Positions 1 to 53,406 of a stretch of 53,406 bases of DNA are shown here, in pieces. Under the pieces are notes generated by a model. That model made no database searches and was not told the origin of the DNA. It saw only the letters and a list, made by a program, of their open reading frames with translations. Position 1 is the first letter of the stretch, and every line of letters begins with the position of its first letter. The translations under genes and the position numbers were made by a program. Origin of the DNA: a virus (lineage: Duplodnaviria > Caudoviricetes); the IMG/VR virus record IMGVR_UViG_3300030708_002291, positions 1-53,406 of that record; one strand, written 5' to 3'.

Positions 1-357
1 CCTACCCCCGCCACTACCTAGAAATTCAGGGCCCCTTTGACGCCTTGCCAATCTAGCAGGCGATCCTATGGAGAGATCCGCATCGTGCATCGCCTCATGC
101 ATGATGGTTCTCATGATTTCATCTTGCGCTGATCTGCTCCCTCTGCGAAATACCGGAAGTTGGATGAATGAGTTGTCAGTCACAACCCTGTCTCTAGGCG
201 AGTATTCCAGATTCCCCTCCGAGTCGTATCCAATGGGGACTCGATACTTGTATTCCTCAAGACCGGGAGATGAATAGCCACGGGCCCCCTTGGATCCTTG
301 GTCATCGAAGCGAAAGTCGATCTTAGAGAGATTCCAAGCCTTGTCGAACGCACTCAT
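1..357 (-). CDS. Leader-tagged putative zincin metalloprotease (partial, runs off the left edge; not in the ORF track)
   Basis: Manual translation from ATG at 357 gives MSAFDKAWNLSKIDFRFDD...EIMRTIMHEAMHDADLS with no stop before base 1. Contains HExxH and the shared AFxxAW leader. Confidence 0.7.
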   Translation of the reverse strand, partial: MSAFDKAWNLSKIDFRFDDQGSKGARGYSSPGLEEYKYRVPIGYDSEGNLEYSPRDRVVTDNSFIQLPVFRRGSRSAQDEIMRTIMHEAMHDADLSIGSPARLARRQRGPEFLGSGGGR

Positions 358-362
358 TCCAA

Positions 363-1751
363 TCAGACTCCATCAGGGTATTTCAAGTGGCATTCGTCGC
401 ACATGCCCTCGTTATCAGCATGATCGTACACATCCATATCTTTATCGCATCCGTAGCAACCATATCTGGCCAATTCGGTCAAGTCGCCCTCACTCAAGTC
501 GTAAGGGGTTTTAGCCGCTCCCATCGCCTCAGGGCTGAAATACTCAACCCGACCATCAATGCCGTGAAAAACCTCGTATGCGACGGGCAGGACAGTCCCA
601 TCGGCCAGTTCAAAATCGCGCATTTGCTGAATTTCCTTGGATGACCTAATATTTCCATATTCAGGGTGATACAGATGCAGATCCCAATCCATCGAATCTA
701 TCGGAGCCTCCTCCTTCAAGACATCCCAAGCCTCGCGGAAGATCTCACCCTCCGATCTCCTCATTATCTGGAAGTCCTCTGGGAACGCCTCCGTCCCGAC
801 AGACACGTCTCCCATGTCCTCCATCGGCCCGAACTCCCTGTCGATCCTGTCTAAACGCCTTCTCTCCTGCATGGTGTTGAGCAGGTCGGCGGCCTCTGAG
901 GACAGCAGTCGCCTAAAGGCAGCAGCGGCCTCAGGTTCCATCTGTCGAGTGAGAGCATCTGCGAACACGGGCGTGTCCTCCCCAGCGCCCTCCGGCTTGG
1001 CCAGAGCGGTCAGACGCTTGGTGTCGCTCGCCTTCGCGCCGCGTGTCCTCGGCAGATACTGGCCACCGAATCCATCGAGTTCGTATCTGGTGGTATCATA
1101 GAAGTCCTCCATAATTCTAGGCGGCCTCGCTCTGCCTTGGTCCGTCAACCTCCCCAAATCCCTGACTGGCACATCCATCAGTCTGGCGTTTATCAATGCC
1201 CTCATGGTATCATATACGCTTGTCTTTGTGTTTCCACTCTTCTTTTTAGCATCTTCATTGATCATATTGAAGTGGTGGTCGGGAAGAAAATAGCCGTCTT
1301 GCCTCCTGCCTTGCACCACCCTCATATGATCGGTGTCAGATGTCTCATCTGCGATCTCCTCACGGGTCTTCACCCCGTCTCTGACATCCTGCAAGTTCTG
1401 CGACATCGTAGTGAGCGTGTCTATCTCCTCCTCTGGAGTGCCGAAATTGAACGACTCAGGGACGAGTCCCGCCTCACGGGCGAGTATGTTGTCCTCTCTG
1501 AAATCCTCTGGACGGTTAGAGCCCCCGGCGGCACTCACCAACTCGTCATATTCCAATGGCCTGTTGAACTCCAAAGCCATTCTGGCAGCGTTGAGGGCAG
1601 GCCCCTCGTTGAAGAAGCCGGTTTTGTAGTGGGGCGTGTTGTAAAACCAATCCCGATTCAGAAAATGCATGTATCTGTCGCCAGCGGAGGGCGCATCCTG
1701 ACCCGGTGTCCTGATCGTATCCCGGTTGAATCGCCGTCTGACCATGGTCAA
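363..1751 (-). CDS. Hypothetical protein (462 aa) with an internal FREAWDVLK tag before a C-terminal module ending in two CxxC
   Basis: Long ORF overlapping the upstream gene by ATGA; internal copy of the leader motif; CYGC...CDEC at the C-terminus. Confidence 0.75.
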   Translation of the reverse strand: MTMVRRRFNRDTIRTPGQDAPSAGDRYMHFLNRDWFYNTPHYKTGFFNEGPALNAARMALEFNRPLEYDELVSAAGGSNRPEDFREDNILAREAGLVPESFNFGTPEEEIDTLTTMSQNLQDVRDGVKTREEIADETSDTDHMRVVQGRRQDGYFLPDHHFNMINEDAKKKSGNTKTSVYDTMRALINARLMDVPVRDLGRLTDQGRARPPRIMEDFYDTTRYELDGFGGQYLPRTRGAKASDTKRLTALAKPEGAGEDTPVFADALTRQMEPEAAAAFRRLLSSEAADLLNTMQERRRLDRIDREFGPMEDMGDVSVGTEAFPEDFQIMRRSEGEIFREAWDVLKEEAPIDSMDWDLHLYHPEYGNIRSSKEIQQMRDFELADGTVLPVAYEVFHGIDGRVEYFSPEAMGAAKTPYDLSEGDLTELARYGCYGCDKDMDVYDHADNEGMCDECHLKYPDGV

Positions 1752-2251
1752 TCACCCCTCTCCTCGTTCATTCGCCTGAGTTTCTTCATCATCTCCTGCA
1801 TCTGGTCGCTATACATCGGGTTGTCATACATCATGATGCCGGGATTGCCTGCCGACCTGTCCTCGTTCGACGGTCTTCCTCTGGCTTCTATGTTCGGGAG
1901 GATGTCTTCACGGGGAATGGGCTCTGATGACTCCACGACATCACCCTCTCTCGTCTTGTAGTCCGAGCCCATCAAGAGGGGTATCATCATGGGGCTGTGA
2001 TCTCCGGCGGGCTCGATTCGCGGGTCGCCCTCGTCACGCCAGAACGGTATATTCGCTATTCTGGGAGAATCCTGCCTCGCGTATGACATCCACCTCGCAG
2101 AGAGATCAGGGTCCTTGGTTGCATACACCACTCCATCCATTCCGGGCTTTATCCCCTCAGATAGGATGGACATGAGGTTGTCCTCTGGCGTTGCATGGTA
2201 GTACCAAGGCGCTTTCACAAGATTCCAAGCCGCTGTGAAGGCGTCCGCCAT
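1748..2251 (-). CDS. Leader-tagged ADP-ribosyltransferase-fold protein (Tpt1/KptA-like H-x-T class)
   Basis: MADAFTAAWNLVK leader followed by YYHATPEDNLMSILSEGIKPG...VYAT, matching the YHxT...I..EG(L/I)...VY(L/A)(S/T) pattern of ART-fold domains. Confidence 0.6.
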   Translation of the reverse strand: MADAFTAAWNLVKAPWYYHATPEDNLMSILSEGIKPGMDGVVYATKDPDLSARWMSYARQDSPRIANIPFWRDEGDPRIEPAGDHSPMMIPLLMGSDYKTREGDVVESSEPIPREDILPNIEARGRPSNEDRSAGNPGIMMYDNPMYSDQMQEMMKKLRRMNEERGD

Positions 2252-2518
2252 GGTCGTTCATGCATTACAATGCTTGAGAAGGGTTTCGGATCGACAGGAA
2301 TGACAGGAATTCTCCGAGAAAATTTTTCCGCGTATTTTTTCAGGGCCCATTGGCTGCATTGAATCCTGTCAGGGCTGTCAGAAAAAAAATCACGAAAATA
2401 TCCGCCGAGCGTATGTGGTCAGGGGCGCGGGTCGCACGAAAAAAAAAAAAAATTGGGCCTGCAAGCGGAGAAAAAATCGTGGTACTGCGCCCCGATTCCC
2501 ACGCCCAGCCCCCACCAG

Positions 2519-2539
2519 CGCCCACCTGAAAGGTGGGCG
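2519..2539. repeat. Perfect inverted repeat CGCCCACCT-GAA-AGGTGGGCG
   Basis: 9-bp stem with a 3-nt loop, read directly from the sequence. Confidence 0.9.
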
Positions 2540-2604
2540 TGTACGGGCCGGGTGTAGGGGCTCAGTGGTGCGGTTTGGGGGGGTGGCGCACCCACTCGCC
2601 CACC

Positions 2605-2812
2605 CATTGCCCGCATTGCCTGAGGTTTTTTTTCTCGCATTGCCCGCATTGCCCAGCACCCCCACCAAACCACCTCTCCAACGATCAAAATCCGGGCGTT
2701 TTCAGGCCTGTTTTTGGTGCTGGGTGGGCAGGTGGGGGGACGTGCCCGGCCACGCCCAGCAACCCCCATCCAGAGCCCCAGAATCGGGGTTGTCAGCATT
2801 GCCAGCATTGCC
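2605..2812 (+). repeat. Three tandem pairs of CATTGCC with 9-nt period
   Basis: CATTGCC at 2605, 2614, 2638, 2647, 2797 and 2806. Confidence 0.9.
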
Positions 2813-2952
2813 AGTATTCCCCACCGACCCACCGCACCACCCACCAACCGGCGCTGATGGTGGGGGTATAGTGGGGGAGGATGGGTTGGTGGTCTAGCCC
2901 AAGACCGATGCCCTGAGAGCCTGTATGCGAGCCAATAGCGACGTGTATATGT

Positions 2953-2979
2953 TGGACATTATGGACATAATTGACACTG
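2953..2979 (+). repeat. Three imperfect 9-nt tandem repeats (TGGACATTA/TGGACATAA/TTGACACTG)
   Basis: Read directly; inverted TGTCCA/TGTCAA copies occur at about 3068-3080, 3121 and 3151. Confidence 0.75.
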
Positions 2980-3211
2980 GCCTTTACTGATACTCTGGCA
3001 CTCTCCCCAGACATCCTTAGAGCCCCTCTCTCCCCCCTCCCATTTCCCCTCTCTCTTATCCGGCCAATGTCAAGTGTCCAAGATAGCCCCAGAACCGATG
3101 CACTGCTAAGGTGGACAGCATGTCAAACATGGGCTGCGATTCGGCCATTATGTCCATCGAAAACCGAAACCCCGGAATCGAACCACTTCCGACATGGATG
3201 GCATGGGATAG

Positions 3212-3403
3212 ATGAACACATACAGAACACGACACAGAAACGACGCACTGCCCTGCAATGAATGCCTGAAGAGAGAGGCCGAGAAGCAGCGATTGAGAGC
3301 CCGGAGGATTGCCATCGCCAAATGGCTGGTTTCGATCATCTTTCAGGGGCTCTATCCGCTGTTTTTGGTTGTCTCCATAACCGAGGGTTGGATGGTGATT
3401 TGA
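3212..3403 (+). CDS. Small hypothetical protein, possible C-terminal membrane helix
   Basis: 63-aa ORF with CxxC and a hydrophobic tail; first ORF of the plus arm. Confidence 0.35.
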   Translation: MNTYRTRHRNDALPCNECLKREAEKQRLRARRIAIAKWLVSIIFQGLYPLFLVVSITEGWMVI

Positions 3404-3519
3404 TGAGGGAAAATTCAGTCAACAAGATTCTCCCCCCCTTAGTCCCCCCAATTTCCGAGTGCTTGATAACCCCCGACGGCTTCGATGACACCAGCCCACA
3501 GGGCGACGGAAGTGAAAAT

Positions 3520-4902
3520 ATGAATGCAAAAACCGTGAATGCAACGACAAAAACGACGAACGAGAAGCCTGAGGCCAAGAGATTGAGCCCTAAGGAGTGG
3601 AAGAAGGCCATGGAAGAAAAGTCCACCCAACTCATCTGGGACCGAGTGGTGGCCCCGATGCTTGAAGGGGACCTTCCCTCATGGAGCAAACCGTGGAAGG
3701 CGCAATACACCGTGTTTGGCAGCACCCAGACTCGGAAGGTGGACCTAGACCCCAACAGGCCATTCTGTGTTGACCATGATTCAGCAGCCCATTGTGTTGG
3801 ATACCGTGGCTTCAATCGGTCCATGCTGGGCCTGTTTGCTGGCGAGAGTGCCATCCCGGCATTCGGCACAGCGAAGCAGTGGGTGAAGGTGGCAAAGCGC
3901 ATCGCCAAGATGAAGGGCGAATCCACCAAGGACATGCCACTGGTCATCCCTGATGAGAACCAATCGATGTGCATTCCTCTGATGAGGCCACAGGAGAACA
4001 AGAACGTGTTTCTGGGCAGGTACGAGATCATGGGGAAGGACGGGAAGCCCATCATGGTCAAGTGCAAGAAAACAGGAGAGATGAAGCCCAAGACCAAGGC
4101 ACGATTCGGCATCAACTGGGGCGTCTGGAACTTCTTTGTGGTGTTCCCCTTTGAGGCTACCAACCTTGACCTGAATGATGTGATGAACTGCATCAAGTGG
4201 GAGAAGAAGGAGCAGGAGGAATTCGTCCCTGAGACTATCCTCAGGATGGACGAACTCATCAGGAGATGCGATGACCTTGAGAGCCTTGAGGGAGCCCAAG
4301 AACTGGCCCAGAAGATGCTGGCTCATGTGGCTCTGGCAGGTGGCCTGAAGCATGGAGGAGACAGGGCGTACTACACGCCGATGGCCGATGCAATCCAGAT
4401 GCCTAAGGCAGAGGATTTCAAGGGCAGCGACAACGCCCAGAAGTTGGCCCGATATGCCCACACTCTGTGCCATGAATTCAGCCATGCCACGGGCCACCAC
4501 AGCAGGCTCCGCCGTGACCTGTTGAACGGCAAGAGCAGCGAGAAGTATGCAAGGGAGGAACTGGTGGCCGAGATATCAGCGGTCATTTGCTGTGCCTCCT
4601 TAGGGATTGAAACCGAGGGGCCACAACATGCCACATACCTCAAGGGCTGGGCCAACAGGGTGGTCGGACCATCCCTTAGGGCTGAGAATGAGAATGCATG
4701 GAAGGAGGCTTGCTGGAAGGTCATGAGAGACGCCCAATCCGCTGCGGAGTGGGTGGCATACGGAACCATCCCAGAGGGCATCCAGAGACGCCTCAATGCC
4801 GAGGCAGCAGCCAAGGCCAAGGGGGAGGAAGTAGCCGTCCCAGACGCCGCAGGAAACGCCCCAGAGGTATCCTACGACAACCCATTGGAGGTGGTCGCTT
4901 GA
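3520..4902 (+). CDS. ArdC-like antirestriction/ssDNA-binding protein with C-terminal zincin (MPTase) domain
   Basis: PSWSKPW and YRGFN in the N-terminal domain; GGDRAYY..D.IQMP, HEFSHATGH.SRL.R and YAREELVAE in the C-terminal domain. Start moved to ATG 3520 behind GGAAGTGA. Confidence 0.85.
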   Translation: MNAKTVNATTKTTNEKPEAKRLSPKEWKKAMEEKSTQLIWDRVVAPMLEGDLPSWSKPWKAQYTVFGSTQTRKVDLDPNRPFCVDHDSAAHCVGYRGFNRSMLGLFAGESAIPAFGTAKQWVKVAKRIAKMKGESTKDMPLVIPDENQSMCIPLMRPQENKNVFLGRYEIMGKDGKPIMVKCKKTGEMKPKTKARFGINWGVWNFFVVFPFEATNLDLNDVMNCIKWEKKEQEEFVPETILRMDELIRRCDDLESLEGAQELAQKMLAHVALAGGLKHGGDRAYYTPMADAIQMPKAEDFKGSDNAQKLARYAHTLCHEFSHATGHHSRLRRDLLNGKSSEKYAREELVAEISAVICCASLGIETEGPQHATYLKGWANRVVGPSLRAENENAWKEACWKVMRDAQSAAEWVAYGTIPEGIQRRLNAEAAAKAKGEEVAVPDAAGNAPEVSYDNPLEVVA

Positions 4903-4934
4903 ACAACACAAACAACAACCAAGGAAGTGAGAAA

Positions 4935-5237
4935 ATGAATGGAAACAATGAGATGAAAACAACGACGAAAACGACGACTGAGAAGCCAGTTATGATCTGG
5001 ATTTGCTATGAGACATCTGGCGGCATACCTGAGGTTATGCTGGCAGGGGACGAGGCAGCAGCCCGGCAATGGTGGAAGTGGAACGTGGAGGACCGCTTCG
5101 ATGAGGAGCCATGCCAATACAACGATGGCATCACGGCACTGACTTCATGGGACGAGGGCCATGGTTTCTATGGCTCCAGCGAGGGCACAGAGTATCGCAT
5201 TGCTGTCATGCCCTTCACCAAGGGGGTGGCTGCTTGA
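4935..5237 (+). CDS. Hypothetical protein with N/T/K-rich N-terminus
   Basis: ATG after GGAAGTGA; alternative coupled TTG start at 4899. Confidence 0.7.
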   Translation: MNGNNEMKTTTKTTTEKPVMIWICYETSGGIPEVMLAGDEAAARQWWKWNVEDRFDEEPCQYNDGITALTSWDEGHGFYGSSEGTEYRIAVMPFTKGVAA

Positions 5238-5548
5238 AGACCAACATCCTGATTGAGATTGGAAGCCCATCTGGCAGCACCACGGAATTCTACAACAGGA
5301 GCGTCGAGTTGGCTATCCCTAAGGAGTTGGTTCAGGACTTCGTGGACACCATCATCGAATACGCCGGTACTGAGGCCAAGGAGGACCATTGGCAGGTGGA
5401 GGTACAGAAGCACGAATGGAAGCCCTCAGGATGGCGTGTATCGGGCAGGAAACCGACAGCCCATGAGTGGGAGTGCATCCACTGTGGGGAGGTGGTCGAG
5501 GACGGCCACAAGGCTCCCTCGGAATACTGTGAGGAGGCGGTCTATTGA
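5234..5548 (+). CDS. Hypothetical protein with C-terminal CxxC
   Basis: TTGA overlap with the upstream stop; GGGGGTG ribosome-binding site. Confidence 0.65.
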   Translation: MKTNILIEIGSPSGSTTEFYNRSVELAIPKELVQDFVDTIIEYAGTEAKEDHWQVEVQKHEWKPSGWRVSGRKPTAHEWECIHCGEVVEDGHKAPSEYCEEAVY

Positions 5549-5805
5549 GTGGCTACATGAGCGATGTTCTGGTCTGGAAAATCAGGGATGAACTGGACCC
5601 TCCATACCCCGGCTATGTGATGTTCTCATCGAGCGGAGCGGAGGAAAATATCGATCATCTGGTCGAGTATTGCGACCTTGACCCTAAGGACATCGAGGAG
5701 ATGGAGTATGGGGAGCAGGATACGGTCTGGATACCCCTTGAGGAGATGAAGCATGTTGACCCGAAGGAGTACGAGAGAATCATGTCCCTAAGGAGGGATG
5801 CCTGA
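5545..5805 (+). CDS. Acidic hypothetical protein
   Basis: TTGA coupling; GGAGG ribosome-binding site. Confidence 0.65.
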   Translation: MSGYMSDVLVWKIRDELDPPYPGYVMFSSSGAEENIDHLVEYCDLDPKDIEEMEYGEQDTVWIPLEEMKHVDPKEYERIMSLRRDA

Positions 5806-6147
5806 ATGAGTGCCCCAGAGCATTACCTGAGCCAACCGTATTGGCATGACCATCCATGGGACTACGAGGCCATGGGCCACAAGCCCGATGGAGTCAGGCC
5901 ATGTCAAGCCTGCTCCAAGCCAATCGACAGTGGTTGGGTGACGGAGTGTGGCAACGGTCCTTGGTGTTCCCCAGAGTGCATGGGATGGGACGACAGGAAC
6001 GTCATGGAGGAGGACTTGGAGGTCATCGGAGATAGCCTCTATTTCACCGAGTGGGTCGAGTCAAACGACAGCCCGGAGTGGAGGGCCGAGCAGAGGGCCT
6101 ACTACCAAGACGAATGGGACGATCTGGGAGAGGAGGTGGTCGCTTGA
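5806..6147 (+). CDS. Zn-finger protein (CxxC...WCSxxC, FCS/TRASH-like)
   Basis: CQAC...WCSPEC; resembles the protein at 30829-31044. Confidence 0.65.
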   Translation: MSAPEHYLSQPYWHDHPWDYEAMGHKPDGVRPCQACSKPIDSGWVTECGNGPWCSPECMGWDDRNVMEEDLEVIGDSLYFTEWVESNDSPEWRAEQRAYYQDEWDDLGEEVVA

Positions 6148-6257
6148 GTTGTAAGATTGTGATCCCCAATGGTGATGACATCCCATGGCAGGTCATGGAG
6201 TTGATGGACAAAATGGGCGTCGAGTATTGGGTTGTCGAGACGGAGGTGGGCGCATGA
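6144..6257 (+). CDS. Small hypothetical protein (37 aa)
   Basis: TTG start coupled to the upstream stop; ends in a GGAGGTG site and ATGA overlap. Confidence 0.5.
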   Translation: MSCKIVIPNGDDIPWQVMELMDKMGVEYWVVETEVGA

Positions 6258-6457
6258 AGAGGTTCCCAAAGTCGAAGGCCAAGATACAGGCACTGAACAT
6301 CTGTATTCACCAATACACATGGGTGGCAGGTTGTGGTGCAGAGTGGGCCATATCAGAGGGGACTGATACATTCGGTGCGCCTATCATTTGCACAGTGGAT
6401 GATATCGATTGGGCCATGGAATACCTAGACGAGAGATGCCAGAAGGTGACAGCATGA
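6254..6457 (+). CDS. Hypothetical protein
   Basis: ATGA coupling at both ends. Confidence 0.6.
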   Translation: MKRFPKSKAKIQALNICIHQYTWVAGCGAEWAISEGTDTFGAPIICTVDDIDWAMEYLDERCQKVTA

Positions 6458-6729
6458 ATCAGAGCCAGATTAGGACCCTCCTTAGGGGGAATGGGGCCAT
6501 CAGCACCAAGGAGGCATTCTATCCAGAGGATGGGCTGGCCCTGAAGCACCCTAGATACATCACATACCAACTCGGACAGTGCTGTGTCAGGAATGCTGAG
6601 ATGAAAAGCAGGTCGGCGCACTACTGCCGATCATGCGGCATGAGCCGGAGACTGGCTCACAGGATGATGGCTGAAGGTGTCGTGTTCCTTCAGTCGGAGA
6701 TTATCTCCATCGGTGGGGTGGAGATTTGA
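6454..6729 (+). CDS. Hypothetical protein with a Cys cluster
   Basis: ATGA coupling; CC...CRSC. Confidence 0.6.
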   Translation: MNQSQIRTLLRGNGAISTKEAFYPEDGLALKHPRYITYQLGQCCVRNAEMKSRSAHYCRSCGMSRRLAHRMMAEGVVFLQSEIISIGGVEI

Positions 6730-7031
6730 ACACGGAAAACAACAAACAAGGAAGTGAAAAAATGAATGAAAACAACGATATGAAAACAACGCAAAGAACG
6801 ATGAACGACAAACACGAAGGCCGAGAAGCATTGAGACAATATCTCTCTAGTGCTAAGTTCGATCTTCGTATGAAGCCCCATTTTGAAACATACGTGGACC
6901 TGCTCGCAGAGGTCAAGCGGCTGCGTAAGGAATTGAGCGAGGCAGAGGATGTCATTCAGATTGCTCTTGACCACACAAAGAATGACGATGACAGGAGATT
7001 GTTTGAGGACTTCTTGGAGGTGGTCGCTTGA
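6726..7031 (+). CDS. Hypothetical coiled-coil protein with N/T/K-rich N-terminus
   Basis: Shares a 45-nt 5' block with the gene at 4935; LLAEVKRLRKEL coiled coil. Confidence 0.65.
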   Translation: MNTENNKQGSEKMNENNDMKTTQRTMNDKHEGREALRQYLSSAKFDLRMKPHFETYVDLLAEVKRLRKELSEAEDVIQIALDHTKNDDDRRLFEDFLEVVA

Positions 7032-7360
7032 GTCAGCCATACGGACAGGACTTCATCTACCTCCTGAATTATGCCAAGAGTATGGGCATCGAGCCCAGCC
7101 CGTCGAACGTGGGGCCCGGAGAGCCCTCTTCCCATGTCTTCTCAGAGGAGGAGGTGCTGAAGATGAGGGACGAGTTGGAGATGTGCCAAATGATCATCCA
7201 GCACTTCGACAATGAGTTCAGGAAGATGCACCAGAGCCTGAATCAGGCCCAGAAGAACATGGAGGAGATTGCCCGGTATCGGCTGTCTTGGATGGGGTTG
7301 CCATCGAATGGAGGAGGCCGAACGGCAATGATGAGGAAATTGAAGGAGATGGTTGAATGA
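7028..7360 (+). CDS. Hypothetical protein
   Basis: TTGA and ATGA coupling. Confidence 0.65.
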   Translation: MSQPYGQDFIYLLNYAKSMGIEPSPSNVGPGEPSSHVFSEEEVLKMRDELEMCQMIIQHFDNEFRKMHQSLNQAQKNMEEIARYRLSWMGLPSNGGGRTAMMRKLKEMVE

Positions 7361-10251
7361 ACATCAACATCCACCCAGCAGTCCCTGAGAAGGACTACAT
7401 GGGCCACCAGTGGGCTCCGCAGCAGGTCGAGATACTGAACGACTTCGCCATGGACCTTGAGGCATGGGTCAAGGGGGAGACGGATGTAGGACCTCGCTTC
7501 GTCATCGAGGCCGTGGCAGGTTCTGGGAAGACCACCATCATCCGAGCCATGATCAAAATCGCAGCCCACATCGAGGCCAGCGGTTTAGGTCTTGACCGTC
7601 ATGCCCTGAGAAGGGCTACATCGGGTGGCCTGAAGACCATCGCCACGGCCTTCAATGTCACCATAGCCACCACCCTAAGGGATGTGCTGATAGAGGCCCA
7701 GAAGAACGGCTTCAAGGGGGCCACGACCATTGGCTCCCAGAAGGCCAACAACACCGTCAATGGGCTGGGATACCGCATCCTTAGGGAGCAGGCCAAGAGG
7801 ATGGGCGTGGCGCTGTCCATACAGGGCTCTGTCCCCAAGTATCGGGCTCTGAGCAGGATTGCCTTCGCAGAGTGGCTCAACAATCTGGGGCCAGAGGATA
7901 CCAAGGCCCTGTTCAACAAGATCGTCCGTGTTCAGGCTGATGCAGGGGTCAAGACCAACCATAGGAGAACGTGGTTTGCTATCTCCAATTCCGTGGAGGA
8001 TGCGGCCAGCATCCTGATGGATGAGGGATTCAATCCAAGGAACTTCAAACTGGACAAGGAGGCCATGGAGGAGGTCTTCAAGAAGGTCGGCGCTGTGAGA
8101 GGTGTTCGTGAACTCCTTGGATGGGAATTGGGATCGAATGCCTTCCTTCACATGGTTCACAGGGTGATGCTTCTGGGGAAGACCAGAGCCTTCGACACCA
8201 AGTCGATTTACCCTGTCGATTCCCATGGGAAGATGGCGACTGACTTCCTGTGTCCAAGACCGATTGACCATCCAAGGAGCAGGTTCTTCCCCGATGCAGG
8301 TAAGTTCGACACCGGACTGTACGCCTTCTGGAAAATAGCCGGAGAGGACCGTTTCAAGGCCTTCGACGGTCTTCAGGCCCTATGGCCCCCCAACGGTAAG
8401 AAGGACGCCAGAGGCAGCGTTGAGAAGCCCAAAGCAAAGGGTGTCCCAGAGGACGCCCGGTGCTGGGTTCTATCTGATGGCGACACATGGGTGGTGGCCT
8501 TCAATGGTGGGCAAAATGCAACCAAGAGGATCGAGGGGAAACCAGCGTGGAAGTGGGTTCGCAGCACAGGGCAGGTCGGTTCAGGGGGCATGGAGCATCG
8601 AGTCAAGCCCAACCAGAGGCTTCTGGATGGACTCACTGAGGCATTCGGGTCCAAGTTCTTCAACGGGACTGACGACGCCTCCTTAGAGGGGGAGACAGAG
8701 GCAGCGCCCATCAACGGCACTTGCACTGTGTCCTTCAGCGACCAGATATGGCTCCCTGTGGTCATGGACCTCAGGCTTGAGGACGCCATGGACGTTGCCT
8801 TCATCGATGAGGTGCAGGACCTGTCCTTCAGCAAGGCCGATCTAGTCCGACGTGCTGTCTCTGAGAACGGTGCATTCGTCATCGTCGGTGACAGGCGGCA
8901 GAGCCTGTACGCCTTCGCCGGGGCCAGAGCCAACAGCATGGATGAGAATGCCAGAGCCATAGGGGCCAAGGCATACCCTCTGACGACCTGCTACCGTGGA
9001 ACCCATAACGTGGCGGCTTCGGCCCGACGTGCCATGGCATCGGCTGTCAGAGCCATCGAAGGGACACGTCCTGATCTGAAGGCCCCTGACTACCAGAGCC
9101 ACCAGAGCCCGGACATCGAGACATGGGAGGAAGGCCCTAAGGAGATGACCATCGGGTTCGACCAGATAGTCGAGACGGTGAAAGGGATACGCAGCCTTGA
9201 TTCAGGTCATGACGGCATGTCCGTCATATCGAGGATAGCGGCTCCTCTGGGGACCGTCATCAAGAGCCTCCTTAGGGAGGGGATACCAGTGTCCACGCCA
9301 GCCATCAACAAGTTCGACAAGGACATCCTGAAGATGCTGAAGGCTCCCCTTCCAAGGGACTTCGGCAAGCCGACCAAGGCTTCACCCGGATTCGGGATAG
9401 GGGAGAACAATTCGCTCTATCCCAGAACGATGCGGAGACTTGCTGCCCAACTCAGGGAGTACCTGTTGTTGCAGGCCACGCAGAGGGCTGGTGGAGACAT
9501 GACGCAGGCCAAGAGAGATCAGAGATACAACGACGAGTGTGACATGCTGTCATTCACCATGAACCTGCTAGAGACGTTCTGGGAGCAGAACGACGAGGAT
9601 GTCAAGGAGATAACGGAATTCGCTGCTTGGATGAAGGAGGTTCTGTTCTCCAAGGATGCCAACGCCGTCCACGTCGCAACGGTCCACCGATACAAAGGAG
9701 AGCAGGCAGACAGGGTGTTCATCATCAGGTCGATGCCAGCCAAGAACGACAAGGGCGAGGACTATGACAGGGACTGCTTCCTGCTGAAGTTCGCCATCGA
9801 GAGCCACAGCACCAACGCCATCCAAGAGATGAATGCCCTGTACGTCGCAGCGACGAGGGCCAAGCGGCAGAACATCTGGGTCAGGGCGACATTGGAAGAT
9901 GACGATTCGGAGGACCTGATGGAGATCATCATGGACTGTGAGAACGGAGATACCGAATCCGAGCCTCTGGAGGCCCCTCAGAGCCACGCAAATGGTTCTG
10001 ATGGGGTATCGGAGCCTGAGAGCAAAGAAGGCGCTCAGATTGGCTCTATCGTGATCCCTGATGGTGTCATCACTGGAAGGTGCGCTAACTGCGGTGAATT
10101 CAGCAACCCTGACTTCAACGACGGTGAGGGTGTCGTCGGGACTCCAATCGGGCCGAGGGCGTTTTGCACTGAGAAGTGCTGGGCCCAATTCACCGGGAAC
10201 CCTGTCAAACCAGAGGGATACTACGGCTTCCTTAGGGGGGTGGGTGCTTGA
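7357..10251 (+). CDS. Superfamily 1 (UvrD/Rep-like) helicase with a large insertion and C-terminal Zn finger
   Basis: AVAGSGKT (motif I), FIDEVQD (II), VGDRRQSLY (III), TCYR (IV), TVHRYKG (V), LYVAATRAK (VI); CANC...FCTEKC tail. Confidence 0.9.
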   Translation: MNINIHPAVPEKDYMGHQWAPQQVEILNDFAMDLEAWVKGETDVGPRFVIEAVAGSGKTTIIRAMIKIAAHIEASGLGLDRHALRRATSGGLKTIATAFNVTIATTLRDVLIEAQKNGFKGATTIGSQKANNTVNGLGYRILREQAKRMGVALSIQGSVPKYRALSRIAFAEWLNNLGPEDTKALFNKIVRVQADAGVKTNHRRTWFAISNSVEDAASILMDEGFNPRNFKLDKEAMEEVFKKVGAVRGVRELLGWELGSNAFLHMVHRVMLLGKTRAFDTKSIYPVDSHGKMATDFLCPRPIDHPRSRFFPDAGKFDTGLYAFWKIAGEDRFKAFDGLQALWPPNGKKDARGSVEKPKAKGVPEDARCWVLSDGDTWVVAFNGGQNATKRIEGKPAWKWVRSTGQVGSGGMEHRVKPNQRLLDGLTEAFGSKFFNGTDDASLEGETEAAPINGTCTVSFSDQIWLPVVMDLRLEDAMDVAFIDEVQDLSFSKADLVRRAVSENGAFVIVGDRRQSLYAFAGARANSMDENARAIGAKAYPLTTCYRGTHNVAASARRAMASAVRAIEGTRPDLKAPDYQSHQSPDIETWEEGPKEMTIGFDQIVETVKGIRSLDSGHDGMSVISRIAAPLGTVIKSLLREGIPVSTPAINKFDKDILKMLKAPLPRDFGKPTKASPGFGIGENNSLYPRTMRRLAAQLREYLLLQATQRAGGDMTQAKRDQRYNDECDMLSFTMNLLETFWEQNDEDVKEITEFAAWMKEVLFSKDANAVHVATVHRYKGEQADRVFIIRSMPAKNDKGEDYDRDCFLLKFAIESHSTNAIQEMNALYVAATRAKRQNIWVRATLEDDDSEDLMEIIMDCENGDTESEPLEAPQSHANGSDGVSEPESKEGAQIGSIVIPDGVITGRCANCGEFSNPDFNDGEGVVGTPIGPRAFCTEKCWAQFTGNPVKPEGYYGFLRGVGA

Positions 10252-10388
10252 GCAGAGGCATCTGTGACGACGGCATCGCCTGTGAGCAGGATCATCCAAC
10301 GACGCTCAATGAGTATGGGTGCTGCCCTCTTTGCGAGGAGCAGCGCAACTACGAGAACGACAAGTTCCCATTGGGGGTGGGCGCTTGA
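10248..10388 (+). CDS. Small Cys-rich protein (46 aa; not in the ORF track)
   Basis: Manual translation MSRGICDDGIACEQDHPTTLNEYGCCPLCEEQ...LGVGA; TTGA coupling at both ends. Confidence 0.55.
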   Translation: MSRGICDDGIACEQDHPTTLNEYGCCPLCEEQRNYENDKFPLGVGA

Positions 10389-10690
10389 GCCATCCCCTCT
10401 GGGTCCAAGTGGCGCTAGACGTTCTGGAGATGGACGCCCTCCCTAAGGAGCCCCCGGTGGAGGGGGGGCTGTGTGGGGCGTGTGGCTGGGATAGCCGATG
10501 CACCCATGACGGCCTCCTTAGGGAGAGGTCCAACGGCAGTCACAGATGCAGCGGCTGTGGGCTCCTGACCCATGGCGGCGCTCTGGCTGGGGAGGAGTCC
10601 TGCCCAGAGTGCGGGAGGATCGCCAAGCCACTGGAGAGAGGCTATATTCTGAGCCATGGTTCGCTGGGTCCCAAGGAGGAGTCCGAATGA
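10385..10690 (+). CDS. Multi-CxxC Zn-ribbon protein
   Basis: CGACG, CSGCG and CPECG; coupled TTG start. Confidence 0.6.
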   Translation: MSHPLWVQVALDVLEMDALPKEPPVEGGLCGACGWDSRCTHDGLLRERSNGSHRCSGCGLLTHGGALAGEESCPECGRIAKPLERGYILSHGSLGPKEESE

Positions 10691-11232
10691 ACATCTTCAT
10701 GACCGACCTAGACCCATACCTTAGCGCCATAGCCCTCCCAGACAAGTTGTGCGTCAAGATGGCGCTGGAGACGACCCAGATAGCATCCACGGTGCAGCAC
10801 ATCCATGGGACGCCTGAGGACATCCTCAGGGAGGCTGGGGTGATCACCACCATGGGGACGGTGTATCGCCCGACCCATGCCAAGCATCCCTCGGTCCTCT
10901 GGGCGGCATCATCCAGAGATGCCTATGAGTGGACCGTCAGGCATGGCCTGTTCATCGCCAAGGAATACACATACAGGTTCGGCAGGACCCATGCCTGCCA
11001 TTCCGTCTTATGGGGTCTGAACGGACTCAAGGACAGGATACCCGAAGCCCGGATGCTGCCTGTGCCTATGGCGATGCCGGACGAATACAAGAGGGACGAT
11101 CCGACAGAGGCATACAGGATTTACATGAACGAGGCCAAGAGATACTATGCCAAGTGGACTCGCAGGCCACCACCAGACTGGTGGGTTTCCTTCGATGAGG
11201 TCGATGAGGCTGTTGAGGAGGTCATGGCGTGA
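10687..11232 (+). CDS. Pyrimidine-dimer DNA glycosylase / endonuclease V-like protein
   Basis: MNIFMTDLDP..A..LPDK..VKM.LE..Q, YRPTH.KHPS..W, EY..RFG..H, AMPDEYK and YR.Y match this family. Confidence 0.8.
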   Translation: MNIFMTDLDPYLSAIALPDKLCVKMALETTQIASTVQHIHGTPEDILREAGVITTMGTVYRPTHAKHPSVLWAASSRDAYEWTVRHGLFIAKEYTYRFGRTHACHSVLWGLNGLKDRIPEARMLPVPMAMPDEYKRDDPTEAYRIYMNEAKRYYAKWTRRPPPDWWVSFDEVDEAVEEVMA

Positions 11233-11306
11233 AGGACAGCAGGCCAAGGCTCCTAAGGAAGGTCGAGGACCCGATGTTCATCCTCTGGGAATACGAGGTG
11301 GCATGA
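11229..11306 (+). CDS. Putative 25-aa coupling peptide
   Basis: GTGA and ATGA overlaps at both ends; ends in EVA with a GAGGTG site. Confidence 0.35.
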   Translation: MKDSRPRLLRKVEDPMFILWEYEVA

Positions 11307-11644
11307 TGGGATCGAGATACGTCAACATAACCAAGGAGGAGATGGACAGGTTCCTCATCGATGCTCAGGGCTTTGAGGAGATGGACTTCCCATATGCGGA
11401 GGTCGTCTATCAGAGGCCAGCGAAGAGGGAAGGGACCTTCATCAGGATATACTCGTCCATCCACAAGGGAGGCAGAGCGAGGAGATCAGGGCAGGACGCC
11501 ATAAGGACGGTCATGCTCTCCAAGGATGGCTCTGAGATGAACCACAGCCCAGATGGCTACAAGGGCATCAAGAAATACAAGCGAGTTCACCGAACCAAGA
11601 ACTGGAGATTGAATCTCCTTAGTAGGTATGATTCTGACCTCTGA
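11303..11644 (+). CDS. Hypothetical protein
   Basis: GAGGTG before the ATG; IRIYSSI...G.DAIR...KRVHRTKNWR. Confidence 0.7.
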   Translation: MMGSRYVNITKEEMDRFLIDAQGFEEMDFPYAEVVYQRPAKREGTFIRIYSSIHKGGRARRSGQDAIRTVMLSKDGSEMNHSPDGYKGIKKYKRVHRTKNWRLNLLSRYDSDL

Positions 11645-11697
11645 TAGGGTCAGATGAGGGAGAGAGGATATAATCGAATCATCATTCAGGATCAGCC

Positions 11698-13278
11698 ATG
11701 ACCATGATGGCAGGGCCGAACGGACAACCGATTTTCATACTAAGAGATGGCACAGAGCGAACGACAGGAAGGACGGCGCAGCACAACAACATAGCCGCTG
11801 CGATGGCCGTCGCAGATGCAGTGAGGACCACATTAGGTCCCATGGGCATGGACAAACTTCTGGTGTCGGGAGGTGGGGAGAACGTCCTCATCACTAACGA
11901 CGGTGCGACCATCCTTAGGGAGATCGACATAGACCATCCAACGGCCAAGTTGGTGATCGAGGTATCCAAGAACCAAGAGGAGAAGTGCTTCGATGGCACG
12001 ACATCCGCCGTGGTCATTGCTGGGGAGTTGCTCAAGGAGGCGGAGGGGCTCCTCCAGCAGCAGATACACCCGACCATCATAGCCAGAGGATACAGGATGG
12101 CCTCACAGGAGGCTCTCAAGGAGTTGGAGAACCTCGGATGGGGTCCAACAGGGGATGACTTCTTCGGCGTGGCACACACAGCCCTGACGGGCAAATCCGC
12201 TGAAGCCGCCATCGAGGTGATCTCCAAGATGTGCGTTGAGGCTGTCGGCATGACGGCAGATGGCGAAGCATTCGACATGGACAACGTGAAGGTCCTATCC
12301 TTTGAGGGAGGAGCGTATGATGAGTCAGCCCTCCTTCCCGGTGTTCTGGTCGAGAAGGAGAAACTCCACTCCACCATGCCTATGGAGATAGAGAAGGCGG
12401 ACATCCTCCTCCTCATGTCAGCCATAGAGGTGAAGAAGACCAAGACCGACATGCAGTTCAACGTCAATGATCCAGCGCAGGTCGAGAAGTTCCTCGCACA
12501 GGAGGAGAAGGCCATCAGGGAGATGGTTGACAGCATCATAGAGTCCGGTGCTAACGTCGTGGTGTGCAACAAGGACGTGGATGATCTCGCAGCGCACTAC
12601 CTCGCCAAGGCTGGCATCTATTGCATCAAGAGGGTGAAGAAGTCGGACATGGAGTCTCTCCATCGACTGACAGGAGCCTCTCTCGTCAATGACGACATAA
12701 GCATGGACGCTCTTGGATCATGCTCCCTTAAGGAGATCAAGTTCGGGGAGCATAGATGCACCTTGATCGAGAAGGACGGGGCGAAGACAGTCACAGCCAT
12801 CCTTAGAGGATCGACAGGACACTCAGTCGATGAGATAGAGAGGGCATTCGATGATGCCCTTGGCGTCGTGGGACTGGCATTCAACGATGGGACTCTGGTC
12901 GCAGGTGGAGGAGCCATCCATGCGTGGTTGTCATACCATCTAAGGAAACTGGCAACCTCCAAGGGAGGCAGAGTGGGGATGGCGATAGAGGCATTCGCCA
13001 ATGCCCTTGAGGTCATACCGAGAACGCTCGCAGAGAACGCCGGGCTTGATCCAGTGGACACCATCTTGGACCTGAGGAAGCATGAGTCATTCACCCATGG
13101 AGTCTCCACGGAGGACGGCATCGTGGACATGATAGACGAGGGCGTCATAGAGCCCCGCAGCGTCATCTCCAATGCCATCTCAGCAGCCACAGAGGCATCT
13201 GTGATGGTCCTAAGGATAGACGACGTGATCTCCATGAAGGGAGGAGCCCCACCAGCCCCTCCTCAAATGGGCATGTAA
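11698..13278 (+). CDS. ths: Group II chaperonin (thermosome subunit)
   Basis: GQPIFIL, TLGPMGMDKL, ITNDGATIL, DGTTS, AGGGA, IPRTLAENAG.D and LRIDDVI; GGAPP..MGM tail. Confidence 0.97.
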   Translation: MTMMAGPNGQPIFILRDGTERTTGRTAQHNNIAAAMAVADAVRTTLGPMGMDKLLVSGGGENVLITNDGATILREIDIDHPTAKLVIEVSKNQEEKCFDGTTSAVVIAGELLKEAEGLLQQQIHPTIIARGYRMASQEALKELENLGWGPTGDDFFGVAHTALTGKSAEAAIEVISKMCVEAVGMTADGEAFDMDNVKVLSFEGGAYDESALLPGVLVEKEKLHSTMPMEIEKADILLLMSAIEVKKTKTDMQFNVNDPAQVEKFLAQEEKAIREMVDSIIESGANVVVCNKDVDDLAAHYLAKAGIYCIKRVKKSDMESLHRLTGASLVNDDISMDALGSCSLKEIKFGEHRCTLIEKDGAKTVTAILRGSTGHSVDEIERAFDDALGVVGLAFNDGTLVAGGGAIHAWLSYHLRKLATSKGGRVGMAIEAFANALEVIPRTLAENAGLDPVDTILDLRKHESFTHGVSTEDGIVDMIDEGVIEPRSVISNAISAATEASVMVLRIDDVISMKGGAPPAPPQMGM

Positions 13279-13389
13279 TCTGACCTTTGCTTATAAGGAC
13301 AGGCTCGCAGTCAATCGTTTTGTTCGGACAACATTGATATACCCACACCACTTCTGAGGTATGAGGACATGTTCCTCGGAGGTAAAAAT

Positions 13390-13842
13390 ATGAATGAGAA
13401 AACTGAGAACAAAACGACGAAAACGACGAATGCCAAACTGAAATTGACGGGCTTCCAGAGGATGTGCTTGGAACATGCCCTCGGAGTCGATTACGAATAC
13501 GAGGAATATGAGGACAGAGGTCGCCTCACTGCCGAGCAATGTGAGGACGCCCACGATTGGATACACGGCAAGTTGATGGTCCCATGGATACCCGGACAAA
13601 CCGAACCAGACTGGAAGCCGATAACAATCACCATACCCGCTGACATGATTGAGGCTGTATGGTATGTGTTGGACAATGCGCGTGATGCCAGCGTGATGCT
13701 GGCTGATGGCGAAATGTATCATAATATGCGATGCGATGATTACACAACGGGAGACATATCTGAGGAGTTGGCAGACAGCATCATAGACAGGACGAGTTAT
13801 GCAATCTGGGTTAAACTCAATGCGCTCAAGGAGTTGATTTGA
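13390..13842 (+). CDS. Hypothetical protein with N/T/K-rich N-terminus
   Basis: GGAGGT site then MNEKTENKTTKTT; preceded by a short intergenic gap. Confidence 0.7.
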   Translation: MNEKTENKTTKTTNAKLKLTGFQRMCLEHALGVDYEYEEYEDRGRLTAEQCEDAHDWIHGKLMVPWIPGQTEPDWKPITITIPADMIEAVWYVLDNARDASVMLADGEMYHNMRCDDYTTGDISEELADSIIDRTSYAIWVKLNALKELI

Positions 13843-14127
13843 ATGGGGGATGAATATTTCGTAATACCCAATGCGTGGTCTTCCACTGGTGACGGCGGCG
13901 CTCCGGGCAGGACGGCTCACATTATGAGAAAGCCAATGAACAGTGAATACGATCTTTCGTTTGATGGGTACTATGCCACTCTATGCAAACCACATGCTTG
14001 GTGCGCTACTAACTGGCTTGCGAGTAAGACGAACGAGAGATACCCTATATGCCAGCGGTGCTTGAGGAAATGGAAGCGAATGGGTGGAGAGATTGTCGAT
14101 GGCGCCTTGAAGATGGAGGTGGCCTGA
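13843..14127 (+). CDS. Hypothetical protein with His/Cys motif
   Basis: AH...LC...CQRC; abuts neighbouring genes. Confidence 0.6.
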   Translation: MGDEYFVIPNAWSSTGDGGAPGRTAHIMRKPMNSEYDLSFDGYYATLCKPHAWCATNWLASKTNERYPICQRCLRKWKRMGGEIVDGALKMEVA

Positions 14128-14388
14128 ATGAGCAGGAAGGTCGTGGAATATAGGATTCATTGGGGTAGCGAAGGAGACTCACACGACATTGAGTTTGTCG
14201 AGGGTAAGAACTGGCGATATGCGAAAGAGGTCGTTAGGCAGTGTGAAGATGGGGCGATCCCATATTGCGATGTCACGAAATTGAGCATTCAATGGATAGA
14301 GAGAGTCGTGGATACTTGGTGCGAATTTGAGTGTAGCATCATTGACTCCGAGTATGATATTCTATGGGAACAGGAGGAATCAGAATGA
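14128..14388 (+). CDS. Hypothetical protein
   Basis: GGAGGTG ribosome-binding site; contiguous operon. Confidence 0.6.
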   Translation: MSRKVVEYRIHWGSEGDSHDIEFVEGKNWRYAKEVVRQCEDGAIPYCDVTKLSIQWIERVVDTWCEFECSIIDSEYDILWEQEESE

Positions 14389-14615
14389 GTGACAGGATAG
14401 TCAGCATCACGCATGGCGAGTACGAGATAATGAGTCTCATTCAGGACACCATCGATCTGAGCGAGTTGAAGGAGAGCATGTGCAACGACAGGGTGAGCAG
14501 AGACAGGTTCGATAAGGCCGCTAAGAGTGTCGCCGTCCTGATTGACAACATGATGAGCAGGCGTACACACAGATTGCCTAAGGGACATCGTGACTACAAG
14601 GAGAGAGAGGCATGA
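14385..14615 (+). CDS. Hypothetical protein
   Basis: ATGA coupling. Confidence 0.6.
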   Translation: MSDRIVSITHGEYEIMSLIQDTIDLSELKESMCNDRVSRDRFDKAAKSVAVLIDNMMSRRTHRLPKGHRDYKEREA

Positions 14616-14887
14616 AGGTATTCCGACATGCCGTTGTTGGCAACAGGAACCTGTGCGGTGCGCCGAGGAAATCAATGCCTGAGAGATACATGTCGAGTGA
14701 GAGGTATCTGCATGAGGTCAAGGCATGTCCCAAGTGCAAGGAGATGGACCCTGAACTGAAGGGCTTCGATGAACTGCTGAAGCAGCAGCCAGTGGTGTTG
14801 CAGCAGCCAGTCGTGAAACCAGCCGTTGTGCATGTCAACACCACCCTATACCTGCGTGACTACCTGACAGGGAGGGATTCCCAATGA
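14612..14887 (+). CDS. Hypothetical Zn-binding protein
   Basis: H...LCG...CPKC; ATGA coupling. Confidence 0.6.
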   Translation: MKVFRHAVVGNRNLCGAPRKSMPERYMSSERYLHEVKACPKCKEMDPELKGFDELLKQQPVVLQQPVVKPAVVHVNTTLYLRDYLTGRDSQ

Positions 14888-15066
14888 GCAGCACACTATG
14901 CCTGCTGTGTGGCATCATCGAGATAACGACTCCTAAGGAGGGGCGTCGTCGGGTGGGTGGCGTCTGGATCGACAACGTGTTCTATGAGCCTGATCAGATA
15001 TGCACCGAGTGCATGGGCAAACACATTGCCTCGGTCATCAACAGGAGGTGGTCAAATGAGTCCTAA
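14884..15066 (+). CDS. Small Zn-finger protein
   Basis: CLLC...CTEC. Confidence 0.55.
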   Translation: MSSTLCLLCGIIEITTPKEGRRRVGGVWIDNVFYEPDQICTECMGKHIASVINRRWSNES

Positions 15067-15562
15067 GGGAGATACATCGAACAATCCGGCATTGGAGTAT
15101 GTAAGGATGGTAATGAGGAGGTTGAAAGAGAGAGACTATAACCCCCGACCTCCACGGACGGATGCCCAGAGTGGGCAGGATATGATAGATATGAATGAGA
15201 AAACACCAAGAAAACAAAACAAAAAATGGACGAAAATGGAAGACAGGAAACTGCTCGCTATGGCGGAGAAGAGAGTGAAAAGGTCGGAGAGGGCAAAGGT
15301 TCTGAAAAGATCCGTGATGGCTTGTGACCAGAGGCTGTTCAACCTCAGGCAGGCAAGCGGGACGAATCCACTCAAGACGAATGGGGTCAAGAGGACCGCT
15401 GCCATCAACAAGGTTATTCCAGCCTCAGATGATGAAATGGTCAAGATGCTGAAGTCGATGGAGGAGATATTCAAGCAGAACACTCGTCAGAGGGCTGTGA
15501 TACAGGCCACCATCGACAAGATGGAGAATATATTGGTCAATCTAAAGAGGTCTTTGGAATGA
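15056..15562 (+). CDS. Myb/SANT-like helix-turn-helix protein with coiled-coil tail
   Basis: KWTKMEDRKLL...AKVLKRS..AC.QRL resembles a Myb repeat. Start uncertain (15056 or about 15182-15191). Confidence 0.55.
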   Translation: MSPKGDTSNNPALEYVRMVMRRLKERDYNPRPPRTDAQSGQDMIDMNEKTPRKQNKKWTKMEDRKLLAMAEKRVKRSERAKVLKRSVMACDQRLFNLRQASGTNPLKTNGVKRTAAINKVIPASDDEMVKMLKSMEEIFKQNTRQRAVIQATIDKMENILVNLKRSLE

Positions 15563-16566
15563 GTAAGAAAAGAATCAAGGAAACCTTGAGCGATGCAGGC
15601 ATCACTAGAGTCCCTGCCGATCTCGGACCGTCATTGAAGGCCCTCGCAGAAGTCTGTGAGGACATATACAAGGAGCAGATTGGAGATGCCATGTATCTCC
15701 CTGAGAGTGAGCGGAAAGAGGCAGGTAGTCTGGAGGAGGTCCACAAGACCGACATCGAGATACTCGTTGCAGGAAAGTCCCTGAGGCTCGTCAGAGACAA
15801 CCCCGGAAAACCAGCCATCGTGATACCCTATGGCATGTCAGACAAGGTGACGACAGCAGCGATGCCATGGTCATGGGTTTGCTCCATGCTATACCAGTCA
15901 TTGGTGACGGCATTCGGAGAGGAGGGATTCGTCCAAGACCTCTCCAAGTGGATTAACGATGAGATCAACAAGGCGACCAAGACTGACAATGGCAGAATCA
16001 AGATAGAGACATCCAAACTGCCATCACCCAAGAATGCGATAGCAGTGTCAGAGTTCCTTGAGTCCCTCAAGAGGACATCAGTCAGCAAATCAAGAGGATC
16101 AACGAGGATAAACCTCGCTGTTTCCGTCAACGACGCACGACAATCAGGGGGTAGAGCCCCTTCGATTGAAGATATCGTGGCAAATACGACTCCAGAACCG
16201 ACAAGGGGTGATGGCGATATCGAGGTTTCTCATATCCCCTCACTTCCAAACAACACGTCGTCACCCAGCACAGAAGTGAGTATGGCTACGCGCAACAGTG
16301 CCTCGGAGACGGAGGGAACGGGAGATGGAGGGGAATCATTCACTCCTCCATCTTCCACCCTAAGGGAAGACATAGACAGCATGATCATGGGTGTCTTCAC
16401 AGGAGAGCCACTGTCCATAGGGCAGATACGAAAGAGGATGCCAGAGAGCGTCTCAGAGGTCATCTGGAGGAGCCATCTGGATGGACTGGTCAATCAGGGC
16501 GTCGTCACCAAGGAGGGCGTCAGGAGATCCACCAAGTACACCCTTAGCGTGGAGGTGGCCGCATGA
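15559..16566 (+). CDS. Hypothetical protein with probable C-terminal winged helix
   Basis: LSIGQIRKRM...LDGLVNQGVVTKEG.RRSTKY after a low-complexity linker. Confidence 0.7.
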   Translation: MSKKRIKETLSDAGITRVPADLGPSLKALAEVCEDIYKEQIGDAMYLPESERKEAGSLEEVHKTDIEILVAGKSLRLVRDNPGKPAIVIPYGMSDKVTTAAMPWSWVCSMLYQSLVTAFGEEGFVQDLSKWINDEINKATKTDNGRIKIETSKLPSPKNAIAVSEFLESLKRTSVSKSRGSTRINLAVSVNDARQSGGRAPSIEDIVANTTPEPTRGDGDIEVSHIPSLPNNTSSPSTEVSMATRNSASETEGTGDGGESFTPPSSTLREDIDSMIMGVFTGEPLSIGQIRKRMPESVSEVIWRSHLDGLVNQGVVTKEGVRRSTKYTLSVEVAA

Positions 16567-17066
16567 ATAGTGAATCGGGCCAGCCAGAACAGGAGATATG
16601 GTATGCAGTCCATATGAGGGAGCCACCGTATGTGAAAATCATTGAGGAGATGGTCAACCCCTCCTTAGAGGAATTACAAGAGGCCGTTAAGGGGTCGTCG
16701 CCTAGAGGGATGATTGAGAGAGTCCCCAACAAAGTCGGGTTTGAGGTATATTGCCATGAGGAGGGACTGATGTGGCAATTGCCACAGAATAACCTATTCG
16801 GATCGATGGTCGGATGGAGAAACATGGACACCATTTTTCACATGACCATGTTCCCCAATCTAGGAACCATAGTCATCAAGGACAATGATGCCCTAAGGAA
16901 ATGGGATAGCGGGATACTCTACAACGATCTAGTCAGGATAGCAAAGTGGGGGAAGACTCAGTGTAAGGTATGTGGATCAGGAAGGGATGCCGAAGAGATA
17001 GAGAACGAACACCTTCACAACAACTGCAAAGTGTGTGACAGCAAAATCAGGGGGGAGGAGGAATGA
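16563..17066 (+). CDS. Hypothetical protein (DUF3846-like N-terminus, C-terminal CxxC pair)
   Basis: PSLEELQEAV.G..IE.V...YCHEEG....LP.N pattern. Confidence 0.55.
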   Translation: MNSESGQPEQEIWYAVHMREPPYVKIIEEMVNPSLEELQEAVKGSSPRGMIERVPNKVGFEVYCHEEGLMWQLPQNNLFGSMVGWRNMDTIFHMTMFPNLGTIVIKDNDALRKWDSGILYNDLVRIAKWGKTQCKVCGSGRDAEEIENEHLHNNCKVCDSKIRGEEE

Positions 17067-17308
17067 CCGGGCCTAGAAAGGAGGCTATCAAGGACTTCTG
17101 TGTCAGGAAGATACATGAGAACGGGCCATTGAACATCCACTCCATCTATGATCTCATGATTGATTCATTGGGGACGAGGATACCATCAAGGAGAGTCGTC
17201 TCTGGGTGGCTATCGACGGATACCAGATTGAGGAAGGACAACGCGCTCAACGTATGGACGCTTAGAGACAGGTCGAGAATGATGCGTCACAGGTGGGATA
17301 GAAGATGA
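17063..17308 (+). CDS. Small winged-helix-like protein
   Basis: GPL.IHSIYD...PSRR.VS.WL..D.R......W.L pattern. Confidence 0.5.
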   Translation: MTGPRKEAIKDFCVRKIHENGPLNIHSIYDLMIDSLGTRIPSRRVVSGWLSTDTRLRKDNALNVWTLRDRSRMMRHRWDRR

Positions 17309-17433
17309 CTTCCAAGATCATTGAGAATTGCAGGATGTGCGGTCTGAAGCGTATCATGTGGGGAAGCCATGATGGATCTCTATACTGCAAGCAGTGCTTT
17401 GAGAACAGGGGCAAGATGGAGTTGTCGAAATGA
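17305..17433 (+). CDS. Small Zn-finger protein (42 aa; not in the ORF track)
   Basis: MTSKIIENCRMCG...LYCKQCFE; ATGA overlaps at both ends. Confidence 0.6.
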   Translation: MTSKIIENCRMCGLKRIMWGSHDGSLYCKQCFENRGKMELSK

Positions 17434-17708
17434 GTGAGACTGATTGGGACATGCTTGATTACGGCAACTTAGATCACATGAGCAGACATGAACTGGAGGA
17501 CGCGGTGCGTGAATCATGGGCTGTCATTGAGAAGTTGCGAAGGTATGAGCAAGACCACAAAGAACTGTGCGACATCATTCTTAACTTCTCACCACAAGAT
17601 TCCGAAGAGGATGATGACATCCATGAACAATGGCTGGAATCAGTATCACAAGGCTACATGGGTAGTGTCTATGACTATGTAATGATGAAGCGAGAGGAGG
17701 CGATTTGA
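17430..17708 (+). CDS. Acidic hypothetical protein
   Basis: Coupled ORF. Confidence 0.6.
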   Translation: MSETDWDMLDYGNLDHMSRHELEDAVRESWAVIEKLRRYEQDHKELCDIILNFSPQDSEEDDDIHEQWLESVSQGYMGSVYDYVMMKREEAI

Positions 17709-17903
17709 ATGAGATTCAAAGTCGGTGACATACTCATCAACAAGCATACAGGTGATTCCGTTAAGGTAATCAAATACGAACCTGAGTGGGCCATTCCCGT
17801 CTATGAGGTCGAGGACATCGATAGTGGCCGTGTTGGTAGGTTCAATCAGAAATACACCCGGCATTGGGACCTTGTAATGACTAATGGAGGGGAGGATGAA
17901 TGA
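17709..17903 (+). CDS. Small beta-barrel (SH3/KOW-like) hypothetical protein
   Basis: MRFKVGD...G..VKV...YEV. Confidence 0.5.
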   Translation: MRFKVGDILINKHTGDSVKVIKYEPEWAIPVYEVEDIDSGRVGRFNQKYTRHWDLVMTNGGEDE

Positions 17904-18304
17904 TTCGATGTTCCCATGTCGAGAATGGCATCCAATGTAGCGAGAGTGCGATTGAATTGTATAAATACAAATCTATGAACTACGCCGATTATAAAATGCA
18001 AGAGCGTACAGTCATGAGCAAATACTGCTTTGAACATCATTGTGAACATCACTTCGGTCCATCTGAAACACTATCCTCATATTGTGCAGAATGCCCTGAA
18101 GATGCCGAGCCGATGATTGTAATGAACAAAAGATTGGAGTTATTGCACAGAATGGAAGAGGGGATGTGGGGCGACCCTAAAGGAGATGGCGACATATCAT
18201 CCGATCATGGATACTGTTGTCCCGAACATGGTGGTAGCAAAGACCAATGGGCAAAATATGCATCACGTAAATCTATCACTTTTGTAAGGAGTGATTGCAG
18301 ATGA
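17900..18304 (+). CDS. Cys/His-rich hypothetical protein
   Basis: Several C/H pairs; visibly more AT-rich than neighbours. Confidence 0.55.
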   Translation: MIRCSHVENGIQCSESAIELYKYKSMNYADYKMQERTVMSKYCFEHHCEHHFGPSETLSSYCAECPEDAEPMIVMNKRLELLHRMEEGMWGDPKGDGDISSDHGYCCPEHGGSKDQWAKYASRKSITFVRSDCR

Positions 18305-18612
18305 GCAGTAAAAGTGACAAGACATACCAAGTCGGTCCCAAGGATGTCACCTTCAACAAGCGTCCTAAGGGAAGGGATGCGAAGCAGGTATGGGTATGGG
18401 CGTCTCAGGTGTTCGGGGCTCCCCCCGGATGGATGAGGATGATACCAGCCCAGACATCATTCAATGGCAAGACTACTAAGACTACCAAGTGGCTTTTGGC
18501 TAGGGACGCTGACGATGAGAAGGCGGAGATAGAGATCAATGCCACGGCCAAGAAGGCAGCATCCATGCTGTATGATATGGCATGTGAGATACAGAGGGAA
18601 CGAAGTGATTGA
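18301..18612 (+). CDS. Hypothetical protein
   Basis: ATGA coupling; GGAGTGA site. Confidence 0.6.
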   Translation: MSSKSDKTYQVGPKDVTFNKRPKGRDAKQVWVWASQVFGAPPGWMRMIPAQTSFNGKTTKTTKWLLARDADDEKAEIEINATAKKAASMLYDMACEIQRERSD

Positions 18613-19243
18613 GATACCAAAGGCTCCTAAGGTTCCTATCTTCATAGGGGTTGCCAGATGGGCAGAGGTCTTGCTCATGGTCAATCCAACAGGAGATGTT
18701 CCATTGAAGTCGGATGTTTCAGGAACCGAAGATGGTATGGCATGGGACAAGAGAAACCCACTCATCATATTCCCCATGCTTGACCCTCCCATTGGATTGG
18801 GGGCTAGGGCTCATCCCATGCTTGCTTATGATCCTGTATCAGGAAGGAGAGGATGGGTATGCGTCTCGCTGTTCAAGGACAAGACGCTGCTAAATGTGTC
18901 TCCCTTATCCGAAGACCCAGATGACGAGTCTCTCCTTAGAGAGATAACGGATCATTTCGCAGCGTCTAATTGGGATGCTATTCCCGGTATGATAGACATC
19001 GACAATATATCCAGACTGATACCAGAAGACATGAAGCAAAGGAAGTCAGTCCAATCAGGATTCGATCCGTTGGCATCGGTATGGTGGGCAGGAGAGTCCT
19101 GTGATGCCTGTGGAGCCCCTACATTGGATAGGGAGGACGATGATCCATGCCCTGTATGTGGAGAACCCAAGGTGTTCAAGAAGCAGCCTGAGGTTGACAT
19201 GAGTGATGATGGCTCATTCGGCCTTGGTGATGAGTGGATATAG
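18605..19243 (+). CDS. Hypothetical protein with C-terminal rubredoxin-like Zn ribbon
   Basis: CDACG...CPVCG; probable GTG start. Confidence 0.65.
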   Translation: MIEIPKAPKVPIFIGVARWAEVLLMVNPTGDVPLKSDVSGTEDGMAWDKRNPLIIFPMLDPPIGLGARAHPMLAYDPVSGRRGWVCVSLFKDKTLLNVSPLSEDPDDESLLREITDHFAASNWDAIPGMIDIDNISRLIPEDMKQRKSVQSGFDPLASVWWAGESCDACGAPTLDREDDDPCPVCGEPKVFKKQPEVDMSDDGSFGLGDEWI

Positions 19244-19586
19244 AGAGAGGATATATCCTATTCCAGTGTGGAAGACAACCATGGCAGACGCAAGAGGAAT
19301 GGCAATAGCCATTGAGAGGAGATACAGGATGCTCTCCAATCCATGGAGAGAGATCATCGCAGAGATAAGGGCAGAGCGCGGATCGCTTCTGGCTTCAGCA
19401 GAATTCTCAGACCTAGTTGGCGTCGAGAGATCAGATGCCCTTGATGCTCTTGACTCTCGCCTAAGGACAGCAGAGGATTGGGTTAGAAGATACGAGGATG
19501 AGAGGCATCAGCATCCATTCCTAGTGAGGAGATGGCTGAAGTCCCTATCCACCATGACTGATGATGAGTTGGAGGGCAACGCATGA
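19230..19586 (+). CDS. Hypothetical helical protein
   Basis: Overlapping ORF in the operon. Confidence 0.6.
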   Translation: MSGYRERIYPIPVWKTTMADARGMAIAIERRYRMLSNPWREIIAEIRAERGSLLASAEFSDLVGVERSDALDALDSRLRTAEDWVRRYEDERHQHPFLVRRWLKSLSTMTDDELEGNA

Positions 19587-19735
19587 GTATTGAGAACGAT
19601 GAGATAGTTCTGCATACATACTGCAACGATTGTGGCAGTAAGATGCGTCCATCAAAGACTAGAAAGAATCTCGCAACAGGAGAGGTATTGCCGACTCTTG
19701 AGTGTGCCATGTGCAGAAAGTGGGTGTTTGAATGA
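19583..19735 (+). CDS. Small Zn-ribbon protein (50 aa; not in the ORF track)
   Basis: MSIENDEIVLHTYCNDCG...LECAMCRKW; ATGA overlaps at both ends. Confidence 0.6.
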   Translation: MSIENDEIVLHTYCNDCGSKMRPSKTRKNLATGEVLPTLECAMCRKWVFE

Positions 19736-20247
19736 GTATGGAGATAACAGAGGAACAAGTGCATTGGGCTTACAGGCTGTTCAACAGCCTCGCCCCACAT
19801 GGAAGATGGACGCTGCCCGGAGTGGGAGTGTATGAGAGGACAGGAGACAGGACACTCACCTTCGTTGAGATGTTCACCAGTAAGCCAAGGCCGGATGCCA
19901 TGGTGTCGATATGGGATCAGCACGACTTCATCGTCGCCCTTGCCAACTCCTTGGATTGGGAGGTGCAGGTCAACATCGTGTCAGCGTATGACATAGACCA
20001 CAACCCCCTGAACATACCAGAGGATAGGATAGGGGAAGTTGCCGTATGCTCCAAGAAGTGCGGGACCATCGTTCGCATCGAGCCTCCTGAACCGGGCGTC
20101 GTCCTCCATAAGATAGAGAGCAAGAAGTGTCCGATATGCGATAAGGTTGGATTCACTAAGGAATGGGATGGGCTCCATGTCTATGTCGATTCCAGAGGTG
20201 CTGCTCTGCGGCAGGAGAGAGAGATGGACAGGAGAGAGGAGGAATGA
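19732..20247 (+). CDS. Hypothetical protein with Zn ribbon
   Basis: CSKKC...CPIC; coupled ORF. Confidence 0.7.
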   Translation: MSMEITEEQVHWAYRLFNSLAPHGRWTLPGVGVYERTGDRTLTFVEMFTSKPRPDAMVSIWDQHDFIVALANSLDWEVQVNIVSAYDIDHNPLNIPEDRIGEVAVCSKKCGTIVRIEPPEPGVVLHKIESKKCPICDKVGFTKEWDGLHVYVDSRGAALRQEREMDRREEE

Positions 20248-20534
20248 GCAAATCACATAACTTCAACAACGAAGTTCACCATGTGCTGGAACCCACGCTC
20301 CATATGGGCGAGGAAATTCACATCATGACCACAAATGCCTATGCTGATCGTGTTATGAACATAAGGATGAATAGAGTAGTGCCGTCGAGAACGGGCTATG
20401 TTGGATACACCAAGGTCGGGTTCTTCATTACGAGGGATGAAGCCATCAAACTTAGAGACGCGCTTTCAACGATCATTGATGATGATGATGCATGGATGGT
20501 AGTGGAGGGGGACACGATAGATGGAGACTCCTGA
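20244..20534 (+). CDS. PC4/YdbC-like ssDNA-binding protein
   Basis: EIHI.......RVMNIR...........TKVGFFI....A.KL follows the PC4 pattern (DIR...TKKGI.L). Confidence 0.55.
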   Translation: MSKSHNFNNEVHHVLEPTLHMGEEIHIMTTNAYADRVMNIRMNRVVPSRTGYVGYTKVGFFITRDEAIKLRDALSTIIDDDDAWMVVEGDTIDGDS

Positions 20535-20916
20535 TTGGACTGACTTGTCGGGTTTCACTAAGCAGCACTATGCAATCATCGACAAAGCCTGCGTCATCAT
20601 AGCATCTGATCCAGAGCCTGTCGCCAAGTTGGCTAAGGACATCTGGACTGCATCTAGGAAGGTAGCAAACAGGACTCCTATGTCGTTATGCTTCGATTGC
20701 GTCTATATCGCTGCGAATGCACTAGGAGTTCCAGCCTCCAAGTCATTCGTTAAATTCGTCTCCAACAAGGTCGTTGGTAAGAGCGTCACGCCCATGGTTT
20801 CCAACAAGGGCGCTAAGGGAGACAGGTGGTTCATCAGCAAGGAGGGCAAAGACGCCATCATGGATGTCATCGATGACGAGGATATCTATGAGGACCTATT
20901 CAAGGAATGGTTGTGA
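20521..20916 (+). CDS. TFIIB/TFB cyclin-repeat-like protein
   Basis: AKDIW......NRTPMSLCFDCVYIAANALGVP aligns by eye with the TFB repeat GRSP...AAA.LYIA....G.P. Confidence 0.5.
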   Translation: METPDWTDLSGFTKQHYAIIDKACVIIASDPEPVAKLAKDIWTASRKVANRTPMSLCFDCVYIAANALGVPASKSFVKFVSNKVVGKSVTPMVSNKGAKGDRWFISKEGKDAIMDVIDDEDIYEDLFKEWL

Positions 20917-22328
20917 TGCTGCCATTCAGATCATTGGCAGAGTCATGGAGGATACTCTCCAATAACAGACTCAGAAAAAGAAGCGAAGTCATATGCGGAA
21001 ACATCCTTGCTTGTAGGGATCCATATGTCGCAGTATCCTTTCTGTATCCTGTTGATGGTCGAAAGAGATTGTCGGATGAGGACTTCAGAGAGATCTTCTT
21101 TCTCCTGACTGACGCATACCCAGAGGAGGTGTATGATGACCCAGACCCGATACATCTCCTCTCCACGCTCTCAGAATCCGAATTGACTCAGATCGACTCC
21201 GCCTCAGTCATGAGGAGGATAGACATGATCTTGGATGCAGAGGACAATGAGAGTAGGGCGGACATGCTGCGACCATGCTTCGATAGAATATCTAGGATTG
21301 ATATGTTCGCTGTGCTAATGAGGTTGAGCGTGAGGGGATCTCCTGTGACGAGGAGGGATGTGATGCAGGCGATGTCCAAAGCATACGACCAACCATTCCA
21401 TCAAATCAGAACATCCGTCAACCTGTTCGGTATGGAGAACACCCTCAACACACTATCCTTAGGGTCATTTGACTATTCGACCATAAGACCGCTCCTTGGT
21501 AGCCCCTTGGTAATACCATCTCCATCCATGGTCACATCAATCGGGGATGTCAAGTTCGGCAAGTGTTTCGCGGAATCCTTGGAGGGCGTGTATGTCACAT
21601 TGCACAACTCTCCTGCTGGCGTCAAGGTGTTCGACGTGGGTGGGGTGGAGATCGAGGATGTGGATTGGGCGGAGGGATGGGTGTCGATAGCCTCGGTCCC
21701 CTATGGCATATTCCTGTGCGACTATGCGGAGAATAGGGATAATCCCATGATGATGGTCGATTGGCTGTCCCCAGATGACCCATCATGGACGTTCTTCAGG
21801 CGTCGTAAGAGCATGGAGTCCATGCCGCCGTGGGCGCTGAAGCCGATGCAAGTCCTTGATGGACCTCATCTCTCCGATGGCTATGCAGCCATGGGACAGC
21901 CATACCTGCTAAGGAACAGCGCATCCATCCTATCATATGAGAACACCATGCAAGAAGTCGTTCTGGTAGTGCCAGAGAGTCCCACAGAGCGTATCCTTAG
22001 AGTCATGAGCGGCAGAGTGGTCCCATCCACTACTGGAGGTCCTCCTCGGCTTCTATGGGCTCTTGGAGCGAGGGATGGATTCGATTACCTCAAAGTGGCT
22101 GAGTGCGAGTCCCCATTCGATTTCAATCACTATTGCGCCCCATACAAGAGACAAGATGGCGAGGCCATCAAGGTCGAGACGCCGTTGTTCGTCAAGGCCA
22201 GCATCACGTCATCTGGATGGGGTGACATAGGTCCGTATGCCGATGCCGCCATCACAGGGCTCGCACCATCGGCTGGGATCAATGACTGCTTGGGTGCGGA
22301 GGAGTTGGGCTATGCCGATCTTGACTGA
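20916..22328 (+). CDS. ATP-dependent DNA ligase-like protein, probably inactive
   Basis: Size and three-domain layout of a ligase; FAESLEGVYVTLH...VKVF aligns with E.KYDG.R.Q.H...V.(I/L)F but lacks the catalytic Lys; LGARDG..Y.KVA suggests an OB domain. Confidence 0.55.
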   Translation: MLPFRSLAESWRILSNNRLRKRSEVICGNILACRDPYVAVSFLYPVDGRKRLSDEDFREIFFLLTDAYPEEVYDDPDPIHLLSTLSESELTQIDSASVMRRIDMILDAEDNESRADMLRPCFDRISRIDMFAVLMRLSVRGSPVTRRDVMQAMSKAYDQPFHQIRTSVNLFGMENTLNTLSLGSFDYSTIRPLLGSPLVIPSPSMVTSIGDVKFGKCFAESLEGVYVTLHNSPAGVKVFDVGGVEIEDVDWAEGWVSIASVPYGIFLCDYAENRDNPMMMVDWLSPDDPSWTFFRRRKSMESMPPWALKPMQVLDGPHLSDGYAAMGQPYLLRNSASILSYENTMQEVVLVVPESPTERILRVMSGRVVPSTTGGPPRLLWALGARDGFDYLKVAECESPFDFNHYCAPYKRQDGEAIKVETPLFVKASITSSGWGDIGPYADAAITGLAPSAGINDCLGAEELGYADLD

Positions 22329-22707
22329 GGAGGATAGACACCTCGTTGCCCTCGCCTCCTCCCTTAGGGCTGGCGTGAGATGCGAGAGAAGCAAATCGAA
22401 GCCATCTGGATATCTCATCAGGACTGAGATATGGTTTCCCAATGGAGCGTATCATAGAGTCAGGGATACCGCTGGAAAGGCTATCGAATCCAAAGGATTG
22501 CCATTCAGAAGAAGATACACAAAACCTGAGGAGATATCATCCATACTCATGATGATAGAGGGGTTAGAAACGATCAATACCGATCCGAAGGGAATCATGA
22601 CGGCCCGTGAGTTTAATGGTCGGATATCCAACCCAAAGTCATATCAAGACGTTATGAAGACGATAACCATGCTGGATGAATTCCACTGCTCAATCAATAA
22701 GAATTGA
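22312..22707 (+). CDS. Hypothetical protein, possible degenerate LAGLIDADG-like fold
   Basis: VRCERSKSKPSGYLIRTEIWF resembles the LAGLIDADG beta-hairpin; no intact LAGLIDADG motif. Confidence 0.45.
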   Translation: MPILTEEDRHLVALASSLRAGVRCERSKSKPSGYLIRTEIWFPNGAYHRVRDTAGKAIESKGLPFRRRYTKPEEISSILMMIEGLETINTDPKGIMTAREFNGRISNPKSYQDVMKTITMLDEFHCSINKN

Positions 22708-22766
22708 GAGAGGTTATATGTCAATCAAGTAGTCGTCTCAACCCAAGAATAGTTGGTGATCAAAAG

Positions 22767-24071
22767 ATGACATCGAATGAACAACAAATAGATCGAATAA
22801 TGAATGCAACAGGGTGGAGCAATGAGGAGTTCACACAGAAGTTCTCTGAGTTCGTCGCAGAGATGTATCCTGAATTATGGGAGGCTGCTGGCAAATCGAC
22901 AGCAGGCCTAGATGAAGAGGACTTTGACACGTTCATGGCAGCGTTTGAAGTCACCACCATAAGAAGAGGCGGCGGTGGAAACGCTGGAAAGGGACCAGAT
23001 TGGGTCGGCATGATCGTCGGCTACATCGGAACGAGGGACCTTATGGAGAAGCAGAGGACTGCTGTCATAGAGGCATCTGGAGACATATCCAGTCTCCTAA
23101 GATATGGCATCAGCACAGGCAATAAACCCGTTAGTGTTGGAAGGGTCGGCTGGAAAGATACGTCATGGACCGTCTATGACCACAGTGACAAGCCACTATT
23201 CCGACAGCAGGGCGTTGAGACTGAACCGCCTGAGTGGGCTATCCCCGGAAAGACAGGAGTATTGTTCGCTCTTATGGGTGCGAACGGGCCAAAGAAGGCA
23301 TACTCGTTCAAGAGAGAATGGCTTGTAGTTGTGAATGAGAAGGACAAGTTCCTATCAGAAGGACCATTGCCACCTATGACATTAGAATGTTCATGGGATG
23401 CTGCTGAAGTCGATATCAGGATGAACGTGCCTGTTATGTTCAAGGCAGAGAAGGACACTGCATGGTATGACTCTCAAGTGCCTGTGCTGAAGGCAGGAAA
23501 CATAGCGCCACAGTATGGTCTTGATTGGGTCGATGACAGCATCATGATGAAGGTGCAGGACATGTTCTCTCCTGAGCAGTTCCTGCCGCAGTTCGTCCCC
23601 TATGAGCCAGACCTATCCAAAGTGCATGAATACCATGATGAGAACCTCAGGCTAACCGATCAAGGCAGAGAAATCGGACCGACTTTCCTAATCAGGGGCG
23701 TTGTCGATTACCTTGACCATGATGGCAAGGAGAGAGAATACTCAGAAGGAGGGTATCAGCATTCATTGACTCTCATGAGCAACTCGCTAAGGAATGCAGA
23801 TTCCAATGCGTCGATATGGATCGATGTCTCTAGGAAACTTGTCACCATGGGTGCATTCAACGTCGTCAAGAACAATGAGACGCATACCTATGCCAAAGGC
23901 TCACAGGTATTCGCAGTCGTTCAGACTAGATCATGGACAGACACTGTGGGAGACATAAGACTCTCATTCGCTGCCAAGAACGTATGGGCATCGCCCCTAA
24001 GATCAATCATTGCTGAAGATGTCCCTGAGGATGCTGGTGACATGGGTGACTTTGGCGGGTTCAGGGGGTGA
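22767..24071 (+). CDS. Replication-module protein, probable OB-fold ssDNA-binding protein
   Basis: Beta-rich C-terminal half with an acidic tail ending DFGGFRG; directly upstream of the ATPase, exonuclease and primase. Confidence 0.5.
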   Translation: MTSNEQQIDRIMNATGWSNEEFTQKFSEFVAEMYPELWEAAGKSTAGLDEEDFDTFMAAFEVTTIRRGGGGNAGKGPDWVGMIVGYIGTRDLMEKQRTAVIEASGDISSLLRYGISTGNKPVSVGRVGWKDTSWTVYDHSDKPLFRQQGVETEPPEWAIPGKTGVLFALMGANGPKKAYSFKREWLVVVNEKDKFLSEGPLPPMTLECSWDAAEVDIRMNVPVMFKAEKDTAWYDSQVPVLKAGNIAPQYGLDWVDDSIMMKVQDMFSPEQFLPQFVPYEPDLSKVHEYHDENLRLTDQGREIGPTFLIRGVVDYLDHDGKEREYSEGGYQHSLTLMSNSLRNADSNASIWIDVSRKLVTMGAFNVVKNNETHTYAKGSQVFAVVQTRSWTDTVGDIRLSFAAKNVWASPLRSIIAEDVPEDAGDMGDFGGFRG

Positions 24072-24076
24072 AATGA

Positions 24077-25348
24077 ATGGCTGGAACAGGATTCATTGAC
24101 AATTGGGAGAAGGTTGACCCCAAAACAGGAAAGAAGGCAGACGGCACTTCTGCGCCTAAGCCACGTCCAAAGAAGCAGGAGGCCACAAAGAAGAACGTAT
24201 GGGGCGAAGACATCGATCCTAATGCTCCGACTGTGCAACAGTTGAGAGAGGAGGAGGAAGCGATGATAAAAGAGGAGGAGAAGGCGAGGAAGGCCAAGGC
24301 CAAGGCCAAGGCCAAGGCACAGGTCCCCGTACCCGTTCCAAAGGATCTCAAGCAACCGAAACCAGCGGCTCCTAAAGCCGTCACGACCCCAGAAGCAGGA
24401 AATGTGGATTGGAACCCAATAGAGACAGAGATAGCCGCAGCAAGGGCATCGAAGGAATGGAAGGGCAACTACATCCTGATGGGCATAGCAGGTCCTCCAA
24501 AGAGTGGAAAGACGGGATCGATACTAGACAGCCTCACTGACAAGGAGATAGACAATGGCGCTGAGATATGGCATCTTGACTTCGACCTTGGTGGAGAGAC
24601 GACCAAGGCTGCACATCACCCCGGAAACAACAACATCGTTGTTCTCAATCCATGGGTGTTGAACAAGAACAAGAGCAGAGTCCCGTATGACTTCCCAGCG
24701 ACATACCAGAAGACCCTTGACTTCCTATTGGCTGCTGTCGATCAGGCAGACAGGCAGGCTGCATACTTCGCAGAGCATGGGGAGATGCCAAAACCATACC
24801 TGAAGACGATATGCTTTGATGGCGCTGACCACTGGCTGAACATCTGTGAGACGACCATGAAGGTCGATGACCTGAAGTTGGGTCCAGATGGCATCTCCGT
24901 GGCAGGAAAGGATGCCACGACCAAGATTGGCAGGTTCAACTGGAACATACGAAAGAACAGATACAACAGCGCACTGACGGTGTTGCAGGAATTGTGCAGG
25001 AGAGGTGTCCATTGCTACATCATCACGCACATGAAGCCTCAATACGACTCGACGGGCGCTGAGATCATCGGAGCAGGTAGCCCCCACTGGTTGAAGGACA
25101 CAGAGGGATGGCTCCAGCAGACCGCCATCATCGAGGTCGATGAGGAGAGGGACGACAGAGGGGAGTTGACGGGCATCGTCAATTCCTATGCTGTGGTCAC
25201 GCAGAACCGAACGAGCCTCAAGTCCCCCGGAAGAATACATCTCTTCAGGAAGGACAAGGATGGCGGCGAATGGTATGGCTGGCCCGGACTGAGGGATGGA
25301 TCAATTGACCATCCTGACAACGTGATCCAAGAAGATTCTAAAAACTGA
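24077..25348 (+). CDS. AAA_24/Sak4-like (RecA-fold) recombination ATPase
   Basis: Walker A GPPKSGKT; LDFD.G; ICFDG; IITH; K/P/A-rich disordered N-terminus. Confidence 0.75.
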   Translation: MAGTGFIDNWEKVDPKTGKKADGTSAPKPRPKKQEATKKNVWGEDIDPNAPTVQQLREEEEAMIKEEEKARKAKAKAKAKAQVPVPVPKDLKQPKPAAPKAVTTPEAGNVDWNPIETEIAAARASKEWKGNYILMGIAGPPKSGKTGSILDSLTDKEIDNGAEIWHLDFDLGGETTKAAHHPGNNNIVVLNPWVLNKNKSRVPYDFPATYQKTLDFLLAAVDQADRQAAYFAEHGEMPKPYLKTICFDGADHWLNICETTMKVDDLKLGPDGISVAGKDATTKIGRFNWNIRKNRYNSALTVLQELCRRGVHCYIITHMKPQYDSTGAEIIGAGSPHWLKDTEGWLQQTAIIEVDEERDDRGELTGIVNSYAVVTQNRTSLKSPGRIHLFRKDKDGGEWYGWPGLRDGSIDHPDNVIQEDSKN

Positions 25349-25366
25349 TATGGGGTGTATTGATGA

Positions 25367-26317
25367 ATGGCCGAATTGATGAAGATACGAGAGCCAAGGG
25401 CATATGATGTCCCCGGCAAGCCCGGTTTGAAGTCAACCTATGGTTGGCATCCCGGTATGCCTCCTGACATCATACTCAGGGTGTCCAAGACATCTCTTGG
25501 CACTGCTGGGTTCTGTGCCCAGCAGTATTTCCTGAAGTATCCCTTGGGGATAAAGGAGCCTGCCAATGACAACATGATTAGGGGATCCAACGTCCACGAT
25601 GCGATAGAGGAGTTCTATCAGAACATGAATCTATCATACGCACTGTCTATGAGATCCTATGGATATGATGAGGTGAAGAAGTATTTCCTCACCCACATAT
25701 CCGAGGACAAGGGATATGCATTGGGGGAGGAGGATCATCTCGTCAAGTATCTCGATGCCGAGGCAAAGAGGTTCATGACCGCCGAGGATGAATACTTCCT
25801 CCCCATCGGGAACGAGGTTTCCCTCGATGCTGTTGTTGAGATTGACGGTGTGCTTGTTCATCTTACAGGAATCGTTGACAGACTGTTTGCAGATGGAGAT
25901 GGGATACCCCATGTCCATGAGTTGAAGACTGGAGTATGGAGTGGTAAGCCTAGAAAATGGGAACACATGAGGAAGGAGATGGCATACTATGTCTATCTCA
26001 TCAAGAGATCCGAGCATGAGGTCCTTGGAGGACTCGATGTTGAATGGTGGGGGTGGGACCACACTGGTGCTGACGATATATTCAGACACATAGAAGCCGT
26101 GAGAGTCAAGGAGGTTTCATCGATGATGAAGTCCTTGAAGGACCTCGTTGGTATGCACAAGCAATACACTGGAAACAAGAACGGGGTCATGTTCCCCCTC
26201 AAGGACGAGGGGGCTGTGAAATACATATGCGAGCCATGGTGTGCAATCAAGGGATTCTGTCCCAGATACTATGAGGTTCTCAAACCATCTAATTTGAGAC
26301 AGGAGGCCTTCTCTTGA
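25367..26317 (+). CDS. PD-(D/E)xK exonuclease (AddB/Cas4-like, Fe-S)
   Basis: S.T.L....FC..QY, RGS.VH, GIVDRL, VHELKTG and C-terminal C..WC.....CP. Confidence 0.85.
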   Translation: MAELMKIREPRAYDVPGKPGLKSTYGWHPGMPPDIILRVSKTSLGTAGFCAQQYFLKYPLGIKEPANDNMIRGSNVHDAIEEFYQNMNLSYALSMRSYGYDEVKKYFLTHISEDKGYALGEEDHLVKYLDAEAKRFMTAEDEYFLPIGNEVSLDAVVEIDGVLVHLTGIVDRLFADGDGIPHVHELKTGVWSGKPRKWEHMRKEMAYYVYLIKRSEHEVLGGLDVEWWGWDHTGADDIFRHIEAVRVKEVSSMMKSLKDLVGMHKQYTGNKNGVMFPLKDEGAVKYICEPWCAIKGFCPRYYEVLKPSNLRQEAFS

Positions 26318-27411
26318 GCCATCTCTTCGACCACTTCCCAAGAGAGGTCGATATGAGATTGAGGAAGGTTGTCAAAAGCATGGAAGAGTTGCAGAGTTAT
26401 GTGTCCTCCATGAATGGTAAAGACAACCTGACGACGACTGTCTATGGCTTCAAGGAGTTGAAGCCCAACAAGACTAGATGTGAATATTCCACGGCCATCG
26501 TTCCCCACTTCGTCATCGATCTCGACAAAGGGAGGGCGAAGGAGATGATGGACATCGATGACTATGAGGCAGGGGAGAGATGCACCGTCGATACGCATAA
26601 CCTCGTCAAGTACCTGAACGAAAATGACTTGCGTCATGCAACATGGTTCAGTGGAGGAGGCTACCACGTCTGGGTCATGTTAGACACCATCTATGATGTG
26701 TCTGCCATGGAGTTGAACGACTTACTCTTCTCCGGTAGGGCCATGCTGAACAAGTGGATCAAGGACATGGATCTCATCACTGTGGATCCTGTGGTTTCAT
26801 TCAGGCCGGACAGGCACATAAGGATACCAAACACATTCAACTTCAAGAGGGGACTGTGGTCTATACCTGTGAACCAGAGCGACTTGGCCGCAGGATGGGA
26901 TAGCATCACCAAGATGGCGACCAAGGCATCCAGCGGTATGAAGGTCAGTGGCACTAAGGGAGTCCACATAGACATCGTTCACCGGGATCCGGGCAACCCC
27001 TTCATACTCAACAACACAGCCATGAAATTCGATAGCGATGACATCACGATATCCGCATCGAGCGTGTCTGGGATACCCATGCTTCCATGCATAGAGGCAT
27101 CTGCTTGTGTCAAGGGAAGCAACCCATCCCACATGCCGAGGGTGTATCTCTTGATGTATCTCTTGGATTACTTCAGGAAGTTTGCTAGGCCACCTAGCAG
27201 CACCAAGGTCCCACCATCGGAGATTCTCAACAAGACTCACAGTTTCATCCATGAGTTGGACTGGTCTGATTACAAACCGGATGTGACTCGTAAGATGATA
27301 ATGCATGGCATGAGCCGAGAATACATGACTCCGACATGCCCGACCCTGTATAGTCAGGGTCTATGTGTTGGCAAGTGTCCTTTCTATGATGGAAAAGGTG
27401 GTATATCGTGA
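26314..27411 (+). CDS. Archaeo-eukaryotic primase, PriS fused to a PriL C-terminal Fe-S domain
   Basis: VIDLD, FSGGGYHVW and RIPNT (AEP motifs I-III); PCI...H..R...P.C..L...G.C.G.C (PriL-CTD). Confidence 0.9.
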   Translation: MSHLFDHFPREVDMRLRKVVKSMEELQSYVSSMNGKDNLTTTVYGFKELKPNKTRCEYSTAIVPHFVIDLDKGRAKEMMDIDDYEAGERCTVDTHNLVKYLNENDLRHATWFSGGGYHVWVMLDTIYDVSAMELNDLLFSGRAMLNKWIKDMDLITVDPVVSFRPDRHIRIPNTFNFKRGLWSIPVNQSDLAAGWDSITKMATKASSGMKVSGTKGVHIDIVHRDPGNPFILNNTAMKFDSDDITISASSVSGIPMLPCIEASACVKGSNPSHMPRVYLLMYLLDYFRKFARPPSSTKVPPSEILNKTHSFIHELDWSDYKPDVTRKMIMHGMSREYMTPTCPTLYSQGLCVGKCPFYDGKGGIS

Positions 27412-27683
27412 CGACAGATGATGAATTAGAAGAGATAAGAAAGAAGAAGGCACAGACCCTGTTGGGGTCATTGGATGAAATGGATGAGGAGGAACGGAAG
27501 CAAGCCATGGAGTTCCTCCCATGGGCATTCAGGCTCAATCATGAGACTGGATTCATGGAGGTCCTTCAGAACGAGCAGTTGGTTGCTATAACAGTGGATC
27601 CCAGATTCGCTGAGATGATAACCGATATGCTGAACAGGGCACAACTTTTCCAAGATGCCTATAACATAGGTGGGGATGACTGA
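27408..27683 (+). CDS. Hypothetical protein
   Basis: GTGA coupling; DDELEEIRKKK N-terminus. Confidence 0.65.
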   Translation: MTTDDELEEIRKKKAQTLLGSLDEMDEEERKQAMEFLPWAFRLNHETGFMEVLQNEQLVAITVDPRFAEMITDMLNRAQLFQDAYNIGGDD

Positions 27684-28387
27684 TGACCAAAGTGATGTTC
27701 ATCGATCATAGGGAGAAGTCCGGGCTTGAAGAGTTAGTGAGGAAGTATCTCGACAAGAATAACCTCTTCCACCAAACGAGGGAGAACCTCATCACGGACT
27801 ATGCCTTCTCTAGCGTCGGCATAGAGGCCAAGTCCATACATGACTACATGCAATCATTGCAATCAGGTCATCTCCAAAGGCAGTTGCAGAACCTCGATGA
27901 CAACTACAATACCATGATATTGGTCATACATGGAACCGTTGACAAGTATGTCGCTGATGCTCGTAAGGCAGGGAGGAGGATACCCTATGCAAGGGCATGG
28001 GCATCATTCGTGGGATCCATTGCTAGGTTCATGACTGATTACGATGTCCATGTCGTGACGTTCCCAGATAGGTCATCTGCCGCTCGCTTCATCTGCAAGC
28101 GGTTTGAGAAGCATGGGACTCTTGGATCCTCCTCGACATACAGGATCATGCGAAAGACGGCATCAGAGGATAGGAGGGTGGACATCCTTAGGGCTGCTGG
28201 GTGCAGCCATGCCATAGCGAATAGAATGCTTGAGGAGTTCGGATCCATAGCGGAGATAACATCCGCCAGTCCCAAGGAGTTGCAGACCATAGAAGGGGTC
28301 GGTAAAATAAGAGCGAAGAGAATATCACAGTGTCTGAACAGCGAGGAGCCTGTTGCAGATGAGAGGGTGAAGATGAGTCGAGCGTGA
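27683..28387 (+). CDS. ERCC4/XPF (Hef-like) structure-specific nuclease with HhH motifs
   Basis: IDHRE, DY, GIEAKS..D...S..SG.L..Q and C-terminal FGSI..I..AS..EL..IEGVG..RA. Confidence 0.9.
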   Translation: MTKVMFIDHREKSGLEELVRKYLDKNNLFHQTRENLITDYAFSSVGIEAKSIHDYMQSLQSGHLQRQLQNLDDNYNTMILVIHGTVDKYVADARKAGRRIPYARAWASFVGSIARFMTDYDVHVVTFPDRSSAARFICKRFEKHGTLGSSSTYRIMRKTASEDRRVDILRAAGCSHAIANRMLEEFGSIAEITSASPKELQTIEGVGKIRAKRISQCLNSEEPVADERVKMSRA

Positions 28388-28435
28388 GAGGTCATATAGA
28401 ATAGCGGCTTTGGAAAGATGTCGGAGGTGTTGTAG

Positions 28436-29887
28436 TTGATTGGGGAATCTGTTGAGAATGCATCAAGGCGTAAGTGGAGTGACTACTCATTCGTCAATGC
28501 TCCATCGGCTGGAAGCAACTTCATACGGCAATATGTCGAGAGATTCAATACAGTATCATACTTCAATGAATATGCAGGCCTGCTATCATACTTCTATGTC
28601 TTGGGTCAGTATCTAGCACCATACATCAGGATACCAATACACGGTAGTCACATTGATTGCAGGACTCATGTATATTGGATTCAAGAGTCGAGGACTGGAA
28701 AATCAGTTGCATGGGACTTCACGGCTAAACTTCTCAGGGCGCTCGATATAGAGGCTGAGTCATTCACTGCTGGATCCGATGCCAAGTTGATAGGAACTGT
28801 CGAGAAGGTTCCGATCATGGGTGAAAATGGAAAGCCGACTGGAGATCATGACGTTGAGGTTATACCCGGCCTTCTCAATGGATACAAGACATTACTCTTC
28901 GATGAAGCGAGCGTACTGCTCAATGACCAGAAGGCATACTTCAGTGACAAGATATTGTATCTGCAACAGGCCATGGCTCCATTGGGTAGCGAGACGAACG
29001 TGTTAGTGAAGCATCTTGTGGGTGGATCAGTTCACACGCCATCTGGTGTGTCCTTATGGATGACTACGTTCCCTCCAAAGGATATTATGTCCCATGTTCT
29101 TGAGAAGGGTTTCTTCCAAAGAGTGTTCCTGTATCAGAACAGTGTAGACATAGAAACGAGACAAACCACCAGTGAGCATAGGATGAGTGGAGCATACGTT
29201 CCAGTCCCAGACAAGGTATGGTCGTATGATGATCTTGCTAAATCTATCAAGCAGACTGGTGACATAATCCGTGGCAGGATTCTCACAGCAGCAGGAATGA
29301 GTGAGGAAGACTACTCAAAACTTAGTGATGTGGAAAAAGAGAGGCTGGCGATAAAGCACAGATACGATGTGTTTCAGGTATCGTCCAACTTCTATCCTGC
29401 ATTGTTGAATGCGGTTGATGATTACTATGCCTTGGTTCGACAAGTCAGGAATGACAACATAAGGGAGACAGCCATGTCGTTCCTTCCGAACGTGGAGAAT
29501 TACACGCTGATATTCACTAACTTAATCGCTGCTACCATGGGATCGACCAAACTGACTAGCGATCATGTCATGATGGCGACTGAGATCATCTTCGACAACC
29601 TGAACAACCTGTTCATCTGGTTAGAGGAGAAGGAGTCATACAAACAGGCTAAGAATACCGAGGGTGCAATGAAGCAATGGAAGAAAGCGTGGGGTAAGTG
29701 CCACAAGATGGTCAACAACAGAGTGAACAGAGAGGTCGTTAGAAAGAGCCAGATCTTAGAGATATACTCCAAACTGACTGGTATTGCTGAAAGGACTGCT
29801 AGAAGGAGGATAGATGAGATGATAATGAGCGGGGTAGTCAAGACGGTCAAAGATGGAAGATTAGTCTTCGTGTATTTTGAGGTGTAA
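28436..29887 (+). CDS. MCM-like AAA+ replicative helicase with C-terminal winged helix
   Basis: H...I.ESRTGKS (Walker A), S.AKLIG, PG.L....LLFDEA (Walker B), LQQAM and GFFQR; no obvious MCM N-terminal domain. Confidence 0.7.
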   Translation: MIGESVENASRRKWSDYSFVNAPSAGSNFIRQYVERFNTVSYFNEYAGLLSYFYVLGQYLAPYIRIPIHGSHIDCRTHVYWIQESRTGKSVAWDFTAKLLRALDIEAESFTAGSDAKLIGTVEKVPIMGENGKPTGDHDVEVIPGLLNGYKTLLFDEASVLLNDQKAYFSDKILYLQQAMAPLGSETNVLVKHLVGGSVHTPSGVSLWMTTFPPKDIMSHVLEKGFFQRVFLYQNSVDIETRQTTSEHRMSGAYVPVPDKVWSYDDLAKSIKQTGDIIRGRILTAAGMSEEDYSKLSDVEKERLAIKHRYDVFQVSSNFYPALLNAVDDYYALVRQVRNDNIRETAMSFLPNVENYTLIFTNLIAATMGSTKLTSDHVMMATEIIFDNLNNLFIWLEEKESYKQAKNTEGAMKQWKKAWGKCHKMVNNRVNREVVRKSQILEIYSKLTGIAERTARRRIDEMIMSGVVKTVKDGRLVFVYFEV

Positions 29888-29889
29888 TC

Positions 29890-30606
29890 ATGGATAAGAG
29901 TCTATACGATTGGATGTTGGCAAACAACATGGCCACATTCAAAGTATTCACAACGACGGACCCAACTGGTCTGGAAAATGGGTGGAGATCCTTGCATGAT
30001 GTGAGCATCGACGCTGTGATATTCTTTGATGGAATGACCTTTGTCGTATTTCTGAATGATGATGTCCCGTTGATTACCACCGCTATAATCAATCCAATGA
30101 GAGTATTAGGGATGGAGGTCAAGCAACATAGGATGAATCAATTGCAGTCATGGCTGGACTCCGTGGCAGGAATCAAGTTGGTCGGATATGGATCGACCAA
30201 GTTCGATGGCCCTGTCCTCCTAAGGGAACATTATCTTGACATAAAGCATCAGGATGTCCTGAACATCGTCGGAGAGGCAACCGAGGTTCACTACGGCGAC
30301 TTCCCAAGAAGGATAGAGTTGCATGAACTGGCCTATTTGCAAGGACCATTCTCAAAGACCAGACATGTTTTCTCCTATCTATCAAGCCCACTATCTATGA
30401 TATCCAACTGGAGAAACGGCTGGGTGAGAACAGCCATCAAGGAGTTGTGCGGAGAGGTCGAGATGCTCGCAGGTCTATACAAGCACATGATGGTCAGTGA
30501 GGTTCTAACGATTAGAGATGAGAGGACTCAGCGGAAGGTCGAGATACCATTCAGGATCGACAGGCCCAGCGACAGGATAGAGATAGGGCCGATGGAGGAG
30601 GAGTGA
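29890..30606 (+). CDS. Hypothetical protein, possible degenerate RNase H-like/DEDD exonuclease
   Basis: LVGYGSTKFDGPVL resembles Exo II (VGYN...FD.P.L); Exo I and Exo III acidic residues are not evident. Confidence 0.45.
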   Translation: MDKSLYDWMLANNMATFKVFTTTDPTGLENGWRSLHDVSIDAVIFFDGMTFVVFLNDDVPLITTAIINPMRVLGMEVKQHRMNQLQSWLDSVAGIKLVGYGSTKFDGPVLLREHYLDIKHQDVLNIVGEATEVHYGDFPRRIELHELAYLQGPFSKTRHVFSYLSSPLSMISNWRNGWVRTAIKELCGEVEMLAGLYKHMMVSEVLTIRDERTQRKVEIPFRIDRPSDRIEIGPMEEE

Positions 30607-30791
30607 TGCCCTCCAAGACCCCATACAAGGACAAAGTGAGCCAAGTCTGCCCCAAGTGCCACAACAGGGTCCTCGCCATCAGGATAAACGGATTCTATTC
30701 CGGCTCCCGTGACAGGATCTTCCTCTGGGAGTGCCCATTGTGCGAGTGCGTCTGGAAGAAGACGAGGCCCAGACTGAAGGTTGCAGGATAG
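30606..30791 (+). CDS. TFIIS/TFS-type C-terminal Zn-ribbon protein
   Basis: CPKC.N...(hairpin)...FLWECPLCECVWK. Confidence 0.5.
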   Translation: MPSKTPYKDKVSQVCPKCHNRVLAIRINGFYSGSRDRIFLWECPLCECVWKKTRPRLKVAG

Positions 30792-30828
30792 AAGTTTCAA
30801 TAAAGGATTGACAACCTAGTGACGGTTG

Positions 30829-31044
30829 ATGTCAGCATTCGACAAGGCTTGGAACATAGCCAAAAAGGAAACGGCGAAATGCACAGAATGTGGCAAAGAA
30901 ATCACAAAAGGTTATCTCGATCAATCGGCAGGTTGGTTTTGTTCAGAAAAATGTTTGAACAAATATAGTCCCGGATTCATTGATTCACAAGAACATAAGG
31001 ATGCCTTTGAGAGTGGAGATACGGTTTGGACTACGGTGGAGTGA
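30829..31044 (+). CDS. Leader-tagged FCS-type Zn-finger protein
   Basis: MSAFDKAWNIAK followed by CTECG...WFCSEKC. Confidence 0.75.
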   Translation: MSAFDKAWNIAKKETAKCTECGKEITKGYLDQSAGWFCSEKCLNKYSPGFIDSQEHKDAFESGDTVWTTVE

Positions 31045-31049
31045 TAGAT

Positions 31050-31244
31050 ATGACCGCATTCGACAAGGCTTGGAATATTGTCAAAGAAGACAAAATGTTC
31101 GCACCGGGATTCTTTGACCGGGAGAGGAACATGAAGCGTCAGGCCACAAAAGGGACAGAATGCAAGGAATGTGGTATGCCGAAGAGGACATCCACGAACA
31201 TGATGATGCTTTCTGACGATGAAATGTGTAATTGTGAGGTATGA
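31050..31244 (+). CDS. Leader-tagged small Cys protein
   Basis: MTAFDKAWNIVK followed by CKECG...CNC; GGAGTGA site. Confidence 0.75.
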   Translation: MTAFDKAWNIVKEDKMFAPGFFDRERNMKRQATKGTECKECGMPKRTSTNMMMLSDDEMCNCEV

Positions 31245-31247
31245 CGA

Positions 31248-31664
31248 ATGTCAGCATTTAATGTAGCATGGGACATCGTGAAGAACGATGATGTGTCATG
31301 GAACCATATTTGGGAGGCAGGTCTTACCAAAGAGAAAGAAGGTGATGAATCTTTTCTTGTGAGACTCATTCAATTGCTCGATGATACAGGTCGTACATAC
31401 AGCGCGGAGCGCAAAGCGGTTGATCTGATGCTCAATAGTGAATGGCCAGTCGAAGATACGAAGGCCCGTATATACAGAACATTTCAAGGCACTCGGCCTG
31501 ATACAGCCATGGTGAATCCTTATGGGGATCGTAATAAACATGTATTCCTCAATGAACTCCCGCCGCCAGAAGTGGTGATGGACGAAGAGGAAGATAAACC
31601 GGGCGTGGTAGGTCAAAGATGGAGAACATCTAGTCGTGGGACGGAGTATGATATGTATGAGTGA
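31248..31664 (+). CDS. Leader-tagged hypothetical protein
   Basis: Begins MSAFNVAWDIVK. Confidence 0.75.
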   Translation: MSAFNVAWDIVKNDDVSWNHIWEAGLTKEKEGDESFLVRLIQLLDDTGRTYSAERKAVDLMLNSEWPVEDTKARIYRTFQGTRPDTAMVNPYGDRNKHVFLNELPPPEVVMDEEEDKPGVVGQRWRTSSRGTEYDMYE

Positions 31665-31857
31665 CGCTTTCGACATGGCTTGGGAGATTGTGAAGGGGGA
31701 CAATGTTCCCACCAACCCTTCCCTATGGTCACAGGCCAAGTCCAAGGCCAAGGCCAAGTTCAAGGTCTATCCCTCTGCTTATGCCAACGGCTGGGCTGCT
31801 AAGTGGTACAAGTCAAAAGGCGGCGGTTGGAAGAAGAAGGGCAAGGGTAAGAAATGA
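31657..31857 (+). CDS. Leader-tagged small basic protein
   Basis: MSDAFDMAWEIVKG followed by PTNPSLW...KFKVYPSAYANGW..KWYK.KGGGW, a basic module I recognise from marine phages. Confidence 0.75.
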   Translation: MSDAFDMAWEIVKGDNVPTNPSLWSQAKSKAKAKFKVYPSAYANGWAAKWYKSKGGGWKKKGKGKK

Positions 31858-32474
31858 TTGCCAGTCCCATCTCCAAGTCAGTTGACAAGGATCTCAGGCG
31901 ATGGTTCAAGGAGAAGTGGGTCGATGTATCCCGCAAGGACAAGGACGGCAAGCATCCTCCTTGTGGCAGGGATGAGGCCAAGACGGACAGCAAGGGATAT
32001 CCCAAGTGCAGGCCATCCAAGAAGGTCAGCGAGAAGACACCAAAGACATCGAGAGGCATGAGTGCCAAGGACAAGAAGGCGGCTACTAGAAGAAAGAGAA
32101 GCAAGCCGCAAGGGGTAGGGGGAAAGCCGACCATGGTCAAGTCAACGATCTGTGATTGCGACACATGCAACACACTGGCCAAGGCCATGCTCATCAAGGG
32201 CAAGAAGAAGGACAAGCCCTTCCATGGATACAACCCGAAGAGGCACAGTCGCAAGGGTGGCTTGAATGCCGCTGGTCGTGCGAAGTTCAAGAGAGAGACT
32301 GGAGCCAACCTGAAGCCCCCTGTCACGGAGAAGCCATCGACGTTGAAGCCCGGATCGAAGAAGGCCAAGAGGCGAAAGTCATTCTGCGCTAGGATGTCTG
32401 GTGTCAAGGGACCGACCAGCAAGGGCGGCAAACTCACACCCAAGGGCGCTGCGCTCAAGAGGTGGAACTGCTAA
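31854..32474 (+). CDS. Highly basic two-module protein (possible DNA-condensing core protein)
   Basis: Module 1 LRRWFKEKWVDV..CGR..YPKCRP; module 2 GGLNAAGRAKF..NLKPPV..RRKSFCARM..KRWNC. Confidence 0.75.
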   Translation: MIASPISKSVDKDLRRWFKEKWVDVSRKDKDGKHPPCGRDEAKTDSKGYPKCRPSKKVSEKTPKTSRGMSAKDKKAATRRKRSKPQGVGGKPTMVKSTICDCDTCNTLAKAMLIKGKKKDKPFHGYNPKRHSRKGGLNAAGRAKFKRETGANLKPPVTEKPSTLKPGSKKAKRRKSFCARMSGVKGPTSKGGKLTPKGAALKRWNC

Positions 32475-32887
32475 TGGCCAAGTCCGATGCTCCTAATTAC
32501 AGAAAGGCCACAACCAACAAGAAGTGTGGCAACTGCAAGGCATGGGACTCAAGCAAGACCGACGATCCTATGACTGGATACTGTGAGTGGTATGACTTCA
32601 ATTGCAGGGCTGATCATGTATGCGATGCATGGGCTCCTGATGACTTTGAGAAGGCGTGGGAGATCATCAGGTCGGATGAGAAGGGCAAGTTCCGTGGATA
32701 CTCAAAGAACACCATAGAGGGCAGGGCAGAGAGGCAGGGCAAGGCTCGCGCATGGAACAAGGCTCGCAAAGTGAAGAGGGGCAGAACCAGACTGAGGTAT
32801 GCTAGGAACAAGACCCGTGGGAATGTCAGGCCGAAAATGAGAAGGCAACTCGGCGCTGGTGGCAAGAGAGAATCCGTCAGCAGATGA
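32474..32887 (+). CDS. Cys4 domain, internal FEKAWEIIR tag and Arg-rich tail
   Basis: NYR..CGNC..CEWY..CDAW, then DDFEKAWEIIRS, then an R/K-rich module. Confidence 0.7.
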   Translation: MAKSDAPNYRKATTNKKCGNCKAWDSSKTDDPMTGYCEWYDFNCRADHVCDAWAPDDFEKAWEIIRSDEKGKFRGYSKNTIEGRAERQGKARAWNKARKVKRGRTRLRYARNKTRGNVRPKMRRQLGAGGKRESVSR

Positions 32888-32888
32888 T

Positions 32889-33980
32889 TCACTCATGTCC
32901 TGCATGGACATAGGTTATCTTGGCGTTGGTCGGTGTTCCAGTGTATCCAAGACTGCCATTGATGGTGACTGTCTTTCCAGAGATGGTGAAGTCAGATCCC
33001 TGAACTAGGTTTGCTATGAATCTAGGAGTTCCTGTCTTGTATATCATGACCTCAACAAGTTTGGTCGAAGCCTCATCTTGAGATCCGAGCGGCTCAAAGG
33101 CAAGAACCACATCAGTGGATGACCCGTTGTAAGATGCGGTCTTGATGGATGTCCTGTGGACTGGTGTGATCTGGTATGCTCCTCCTGACGTTGTGGGGAC
33201 GTTGGCGCTGGTCGTCTGGTCGGACTGGAAGAAGAGGTGAGTCTCACCAGCGCCATTCGGGTATGACCCCAATCCAGTCGGGTCACGGGCGAACACGAAT
33301 CCCATGTCGGTGATGGGGAGGTTGCCCGTGTTGTTGGTGATGAGGGTGTTGACGGGGCTGGTAGCGGCGTTGCTGGAGTTGATGAGGGCGGATAGCGGCA
33401 GGGGCCCCGGACGTAGGAACACACGCTTGTCGTTCACGTTGCCCACAGCGACCCCGCTGCTGTATGTGAGTCTGACAGCGGCCAGAACGATGGTCTGCTT
33501 GTCGAGGTGGGCCGATGGTGATTGAGGATAGACGCCTGATCCCGTGTTGACCTCGTTGCCGTATATCATGGCGATCTTGCCCGTGATGGCCGGATCGACA
33601 TAGACCAGCAGTATCCTCTCGTAGTTGGCCCCGGTCAGGGTGGGGAGGGTGCTGGAGTTCTTGGGGAACTTGCCAGTGTGGGACGACGAGGTGATGTCGA
33701 TGGACGCAGCGCCTATCGAGTGGAACACCCCATCGAGGAGGACCGTCCCCGCTGCGATGGACAGCGTGGTGGACGAGTGGCTCACGGCGCAATTGCCCAC
33801 AGTGCTGCTGTTGCGATTGCTATCATTGATATCGTTAAGTAGGATGGGAACGACACCATTCAGAAGTCCGCGTTCGTTGAAGTTCGTGAGGGTCGGGCTG
33901 GTCAGTATGTCCTGATCCAGAAGTCCGTCGTCCTGATAACTCTGAGCAGCCCTCTCATGTCCCTCGCCTATTGTCGCCAT
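32889..33980 (-). CDS. Virion structural protein (tail fibre/baseplate-associated)
   Basis: End of the tail operon; S/T/G-rich; ISAG-like TLSIAAGTVLLDG and LA.V.......V.DKR patterns. Confidence 0.6.
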   Translation of the reverse strand: MATIGEGHERAAQSYQDDGLLDQDILTSPTLTNFNERGLLNGVVPILLNDINDSNRNSSTVGNCAVSHSSTTLSIAAGTVLLDGVFHSIGAASIDITSSSHTGKFPKNSSTLPTLTGANYERILLVYVDPAITGKIAMIYGNEVNTGSGVYPQSPSAHLDKQTIVLAAVRLTYSSGVAVGNVNDKRVFLRPGPLPLSALINSSNAATSPVNTLITNNTGNLPITDMGFVFARDPTGLGSYPNGAGETHLFFQSDQTTSANVPTTSGGAYQITPVHRTSIKTASYNGSSTDVVLAFEPLGSQDEASTKLVEVMIYKTGTPRFIANLVQGSDFTISGKTVTINGSLGYTGTPTNAKITYVHAGHE

Positions 33981-34321
33981 TACCTTACCTCCATCAGAAC
34001 ATCGACCCTGACCTCATTGTTTGATGTCTTGTCGATAGGCATGAACGTGGCCCTGAATGCAGGGGTGTCGAGGGCGGTGTCGCCATGGAGGACGATCTCC
34101 TTGAGCGTCTCCGATGATGTCTCGGACGTGGTGAAGACGCCGGACACAGATACAGTCCTGTCGTCTATCTTGGTGACGGATGGTGTGATGGTTATCTGAG
34201 GGCTACCCGCGCCCCCGTCCCTGCTGGACGCCTCTCCCCCACTCGACCCCAGCGTCATCCTTGTGACGAGTGTGGATAGGTGGTCCGCTAATGCTGATTT
34301 CAGTGAATCAAGGACTGGCAT
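33980..34321 (-). CDS. Small tail/baseplate protein
   Basis: LKEI.L......FR.TF.PIDKT...EVRVD pattern; tail operon context. Confidence 0.55.
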   Translation of the reverse strand: MPVLDSLKSALADHLSTLVTRMTLGSSGGEASSRDGGAGSPQITITPSVTKIDDRTVSVSGVFTTSETSSETLKEIVLHGDTALDTPAFRATFMPIDKTSNNEVRVDVLMEVR

Positions 34322-35009
34322 AGTCTAAGTCACCTCCTCCAAGTTTAGTGGTCATGACTCCTCTTTCATTATCCATTCTTCTTGTTTCAGGATTATTTTT
34401 AGTATGGAATGCTCCTCTTGCGTCTGCGAATGACGCTTCATCCAAAGCAGTTTCTAGTGTTTGACGGTCTGTGATTCCTGCATCCCTAATTGCTCTAACC
34501 AAACTTGCCCTTTCCAACTCATCTAAAATATCATCTTTTCCAGAATGAAGAATGGACGATTCAAAGTCTCTTAGGGGATCTGAGAAGTCTCCAACTTCAT
34601 AATCCATTCTAGGAGGGACCATAATTTTTCCATCCCTTACATCTTTCTTGAACTTAGCAGCATCCATCAACGCTCTCCAAGTTGGAATGTATTCTCCAGA
34701 CAGAGGGTCGTATTCAACTGAAGATCGGAACTTATCGCTGTAAAAATCATCTTCAGGGCCTCCCATTTCTCGATAGTTTGATGTTTCATAACCTCTACTT
34801 GAATCGATACCATATCTATCTCCTGTCCTTGGGTTAATGTTTGGATCACTGTCAAAGGGATACATGAAACTACTAAAGTGAGGGATCCTAGAACCTCTGA
34901 ATGCCAGATTAGCATCTTCATCAAAGTATGAAGGTGGTCGCCCAATTGGACTTGGCATTTTGAAATCGACATCTTTGACGAGATCCCAAGCCTCACTGAA
35001 TACGTTCAT
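34308..35009 (-). CDS. Leader-tagged hypothetical protein within the tail operon
   Basis: Begins MNVFSEAWDLVK; visibly more AT-rich than flanking genes. Confidence 0.75.
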   Translation of the reverse strand: MNVFSEAWDLVKDVDFKMPSPIGRPPSYFDEDANLAFRGSRIPHFSSFMYPFDSDPNINPRTGDRYGIDSSRGYETSNYREMGGPEDDFYSDKFRSSVEYDPLSGEYIPTWRALMDAAKFKKDVRDGKIMVPPRMDYEVGDFSDPLRDFESSILHSGKDDILDELERASLVRAIRDAGITDRQTLETALDEASFADARGAFHTKNNPETRRMDNERGVMTTKLGGGDLDYASP

Positions 35010-35011
35010 TC

Positions 35012-38000
35012 TCACATCACCTCCTTGAACAGGCTCTTGCTCTGACCGATGGGTTTGGCATAGCCGCCGCTCGCATTGACACCGATGTATCCCAATCCGC
35101 CTTGATTCTTTCCTATGACGAAGCCTTGGTTGTTTATGTTCCTGACTAGCATCTTGTATGCGGCGACGACATGCACCCTGCCGCCGACGGACATCTCCAC
35201 GACATCCACGACGGACCCGGCGTTCTCCTCCAATGGCTCGCTGTTCCCAGATACCGTCTGCAAGTCGGATAGTATGCCCTCTATGCCCTTCTCGTATTGT
35301 GCGATGATGAAGTCGGAGGTCAGTGTCGAGTAATTGTGGAGAGCCTCAAAGACTGCGAAGTCGCCAGATAGGTTGTGGGTTGGGAACTCCACGGAGACTA
35401 TCTCTCCGGGCTGTATCATGGTTGACCTCAATGCGCCCTTGACTGTGATGACTGGCGCTCCGTTCTCCGTCCTGTGGAGTATGTTCTTGGCGAGCCTGTG
35501 TGCCTCTGCCTTGGTCTTTATTCCGGGGACCTCCTTCCTTAGGGTCCTGACGAGTTCTGAGTTCGCACCCCTGCTGGCGTCCGACTTCATCCTCTCCATG
35601 TCCTTGATGACGACGAATGCCCTCTCATTGGCTGCTGATGAGTCACCTACCACGATGATCTCGTTGGGAGCATCAAGCATCTTGCTGACGGATATATCCA
35701 GTATGCCATTCGCCATGCCGAGTACGTTGCCCTTGTGAGAAAATGAGTTGGACGAGTAAATGAGTCCGCCAGATCTCTCGTTGACGAGTTGCTTGCCATC
35801 TATCTGGCTCATTGATGATATGACTTCCATGATGTTCAGCCCTATGCTCTTTCTAGCCGTGAACATAGGAGAGTGATCGTTTGTCAGTCTCAGGATTGGA
35901 TGTGCATTCAGTGTATTGCTGACCTCTCTGTCCTTGCCGATGAGGTTGACGCTGGGAGTCACGTTGTATGCAGCCAACTCAGGCGAGGCGTCATTCAGCA
36001 TGTGCATGACTGCATCTGATGTCCTGATGCCAACGTGTCCTAACTGGCCCAAGAGGGCCATGCCGGGAGACATGCCGAAGTCAGACAGGCTGTCTGCATC
36101 TATGTTCCTGAATCTCAATATGGTGGATATGTCGTCACTCTCCACACCAGCGACCCTGAGTCTAGTTCCTGTGCTATCGACTAAGTAGGGGGCGAACCTG
36201 TCTGCTGTGATCGTCTGTCCATCATGCCTCAGTGTCGATATCTGGTCACGGACAGATCTGATCTTGGCTGTGGTCGCGCCATCCTCTATCATCACTGGTC
36301 GCTGACTGGTCATGTAAAAGTCGGATGGATCATACTCAAGCAGACCTCTGAACGACAGACTGGTCTGCCTCACAACATCATTGGTGGCATCATAGCGCCT
36401 CCATGAGTCAGAAACCTGCTTCATGGCCACAACAGCGTTGTCAACGAAGGTGGGGGCAATCAGGTGAGGGTGTGTCAAGGCCCTCATGTCAGTTAGGGCA
36501 GATGGGCTTGAGACAGTTGTATAACGGGCAACGTAGCCTTTGAGGGATGATATTCCTGTGCTGTTCGTCACACCCGTTATACGGTTTCCAGACTTCCCGG
36601 TATATGCTATCTTACCAGCGTTCACGACGAACAGGCTACCGCTGGATGGAAGCATGGAGGCATCGTCCAAGAGAAGGGTCGTGCCACTGTGTTCAACCAC
36701 GGTGAATGATGGATACAGCCTCGCAGCAGTGTCATTGTGCTTCCTGCTTATCTCCTCTGGCAACGTGTGTCTGGCGAAGTCGCCACCGACCCCTGTCCCA
36801 TCATTGGCGTATCTCGACTCAGACTGATGTATCAACTCGCCACCACCGGGATGGGTGGTCTGAGAGTATCTGGGCTCTATCTCTGGGTTGAATGAGCCAT
36901 CTATGGTCTTTCTAGCGGCATCCGACTTGAAGAACTGCAACATGGCTGTGGATGGTATCAGATGATAGACGACATCATGCTCATTGGCGTCTGGGTATTC
37001 AATCTGGAACGCACCATCTGCTGTGCTGATGAAGTCCAGTGTCCCTAGATTCATGTCCAGATTGGCCTCAAAGATACCATACCTGTTGTCCCTAGTCAAT
37101 ACCAGATCCTCGTAGTCACCACTCTCAAACTTGACACGGGCCCCATGGACCCAGCCATCCTGCAACTGCTGTGATGCGAATCCGAACATCTTCAGGGGCC
37201 TCACTAGGCGGACGTAGTAGTCCACATGCTTCCTCCTTGGATGGGAAATCATGCCTGCGCCTGAGTTGCCATCTATCTCCGTTGATATCGAACCATCCTC
37301 TGTCCTGTTGAGATACGTCTTCCTGAGTATGTATGCGCCACCCCATGGTGGAAGATCTGCTGATCCCCTCACAGACCATGTGTCCTTGGCATATTCCTCC
37401 GCTGTGACGGATAGTGATGAACCTCCCTTCGATGCATTGGTGTCAGGGCTCCACACTGGTTTGGTGTGCTGCCCGGAGATGGTCTGGGACGAGGGGGAGG
37501 AGGGGTCGAGGGTCATGCCCTTGGTCGTGAATCTGGTGTTTATCGTCCATGATGGCGTCACGGGGAACTGCTGCCCGATGCCAAGGTCGCTGTTGAGCGA
37601 GTATGCCTTCGTGCCCACAACGGCATACTCCACGTTGGCATTGCTGTTCCTCTCGCTCTCTGTCTCGATCACTAGACCGAGCCTTGGTTCGCTTCTTCCC
37701 TGCACGTTCCTGTGATCCGCCACCTCGGACAGTGGGATGGGCGTCAGTGAGTTGATCGTGCTGTTGGTGTGAGAGCCCTGTCCCCATCCGCTGGTGGGGT
37801 AGTGCGTGTTGGACGACGAGTGATCGACTGCGGAGGCGTTGACGTGCAGCGCATTGCCCCTCAGATGGAAGAAGCCACCAGTGATGCCGAAGTTCGTGGA
37901 ACTGACCGCTGCCTTGGAGTTGGCTTGGCTGTATGACGAGGATCCCGTGTATTGGATCAGGTCGATGTATGGGTCCGATCCCTTGTTCAAGGGGATGCCC

Positions 38001-41000
38001 TTCAATGGTTGATTGGCAGTTGCATTCGGATCCGCTATCGGCTCCCATGCACCAGATGCCAATGCCGTAGGCGTCACTAGGCCAAGAGATTCATTCTTCA
38101 ATTTAGCACCGAAACCAATAGACTGCTCGGCTGAAGAGGGTCTGCTGTTGGATCTTCTGACAGCATTTGAGAAGACGGTTGACTCTGCTGTGTGCGCTGA
38201 TGAGACGAACCCAATGGGGACGGATCTCTCGACTCCAGAGTATGCAGATGGGAATCCCCATGATGCGCCATACGTCGTTGCATTGGGCATGACTTGCATG
38301 GAATCATGGATTCCACCATCGAATCTTGCTTTCCCATACACTGAGTCCTGTGATGCTTGTGTCTCTGTCGGATCGCCTGCGAGCATATCTAGCGCATCAC
38401 TAGATGTTCTGAAGCCGAATGCCCTCACAGGTAGTCTTCTGCTTGTATCATATGCTACCATATGATCAATGGATGCGAGGTATCTACTGACGTTTGCATC
38501 ATATGTGACACCACCATATGTTGACTCTGGGTTCACACCATCGCCTATACCCTCGCCTCGACTATACCTTGTCGAAGAATATGCGTCAAGGAGACGTAAT
38601 GTGCCCGATGCCTCTCTCACAGTAGTATGTCCCATCAAGACGCTGTTGGCAGACTTGAGCCCGGTTATGTTCCCATGACCGCCTGCATTCAGGCCGTTGT
38701 AGCCATAGTTCTGCATCCATTGGACCGCATAGAGCCTCTCAAAGGGTTGTGCGTTGGCAGGCGTCCCAGAAGTGCCTCCAGAGAAGTTTCTGAGCAGAAG
38801 ACCCTTGGTAGCAGGGTAGTTGTAGCCTCTAGGCATCCCAGACTCCCTGTATCTGAATGTCAAGAAGTGTTCTCTGGAAGCACCAAGGAGGGCTGGATGG
38901 CTGTATTCTGCCAGCCAAGTGCATAGGAACGCATCTGGTGTTCCGCCAGAGGCGCAGTCTCCTGCTTTTATGAGTCCGAAGTCGGTATATACCGACGATA
39001 TACTGCCTCCATTAGCCCCCAAAGCAGCCAAATTAGCGTATTCTGGATCGTGGACTAGGAGGGGTGGGACCGTCGCCAACTCCGTTGCAACCCTCGGATA
39101 GATAATCCCCTCTTCCAGCCCAGATACGAAATAATCGCCGTTCTCCTCGTAAATCACTGGTGCGAAGGGCCTTCCCCCTCCCATGGTGTAATCGTTGAGA
39201 ATGAAGCCGTTGACCATAAACTCGCTACAAGCCGTGTCTGCGGCCATTGCAGCGGATAGGGTCAGTCTGGTAGCCCCAGCCACAGAGAGGCCGCTGTGGA
39301 CGCTTGGAGAGGCCCTCCTGACCGTCTGTGAGACTCCATCGACGTTCGTCTGCTCCTGACCCGGTGCGATCAGATAGTCAACGTCCATCGTCGTGGATTG
39401 ACCAGATAGCCTGTAATTGTCCATTTCAATGTCTGGGAGGCCGTCTGAGGCGAAGGAACCCGTCGCCTTGTATGTTGACACCCCTTTGACTTCAAGCGTG
39501 TCCAGTTCAAGGATAGTCGTGCTATTCGTGTCCTTTGCAGATGCGAAGCCGATGTGCTTGTGTTCTGACTCGCCCTCGTAAAGCAGCGTGTATGCCGATC
39601 CGTGGCTCCTGTGCAACTGCCTCCTCATGGCCTCTGGAGTGCCTCTGTGAGTCAGGGGGGTGACGAAGGAGTGGCCTTGTCGGGCGAAGCGGATGCGGTG
39701 GTGGGGGAAGGGGTAGCCCGTGGCTGTGCCGTTGTTGGTCTGCGTCAGCACCGATCCCCTCTCGGCGTGGTCGGATATCCTGTGTGCTGCGAACAGGCGC
39801 GTGGAGCCGCTTGGGACGGCCCCTGCGGACACGGAGGGGGTCAGGCCATGCTTGGAGGCCATGTCGGGGTGGAGCATCCTCAGGCAGTGGAAGACGAGCA
39901 TCCTGTCGTGCGTGTCGTATTGAGAGACGCCGCTCGCTGCCTCCGCCACCCCAGCGGGGCGTGGGTCCGGGGCCGTGAGCCCCCCCATCCCCCACGTCAT
40001 GTTCGACCACGCCTGCGCCCTGTCATGGGCAGTCCTGACGAATATCTCGCCCGGTATCTCCGTTGGATCCGGCAGTTGTATGGCTAAATTCGGCGTCAAA
40101 CGGCCATTTGGGGCAGATGGGCCAGTCTCCTCCTCCCCTGTGGTCGGATCCACCCTTGTGTTCTGCACGTTGAAGTCGCGTATGACCACACCCCAAGGCG
40201 ACCCGCCGTTGAGTGTGAGCATATTACCCTGATCGTCAACGACGGTCATGTCCTCAAACACCATGTGTTCGTTTGTTATGTTCATACCCTTGACCCTCTG
40301 GGTGTTCACATCATGCTTGGAGAAAATCTCACGGGGCACATTGTCGGTTCCATTGACTATACTACCGCTCATACTGTTGACGAAGGCAGTCGTGTTGTCC
40401 ATACCCTCAAGAAGATCATATGAGTCATTGAGCATATTACCAGATGCGCTGCCTTTTGTCTCAGAATATGCGTATTTGCTTACAAGGGTATCATCAGCAC
40501 CTGCTGGAATCTTCGTTCCATACTCCAGTGGCCTGATTTTGATGTTGGTTCCCGCTGAAGATGGATCGGCCTGAGTGATCGCCCTGAAGGATGGACTCGT
40601 CACTGTGTAGTCTGGAGGGGGCATGTCAGGGAGGTCGCATGAGTTGAGTCCCTCTATGCTGAATCGGACGTAGCCATGGCCAGATCCATGGGCAACGGCT
40701 GTGCAGCCCTTGGAGTCGTGAGCAGTCGTGGGTAGTCCCATGTTGCCGCCGTCCATCGGTTTTGCAGTCAGGTTCCACGTTGGCACTGAACTTCCAAGAC
40801 CTTGAATCACAGGACCAGCGTTAGCAGGGGCCCAATATCCGCCTGCTGCGTTCGGGGCATCCGCCTCCCAAGTCATAACCATAGTGTGCTTGGCTGGTGC
40901 GCCTGTCAAGGTGAATGTCGTATTAGCAGTGAGCGAACCTGCTGGCACTGTGAAGTTGACGAGTTGAAATGGGGATCCGCTCGCATCAAATCCTCTCGTT

Positions 41001-41566
41001 ATCGCAGTGATAGAAGAGTATGACACTGATGTCCCACCTACATCCAATGTCCCACTATCTGGAAGATCAGATGGAATACCGTTCAGATAATTTCCAAAAA
41101 TTATTGTCTTCAACGTAGTGCCACCACCTTGATTTTCTCTAATGAATCCATCATACGATTCCGAGGGAGACATCCTGACGTATCGCGCTCTCAGGTATCT
41201 GGATACGCTATGCTCGCCCACCTGCTTCACCCTTCGACTGTTTATCTTGGCCGCAATGAGCCTCGTAGCAGCCTCTGTGCCCATGGATAGACTGAGGGCC
41301 TTGAGATCCACCACTATGACGTTCTCTGCCTCTGAGGGGGCTGCTGCGGTAGCATTGTTGGTCCTGATGATGACAGTCAGTCCCTGCTTCCACGTCGTCC
41401 CGCTGTTCGTCCCGTATGTCCAGTCCTCTATGTCATCGTCATAGTCGGTGTCTGGGTATGTGATGTGCATGGCGAAGAACCCGCTCGCTGGGTAGCCAGA
41501 CGACGTGCCGAGTGGCTGGACCTTGGCTGGATAGAACCTCTTTCGATATACTGCCATTCTCACCAC
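35012..41566 (-). CDS. Very large tail tip/hub-like protein (2184 aa)
   Basis: Tail operon; C-terminal hub-like segment (NEIIVVG...IKTKAEA..LA..IL...IQPGEIV.V). Confidence 0.7.
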   Translation of the reverse strand: MVRMAVYRKRFYPAKVQPLGTSSGYPASGFFAMHITYPDTDYDDDIEDWTYGTNSGTTWKQGLTVIIRTNNATAAAPSEAENVIVVDLKALSLSMGTEAATRLIAAKINSRRVKQVGEHSVSRYLRARYVRMSPSESYDGFIRENQGGGTTLKTIIFGNYLNGIPSDLPDSGTLDVGGTSVSYSSITAITRGFDASGSPFQLVNFTVPAGSLTANTTFTLTGAPAKHTMVMTWEADAPNAAGGYWAPANAGPVIQGLGSSVPTWNLTAKPMDGGNMGLPTTAHDSKGCTAVAHGSGHGYVRFSIEGLNSCDLPDMPPPDYTVTSPSFRAITQADPSSAGTNIKIRPLEYGTKIPAGADDTLVSKYAYSETKGSASGNMLNDSYDLLEGMDNTTAFVNSMSGSIVNGTDNVPREIFSKHDVNTQRVKGMNITNEHMVFEDMTVVDDQGNMLTLNGGSPWGVVIRDFNVQNTRVDPTTGEEETGPSAPNGRLTPNLAIQLPDPTEIPGEIFVRTAHDRAQAWSNMTWGMGGLTAPDPRPAGVAEAASGVSQYDTHDRMLVFHCLRMLHPDMASKHGLTPSVSAGAVPSGSTRLFAAHRISDHAERGSVLTQTNNGTATGYPFPHHRIRFARQGHSFVTPLTHRGTPEAMRRQLHRSHGSAYTLLYEGESEHKHIGFASAKDTNSTTILELDTLEVKGVSTYKATGSFASDGLPDIEMDNYRLSGQSTTMDVDYLIAPGQEQTNVDGVSQTVRRASPSVHSGLSVAGATRLTLSAAMAADTACSEFMVNGFILNDYTMGGGRPFAPVIYEENGDYFVSGLEEGIIYPRVATELATVPPLLVHDPEYANLAALGANGGSISSVYTDFGLIKAGDCASGGTPDAFLCTWLAEYSHPALLGASREHFLTFRYRESGMPRGYNYPATKGLLLRNFSGGTSGTPANAQPFERLYAVQWMQNYGYNGLNAGGHGNITGLKSANSVLMGHTTVREASGTLRLLDAYSSTRYSRGEGIGDGVNPESTYGGVTYDANVSRYLASIDHMVAYDTSRRLPVRAFGFRTSSDALDMLAGDPTETQASQDSVYGKARFDGGIHDSMQVMPNATTYGASWGFPSAYSGVERSVPIGFVSSAHTAESTVFSNAVRRSNSRPSSAEQSIGFGAKLKNESLGLVTPTALASGAWEPIADPNATANQPLKGIPLNKGSDPYIDLIQYTGSSSYSQANSKAAVSSTNFGITGGFFHLRGNALHVNASAVDHSSSNTHYPTSGWGQGSHTNSTINSLTPIPLSEVADHRNVQGRSEPRLGLVIETESERNSNANVEYAVVGTKAYSLNSDLGIGQQFPVTPSWTINTRFTTKGMTLDPSSPSSQTISGQHTKPVWSPDTNASKGGSSLSVTAEEYAKDTWSVRGSADLPPWGGAYILRKTYLNRTEDGSISTEIDGNSGAGMISHPRRKHVDYYVRLVRPLKMFGFASQQLQDGWVHGARVKFESGDYEDLVLTRDNRYGIFEANLDMNLGTLDFISTADGAFQIEYPDANEHDVVYHLIPSTAMLQFFKSDAARKTIDGSFNPEIEPRYSQTTHPGGGELIHQSESRYANDGTGVGGDFARHTLPEEISRKHNDTAARLYPSFTVVEHSGTTLLLDDASMLPSSGSLFVVNAGKIAYTGKSGNRITGVTNSTGISSLKGYVARYTTVSSPSALTDMRALTHPHLIAPTFVDNAVVAMKQVSDSWRRYDATNDVVRQTSLSFRGLLEYDPSDFYMTSQRPVMIEDGATTAKIRSVRDQISTLRHDGQTITADRFAPYLVDSTGTRLRVAGVESDDISTILRFRNIDADSLSDFGMSPGMALLGQLGHVGIRTSDAVMHMLNDASPELAAYNVTPSVNLIGKDREVSNTLNAHPILRLTNDHSPMFTARKSIGLNIMEVISSMSQIDGKQLVNERSGGLIYSSNSFSHKGNVLGMANGILDISVSKMLDAPNEIIVVGDSSAANERAFVVIKDMERMKSDASRGANSELVRTLRKEVPGIKTKAEAHRLAKNILHRTENGAPVITVKGALRSTMIQPGEIVSVEFPTHNLSGDFAVFEALHNYSTLTSDFIIAQYEKGIEGILSDLQTVSGNSEPLEENAGSVVDVVEMSVGGRVHVVAAYKMLVRNINNQGFVIGKNQGGLGYIGVNASGGYAKPIGQSKSLFKEVM

Positions 41567-44500
41567 ACCGTCTTTGCGTTGCCTATCTCTGTCATCTCTG
41601 CGAATGTCAGGACTCGATTATGTATTGCCAGTTCTGATATCTGCATGTTGGCAGCGTGAATGGGGTTGGATGATGAAGTCACGGATGTGCTTCCTGAATT
41701 ATCCTCGCCTATCAATAGGGTCTTACTCGCACCACTGTTGAAATTGCTGTTCAATATCCCATTGAATGACGTGTCTGTAAAGGGAGATCCGGCCCTCATG
41801 ACCCCATTCACAATTGGATCCCTTAGTAGGCTCGCACCTATCATGACAAGTCCGTTCGTAGGGGTCGTCCCTCCGCCATAGGCAGATGGGAGTTCAGCAA
41901 GTTCAGCCGAGGCTGTGAATCCAGATGGAAGTGACGCTACCTTTGATGTCGTTGAGTCAGCCTCGCTGTCATCATCGAGATCAGCCACTGGAGCCGTGAA
42001 GTCATCAATGGGACCGATATACAGTTTGCACTTGGAATGGTGTGCGCCATGGGTGAATCCAACGAATATCCAGTCATTCGTAGGGAGTAGCAAGTAGTTT
42101 TTATTATCATTTTGTGCGACATCCGAACCAGTGTTCTGATTGGCAGCGAAGGAGACGACTTGGTTCGTCCCTCCGTATCCCATGAATGAGAGATGCTGCT
42201 TGTTGGTGGTGTTTGTCGATGCGTATCCAACATGCAGACCGAAGTAATCATCATGGAGATATCCAGAGATTATCGGGCCATGCATGATGTTTCCTTTGAT
42301 GAAGCATGTGATTGAGAAGTCCCCACTCGGATCGAAGCCATTCAATGGGCCATACTCTGGAACGACTGCTGAACTGAGATAATCCGCAGTCGATACGACT
42401 GGATAGCCAGTGCTGCTGTCGAACAAGAGGGCTTTGGATGTCGAGTCAACCGAGTTGGCAGGGCCATTGCTTGAACTCTGAGCAGCCGATGCAGTCAGCC
42501 TGAGCGATGACCCATACAAGTCGTCTGTTATCTCCTGTGCCCTTGTGAATGAAGATCCAGATATCGTGTCGTTCATCCTCACATACAGAAGGGATCTTGG
42601 AACGATGTCCCCATTGCTGTCAACCTCCATCTTATTGTGGATGCCTCTCATGGTGTTGTCGTTGATGGTGTCATCATCGGTTATGTCGGTGAAGTCGAGG
42701 ACAGCGGATGCAGTGCTTACCTCATGCAGATTCTGGAAGCCTGAGAATCCCGTTGGCCCCTTGGACAAGAAGTGCTTGTATTCATCGGAGTAGTCATTGG
42801 ATGTCCCGTCGCTGATGTCGAACACCGTCCCTGTGTGTCCTCCAGCGAAGAAGATAATAGCCTCAGTGTCGATCAATGGGTCTATGATCTCAATCTCTAT
42901 GCCGTCCAATGGAGAGTCACTGGTATTGTGAATCGCTCTGGCAAAGTCCGCTGGGTTCCCTCTGGGGACGACGTTTCTGAAGAATACGCAATTAGATCCG
43001 AGATGCTGGTCGTTGAGATAACTGCCATTATGCTTTACAGGCGAAACCTCGTCAAAGGATGCTAACTGTCCATCTATTCTTATGATGCCGCCGACAGTGT
43101 TGCGGCTGTGTCTCAAAGCATGATCCAACGCTTTTTTTTCGACGGCTATGTGGTTTATTGTGGTCGATATACTGCCGAAGACAGGATCAACCATGGCAGG
43201 TGGACTTGAGTTATCGATCATCTGTGGTGTGCCCACTGTGTTGACTCTAAGGATGCCGCCTATCCCATCATATGACCTGACAGCGGATGTCGATCCCTGT
43301 TGCAGAACCTGTCCATGAGGTGCGCCTTTCAAGACCGATACTGGTGCGAATGTCTTACCGTCTTCTGATATTGGCAAGGGGGCTGGAAATGAGTTGGGGG
43401 AGTAAGACCTGCTGTTCGTTGCTAGAAGACCTCCAACGCCAACTATGGATGCTGGTTTGTATGGATAGGGAGTCCTATTCCTCATTCGGATGCAGAAGTT
43501 GCGCCCACTCGCACCGGGAACGGTGCTGTGTATCACCAAGGTTCTTCCTCTTTCACCCTCTGCACTTTCGACATCTTTACCGGGATATGCCCTAACATGT
43601 CCCATGTGAGTCCCTGTCTTAGTATCACCAGCAGTTGCGGGGAAGATGGTAGGTGGATCGAACGCACTCCCTCCATCAGCGTTCTTAGCCAGAGGATGAC
43701 CTGCCATGTTGATTCTCCTGATCACCTCATTGAATGCACCATCGAATTCGTTTATGCGGTTTGTTATATCGCTGAAATCTATTGATTGTGGTCGTATGAA
43801 TTCAAGACCGGACCCATCTGCTTTCTTTCCCTTCAGAAGAAGATGAGCGGTTTTGCACTGGAGCGGCAGAATATTCGTCCTATCATTGAATGAGTCATAC
43901 AACTCAAACGGATCGAATACCAAGCCCTCCATGTTGGGCCCATCTCTGATGAGGACTCTGTTTGAGTTCTGTGGATCGACATGCACCCTGTCTGATGGAA
44001 GCCCAAGGCAGTTCCTGACAGCCGTTATTATTTGAGAGTGGACAGACGCAGATGAGGGGTCGAATATTATGTCTGGCTCGTTAGTCGCCCCATATCCTCC
44101 TTTCGATGCTATTAGATACCCGCCAAGAACGACGGTCATGCCAATGGATATGTTCGATGATACATCCAAAGTTGCGCGAGTAGGCAATTGGGACGATGAG
44201 TTGACAGTAATTGCAGACCCACCTGTTGGAGACGGAACCACATATGGGTTCCACAAACCTAGTATGTTGATTCTGTTTGTCGTCCCTGAGAGTTGGACCT
44301 TTGCAATCATGCCATTCTTGGCGTATGTTCCGACTCCTTGTCCTATGGTGATGTAAAACGTCGTTGATAGTCCCGTCGAGTCTCCTCTTTCTCCAGTTGC
44401 AGCCACGAATGCGGACCAGTCATCGACATCGATGTATGCGTCACTTGAATCGACGGCAGTGACCACTGCTTGGACGGATGGACGTTGACATAGGGTGTAA

Positions 44501-47500
44501 TGAGAGGCATCGGGTTCAATGTGAAGTTCTGCTAGTTTGTCCGTGGTTTCTATCGATGACACTGTGTTTCTCAGACCCCAATCCACAGCGAAGGCAGATT
44601 CAGTCTCCCTCATCTGCGCTCTGTTGATGGCAGTCATGGTGCAATCGATTGTCATGTCGAAGGACCGATCAGAGGGGAGGGGGTCGCCGGGGTCGGTGGT
44701 GGTGGATAGCCTCTTCTCGGTGTCGAAGAACATGGATGGGAACAGCGGTATCTCGACTAGGGCCCTCGTTGATGCGTAGTATGTCGATGTCTGGGAGTCG
44801 TTTCTCACGGATGCGTTGCCGCTGCCGATGACCCTATCCTTCCATCCGGGGAAGTGAGGGTGGGTCGAGTATATCGGGTTGACATCTATGGCTCCCTGTC
44901 CCGGTCCTGCCATAGTCATGGTGACGGTGGGAGTTCCGAGGTCGCCTATCTCCTTGATCGGCATCCCCTCTCCGAGATCGAAGTCCCTGTCCGTCCGGGC
45001 ATCGATGATGTCCATCAGTATCGACCTACCCCTTATGATGAGCATGGGCTCGCCATCACCGTTGGTGACGGGCTCTATCTCCTCGATCCTGCCTCTCATC
45101 AGGGATCGCTCGACAGTGGCTGTGAGGAGGTCATTGGGCTGCTTGTACGTGTCCTCTATGTCCGAGAGCCCAGAGTGCCTGTTGACGTTGGCTGGGTGGA
45201 CGAGAACGAGGCTCTCATTGCCCTTGAGTTCGTTGTCAACCACATCGAATCCTAACAGATTGCCCCTGTTCATCGATGATGGCCTTAGGAACTCATCCCT
45301 GTGGCTTGTGTTGTCCGTGGCCGTGGAGCCAGAGACATGCAGTATGTGGTAGTCAGAGTTGGATGTGTCATCGGGCGTGTTGATGCTCGGTATGGCCTTC
45401 GGCCTGCCGTATCCCCTTATGCCCGTCCCAACACCAAGAACGGTGTCCTCTATGTTGATGAAGGGTGATGGCGTTATGTCGCCAGTCGGGTTCGATCTTA
45501 GGGTGTGTGATGCTGCCTTGTCATTGAACGTCGCTGTTGGTAGGCTGATGAGCCCTCCCGGTGCTGTGATGGTGAGGAGGACATCTGCGACAGTGGTTGT
45601 CGATGTCGGCCTCCTGAGATAGTCCGATACGGTCTTGTTGTTGTATATCGCACTGCCATGCGGCACAGTCTTCCTGACCACAAGGTATGCTTGGTTCCCC
45701 GTTGCATGATCTGCTGCGAACTTGCTGTTGACATCTGATGATGTGAGCCCTGTCCCTGCTACGACCTCTCCTGTGAGATCTATGGCATCGTAATACACCA
45801 GTATCTTGCTAGGGCCACCTGCGGACACAAGGGCAGATGGGGAGTCGATGGTGGCGATGCGGGGGGTGTCGAGGGGGGTTAGGTGGCGAATGTATGCGTC
45901 GTTGGTCGGAACGCCTCCCTGTATGTCTCCAGTGTGTTCCGTATCGAGGCCCTTCAGCATGAACGGCTTGGGGTTGGACACGGCTATCGCCACGATCTCA
46001 TCACGGGTCGATGCGGACTTGTCATTGAACCCGATGCCGCTCTCGACCACGATCCTGTTCGCAGCATTGGTGTCCGCCATGATGGCTCCCACCGTCTGGG
46101 CTCTGTTGATGACTCGGCTTATGGGGCCACTGAAGACTGGCTCCGTCACCCTCACAATGTCGTTCTGTGATATGACGGACTGGATGGTGATGTCATCGTC
46201 CATCGTCTCAAAGGTATTGGCGATGCCCTGAACCGTTTGCTTGACGGTCTGACTCTCTGCTGCTGGTATCATCTTGAGAAAGAAGTCGCCCTCGACCAGA
46301 GTGTTGGATGTGACTGCCCCATGGTATCCATACGTGTCAGTGGCTGACAGCAGAGCAGATGACGTTGATCCAGATATCCTGCTCTTAGGAGAGAAGAAAT
46401 ATGCATCGTTCCGATACTCCGTGGTGTCCGAGAACCTCTGGCCGAAGGTGAACTCTGCTCTTGTGTTGACATTTGCCGCTCTCGTTGTGCTACCCGGATC
46501 TATGATGATGTCAGCCTTGCCGACAGTGAACCAGACTGGTGTGTCGTTGGTGTGACTGAACAGCATTCCCTGTGCCTGAGGGTTGCCACTACCGTCATTA
46601 CTAAGAAGGATTGACTCGCAACTAACTCGGCTGTTGGCGAAGTCGATGGCCGTGATCCTGACTCTCTCGATGAGGTTCTGCATGGGGTCTAAGTCTGTCG
46701 TGGATGTTGCTGACCCTGCTGAGTCCGATGCGTATGTCACTTCTCTCGATGATGGTCCCGTCGATGTCCCTGTCATGGGATGGTATCCTGAGTGATTGAT
46801 GACGGCGTTCAGCGGTGTTGACTTCACAGTCCCCACATATGTCTCGTCCCCAAGGTCAAGGGACGTTGAATACCATGACTGTCCGCTTATCTCACTCAAT
46901 GGTATTCCTGTCGCCAAGGACGCTAGTTTCTCCAAGGCAGTGTATTGATCCGTGACGCTGCCGGGATTTGAGGAGAAGTCTCGTATCTTGAAATGACCAG
47001 ATGTGTCGAATGTGTGACCCATGGCGACCATCGGTATGTCGAACAGACCATCATGGGTGTCCGCCCCATCCCTCCCTTGGTGCGTGTATGCGCTTCTTGC
47101 ATTGTTGAAGAATCTGACATCTGGTATGCTCTGCTCATCGTTGAACGACCATAGACCGAAGGTTGATTCCAGACGAGTCAATGGCTGAACGACTGGATTG
47201 ATCTCGCCCTGAGATATCCTGACGCTCTCTATGATGCCTCTAAACTCACCACCTTGTCCACCGATGAAGAGGTCCGAGGATGACTCATCCAACAAGCCTC
47301 CATCGTCCCCAAGATTCAACTTGGCCACAAGATCACCATTGATGAAGCACTTCAAATCCTTGCGAGTGTATTGGGCAGTGACCATGACCAGACCCTGTGT
47401 CCCCTCTGTCATGCCATGTGGCTTATGCTCACCACCAGAGTATGAGCCGGAGTGGGCAGTCCTCTCCGTCCTCACATTGAACGGGGTCGTTATGGACACA

Positions 47501-47808
47501 GGCTTTCCAGAGATGTGGGCTGTGAACGTCATTCTGTCTTGATCGAATGGAGATCCATAGGTCAACTTGTATTGTCCCGGCTTCTCGACAACGACCCCAC
47601 CATAGTCTGGTATGATGAATGCATCAATGGTGAATGCTCCTCGTATGGCATTGAGGGGATTCGATAGAGCCTCATAGTGGACAGCGCCTATCTTGCTGGC
47701 CTGACTACCATCCTTGCCCGACTCTCGGAACCTTCCTGTGGGGACTACGAGCCCGTCAGTGATGCCATTCAACCTAACGGCCTTGCTATGGAACTTGATC
47801 AGAGGCAT
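41560..47808 (-). CDS. Very large tail protein with N- and C-terminal LamG/concanavalin-like domains (2082 aa)
   Basis: FTIDAFI.P...CFING..V...IGG...F.G.IESVRIS at the N-terminus; FSITCFIK...W.FVG.T...LYI...I.ELAIHNRVLT..E at the C-terminus. Confidence 0.75.
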   Translation of the reverse strand: MPLIKFHSKAVRLNGITDGLVVPTGRFRESGKDGSQASKIGAVHYEALSNPLNAIRGAFTIDAFIIPDYGGVVVEKPGQYKLTYGSPFDQDRMTFTAHISGKPVSITTPFNVRTERTAHSGSYSGGEHKPHGMTEGTQGLVMVTAQYTRKDLKCFINGDLVAKLNLGDDGGLLDESSSDLFIGGQGGEFRGIIESVRISQGEINPVVQPLTRLESTFGLWSFNDEQSIPDVRFFNNARSAYTHQGRDGADTHDGLFDIPMVAMGHTFDTSGHFKIRDFSSNPGSVTDQYTALEKLASLATGIPLSEISGQSWYSTSLDLGDETYVGTVKSTPLNAVINHSGYHPMTGTSTGPSSREVTYASDSAGSATSTTDLDPMQNLIERVRITAIDFANSRVSCESILLSNDGSGNPQAQGMLFSHTNDTPVWFTVGKADIIIDPGSTTRAANVNTRAEFTFGQRFSDTTEYRNDAYFFSPKSRISGSTSSALLSATDTYGYHGAVTSNTLVEGDFFLKMIPAAESQTVKQTVQGIANTFETMDDDITIQSVISQNDIVRVTEPVFSGPISRVINRAQTVGAIMADTNAANRIVVESGIGFNDKSASTRDEIVAIAVSNPKPFMLKGLDTEHTGDIQGGVPTNDAYIRHLTPLDTPRIATIDSPSALVSAGGPSKILVYYDAIDLTGEVVAGTGLTSSDVNSKFAADHATGNQAYLVVRKTVPHGSAIYNNKTVSDYLRRPTSTTTVADVLLTITAPGGLISLPTATFNDKAASHTLRSNPTGDITPSPFINIEDTVLGVGTGIRGYGRPKAIPSINTPDDTSNSDYHILHVSGSTATDNTSHRDEFLRPSSMNRGNLLGFDVVDNELKGNESLVLVHPANVNRHSGLSDIEDTYKQPNDLLTATVERSLMRGRIEEIEPVTNGDGEPMLIIRGRSILMDIIDARTDRDFDLGEGMPIKEIGDLGTPTVTMTMAGPGQGAIDVNPIYSTHPHFPGWKDRVIGSGNASVRNDSQTSTYYASTRALVEIPLFPSMFFDTEKRLSTTTDPGDPLPSDRSFDMTIDCTMTAINRAQMRETESAFAVDWGLRNTVSSIETTDKLAELHIEPDASHYTLCQRPSVQAVVTAVDSSDAYIDVDDWSAFVAATGERGDSTGLSTTFYITIGQGVGTYAKNGMIAKVQLSGTTNRINILGLWNPYVVPSPTGGSAITVNSSSQLPTRATLDVSSNISIGMTVVLGGYLIASKGGYGATNEPDIIFDPSSASVHSQIITAVRNCLGLPSDRVHVDPQNSNRVLIRDGPNMEGLVFDPFELYDSFNDRTNILPLQCKTAHLLLKGKKADGSGLEFIRPQSIDFSDITNRINEFDGAFNEVIRRINMAGHPLAKNADGGSAFDPPTIFPATAGDTKTGTHMGHVRAYPGKDVESAEGERGRTLVIHSTVPGASGRNFCIRMRNRTPYPYKPASIVGVGGLLATNSRSYSPNSFPAPLPISEDGKTFAPVSVLKGAPHGQVLQQGSTSAVRSYDGIGGILRVNTVGTPQMIDNSSPPAMVDPVFGSISTTINHIAVEKKALDHALRHSRNTVGGIIRIDGQLASFDEVSPVKHNGSYLNDQHLGSNCVFFRNVVPRGNPADFARAIHNTSDSPLDGIEIEIIDPLIDTEAIIFFAGGHTGTVFDISDGTSNDYSDEYKHFLSKGPTGFSGFQNLHEVSTASAVLDFTDITDDDTINDNTMRGIHNKMEVDSNGDIVPRSLLYVRMNDTISGSSFTRAQEITDDLYGSSLRLTASAAQSSSNGPANSVDSTSKALLFDSSTGYPVVSTADYLSSAVVPEYGPLNGFDPSGDFSITCFIKGNIMHGPIISGYLHDDYFGLHVGYASTNTTNKQHLSFMGYGGTNQVVSFAANQNTGSDVAQNDNKNYLLLPTNDWIFVGFTHGAHHSKCKLYIGPIDDFTAPVADLDDDSEADSTTSKVASLPSGFTASAELAELPSAYGGGTTPTNGLVMIGASLLRDPIVNGVMRAGSPFTDTSFNGILNSNFNSGASKTLLIGEDNSGSTSVTSSSNPIHAANMQISELAIHNRVLTFAEMTEIGNAKTVW

Positions 47809-47811
47809 TCA

Positions 47812-49035
47812 TCAAATCCCCACTAACTGCTCGACTACCGTCATTTGGAGAGCGTATGTATATACGCTATCACCTGCTTGATACTTGGGAGAGAAGTTAG
47901 TGACGATAGCAGGGATGGCTACACCTTGCTCAAGGAATGGATTTGGTCTTGTCGTGACCCCATCCTCTATCGTGGTTGGGTCATATGGCTTGTTGTTCGA
48001 TACGGATGAATGGTCGGTCCCCAACCCAGAGGGTATGATAAATTGCCTCAACACCGTTGCAGAGGTGCTGGATGATGCTATCGAATCGTATGGTATTCTG
48101 ACACCGACAATGAATTTCTTGACCGTCTTGGACTCTGATATGTTCAGGAATTTGGAGGGATCGAAGGATGACACACTAGATGGAAGGTTGATTGAGTTCC
48201 CCAATGCAGCACCGGGGTTCAATAGGGCTCCACCAGCACTCATGTTGGCTAGATTCAACAGATCCTGAACCTTATCGCCCTTCGTCAATTTCGATGATGC
48301 CTTACCGCCAGAGAAGTCAGAGACATAGAATTGTGTTGACCAATCCTGACCGACTGAGCCTTTCGTCACTGAGACGAAGGTGTCTCCACCTTCTCCTGTC
48401 GTCTTGTTCGTGATGGTAATCTTCTCACCATCGAATCCAGATCCACTTTGTAAAGACTCGGAAACCGACTCAAATACGCCTGATGACTGACTGACAGTCA
48501 GAATGGTATTGACAGCAGTGGTGGTGGTGTTGACTTTGACACTCGCACCGCTTATCGCAGATGCTATGGCGTCAGCAATCGCATCGCTGGTCGTGAGCCC
48601 GTTTGTATTCACATACACTATGCTGTTCGTAGCAACGGATGCCGATCCACCGCCATCTCTCAGTATGACTGTGAGATCCTCGCCCAATCCAGCATTCAAC
48701 TGCCCTATCGTGCTGAAGTTTATCCTGACATCCTCGACAGCCGCTGCGTTGATCGTCCCTATAATCTCCTTCCATGTCGAACCTATGGTCTTACTTCCAT
48801 TCCTCGATAGGTCGATGGTGAACGATGACCCGATGCCTCCTGAAGCCTCTAAATCATCTGTCAGAACCCCTTCTATGTTTATCGATACATTAGTCATATT
48901 CATGTCAGTGCCAGTTCTCGTTGCTATTACTGGAATGGGACCAACTGCCACCAATCTGCTCATATCGAATATTATCGACTCTGCATCTAATTCTATGATG
49001 CCGCTGTCGCGCCTGATGAGTTGAATCTTAGGCAT
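47812..49035 (-). CDS. Tail protein downstream of the tape measure (distal-tail-like)
   Basis: Position after the TMP; beta-rich, S/T/G-rich. Confidence 0.55.
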   Translation of the reverse strand: MPKIQLIRRDSGIIELDAESIIFDMSRLVAVGPIPVIATRTGTDMNMTNVSINIEGVLTDDLEASGGIGSSFTIDLSRNGSKTIGSTWKEIIGTINAAAVEDVRINFSTIGQLNAGLGEDLTVILRDGGGSASVATNSIVYVNTNGLTTSDAIADAIASAISGASVKVNTTTTAVNTILTVSQSSGVFESVSESLQSGSGFDGEKITITNKTTGEGGDTFVSVTKGSVGQDWSTQFYVSDFSGGKASSKLTKGDKVQDLLNLANMSAGGALLNPGAALGNSINLPSSVSSFDPSKFLNISESKTVKKFIVGVRIPYDSIASSSTSATVLRQFIIPSGLGTDHSSVSNNKPYDPTTIEDGVTTRPNPFLEQGVAIPAIVTNFSPKYQAGDSVYTYALQMTVVEQLVGI

Positions 49036-50600
49036 CAGATACCCCTCCCGTAGCCACCGGACCTAGATCTGGAGCGGAAGGCTCGTTGAACTTCCTGTCC
49101 GACGAGTTTGGCAACCTCCTTCGCATCTCCCTTGGCCCCATTGACGTTTATGTTGAAAGTGACGGTATCCCCGCCACCCATCTTACCAGCGCCCTGCAAC
49201 GAAACTGGAATGGTCCTCCCATCTGGAAGAGGCACTACCGCTTCCGTTCCATGCAGAGCGACTGGATATCCGCTGGTGGGTCCAGTTGCAATGCCACCAC
49301 TACTCATACCAAACCATCCTCCAACAGTATCCACTGCCCCTCCAATGGCTCCTCCAACAGTATCCACCACACCACCAATCGCGTCTGTTATCGGACTCAA
49401 CGCCTCCGCGATTTCATCGATTAATTCCATGACGAGATCATACATGCCGCCGAACAATGATTCGATGCCCCCGATTGCCCATGAGAATACACCGAGTATC
49501 TTTCCACCTAAGCCATCGAAGAAGTTCCCTATACCTTCAAATATCCTCTCTATCGCCCCTATGAAATCGCCTTCAAGCAATTTGATCAACACATCCAACG
49601 TGAATGAGAAGAGAGTCCCCAACGCGCTGAAAACTGGTTTTGCGAATTCATACAGGCCCACCAAGAATTTTATCGCATACTCAAGCACAGTTCCAAGAAG
49701 AGTGCCTGCCAAAGCAGCCAGATCCCCAAGCCTCAACATTACAAGGACTATGAAATCCAAAACACCTGCTTCGTATAAGAAATTCATAAGTCCGGTGAAT
49801 CCGTTTATTATACCAGTTAATATCCCTCCTAGAGATATACCTGTGTCATCCATGCCCTCTTTTATCCCGCCGAATATATTCATGAATCCAGTATAGATGC
49901 CATTGGCGGCATATATGAGAGCGTCAAAGAAACCTGCCTCTTGCAGTGCGTCATACAATGTGTATAGAGCGCCGACTGAATATGACATGGCTATGCCAAT
50001 TGCATCCATGAAGTCTTGGATATACGGTTGCAGAAACACGAAGGCCTCGCCTATCTTTTCTATCATGAAAACAAGGCCGGAAAAGGCAATGGGGGCGAGG
50101 ACCAACATAAGATCAAGAACATCGGTCAAACCAGCCTTGAGAATAGAATAGTCAAATGATCCGATATAGTCCAAAGCAGCGGAACCCGCACTTAAAAGCC
50201 AGTTAAAACCATCTGATAAGGCTTGTAGCCCCCCTTCTAAGGATAAGGTCCCTGTTGCAGCAGACGCAAGGACCGCTCCCATGCCGACCAAGAGAGCGGT
50301 GAAAAACAACACTGCGTATTTTAGATTCTTGAATAAACCTACAACGAGGGTAAGAGGTGCAGATAGAACCGCCATAGCCTTCCCGGTTAGATTGATTTGC
50401 TTATTGAATGGATTGAAAACAGCAATCAGACCTCGTATTGTAGCCTTCATGTCAAGATACAAGTCATATACAGGACCAAGGGCTGTTTTCTTCAATTTAA
50501 CAGTGAATATTGTAAGCGCATTAGTCCTTGCCGAAACCTTCTCCAGTGCGAGTCCCATCTTTCTGATATCGATGATGGTATCGGCTGTCTTCGTCATCAA
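49035..50600 (-). CDS. Tail tape measure protein (521 aa)
   Basis: Amphipathic G/A/I/F repeats; SSGGI.TGP..G.....HGTEAVVPL and NINVNG C-terminal motifs; follows the chaperone pair. Confidence 0.85.
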   Translation of the reverse strand: MMTKTADTIIDIRKMGLALEKVSARTNALTIFTVKLKKTALGPVYDLYLDMKATIRGLIAVFNPFNKQINLTGKAMAVLSAPLTLVVGLFKNLKYAVLFFTALLVGMGAVLASAATGTLSLEGGLQALSDGFNWLLSAGSAALDYIGSFDYSILKAGLTDVLDLMLVLAPIAFSGLVFMIEKIGEAFVFLQPYIQDFMDAIGIAMSYSVGALYTLYDALQEAGFFDALIYAANGIYTGFMNIFGGIKEGMDDTGISLGGILTGIINGFTGLMNFLYEAGVLDFIVLVMLRLGDLAALAGTLLGTVLEYAIKFLVGLYEFAKPVFSALGTLFSFTLDVLIKLLEGDFIGAIERIFEGIGNFFDGLGGKILGVFSWAIGGIESLFGGMYDLVMELIDEIAEALSPITDAIGGVVDTVGGAIGGAVDTVGGWFGMSSGGIATGPTSGYPVALHGTEAVVPLPDGRTIPVSLQGAGKMGGGDTVTFNINVNGAKGDAKEVAKLVGQEVQRAFRSRSRSGGYGRGI

Positions 50601-50962
50601 TCAACCCTCATATCAGTGTTAATCCTATCGAAGTAATCTCCAAGATCGGCGGCATCGCTGGTAGTGCGTATGGGCCTTCCCTTATTTCGGTTGCCCGTCG
50701 CGTTATACCGTCGAGCCTCCTTTTGTATCTTCTCCTGCTCCTTCGATTGGATCTCCTGCATCGATTTTACCATGAGATAGTCAAGATATACGCGCTCCAC
50801 GGGTTGATCGTCCCATGAATGCGGCGGACAGTTGAAATGAGAACCAAGAACGTATGTTATGGTGTTGAATGTCAGGACCATAACCTGCTTCTGATTGAAA
50901 GGATTTTTCTCCCCTCCACTCGATATGTAATCGACCAGATCGGAGTATTTTATTCCAAAGGG
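50597..50962 (-). CDS. Tail assembly chaperone, frameshifted C-terminal part (gpT-like)
   Basis: The -1 frame is open from the slippery site at 50962 into the ORF at 50881-50597; PPHSWD motif. Confidence 0.7.
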   Translation of the reverse strand, partial: PFGIKYSDLVDYISSGGEKNPFNQKQVMVLTFNTITYVLGSHFNCPPHSWDDQPVERVYLDYLMVKSMQEIQSKEQEKIQKEARRYNATGNRNKGRPIRTTSDAADLGDYFDRINTDMRVD

Positions 50963-51312
50963 GAGGGCTCGCTCGTTCCTGCGATTCCCCCCATCAAATC
51001 CTCTATCTTGGGGAGAACTTCCCTAATTGCATTCCCCACCTCTGGAGTGAGGTTGAACAAATCGTCCTTCGTCAGAGATGGGCTGGTGCTTTCCACGCAG
51101 TTGACCAGCACATATCTCCAATATCCACCGAAGTCCACTTTAGGCCTCATTTCCTCGCCATCGACCACGAAGTCAACGAAACTAGACAGTGCCTGTTGCT
51201 GTTGTAGCCACGTCATAGGCTTGACGAACACGACCAGTTTCCCCGCAGGGGTATCCAATTCATGCCTCTCAGCATCTGTCTTTATTGTAAAATCACTCGC
51301 CTTCAGCGCCAT
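50950..51312 (-). CDS. Tail assembly chaperone (gpG-like)
   Basis: Lies between the tail tube and TMP genes; slippery site at its 3' end. Confidence 0.75.
   Translation of the reverse strand: MALKASDFTIKTDAERHELDTPAGKLVVFVKPMTWLQQQQALSSFVDFVVDGEEMRPKVDFGGYWRYVLVNCVESTSPSLTKDDLFNLTPEVGNAIREVLPKIEDLMGGIAGTSEPSPLE
50956..50962 (-). other. Programmed -1 ribosomal frameshift heptamer C CCT TTG
   Basis: X XXY YYZ heptamer one codon before the stop of the chaperone gene; the -1 frame continues without a stop. Confidence 0.75.
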
Positions 51313-51658
51313 CTTCCGTCACCACTTCTTCATCCATTTCTTCAACCGCTTCATCCTCGGTTGGGGCTGCACCCGGATTCGCAACCTCCCATGCTCTTAG
51401 CCTCGCAATAAGATCGGCTTTTGTGCCATAGACAGGCTCGCCCCTCTCACTGAGCATGAGGCGTATATCAACAACGGTCATCTCCTCATATCCATCGTCA
51501 TACTCCTCTTTCACTTCTTCAATAACTTCAGGCATGGGGATCGTCAATTCGACCTCATGCGCTGAAACACCGGGACCAGAAGTCACGCCAGTGCCTGAAA
51601 TCGTCCAATCCAATTTCTCCCTCGTTCCATTTACGGTTATGAATCCCCTCAATCGCAT
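51293..51658 (-). CDS. Acidic protein with SAP/HeH-like domain
   Basis: YEEMTVVDIR..L.ERG.PVYGTKADLIARL matches the SAP consensus. Confidence 0.7.
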   Translation of the reverse strand: MRLRGFITVNGTREKLDWTISGTGVTSGPGVSAHEVELTIPMPEVIEEVKEEYDDGYEEMTVVDIRLMLSERGEPVYGTKADLIARLRAWEVANPGAAPTEDEAVEEMDEEVVTEDGAEGE

Positions 51659-51692
51659 CGTATATCCTCTCCTGCTCCCGGTATATTATTGT

Positions 51693-53406
51693 TCATAGTG
51701 AATAGTATGGTGAATGCTCAGTCACCTTGAGATGTCGGATCACCAACTCGACGTTCGCAATGATCGGACCCTTGTCAGCGGGTATCTGATGATCGGCTTT
51801 GATGATCGTGTAGTCCTCGATGGTGATCGTGGCCCTCTGCCTTGTGCTGGCGCTTCCGGGCTTAGTGAGGGTTAGGGTGATGTCATTGGTGTTCTTGTGG
51901 TGCTTCCTCGTCCTTACCTGCTCCCACAGTCGGTCATCTTCAACCATGGCATCGAAGGTGAACGTGTATTCCCTCTGTGCCTCTGTGATGTCCATTGGGA
52001 ACTGCGTAGCGCCATGCTGCACTTGGTCGGTGTCGGACGTGGTTCCTTGGTGTCCTCGTATGAACCACCTTGCCGTGTTGTTGTTGGCTATGCCGAAGTT
52101 GAATTGAGTGCCTCTAAGGATAGGCCTGCCGAAGGCCTCTATGCTGATGTCTTGGAAAAGGTACGGCTTCTCACCGTCAACCGCTATACCAGATACCTTT
52201 CTGTTGGTGGCGCTGTTCGCAGTGTTGTCGAACATCCTGTGAGGGTTGAACCTAGATCCGGTGTCGGTGTAGTGCCGGGACGCCTCATACGCGGAGTTCA
52301 ACTTCAACTCGCCCTCGGTATCTGCTGACACCTCCAAGGAGTTGACCTTGCAACCGCTGTATATCCTCAGTAGTTGGTCGCCACCGGGGCTGGCATCTGT
52401 GCTTCTGAAGGACTGCTCTATGGCGAAGGAGGGCACAGTGGTATGGCCGAAGATGGTATGCTCGACGCCATGCACCAATTCCTTCGTGGTCCCGTTGATG
52501 TGGGGGCTACCTCTTGCACTGTCCGTCGAATACTGGAGTCTCTCGATACCACATGATGTCGCTGTGTGTGCGAAGGTGAAGGGCTCATCGACGTATAGGT
52601 ATGGCGAGTCAACGGCGATGACCCTCCTGATCTCATGCTTCTGGATGGTGGCTGGGGTCGCATCTTGACTTGGTATGATATGTGTGTCCTTGTCGAATAT
52701 CTGGATGTAGTCGCCAGCAGTGAACTTGCCTGCTGATGTGGATGAAACCTCGATCCTGTTGTCTCCCTCTGTGACGGCAGCGGCTGGCACTGGCATCACA
52801 TACAGGGTCGCGCCGGAAGAGAGAGCAGCAGCGGCTGCTCCTGAGTCTATGTCAGCGATTCCATCAATGACGTGTGATGAGGCGTTGAGCGTGGCATAGG
52901 AGGCCAATAGTGGCGCACCGCTTGATATGACCTTCAAGACACCGCCAGTGAGGGGCTTCTCAGCGAATATAGCAGTGGTGTCCAGCGTCACTTGATCCGA
53001 TGTCGTTGAGGCCACATCGCCTCCGATCATCACGATGTCCCCATCTGCGCCGCCAGAGATGCTGCTCAGTCCTGTCACGGTCAAGGTCGTGATGTCTGTG
53101 ACAGCGGCGCTGTTCCCGTTTGATACCTTGACCACTCTCGCGGCATTCGATCCGGTTGCTATGTTCAAGGGAAGGGCCCCGACCACGGTCTGCCCTGAGA
53201 AACTGTTCACCGATGAGAATTCACCCACGCTCTTTGAGGAATGACCGCCGAGGGCGTATTTCATCCACCTCAAGGTGTGAGCGTTCAACTGGATGGATCC
53301 ACCAGAGAGAGTCTCCCTTCCGCTGGTAATGACGTTGACATCCCTGCCGAGCCCGATGACGTGCTGCTTCCTGACATCGATCTCTGGCTCAGGGAGCGTG
53401 AACTCG
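51693..53406 (-). CDS. Major tail (tube) protein with inserted domains; partial, starts beyond the right edge
   Basis: Frame open to the window end (EFTLPEPEIDVRKQHVIGLGRD...); PSFAIE...R.YSGCKVNSL.VS...GEL tube-like motifs. Confidence 0.7.
   Translation of the reverse strand, partial: EFTLPEPEIDVRKQHVIGLGRDVNVITSGRETLSGGSIQLNAHTLRWMKYALGGHSSKSVGEFSSVNSFSGQTVVGALPLNIATGSNAARVVKVSNGNSAAVTDITTLTVTGLSSISGGADGDIVMIGGDVASTTSDQVTLDTTAIFAEKPLTGGVLKVISSGAPLLASYATLNASSHVIDGIADIDSGAAAAALSSGATLYVMPVPAAAVTEGDNRIEVSSTSAGKFTAGDYIQIFDKDTHIIPSQDATPATIQKHEIRRVIAVDSPYLYVDEPFTFAHTATSCGIERLQYSTDSARGSPHINGTTKELVHGVEHTIFGHTTVPSFAIEQSFRSTDASPGGDQLLRIYSGCKVNSLEVSADTEGELKLNSAYEASRHYTDTGSRFNPHRMFDNTANSATNRKVSGIAVDGEKPYLFQDISIEAFGRPILRGTQFNFGIANNNTARWFIRGHQGTTSDTDQVQHGATQFPMDITEAQREYTFTFDAMVEDDRLWEQVRTRKHHKNTNDITLTLTKPGSASTRQRATITIEDYTIIKADHQIPADKGPIIANVELVIRHLKVTEHSPYYSL

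Follow-up and report, generated by a model that had tools for sequence, protein, structure and literature searches.

A short peptide tag of about 12 residues, with the consensus M-T-A-F-D-x-A-W-[DN]-[LIV]-[VL]-K, recurs nine times in the proteins encoded by the window (the whole stretch of 53,406 nucleotides analyzed here). The tag occurs far beyond chance, is lineage-specific, and has so far been found in thermosome-encoding magroviruses. We propose, with the balance of our judgment standing about even, that it is a capsid-loading and protease-release label that would work like the capsid targeting sequence (CTS) of phage T4.

The window covers part of the genome of a magrovirus, a thermosome-encoding tailed virus of Poseidoniales archaea. 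It encodes a UvrD helicase and a thermosome, and its tail module includes a tape measure and a tail tube. The characters of magroviruses are found in the window and its relatives taken together, the head module itself lying outside the window, past its left end. The first-pass annotation had read the DNA as that of an archaeal virus, and an archaeal tailed virus is borne out. The thermosome, tape measure, and tail tube of the window are joined in the relatives by an HK97-type capsid protein and an S78 prohead protease, and one relative, 106 kb long, is a contig from a Poseidoniales single-cell genome and carries the magrovirus capsid gene (88% identity). The capsid gene is also present in a close relative, G012, and in relatives of 92-108 kb; the nearest named capsid proteins are those of haloviruses, with 32-33% identity. 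Magroviruses (Magrovirales) are described as having a halovirus-like HK97 module of capsid, portal, protease, and terminase, a genome of about 100 kb, a chaperonin in some groups, and a link to Poseidoniales (PMC5434244). The relevant features of the window are given below, where the scores of the tags in bits are those of a profile HMM trained on 163 tags, all from contigs other than the window.

1..357, minus strand: tagged gene running off the left end; tag MSAFDKAWNLSK at 322-357; HExxH motif (HEAMH) in the cargo.
363..1751, minus strand: 462-aa ORF with the internal tag IFREAWDVLK at 714-743 (7.4 bits).
1748..2251, minus strand: tagged 167-aa protein with an ADP-ribosyltransferase-superfamily (Tpt1/KptA-like) fold; tag MADAFTAAWNLVK at 2213-2251.
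11698..13278, plus strand: untagged subunit of the viral thermosome, located in the replication arm (Cpn60_TCP1, E 2.6e-153; thermosome_alpha, 591 bits).
30829..31044, plus strand: tagged 71-aa Zn-ribbon protein; tag at 30829-30864 (25.4 bits).
31050..31244, plus strand: tagged 64-aa Zn-binding protein; tag at 31050-31085 (32.9 bits).
31248..31664, plus strand: tagged 138-aa protein of no known family; tag at 31248-31283 (20.4 bits); homologue in L068.
31657..31857, plus strand: tagged 66-aa basic protein, first half of DUF5872; tag at 31657-31695 (19.1 bits).
31854..32474, plus strand: untagged 206-aa basic protein of the same gene array (DUF6321, E 3.4e-18; DUF5872 positions 53-110, the second half).
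32462..32887, plus strand: 141-aa protein with an N-terminal Zn-ribbon, the internal tag DFEKAWEIIR (32642-32671; 6.4 bits), and a basic C-terminal part.
32889..53406, minus strand: tail module with a tail-tube-like gene (51693-53405), the tape measure (49035-50600), and two giant ORFs, one of 2082 aa and one of 2184 aa.
34308..35009, minus strand: tagged 233-aa protein; tag MNVFSEAWDLVK at 34974-35009 (15.5 bits).

A six-frame scan of the window for the F..AW pattern gives 11 matches, nine of which continue as x-[ILV]-x-[KR] in long ORFs. The two others (860, plus strand; 28221, minus strand) have no such tail and lie in frames opposite the coding strand. The nine are the copies that the first-pass annotation had listed: seven are N-terminal, with Met codons at 357, 2251, and 35009 on the minus strand and at 30829, 31050, 31248, and 31657 on the plus strand, and two are internal, with the F residue at 740 (minus) and 32645 (plus). 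Five positions of the tag are invariant. After its end, [DN]-[LIV]-[VL]-K, the next residue is A, M, E, S, or G, the pair [AM]-P often standing directly behind the K.

A degenerate DNA pattern, TTYNNNNNNGCNTGGNNNNTNNNNAAR, matches the window eight times, the ninth copy falling outside the pattern with a terminal R, not K. The mean in 100 dinucleotide shuffles is 0.02 and the maximum is one match, so that 0/100 shuffles reach eight; the tag is not at background frequency. The profile HMM recovers all nine sites at 6.4-32.9 bits, the best reversed-sequence control being 4.2 bits. The best score between 3.2 and 30.8 kb (3.6 bits) is below this control, which confirms for this window the earlier statement that the replication arm has no copy. 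Nine large relatives (about 100 kb) have 2-17 tag matches each, with one match in all reversed-pattern controls, and in 596 Gb of prokaryote genomes the sole contig with multiple matches is the 106-kb contig of the Poseidoniales single-cell genome. The magrovirus capsid gene (64-88% identity) is found in 26 of the 46 tag-bearing IMG/VR records; the other 20 comprise 18 fragments, 6-44% complete, and two complete records of about 38 kb with a single seed match each.

The tag is portable. An ATG lies within eight residues upstream in 247 of 278 distinct tagged ORFs, 208 of which have exactly M-x-x-F, and internal, C-terminal, and doubled placements are rare. The median length among tagged proteins is 150 aa. 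Among 229 complete tagged cargos, 121 BLAST-unrelated groups were obtained (78 singletons), and just 9 of 102 cargo representatives have a Pfam match. The claim that the window proteins share no sequence after the motif holds for the seven cargos that were clustered, which fall into seven different groups; this clustering did not include ORF 1-357, which is truncated, or ORF 32462-32887 with its internal tag. The same tagged module can be N-terminal in one genome and fused behind a different module in another.

The ORF at 1..357, in which the predicted HExxH motif was located, is 92% identical to L003:73-429, and its full-length homologue in this relative locus has 502 aa. CxxC pairs of the Zn-ribbon type, annotated before as Zn fingers, are visible in the proteins starting at 30829 and 31050 and in those of 363-1751 and 32462. 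In the 363..1751 ORF, the tag is placed between an N-terminal part of about 337 aa and a C-terminal Zn-ribbon part of about 115 aa. A 29-residue stretch around the tag of a database protein, P0068, matches this ORF, and the ART-like domain directly follows the internal tag in P0068. Residues 60-141 of the 32462..32887 protein, from the tag onward, match the N terminus of a 594-aa tagged protein of G001, so that the internal tag is a fusion joint. The start of the untagged gene at 31854..32474 overlaps the stop of the tagged gene at 31657..31857. The gene at 34308..35009, whose product has no informative match in Atlas, is directly downstream of the two giant ORFs of the tail module.

The 167-aa cargo at 1748..2251 should be noted, since an ART-like domain had been listed among the cargos. 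This call holds at the fold level: Foldseek searches with the structure model (pLDDT 72.5) give KptA/Tpt1 as the best matches (E 1.5e-4 to 6e-3, TM about 0.4; E 1.5e-4 and TM 0.41 for TkoKptA), and ART toxins and PARPs rank next. His19 is invariant in 17 sequences, the other positions of the H-Y-E / R-S-E triad having no confident assignment. A profile of this cargo matches 618 representatives. The best 150 of them comprise 85 small proteins, 67 of which are tagged, and 65 large proteins that match just the part after the tag position. In 14 large proteins that were scanned, ART families were found in seven, Phage_Mu_F in three, and Acb1 in two. The domain sits untagged within giant MuF or polyvalent-type effector proteins of other viruses. 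The ART, Phage_Mu_F, and Acb1 effector classes are described as packaged and injected (Iyer et al. 2017, PMC5512222).

In the structure model of the 167-aa cargo, the tag is a helix (residues 4-13); the tag is amphipathic, with a mean hydrophobicity of 0.13. The invariant F, A, and K residues are encoded by varying synonymous codons, in proportions near the codon usage of the cargo background (TTT 0.53 and TTC 0.47 for F; AAA 0.60 and AAG 0.39 for K; three Ala codons in use at position 3), and therefore the tag is conserved at the peptide level. The helix model, the codon usage, and the cargo clustering together support the original description of an amphipathic, portable helix selected as protein on unrelated cargos. 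A Sec/Tat signal peptide was rejected as a candidate: in the tag, hydrophobic residues are interspersed with D, K, and N, so that an uncharged core of about seven residues is lacking, as is RR.

The main tag array of both G001 and G002 stands at the start of the strand that runs on into the genes of terminase, portal, S78 protease-scaffold, and capsid, and a second array follows the tail genes. In G012, the tag array and the capsid gene share a strand, the latter being about 27-33 kb farther downstream. The arrays are hypervariable, with 3 of 15 ORFs common to G001 and G002 versus 23 of 29 in the head block, and no tag was found in the replication arms by the HMM scan. The second array of the window (30829-32887) shares its strand with the replication arm rather than with the tail genes, so its late timing is assumed, not seen. 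The expectation that late and head genes themselves would carry the tag is not borne out: in the complete relative G001, it was not found on the scaffold, portal, protease, capsid, and tail proteins.

From these data we infer docking, packaging, cleavage, and ejection alike. By its F/A/W/[LIV] face, the helix would attach a protein to some conserved component of the procapsid during assembly, which may be the protease-scaffold core or the inside of the capsid shell, and a fast-changing set of accessory proteins would thereby be enclosed in the head. The prohead protease would probably remove the tag, or split the protein at internal copies, and the freed cargo would leave with the DNA at infection. 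Cargo type and gene position are consistent with the earlier suggestion of a protein set delivered with the genome. The number of bearers may be a difficulty, as up to 17 or more tagged proteins per genome would have to fit in the head.

For the release step, the last three residues of the tag (hydrophobic, hydrophobic, Lys) match candidate S78 prohead protease sites in the capsid and scaffold. The capsid residues L35-L36-K37-A38-D39 are invariant in 22 capsid proteins, and the halovirus capsid homology starts exactly at K37 (LLK/AD versus VSK/AD at residue 103 of HCTV-1, the slash marking the candidate cut). In 19 of 21 relatives, a pair of near-invariant [VI][IV]K motifs, mostly embedded in GNxxVIK, stands out from the otherwise variable sequence of the scaffold linker. 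The resemblance of the tag end to these conserved LLK/AD and VIK motifs is a lead for putative cleavage after K. The likeness is weak by itself, since hydrophobic-hydrophobic-Lys is a common tripeptide, and C-terminal copies stopping 2-4 residues past K would gain nothing from a cut. Somewhat short of even, in our view, is the fuller proposal that one 12-residue label does two jobs, as a procapsid docking helix and as a terminal hydrophobic-hydrophobic-Lys release site, so that any gene gaining the label by recombination at the label would come to encode an injected protein.

Other roles of the tag have to be weighed against capsid loading. The tag may be a linear motif for a different hub, namely one conserved host or viral non-structural protein or the cell membrane, and localize or regulate its bearers during infection with no packaging involved. 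Hub binding typically relies on short terminal motifs borne by unrelated proteins, the amphipathic helix displays F and W, and the tag can be N-terminal, internal, or C-terminal. We nevertheless consider this unlikely, given that the five invariant positions favor a specific protein pocket over lipid binding, that the tag is missing from replication proteins, which clamp-type hubs usually serve, that the arrays are tied to structural operons, and that the cargo type is the same as that of packaged effectors elsewhere. Quite unlikely is docking to the thermosome, by which the helix would direct its bearers to the group II chaperonin of the virus, there to be folded or held. Many cargos are Zn ribbons or basic peptides of 50-70 aa that should not need a chaperonin, large multidomain structural proteins are untagged, and the thermosome is in the replication arm whereas the tags are in the structural arms. 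A chaperonin, always thermosome-type, is encoded by the window and eight of nine large tag-bearing relatives, the ninth record (G009) being merely 88% complete, but this co-occurrence may just mark one clade.

Descent from a single duplicated gene, with a structural N-terminal helix and the rest diverged past recognition, is suggested by the tandem arrays and by an [AM]-P-hydrophobic stretch straight after the tag in several BLAST groups. The cargos differ, however, in fold and size (ART fold, Zn ribbons, HExxH, DUF5872; 50-590 aa), the ART-like domain occurs without the tag in the 65 large proteins among the best 150 of 618 matches, and the same tagged module changes place between genomes, all of which make a paralogous family improbable. 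We give very little weight to a mere recombination joint, that is, a stretch kept as DNA homology for cassette swaps with no role for the peptide. Tags do lie exactly at module fusion joints in hypervariable arrays, but codons at the invariant residues vary almost as background, indicating peptide-level conservation, and nucleotide identity between tags is largely no higher than peptide coding requires; recombination may be a side effect of the tag rather than its reason.

If the proposal of one label with two jobs is correct, the tagged set would amount to the first inventory of host-delivered proteins for any uncultured virus of archaea. With its ART-fold enzymes, its HExxH proteins, its DNA binders of the Zn-ribbon and basic kinds, and about 100 unknown families, it would be an unbundled counterpart of the bacterial polyvalent and MuF effectors.

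Cargo-loading peptides of encapsulins are short terminal peptides that dock unrelated cargo inside an HK97-fold shell. They can be at either end of the cargo, usually the C terminus, and encapsulins involve no DNA, protease step, or ejection. They and the magrovirus tag, likened here by description, are both short and borne by unrelated cargo. The Dar antirestriction proteins of phage P1 form an internal head set, loaded in order via capsid-lining adaptor proteins and co-injected to counter host defense (PMC12810830). P1 is a bacterial myovirus, unlike the archaeal magrovirus, and its loading goes through protein adaptors (DarA, Hdf), no shared short tag being described in the available portion of that source (PMC12810830).

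The ART-like domain of the window recurs in giant MuF/polyvalent-type proteins, which contain Phage_Mu_F, Acb1, PARP/Tpt1/ART-PolyVal, peptidase, and kinase domains. Such MuF-fused and polyvalent effector proteins of phages were reportedly treated as packaged and injected by Jamet et al. 2017. They are also described as packaged in the head and injected in a further account (Iyer et al. 2017, PMC5512222). Whereas those effectors are welded to a head-protein domain, the magrovirus ones are separate small proteins with a 12-residue tag, and Phage_Mu_F has no match in the 61 ORFs of the window (E<=0.01) or in 54 proteins of G001 (E<=0.001).

The T4 CTS is described as an N-terminal peptide of about 10 residues on the unrelated, fast-evolving internal proteins IPI-III and Alt, which suffices to bring a protein into the prohead core and which the prohead protease takes off; its cargo, an ADP-ribosyltransferase and small basic proteins, is ejected with the DNA (PMC9026906). 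Unlike T4, to whose CTS the tag is likened by description, the magrovirus is archaeal and siphovirus-like, with a protease matching Peptidase_S78. The candidate cut would be after Lys and not at the T4 site, and the tag can also be internal, C-terminal, or doubled, on up to 17-18 genes per genome, far more than in T4, and in more than 120 cargo groups. Like the CTS, the tag is a short N-terminal peptide common to unrelated proteins of one virus.

The 12-residue tag (M-T-A-F-D-x-A-W-[DN]-[LIV]-[VL]-K) was reported in nine copies in the first-pass annotation, and all nine are confirmed in the window as listed here.

Tags in the window (position of the Met codon for gene-starting tags and of F for internal tags)
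357, minus strand, gene-starting tag
2251, minus strand, gene-starting tag
30829, plus strand, gene-starting tag
31050, plus strand, gene-starting tag
31248, plus strand, gene-starting tag
31657, plus strand, gene-starting tag
35009, minus strand, gene-starting tag
740, minus strand, internal tag
32645, plus strand, internal tag

A degenerate DNA pattern of the tag gives eight matches in the window versus a mean of 0.02 in 100 shuffles (maximum 1). With a profile trained on 163 tags, all from contigs other than the window, the nine sites score 6.4–32.9 bits, while the best reversed-sequence control scores 4.2 bits (approximately 258 kb, six frames). The maximum within 3.2–30.8 kb, the replication arm, is 3.6 bits and thus under the control, in agreement with the earlier statement that this arm is free of copies. 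Codon usage at the invariant F, A, and K is close to that of the surrounding genes, which indicates that the constraint acts on the peptide and bears out the selection at the protein level that had been proposed.

Among the viruses that infect surface-ocean archaea, magroviruses rank with the most abundant. To our knowledge, magroviruses and their hosts are uncultured, and most magrovirus genes are without known function. The window, a single 53,406-base contig, is the whole record for its genome, and the head genes lie outside it, beyond its left end. Its two large modules are as follows.

Modules of the window
approximately 3.2–30.8 kb, plus strand, replication/repair genes (UvrD-type helicase, PD-(D/E)XK nuclease, ERCC4 nuclease, ArdC/MPTase-PolyVal protein, thermosome subunit)
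53.4 down to 32.9 kb, minus strand, tail module (tail-tube-like protein, tape measure, two giant ORFs of 2082 and 2184 aa)

At the start of the replication arm, the gene 3262–4902 encodes an untagged protein of 546 aa with a zincin-like MPTase-PolyVal domain and an anti-restriction (ArdC-like) PHROG match; this is a polyvalent-type domain outside the tagged set. The tail tube and tape measure are separated by a SAP-domain protein (121 aa, E 9.8e-8, 51293–51658) in an interval usually occupied by tail chaperones, and the 108-kb relative G001 likewise has a SAP-domain protein there. The giant ORFs 35012–41566 (2184 aa) and 41560–47808 (2082 aa) are located beyond the tape measure and distal-tail position. 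No Pfam or PHROG match is found for either, and their counterparts in G001 and in G002, another large tag-bearing relative, are 2132–2513 aa long with 40–47% identity.

Judging from its relatives, the window is placed among the magroviruses. In relatives of 92–108 kb, the S78 prohead protease is joined to a scaffold-like tail, and an HK97-type capsid protein, a portal, and a terminase are also encoded; the capsid search covered the 80 closest of 264 relatives. The closest named capsid proteins, in a named phage collection without magroviruses, are those of the haloviruses HCTV-1, HVTV-1, and HCTV-5 (32–33% identity). One relative is a 106-kb contig of a single-cell genome labelled Candidatus Poseidoniales. 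The gene content and the Poseidoniales link agree with the published magrovirus description (PMC5434244).

The strict pattern M-x-A-F-x-x-A-W-[DN]-x-x-K matches 94 stretches in IMG/VR, often several per contig. A looser pattern gives 16, 16, 11, 6, 2, 10, 17, 11, and 3 copies in nine large records, with one match in total in the reversed-pattern controls. The magrovirus capsid gene is present in 26 of 46 tag-bearing records searched, in identity bands of 78–88% and 64–67%. Among the other 20, 18 are fragments and two are complete records of approximately 38 kb with one seed match each, which are taken for chance. HCTV-1 gives no pattern match in 103 kb. In prokaryote genomes (596 Gb), the only multi-match contig is the Poseidoniales one. 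The other matches are scattered singletons or one small Rhodanobacteraceae ORF, and the single bacterial matches are regarded as unrelated look-alikes. The small ORF, opened by MIAFARAWDLVK, is conserved in Dyella, Luteibacter, and Rhodanobacter (L108, L125, and some 40 further loci). It is found a single time in each genome, in bacteria unrelated to magroviruses, and is treated as a coincidence.

The anatomy of the tag was examined in 278 distinct tagged ORFs from the window, two complete relatives, and flanks of matches. An ATG is found no more than eight residues upstream of the tag in 247 of the 278, with the exact spacing M-x-x-F in 208; GTG or TTG is the sole start in 18, and a start codon is absent nearby in 13 (one cut by the locus edge, one chance-like). 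Each of the residues F, A, W, and K occurs in 246 of the 247 ATG-started tags, though F, A, and W were already demanded by the collecting pattern. Position +1 is D in 173/247, and the two residues preceding K are L/I/V and then V/L. The residue following K is A (57), M (48), E (39), S (21), or G (16) in these 247 tags, and P occurs two residues after K in 62. The mean helical hydrophobic moment is 0.52, versus 0.28 for shuffled tags, and residues 4–13 of the 167-aa window protein form a helix in its AlphaFold model. The placement of the tag is not strictly N-terminal: a second copy lies 2–4 residues from the C-terminus in two proteins, and two others carry both N-terminal and internal copies.

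Met directly after the tag K (position +9) should also be noted (48/247 versus a background of 3.6%; e.g., L096:19098–19721). Two database proteins representing the ART-like family, P0055 and P0123, start exactly at this Met, which could be an internal start yielding an untagged form or could merely reflect differing gene calls. A variant with one extra residue, F-x-x-A-W-D-S-[IA]-x-x-K, is seen in G002 (18983, 20618, and 83440) and in locus L016; it is mainly internal and scores under the profile threshold.

The cargos, i.e., the remainders of the tagged proteins, are highly diverse. Clustering by BLAST divides the 229 complete cargos with an N-terminal tag into 121 groups including 78 singletons, and the seven clusterable ones of the window belong to seven different groups, so that their description as unrelated stands. 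The tagged proteins have a median length of 150 aa (interquartile range 96–205). Pfam matches were obtained for nine of 102 group representatives (DUF5872, DUF6321, Zn-ribbon types, and an HTH); the other 93 are unmatched at E ≤ 0.001. An Atlas look-up for a 233-aa cargo was uninformative (best score 0.78, to unnamed viral clusters). DUF5872 is divided in the window between 31657–31857 (profile 1–48), a tagged 66-aa protein, and 31854–32474 (profile 53–110), whose product ends in DUF6321, and the two ORFs overlap by four bases. The short tagged form is a separate ORF in five relatives, suggesting that the split is conserved and is not a sequencing error.

By sequence comparison, the internal copies are assigned as fusion joints. 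From the tag onward, the 141-aa protein 32462–32887 resembles the N-terminus of a 594-aa tagged protein of G001. In the 462-aa ORF 363–1751, the region around the internal tag matches a 29-residue stretch of the database protein P0068; directly behind the tag is an ART-like domain in P0068 and a Zn ribbon in 363–1751.

The 167-aa protein 1748–2251 gives a model with pLDDT 72.5. In a structural comparison of this model, archaeal KptA/Tpt1 rank first (Foldseek E 1.5e-4, TM about 0.4), and PARPs and ART toxins come next. The ART-like domain read from the sequence in the first-pass annotation is therefore supported at the fold level by the KptA/Tpt1 matches. For a second cargo family ('PIDVYSDRG...', 12 members; pLDDT 71.9), the best Foldseek E is 1.0, and a wide VIA search gives KptA (Z 4.0), Arr (3.8), and Tpt1 (3.1), all below the meaningful level; the model may give a hint of an ART fold.

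Searching 1.84 billion proteins with a profile of the 1748–2251 family gives 618 representatives at E ≤ 0.001. In the best 150 of these, 85 are no longer than 450 aa, and 67 of them start with the tag. The other 65 are longer, up to 3974 aa; the motif occurs in one of them, and they align to the profile only from about position 15, past the tag. A Pfam scan of 14 long proteins detected PARP, Tpt1, ART-PolyVal, or exotoxin-ART families in seven, Phage_Mu_F in three, anti-CBASS Acb1 in two, and a 2'-5' RNA ligase-type domain alone in one, with no match in five. As described by Iyer et al. (PMC5512222), MuF-fused and polyvalent proteins are packaged in phage heads and injected. The long matches are of this class, and the ART-like module thus resides inside head-associated giants in other viruses and behind a 12-residue tag in magroviruses.

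All 16 tags of G001 (rated complete) are on the structural strand. Its main array at 36–45 kb, with most of these tags, is followed by conserved unknown genes and then by the terminase, portal, a 1137-aa protein, protease-scaffold, and capsid protein, and one tagged gene lies downstream of the giant tail proteins. In G002, an array at 20–28 kb, the head and tail genes, and a second array at 80.6–82.2 kb share one strand. The second array of the window (30829–32887) is plus-stranded; it closes the replication arm and faces the tail module, and strand alone is no guide to its timing. The arrays are hypervariable: 3 of 15 first-array ORFs of G002 have a BLASTP match in G001, compared with 23 of 29 in the head block. 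The tag had been expected in head genes, but none is found on the capsid, portal, protease, terminase, or tail proteins. In HCTV-1 (L300, NC_021330.1 70928–74560), a gene annotated for a zeta toxin domain protein of >1100 aa directly precedes that of the head protease, at the position of the unknown 1137-aa (G001) and 1148-aa (G002) proteins. This position is possibly a packaged-effector slot common to haloviruses and magroviruses.

The residues L35-L36-K37-A38-D39 are invariant in 22 capsid proteins, including the 65% clade. The homology with halovirus capsids begins exactly at K37 ('LLK|ADSPL' versus 'VSK|ADNIL' at residue 103 of HCTV-1), and the stretches upstream of that K (36 residues here and 102 in HCTV-1) are unrelated. 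The HK97 capsid protein is cut after lysine K103 by a protease of the same family as the S78 prohead protease. The protease-scaffold linker, otherwise variable, has two near-invariant '[VI][IV]K' motifs, mostly 'GNxxVIK' (19 of 21 relatives). The tag ends, [DN]-[LIV]-[VL]-K and then a small or acidic residue, resemble these capsid and scaffold motifs. A putative cut after the tag K, raised as a possibility in the first-pass annotation, fits them and is a lead, as a pattern match on a common tripeptide. The capsid N-terminal 'ANAW...DLLK' was rejected as a tag copy, since the 65%-identity clade does not retain the AW part, which leaves LLK|AD as the sole invariant stretch. A 'GNKN'/'GN[KR]x' motif occurs in three head proteins of G001 (L095:9999–11321, L095:14802–15686, and L095:16922–18715): twice in the linker of the protease-scaffold (L095:9999–11321; GNKNVIK and GNRSVIK), with a single copy in a 294-aa head-module protein (PKGNKNKIGK, likewise found in G002) and another close to the portal C-terminus, SKGNKNTDDPPALK. 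It may be a head processing or docking motif.

Directly observed are the statistics of the motif, its portability and helical character, the position and hypervariability of the tagged genes, and one cargo with an ART fold. The tag is most likely a trafficking label that would work like the capsid targeting sequence of phage T4. According to a published T4 account (PMC9026906), the latter spans ten residues at the N-terminus, is enough by itself to bring a protein into the prohead core, and is cut off by the prohead protease; unrelated fast-evolving internal proteins and the Alt ADP-ribosyltransferase have it in common. By analogy, the tag helix would bind a conserved component of the procapsid, after which the prohead protease would free the cargo; we infer docking, packaging, cutting, and ejection of the tagged proteins.

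The proposal that the tag recruits proteins to the viral chaperonin survives, since the window and eight of nine large tag-bearing relatives encode a chaperonin, thermosome-type in all of them. However, this co-occurrence may do no more than mark a clade, and very small Zn ribbons would be unusual clients for a chaperonin. Magrovirus groups B and C are described as having GroEL or lacking a chaperonin (PMC5434244). Docking to another hub or to a membrane is possible, but fits the structural-operon link and the cargo type more poorly. A clamp-binding (PIP/APIM-like) motif was rejected on the absence of the tag from replication-arm proteins. The different folds of the cargos and the untagged occurrence of the ART domain contradict descent of the tagged genes from one paralog family that has diverged. 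Codon variation within the tag contradicts a purely DNA-level recombination joint, though recombination at the tag may well drive cargo shuffling.

Through the shared tag, dozens of orphan genes in each genome come together as a single functional class. If loading into the head is true, this class comprises proteins carried into the cell, likely tools for host takeover and counter-defence, and archaeal viruses evolved capsid-targeting peptides independently of T4, the main system in which such peptides have been examined in detail. The tag together with the capsid, scaffold, and protease would then be a simple means of packing foreign proteins into the shell of an archaeal virus. The searched literature, magrovirus papers included, contains no mention of the tag motif, and searches by topic or peptide string returned nothing relevant.

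The magrovirus tagged proteins are not members of the MuF/polyvalent class, as the MuF domain was not found in window ORFs or G001 proteins. With the T4 capsid targeting sequence, the proposed way of working is the same, whereas the virus lineage and the protease family differ, and on these two points the magrovirus tag is set apart.

What the first reader, a model, noticed from the sequence alone, without database searches (positions are those of the whole stretch)
3589..19466. Palindrome CCTWAGG strongly enriched in the early arm
Seen (manual count, may miss a few): CCTTAGG or CCTAAGG at 3589, 4402, 4598, 4674, 5318, 5683, 5787, 6480, 7674, 7779, 9136, 9270, 10230, 10442, 10516, 11252, 11913, 13209, 14577, 14932, 15062, 16359, 16892, 18364, 18626 and 19460. 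That is 26 sites in about 16 kb, against roughly 2 expected at uniform base composition. Only 6 were found in the remaining 34 kb to the right (21457, 22362, 28186, 30219, 35537, 45283). Most extend to YCCTWAGGR, lie inside coding sequence and are read in different frames (Pro-Lys, Leu-Arg), so the signal is at DNA level. Inference: a dispersed binding-site array in the first-expressed and perhaps first-injected DNA, for example sites for a protective, organising or repressing protein, or methylation/anti-restriction marks.
Basis: seen in the sequence. Interest (0 to 1): 0.78.

Follow-up and report, generated by a model that had tools for sequence, protein, structure and literature searches.

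The report
Iterated palindrome array in archaeal virus
A short DNA palindrome is written about 25 times more often than expected into the coding sequence of one gene block of a marine archaeal virus, related viruses carry a different palindrome in the same block, and what reads it is unknown.

Summary
CCTWAGG occurs 32 times (shuffle mean 3.45). 26 sites lie in 3589-19466, none lies left of it and 6 lie to the right. The excess survives a codon-preserving shuffle: 26 against 7.6 ± 2.0, maximum 13 of 500. The site is really YCCTWAGGR. It lies in all stop-free frames with either centre base, so the signal is in double-stranded DNA.

The window is about half the genome of a thermosome-encoding tailed virus of the marine-group-II archaeal type. 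The motif-rich block runs from about 3.5 to 22.4 kb. It holds an ArdC-like protease, a UvrD-like helicase and the thermosome gene.

- Close relatives keep the density and the block limit, but sites turn over.
- A sister lineage has no CCTWAGG. It has TCTAWTAGA in the same syntenic block (20 sites in 36 kb).
- A third lineage is enriched there for CCTCAGC.
- The genome otherwise purges palindromes (AGCT 0 against 145 expected).

Best reading: an array of recognition sites for a co-evolving, two-fold symmetric, sequence-specific protein. This could be a block-wide regulator or a methylation mark. The closest analogue is the cyanobacterial highly iterated palindromes. The reader protein, its function and "early / first-injected" are not shown.

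The parts
3589..22368 (.). Motif-rich domain: 28 of the 32 CCTWAGG sites, 1.48 per kb. It spans the + strand block from the ArdC-like gene to the first conserved core genes.
   Evidence: maximum-likelihood segment 3.5-22.4 kb; outside it 0.12 per kb.
3589..3595 (.). site CCTAAGG (read CCT AAG, Pro-Lys)
4402..4408 (.). site CCTAAGG (Pro-Lys); reads CCCAAGG in L041 and in runs X3-X5
4598..4604 (.). site CCTTAGG (frame CC TTA GG); kept in L041
4674..4680 (.). site CCTTAGG (Leu-Arg); kept in L041
5318..5324 (.). site CCTAAGG (Pro-Lys)
5683..5689 (.). site CCTAAGG (Pro-Lys); reads CCTGAGG in L038
5787..5793 (.). site CCTAAGG (Leu-Arg), 19 nt upstream of the next start codon
6480..6486 (.). site CCTTAGG (Leu-Arg); kept in L037 and L041
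7674..7680 (.). site CCTAAGG in the helicase gene; at the homologous place relatives have A, T, A, T, T, A at the centre
7779..7785 (.). site CCTTAGG in the helicase gene; kept in 5 of 5 relatives that cover it
9136..9142 (.). site CCTAAGG in the helicase gene; reads CCTGAGG in L034, L036, L037 and L075
9270..9276 (.). site CCTTAGG in the helicase gene; kept in all relatives that cover it
10230..10236 (.). site CCTTAGG at the end of the helicase gene
10442..10448 (.). site CCTAAGG in the zinc-ribbon ORF 10319-10690
10516..10522 (.). site CCTTAGG in the zinc-ribbon ORF 10319-10690
11252..11258 (.). site CCTAAGG; reads TCTAAGG in L075
11913..11919 (.). site CCTTAGG in the thermosome gene; kept in L075
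13209..13215 (.). site CCTAAGG in the thermosome gene; reads CCTGAGG in L075
14577..14583 (.). site CCTAAGG
14932..14938 (.). site CCTAAGG, the only one between ORFs, upstream of ORF 14957-15562
15062..15068 (.). site CCTAAGG
16359..16365 (.). site CCTAAGG in ORF 15559-16566
16892..16898 (.). site CCTAAGG; kept in L075
18364..18370 (.). site CCTAAGG; kept in L075, which has an extra site 27 nt upstream
18626..18632 (.). site CCTAAGG in ORF 18539-19243; reads CCCAAGG in L075
19460..19466 (.). site CCTAAGG; reads TCTAAGG in L075
21457..21463 (.). site CCTTAGG; kept in L075
22362..22368 (.). site CCTTAGG; reads CCTTAGA in L075
28186..28192 (.). outlying site CCTTAGG
30219..30225 (.). outlying site CCTAAGG
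35537..35543 (.). outlying site CCTTAGG
45283..45289 (.). outlying site CCTTAGG
3262..4902 (+). First large gene of the block: ArdC-like protein with a zincin metallopeptidase domain (MPTase-PolyVal). It carries 4 sites.
   Evidence: PF18818, 1.1e-30; phrog_7245, anti-restriction protein, 2.2e-32.
7357..10251 (+). UvrD-like superfamily 1 helicase of 964 aa with a Cys-rich C-terminus. It carries 5 sites. In the sister lineage it is fused to the MPTase in one ORF of 1642 aa.
10319..10690 (+). Small Cys-rich (CxxC) ORF. It was found only in the two palindrome-bearing lineages, which makes it a candidate reader. Binding was not tested.
   Evidence: tblastn E<=1e-5: hits in L075, L079 and L076; none in 19 other loci.
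11698..13278 (+). Thermosome (group II chaperonin) gene. It carries 2 sites.
   Evidence: NF041082, 591 bits.
15559..16566 (+). Conserved 335-aa protein with a C-terminal winged-helix domain. It is present in lineages with and without the palindrome.
   Evidence: pLDDT 86-90 for residues 268-335; winged-helix chains, Z about 9.
18539..19243 (+). ORF of 234 aa with a C-terminal CxxC...CxxC zinc ribbon. It was found only in the two palindrome-bearing lineages, which makes it a candidate reader. Binding was not tested.
   Evidence: The structure model failed (pLDDT 34).

Best explanation
YCCTWAGGR is a highly iterated recognition site in double-stranded DNA. It is written, mostly through synonymous codon choice, into the coding sequence of one block of about 19 kb of a tailed virus of the marine-group-II archaeal type. 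The block encodes the ArdC-like protease, the UvrD-like helicase, the thermosome and many small lineage-specific proteins.

The most likely mechanism is that a two-fold symmetric, sequence-specific protein with the exactness of a restriction-modification enzyme reads these sites and treats the block as a unit. I favour a virus-encoded dimeric binder that controls the whole block, for example by silencing or shutting off its transcription, or by shielding it. On this view the binder co-evolves with its site. A sister lineage then shows the same outer frame (YC..W..GR) with changed inner bases (TCTAWTAGA) in the same block.

What evolves is site density, about 1.5 per kb, and not the individual positions.

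Shown: the signal is at the DNA level, the enrichment is robust, it is limited to the block, it is conserved in relatives, the motif switches between lineages, and sites turn over.

Inferred: that a protein binds the site, which protein it is, and what binding does.
For: 1. The enrichment is real, sharp and local.
- The exact site has an observed/expected ratio of 23.8 in the arm, while one-off variants have only 0.35-2.6.
- It has z = 21 and is the clear outlier among 128 classes of odd 7-mer palindromes; the next class has z = 7.
- It survives codon control.
- Density is 1.48 per kb against 0.12 per kb outside.

2. The symmetry is that of double-stranded DNA.
- Both centre bases occur: 18 A and 8 T here, and 5 A and 10 T in relative G008.
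- The centre flips at homologous places.
- The flanks are Y...R.
- All stop-free frames are used.

3. The feature is conserved in relatives.
- Short contigs of relatives whose helicase is 69-86% identical in protein sequence carry 4-7 sites per 2-4 kb.
- G008 has 13 of its 15 sites in its first 12 kb.

4. The motif switches between lineages within the same syntenic block.
- TCTAWTAGA has 20 sites in 36 kb of G001, 18 of them in the first 18.5 kb, against 0 for the control pattern. It is read in two frames.
- G001 has no CCTWAGG in the parts held.
- CCTCAGC occurs 24 times against 2.8 expected in L094, and 19 of the 38 sites in G003 lie in the helicase-thermosome zone.

5. The genome otherwise removes palindromes: AGCT 0 against 145 expected, CCWGG 0 against 131, and many 6-mer palindromes at 0. 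An enriched palindrome is therefore not a compositional accident.

6. Density is kept despite turnover. Against L075 (86% nucleotide identity) there are 9 shared sites, 10 only in the window and 6 only in L075.

7. Two small zinc-ribbon ORFs (10319-10690 and 18539-19243) were found only in the two palindrome-bearing lineages among the 22 loci compared.
Against: - No binding protein is identified. The two zinc-ribbon ORFs are candidates by distribution only.
- The winged-helix protein 15559-16566 is conserved in lineages that lack a palindrome, and its putative recognition helix is conserved too.
- Seven to nine base pairs recognised exactly is short for a regulator, and near-miss sites are not enriched. 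That pattern is more typical of restriction-modification enzymes.
- There is no cluster of sites in the 700-bp non-coding region in front of the block.
- The third lineage's motif, CCTCAGC, is not a palindrome.
- Individual sites are not clearly more conserved than random 7-mers: 14 of 26 against a baseline of 36.8%. That also fits a mutational drive without function.
- Several related lineages (L077, L078, L080-L084) show no iterated palindrome at all.
Confidence: 0.42

Rival explanations
1. Methylation-linked iterated palindrome, as proposed for cyanobacterial HIP sequences. On this view the site is the target of a DNA methyltransferase of the virus or its host. It accumulates either because the methyl mark is used (strand or self mark, timing of expression) or as a by-product of methyl-directed biased mismatch repair. 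The drive would be strongest where diverged co-infecting genomes recombine, which is the variable arm.
For: - The motif has the style and exactness of a restriction-modification site.
- Elhai 2015 (PMC4390886; abstract and section 3.4 read) reports that alternate HIPs go with methyltransferases of matching specificity, at about 1 site per kb, and proposes such a repair ratchet.
- Related viruses encode DNA methyltransferases. An N6_N4 enzyme sits inside the block of G001 and G002. C5 enzymes are present in G003, G004 and G006, with a weak match in G007.
- Turnover is high and positional conservation is weak.
- Differences between relatives are mostly transitions.
- The virus encodes a UvrD-like helicase, PD-(D/E)XK and XPF-type nucleases.
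Against: - No PF00145 or PF01555 methyltransferase was found in the 53-kb window or in the 29-kb relative G008. Both are fragments, and other methyltransferase families were not searched one by one.
- The methyltransferases of G001 and G002 are only 66-85% identical while the neighbouring gene is 94% identical, yet both genomes share TCTAWTAGA.
- Methylation by itself does not explain the limit to one block.
- The expected deamination products are not depleted.
Confidence: 0.27
2. Chi-like or recombination-directing sites. On this view the virus's own helicase-nuclease set recognises the motif, and the motif attenuates degradation or starts recombination in the variable arm.
For: - The sites are over-represented and turn over, as is known for Chi and uptake sequences (their properties as summarised in the introduction of PMC5861425).
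- The virus encodes a UvrD-like helicase, a PDDEXK_1 nuclease, a Sak4-like ATPase and an XPF-like nuclease.
- The arm is the fastest-diverging part. Block proteins are 37-44% identical to those of the sister lineage, against 45-68% for most of the genes that follow the block.
Against: - Chi, AIMS and uptake sequences are strand-biased and non-palindromic. Here the site is a palindrome with a free centre orientation.
- A site that is cut to start recombination should be lost by gene conversion, not gained.
Confidence: 0.08
3. Cleavage or nick sites of a virus-encoded, site-specific endonuclease of restriction-enzyme type, giving localised nicks or processing of the arm as in phages with interrupted genomes.
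For: - The motifs belong to the style of the CTNAG group of Type II sites (CCTNAGG, CCTCAGC). The names of that group are recalled from memory and were not checked with any tool here.
- Many ORFs of the block have no known family.
Against: - No nuclease of that kind is identified in the block.
- Only assembled contigs of public runs could be laid on the arm, so molecule ends could not be seen.
- The genome purges other palindromes, which argues that cutting is costly.
Confidence: 0.06
4. Codon-, peptide- or RNA-level effect. This could be a codon-pair preference, an LR or PK peptide motif, or internal sequences resembling Shine-Dalgarno or anti-Shine-Dalgarno elements.
For: - CCTAAGGAG contains TAAGGAG, and TCCTTAG resembles the 3' end of 16S rRNA (the rRNA sequence is recalled from memory).
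- AGG is the commonest Arg codon in this genome.
Against: - The enrichment remains when protein sequence and codon usage are held fixed.
- The same 7-mer arises from different codon pairs in three frames.
- The same dipeptides in the neighbouring same-strand genes are not encoded this way: CCT AAG in 1 of 20 Pro-Lys against 11 of 23 in the arm.
- The centre flips orientation.
- The sister lineage's palindrome has no resemblance to a Shine-Dalgarno sequence.
Confidence: 0.03

Closest known systems
Highly Iterated Palindromes of cyanobacteria (HIP1 GCGATCGC and alternate HIPs). Sources: Elhai 2015, PMC4390886 (abstract and section 3.4 read); Xu, Lawrence and Durand 2018, PMC5861425 (abstract and passages read).
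   Same: - A short exact palindrome, 15- to 300-fold over-represented there and about 24-fold here.
- About one site per kb.
- Inside coding sequence in all frames.
- Not explained by a peptide or an RNA motif.
- Different lineages carry different palindromes.
- Function unknown.
- Methyltransferases are suspected.
   Different: - This case is in a virus of archaea, not a cellular chromosome.
- It is confined to one gene block of about 19 kb and is not genome-wide.
- It is an odd-length palindrome with a W centre.
- No cognate methyltransferase was found in the window.
- Positional conservation above controls, which was reported for HIP1, is not shown here (14 of 26 against a 37% baseline).
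Stoperator arrays of Cluster A mycobacteriophages. Source: PMC9283540 (abstract seen in a search listing). Other details are recalled from memory.
   Same: - Tens of copies of one short site are spread over a phage genome.
- They are bound by one phage protein that blocks transcription.
- The site sequence differs between sub-lineages.
   Different: - Stoperators are 13-14 bp, asymmetric, oriented with transcription and mostly between genes (recalled).
- Here the site is a 7-9 bp palindrome inside genes.
- No repressor is identified here.
Dispersed palindromic operator sites of plasmid global regulators, such as the KorB sites of IncP plasmids (recalled from memory, not checked here).
   Same: Palindromic sites scattered over tens of kilobases, some of them far from promoters, which control a set of genes.
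   Different: - Those sites are longer (13 bp) and fewer (about a dozen).
- They are bound by a ParB-family protein. No ParB_N domain was found here or in four relatives.
Type II restriction-modification recognition sites of the CTNAG group (CCTNAGG, CCTCAGC). The names are recalled from memory.
   Same: Length, exactness, an odd palindrome or near-palindrome, and the core C-C-T-N-A-G.
   Different: - The sites are enriched, not avoided, while the same genome purges other palindromes.
- Only the W-centred half of CCTNAGG is enriched.
- No cognate enzyme gene was found.

Membership tests
Highly iterated palindromes (HIP1 and alternate HIPs) | Short exact palindrome, many-fold over-represented against a Markov expectation | tested here: met
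   26 observed against 1.1-1.4 expected in the arm, and 26 against 7.6 under the codon shuffle.
Highly iterated palindromes (HIP1 and alternate HIPs) | Occurs within coding sequence in all reading frames | tested here: met
   The frames hold 13, 11 and 1 sites, and 1 site lies between ORFs. The frame that would give a stop codon is unused.
Highly iterated palindromes (HIP1 and alternate HIPs) | Spread over the whole genome at about 1 per kb | tested here: not met
   Density is 1.48 per kb only in 3.5-22.4 kb and 0.12 per kb elsewhere in the window. The same limit holds in G008 and G001.
Highly iterated palindromes (HIP1 and alternate HIPs) | A DNA methyltransferase of matching specificity is present | tested here: inconclusive
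   No PF00145 or PF01555 match was found in the window or in G008, but both are fragments. Relatives do encode methyltransferases. The specificity of those enzymes cannot be tested with these tools.
Highly iterated palindromes (HIP1 and alternate HIPs) | Sites conserved between genomes more than control motifs | tested here: inconclusive
   Sites kept: 7 of 16 and 7 of 10, against a baseline of 36.8% for all 7-mers. The sample is small.
Stoperator-type repressor site arrays | Asymmetric site whose orientation follows transcription | tested here: not met
   The site is a palindrome. Both centre orientations occur in genes that are all on one strand.
Stoperator-type repressor site arrays | A cognate repressor is encoded by the virus | not testable with these tools
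   Only candidates exist: zinc-ribbon ORFs 10319-10690 and 18539-19243 and the winged-helix protein 15559-16566.
Restriction-modification target (CCTNAGG type) | All four centre bases behave alike | tested here: not met
   CCTWAGG occurs 26 times against 7.6 expected, whereas CCTSAGG occurs 11 times against 8.45.
Restriction-modification target (CCTNAGG type) | The site is avoided in a virus exposed to the system | tested here: not met
   The site is enriched, while AGCT, CCWGG, GTCGAC and others are purged.
Chi, uptake-sequence or AIMS type oligomers | Non-palindromic and strand-biased | tested here: not met
   The site is a palindrome. The centre is A in 18 and T in 8 sites here, and A in 5 and T in 10 sites in G008.

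The most novel reading that the evidence does not exclude
Tailed viruses of marine group II archaea carry a block-specific 'iterated palindrome' system. A dedicated, fast-evolving reader marks the accessory, anti-defence block through sites embedded in coding sequence, and its specificity switches between lineages (YCCTWAGGR, TTCTAWTAGAA, CCTCAGC). This would be the first virus-borne and the first domain-restricted relative of the cyanobacterial HIP phenomenon. It would be a tractable case, because a small genome, a sharp boundary and natural specificity swaps could show what such palindromes are for.
Probability: 0.4. Interest if true: 0.85.

Novelty: new variant of a known kind. Interest (0 to 1): 0.72.

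Why it matters
Highly iterated palindromes have stayed unexplained in cyanobacteria for more than 20 years (PMC5861425, abstract). This case adds three features to that problem:
- the phenomenon occurs in a small viral genome;
- it has a sharp boundary inside the genome;
- sister lineages have swapped the palindrome while keeping the gene block.

A comparative search for the gene that co-varies with the motif is therefore feasible, and so are direct binding or methylation tests.

It also matters for the biology of uncultivated marine archaeal viruses. These genomes show extreme removal of restriction sites, yet they maintain one palindrome in the block that encodes their ArdC-like and helicase functions. 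This points to an undescribed layer of genome control or self-marking in the virus-host conflict.

I found no mention of such a motif in the magrovirus and Poseidoniales-virus papers searched. The one paper in the library that contains 'CCTWAGG' concerns Shewanella regulation.

Tried and rejected
Leads that gave nothing:
- Megablast of the arm against isolated phages found no match. tblastn of the helicase found only distant hits of 25-27% identity.
- Single-protein scans of viral contigs found no relative. Alignment-based scans were needed.
- Earlier notes of this scan held nothing relevant.
- A maximal-order Markov expectation hides the signal because sub-words of the motif are themselves enriched. 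I rejected it as a null model and used lower orders and codon shuffles.
- The host-genome test (is CCTWAGG avoided or enriched in Poseidoniales?) could not be run.
- The structure model of ORF 18539-19243 was unusable (pLDDT 34). Sequence searches of three block proteins against solved structures gave nothing below E = 0.6.
- Pfam, PHROGs and NCBIfam scans of the ORFs scanned from the block gave no nuclease, methyltransferase or classical regulator. Four small ORFs of the block (4698-5237, 16563-17066, 17900-18304 and 18539-19243) were not scanned against every library.
- No ParB_N domain was found.
- The public runs are held only as assembled contigs. Molecule ends, nicks and termini could not be examined, and depth is flat by construction.

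Ideas considered and dropped:
- Shine-Dalgarno-like or RNA-level function, a codon-pair effect, and CCTNAGG as the true site (see the rival explanations).
- Paired sites 60-140 bp apart: 6 of 25 spacings against 2.7 expected, P = 0.046. This is too weak to build on.
- The enriched words in other loci (CATCAGC, CACCTGC, GTAGTCA) are at P of 1e-7 to 1e-11 under an imperfect null. They were not followed up.

No complex prediction was run.

Full report
**Observation.** 26 lie in 3589-19466, none lies to the left and 6 lie to the right. Dinucleotide-preserving shuffles of the window give 3.45 ± 1.57 with a maximum of 7. Markov models of order 0-3 fitted to 3000-20000 expect 0.9-3.5.

I shuffled synonymous codons within each ORF, which keeps every protein sequence and each gene's codon usage. 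This null is conservative because the motif's own codons stay in the pool.
- The arm has 26 sites against 7.60 ± 2.02. The maximum was 13, and 0 of 500 shuffles reached 26.
- The S-centred form CCTSAGG is unremarkable: 11 against 8.45, with 91 of 500 shuffles reaching 11.
- The next block on the same strand (19587-32887) has 4 against 1.62.

26 of 32 sites fall in 31% of the length, which gives P = 7e-9. A two-boundary likelihood fit puts the domain at 3.5-22.4 kb, with 1.48 sites per kb inside and 0.12 per kb outside.

**Anatomy of the site.**
- Position -1 is C or T in 23 of 26 sites, and +1 is A or G in 24 of 26. Both hold in 22, so the site is the 9-bp degenerate palindrome YCCTWAGGR.
- The exact word is about 24-fold enriched in the arm. 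Words one base away are at 0.35-2.6-fold. Recognition is therefore essentially all-or-none.
- On my mechanical ORF tiling, 13 sites are read C CTW AGG (Leu-Arg), 11 are read CCT AAG G (Pro-Lys), 1 is read CC TTA GG and 1 lies between ORFs. Only the frames that would give a stop codon are unused.
- AGG is the commonest Arg codon throughout the genome.
- Only in the arm are Leu-Arg and Pro-Lys preferentially spelled this way. CTW AGG accounts for 15 of 39 Leu-Arg there, against 5 of 23 in the next block. CCT AAG accounts for 11 of 23 Pro-Lys there, against 1 of 20.
- The centre is A in 18 and T in 8 sites here.

**What the genome is.** The window is the whole record held, a single contig of 53,406 bp. 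CheckV rates it 50% complete, and assembled contigs from other samples run at least 524 nt past its left end.

It encodes:
- a thermosome subunit (NCBIfam thermosome_alpha, 591 bits);
- a PriS-like primase fragment, a Sak4-like ATPase, a PD-(D/E)XK nuclease and an XPF/ERCC4 nuclease;
- a tape-measure-like protein and two unannotated ORFs of more than 2000 aa on the other strand.

A helicase homologue sits in a metagenome-assembled genome labelled Thalassarchaeaceae. Thermosome-encoding tailed viruses assigned to marine group II archaea were described by Philosof et al. 2017 (PMC5434244) and Nishimura et al. 2017 (PMC5332604). The passages I read do not mention any motif, repeat or palindrome. 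The same is true of PMC11706807.

The motif-rich block begins with an ArdC-like zincin protease (PF18818, phrog_7245 'anti-restriction protein'). It continues through small unknown ORFs, a 964-aa UvrD-like helicase, the thermosome and further unknown genes. 'Early' and 'first-injected' remain assumptions.

**Relatives.**
- Seven short metagenome contigs whose helicase is 69-86% identical in protein sequence carry 4-7 CCTWAGG each in 2-4 kb. Many of these sites lie at homologous positions. At window position 7674 the centre reads A, T, A, T, T, A across six sequences. Elsewhere the centre changes W<->S.
- The IMG/VR contig G008 (thermosome 92% identical) has 15 sites, 13 of them in its first 12 kb. 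That stretch corresponds to the window up to about 20.7 kb.
- Against that contig (86% nucleotide identity) 9 sites are shared, 10 are in the window only and 6 are in the relative only. Almost all differences are single transitions.
- Within the arm, 7 of 16 and 7 of 10 sites are kept, against 36.8% for all 7-mers. Positions therefore turn over at close to the background rate while density stays about 20-fold above expectation.

**A different palindrome in the same block.** The sister lineage (helicase 37% and thermosome 69% identical, G+C 44%) has no CCTWAGG in the parts held.
- It carries TCTAWTAGA, usually as TTCTAWTAGAA. There are 20 sites in the 36-kb record G001, 15 in the first 12.8 kb and 18 in the first 18.5 kb. 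The reversed control pattern has none.
- These sites are read in two frames, Ser-Asn/Ile-Arg and Leu-Ile/Leu-Asp/Glu. One lies inside the helicase Walker B motif.
- The block is syntenic with the window's block: MPTase, helicase, thermosome and the homologues of 15559, 10546, 18295 and 18539. In this lineage the protease and the helicase are fused in one ORF of 1642 aa, which holds 10 of the sites.
- Centred on W, the two motifs share C at -3 and a pyrimidine at -4 (and the mirror G and R). They differ at -1 and -2: CT here, TA in the sister lineage.

A third, more distant lineage is enriched for CCTCAGC in both orientations: 24 against 2.8 in L094, 17 against 1.9 in L087 and 24 against 4.6 in L093. 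In G003, 19 of its 38 sites lie in the 13 kb around the helicase and thermosome genes. I rate this third case as suggestive, because no codon control was run on it.

A scan of 20 related loci, plus the window's own arm, for plain, odd and spaced palindromes found strong signals only in the window's lineage and in the TCTAWTAGA lineage. Several intermediate lineages have none.

**Context.** The same genome removes palindromes to an unusual degree.
- AGCT occurs 0 times against 145 expected, CCWGG 0 against 131 and GTAC 26 against 92.
- GTCGAC, GCATGC, CCCGGG, CTGCAG, CGATCG and CCTAGG all occur 0 times.
- Related viruses show their own sets of fully purged 4- and 5-mers.
- Among 128 classes of odd 7-mer palindromes, CCTWAGG has z = 21 in the arm. 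The next class, CGCWGCG, has z = 7.

**Candidate readers.**
- No C5 or N4/N6 DNA methyltransferase domain is detectable in the window or in G008.
- The TCTAWTAGA lineage has an N6_N4 methyltransferase and an SF2 helicase inside the block.
- G003, G004 and G006 have C5 methyltransferases just beyond the block. G007 has a weak match.
- The G001 and G002 methyltransferases are only 66-85% identical, although the neighbouring helicase is 94% identical and both genomes share the motif.
- Among 22 loci compared by tblastn (E ≤ 1e-5), two small ORFs with CxxC zinc-ribbon motifs, 10319-10690 and 18539-19243, occur only in the two palindrome-bearing lineages. A model of the second was unusable.
- ORF 15559-16566 has a confident C-terminal winged-helix domain (pLDDT 86-90; Z about 9 to winged-helix chains such as Pyrococcus Rpa2 and MarR/PadR regulators). 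It is present, with a conserved third helix, in lineages without a palindrome. It is therefore unlikely to set the specificity.
- No ParB_N domain was found.

**Mechanism.** The data show a feature of double-stranded DNA that is recognised exactly and symmetrically. It is kept at a set density in one gene block, and it is replaced by a related but different palindrome in a sister lineage. That pattern calls for a sequence-specific, two-fold symmetric reader that co-evolves with its site.

I favour a virus-encoded binder that handles the block as a unit, through transcriptional shut-off, silencing or shielding (confidence 0.42). My reasons are:
- the block limit is the most distinctive property;
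- the outer frame of the site is retained when the inner bases switch;
- two lineage-restricted zinc-ribbon ORFs exist.

The main rival is a methylation-linked iterated palindrome, as proposed for cyanobacterial HIP sequences (confidence 0.27). It explains the exactness like that of a restriction-modification site, the high turnover and the weak positional conservation. It does not by itself explain the block limit or the missing methyltransferase. In Elhai's model, over-representation can be a by-product of methyl-directed repair (PMC4390886, section 3.4). If such a drive acted mainly on heteroduplexes between diverged co-infecting genomes, it could be strongest in the variable arm. That last step is my inference.

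Chi-like sites, nicking sites and codon- or RNA-level readings are less likely for the reasons given under the rival explanations.

**Comparison with what is known.** The closest known phenomenon is HIP1 and the alternate HIPs of cyanobacteria. It shares the following with this case: an exact short palindrome, an excess of more than 15-fold, about one site per kb, all reading frames, lineage-specific alternatives and an unknown function. It differs in host (a virus of archaea here), in the restriction to one block, in the odd length with a W centre, and in the lack of a demonstrated methyltransferase or of positional conservation.

Stoperator arrays and plasmid global-operator sites are functional analogies, not families this site belongs to. 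The site is related in form to CTNAG-type restriction sites, but it behaves in the opposite way to a restriction target.

**Limits.**
- All genomes involved are uncultivated fragments.
- The ORFs are mechanical calls.
- Host genomes, methylation data, expression data and molecule ends could not be examined.
- The supplementary files of the papers were closed.

Noticed in passing
whole window 1-53406; also loci L075-L144: Short palindromes are removed to an extreme degree. AGCT occurs 0 times against about 145 expected, CCWGG 0 against about 131 and GTAC 26 against 92. GTCGAC, GCATGC, CCCGGG, CTGCAG, CGATCG and CCTAGG all occur 0 times. Related viruses each have their own set of fully purged words (GATC, CTAG, GTAC, CGCG, GGWCC), which suggests lineage-specific restriction pressure from their hosts.
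   Followed up: partly
window 2251-2970: A non-coding stretch of about 700 bp lies between the divergent gene blocks. It has long A and T runs, repeated GCATTGCC(C/A)GCATTGCC units and C-rich CCACC tracts. It may be an origin or a control region. It holds no CCTWAGG site.
   Followed up: no
L079 (record G001) 51-4979: In the sister lineage the ArdC-like MPTase domain and the UvrD-like helicase are fused in one ORF of at least 1642 aa, a 'polyvalent' protein. It is followed by an N6_N4 DNA methyltransferase and an SF2 (ResIII/DEAD) helicase.
   Followed up: partly
window 35012-41566 and 41560-47808 (- strand): Two adjacent ORFs of 2184 and 2082 aa have no Pfam match. They lie next to a tape-measure-like gene (49035-50600) and are presumably tail or adhesion proteins.
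   Followed up: no
window 15559-16566: This protein is conserved across all thermosome-virus lineages compared. Its C-terminal domain is a confident winged helix (residues about 266-335). A low-complexity linker joins it to an N-terminal domain of about 200 aa that is conserved in sequence but modelled with low confidence (pLDDT mostly 40-75) and was not searched alone.
   Followed up: partly
L010 (and L009), an unrelated viral contig with G+C 36%: The palindrome TCCGGA occurs 16 times in 20.9 kb against 2.5 expected, often as TCCGGAA or TTCCGGAA. Iterated palindromes may therefore occur in other environmental viruses too.
   Followed up: partly
window arm 2900-19600: A second odd palindrome, CGCWGCG, occurs 6 times against 0.6 expected in the arm and 5 against 2.0 elsewhere. 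AGCSGCT is also above expectation.
   Followed up: no
L133 14888-15100 (also L128): A tandem 18-bp repeat (GGCCTCTCCGGTTCCTCC units, 11-12 copies) lies in a related viral contig. It probably encodes a Gly/Glu-rich repeat on the other strand.
   Followed up: no
window 4404, 4262-4434 and other places: Near-identical strains in independent marine samples (runs X3-X5) differ from the window at scattered positions. One difference is T>C at 4404, which destroys the site at 4402.
   Followed up: no
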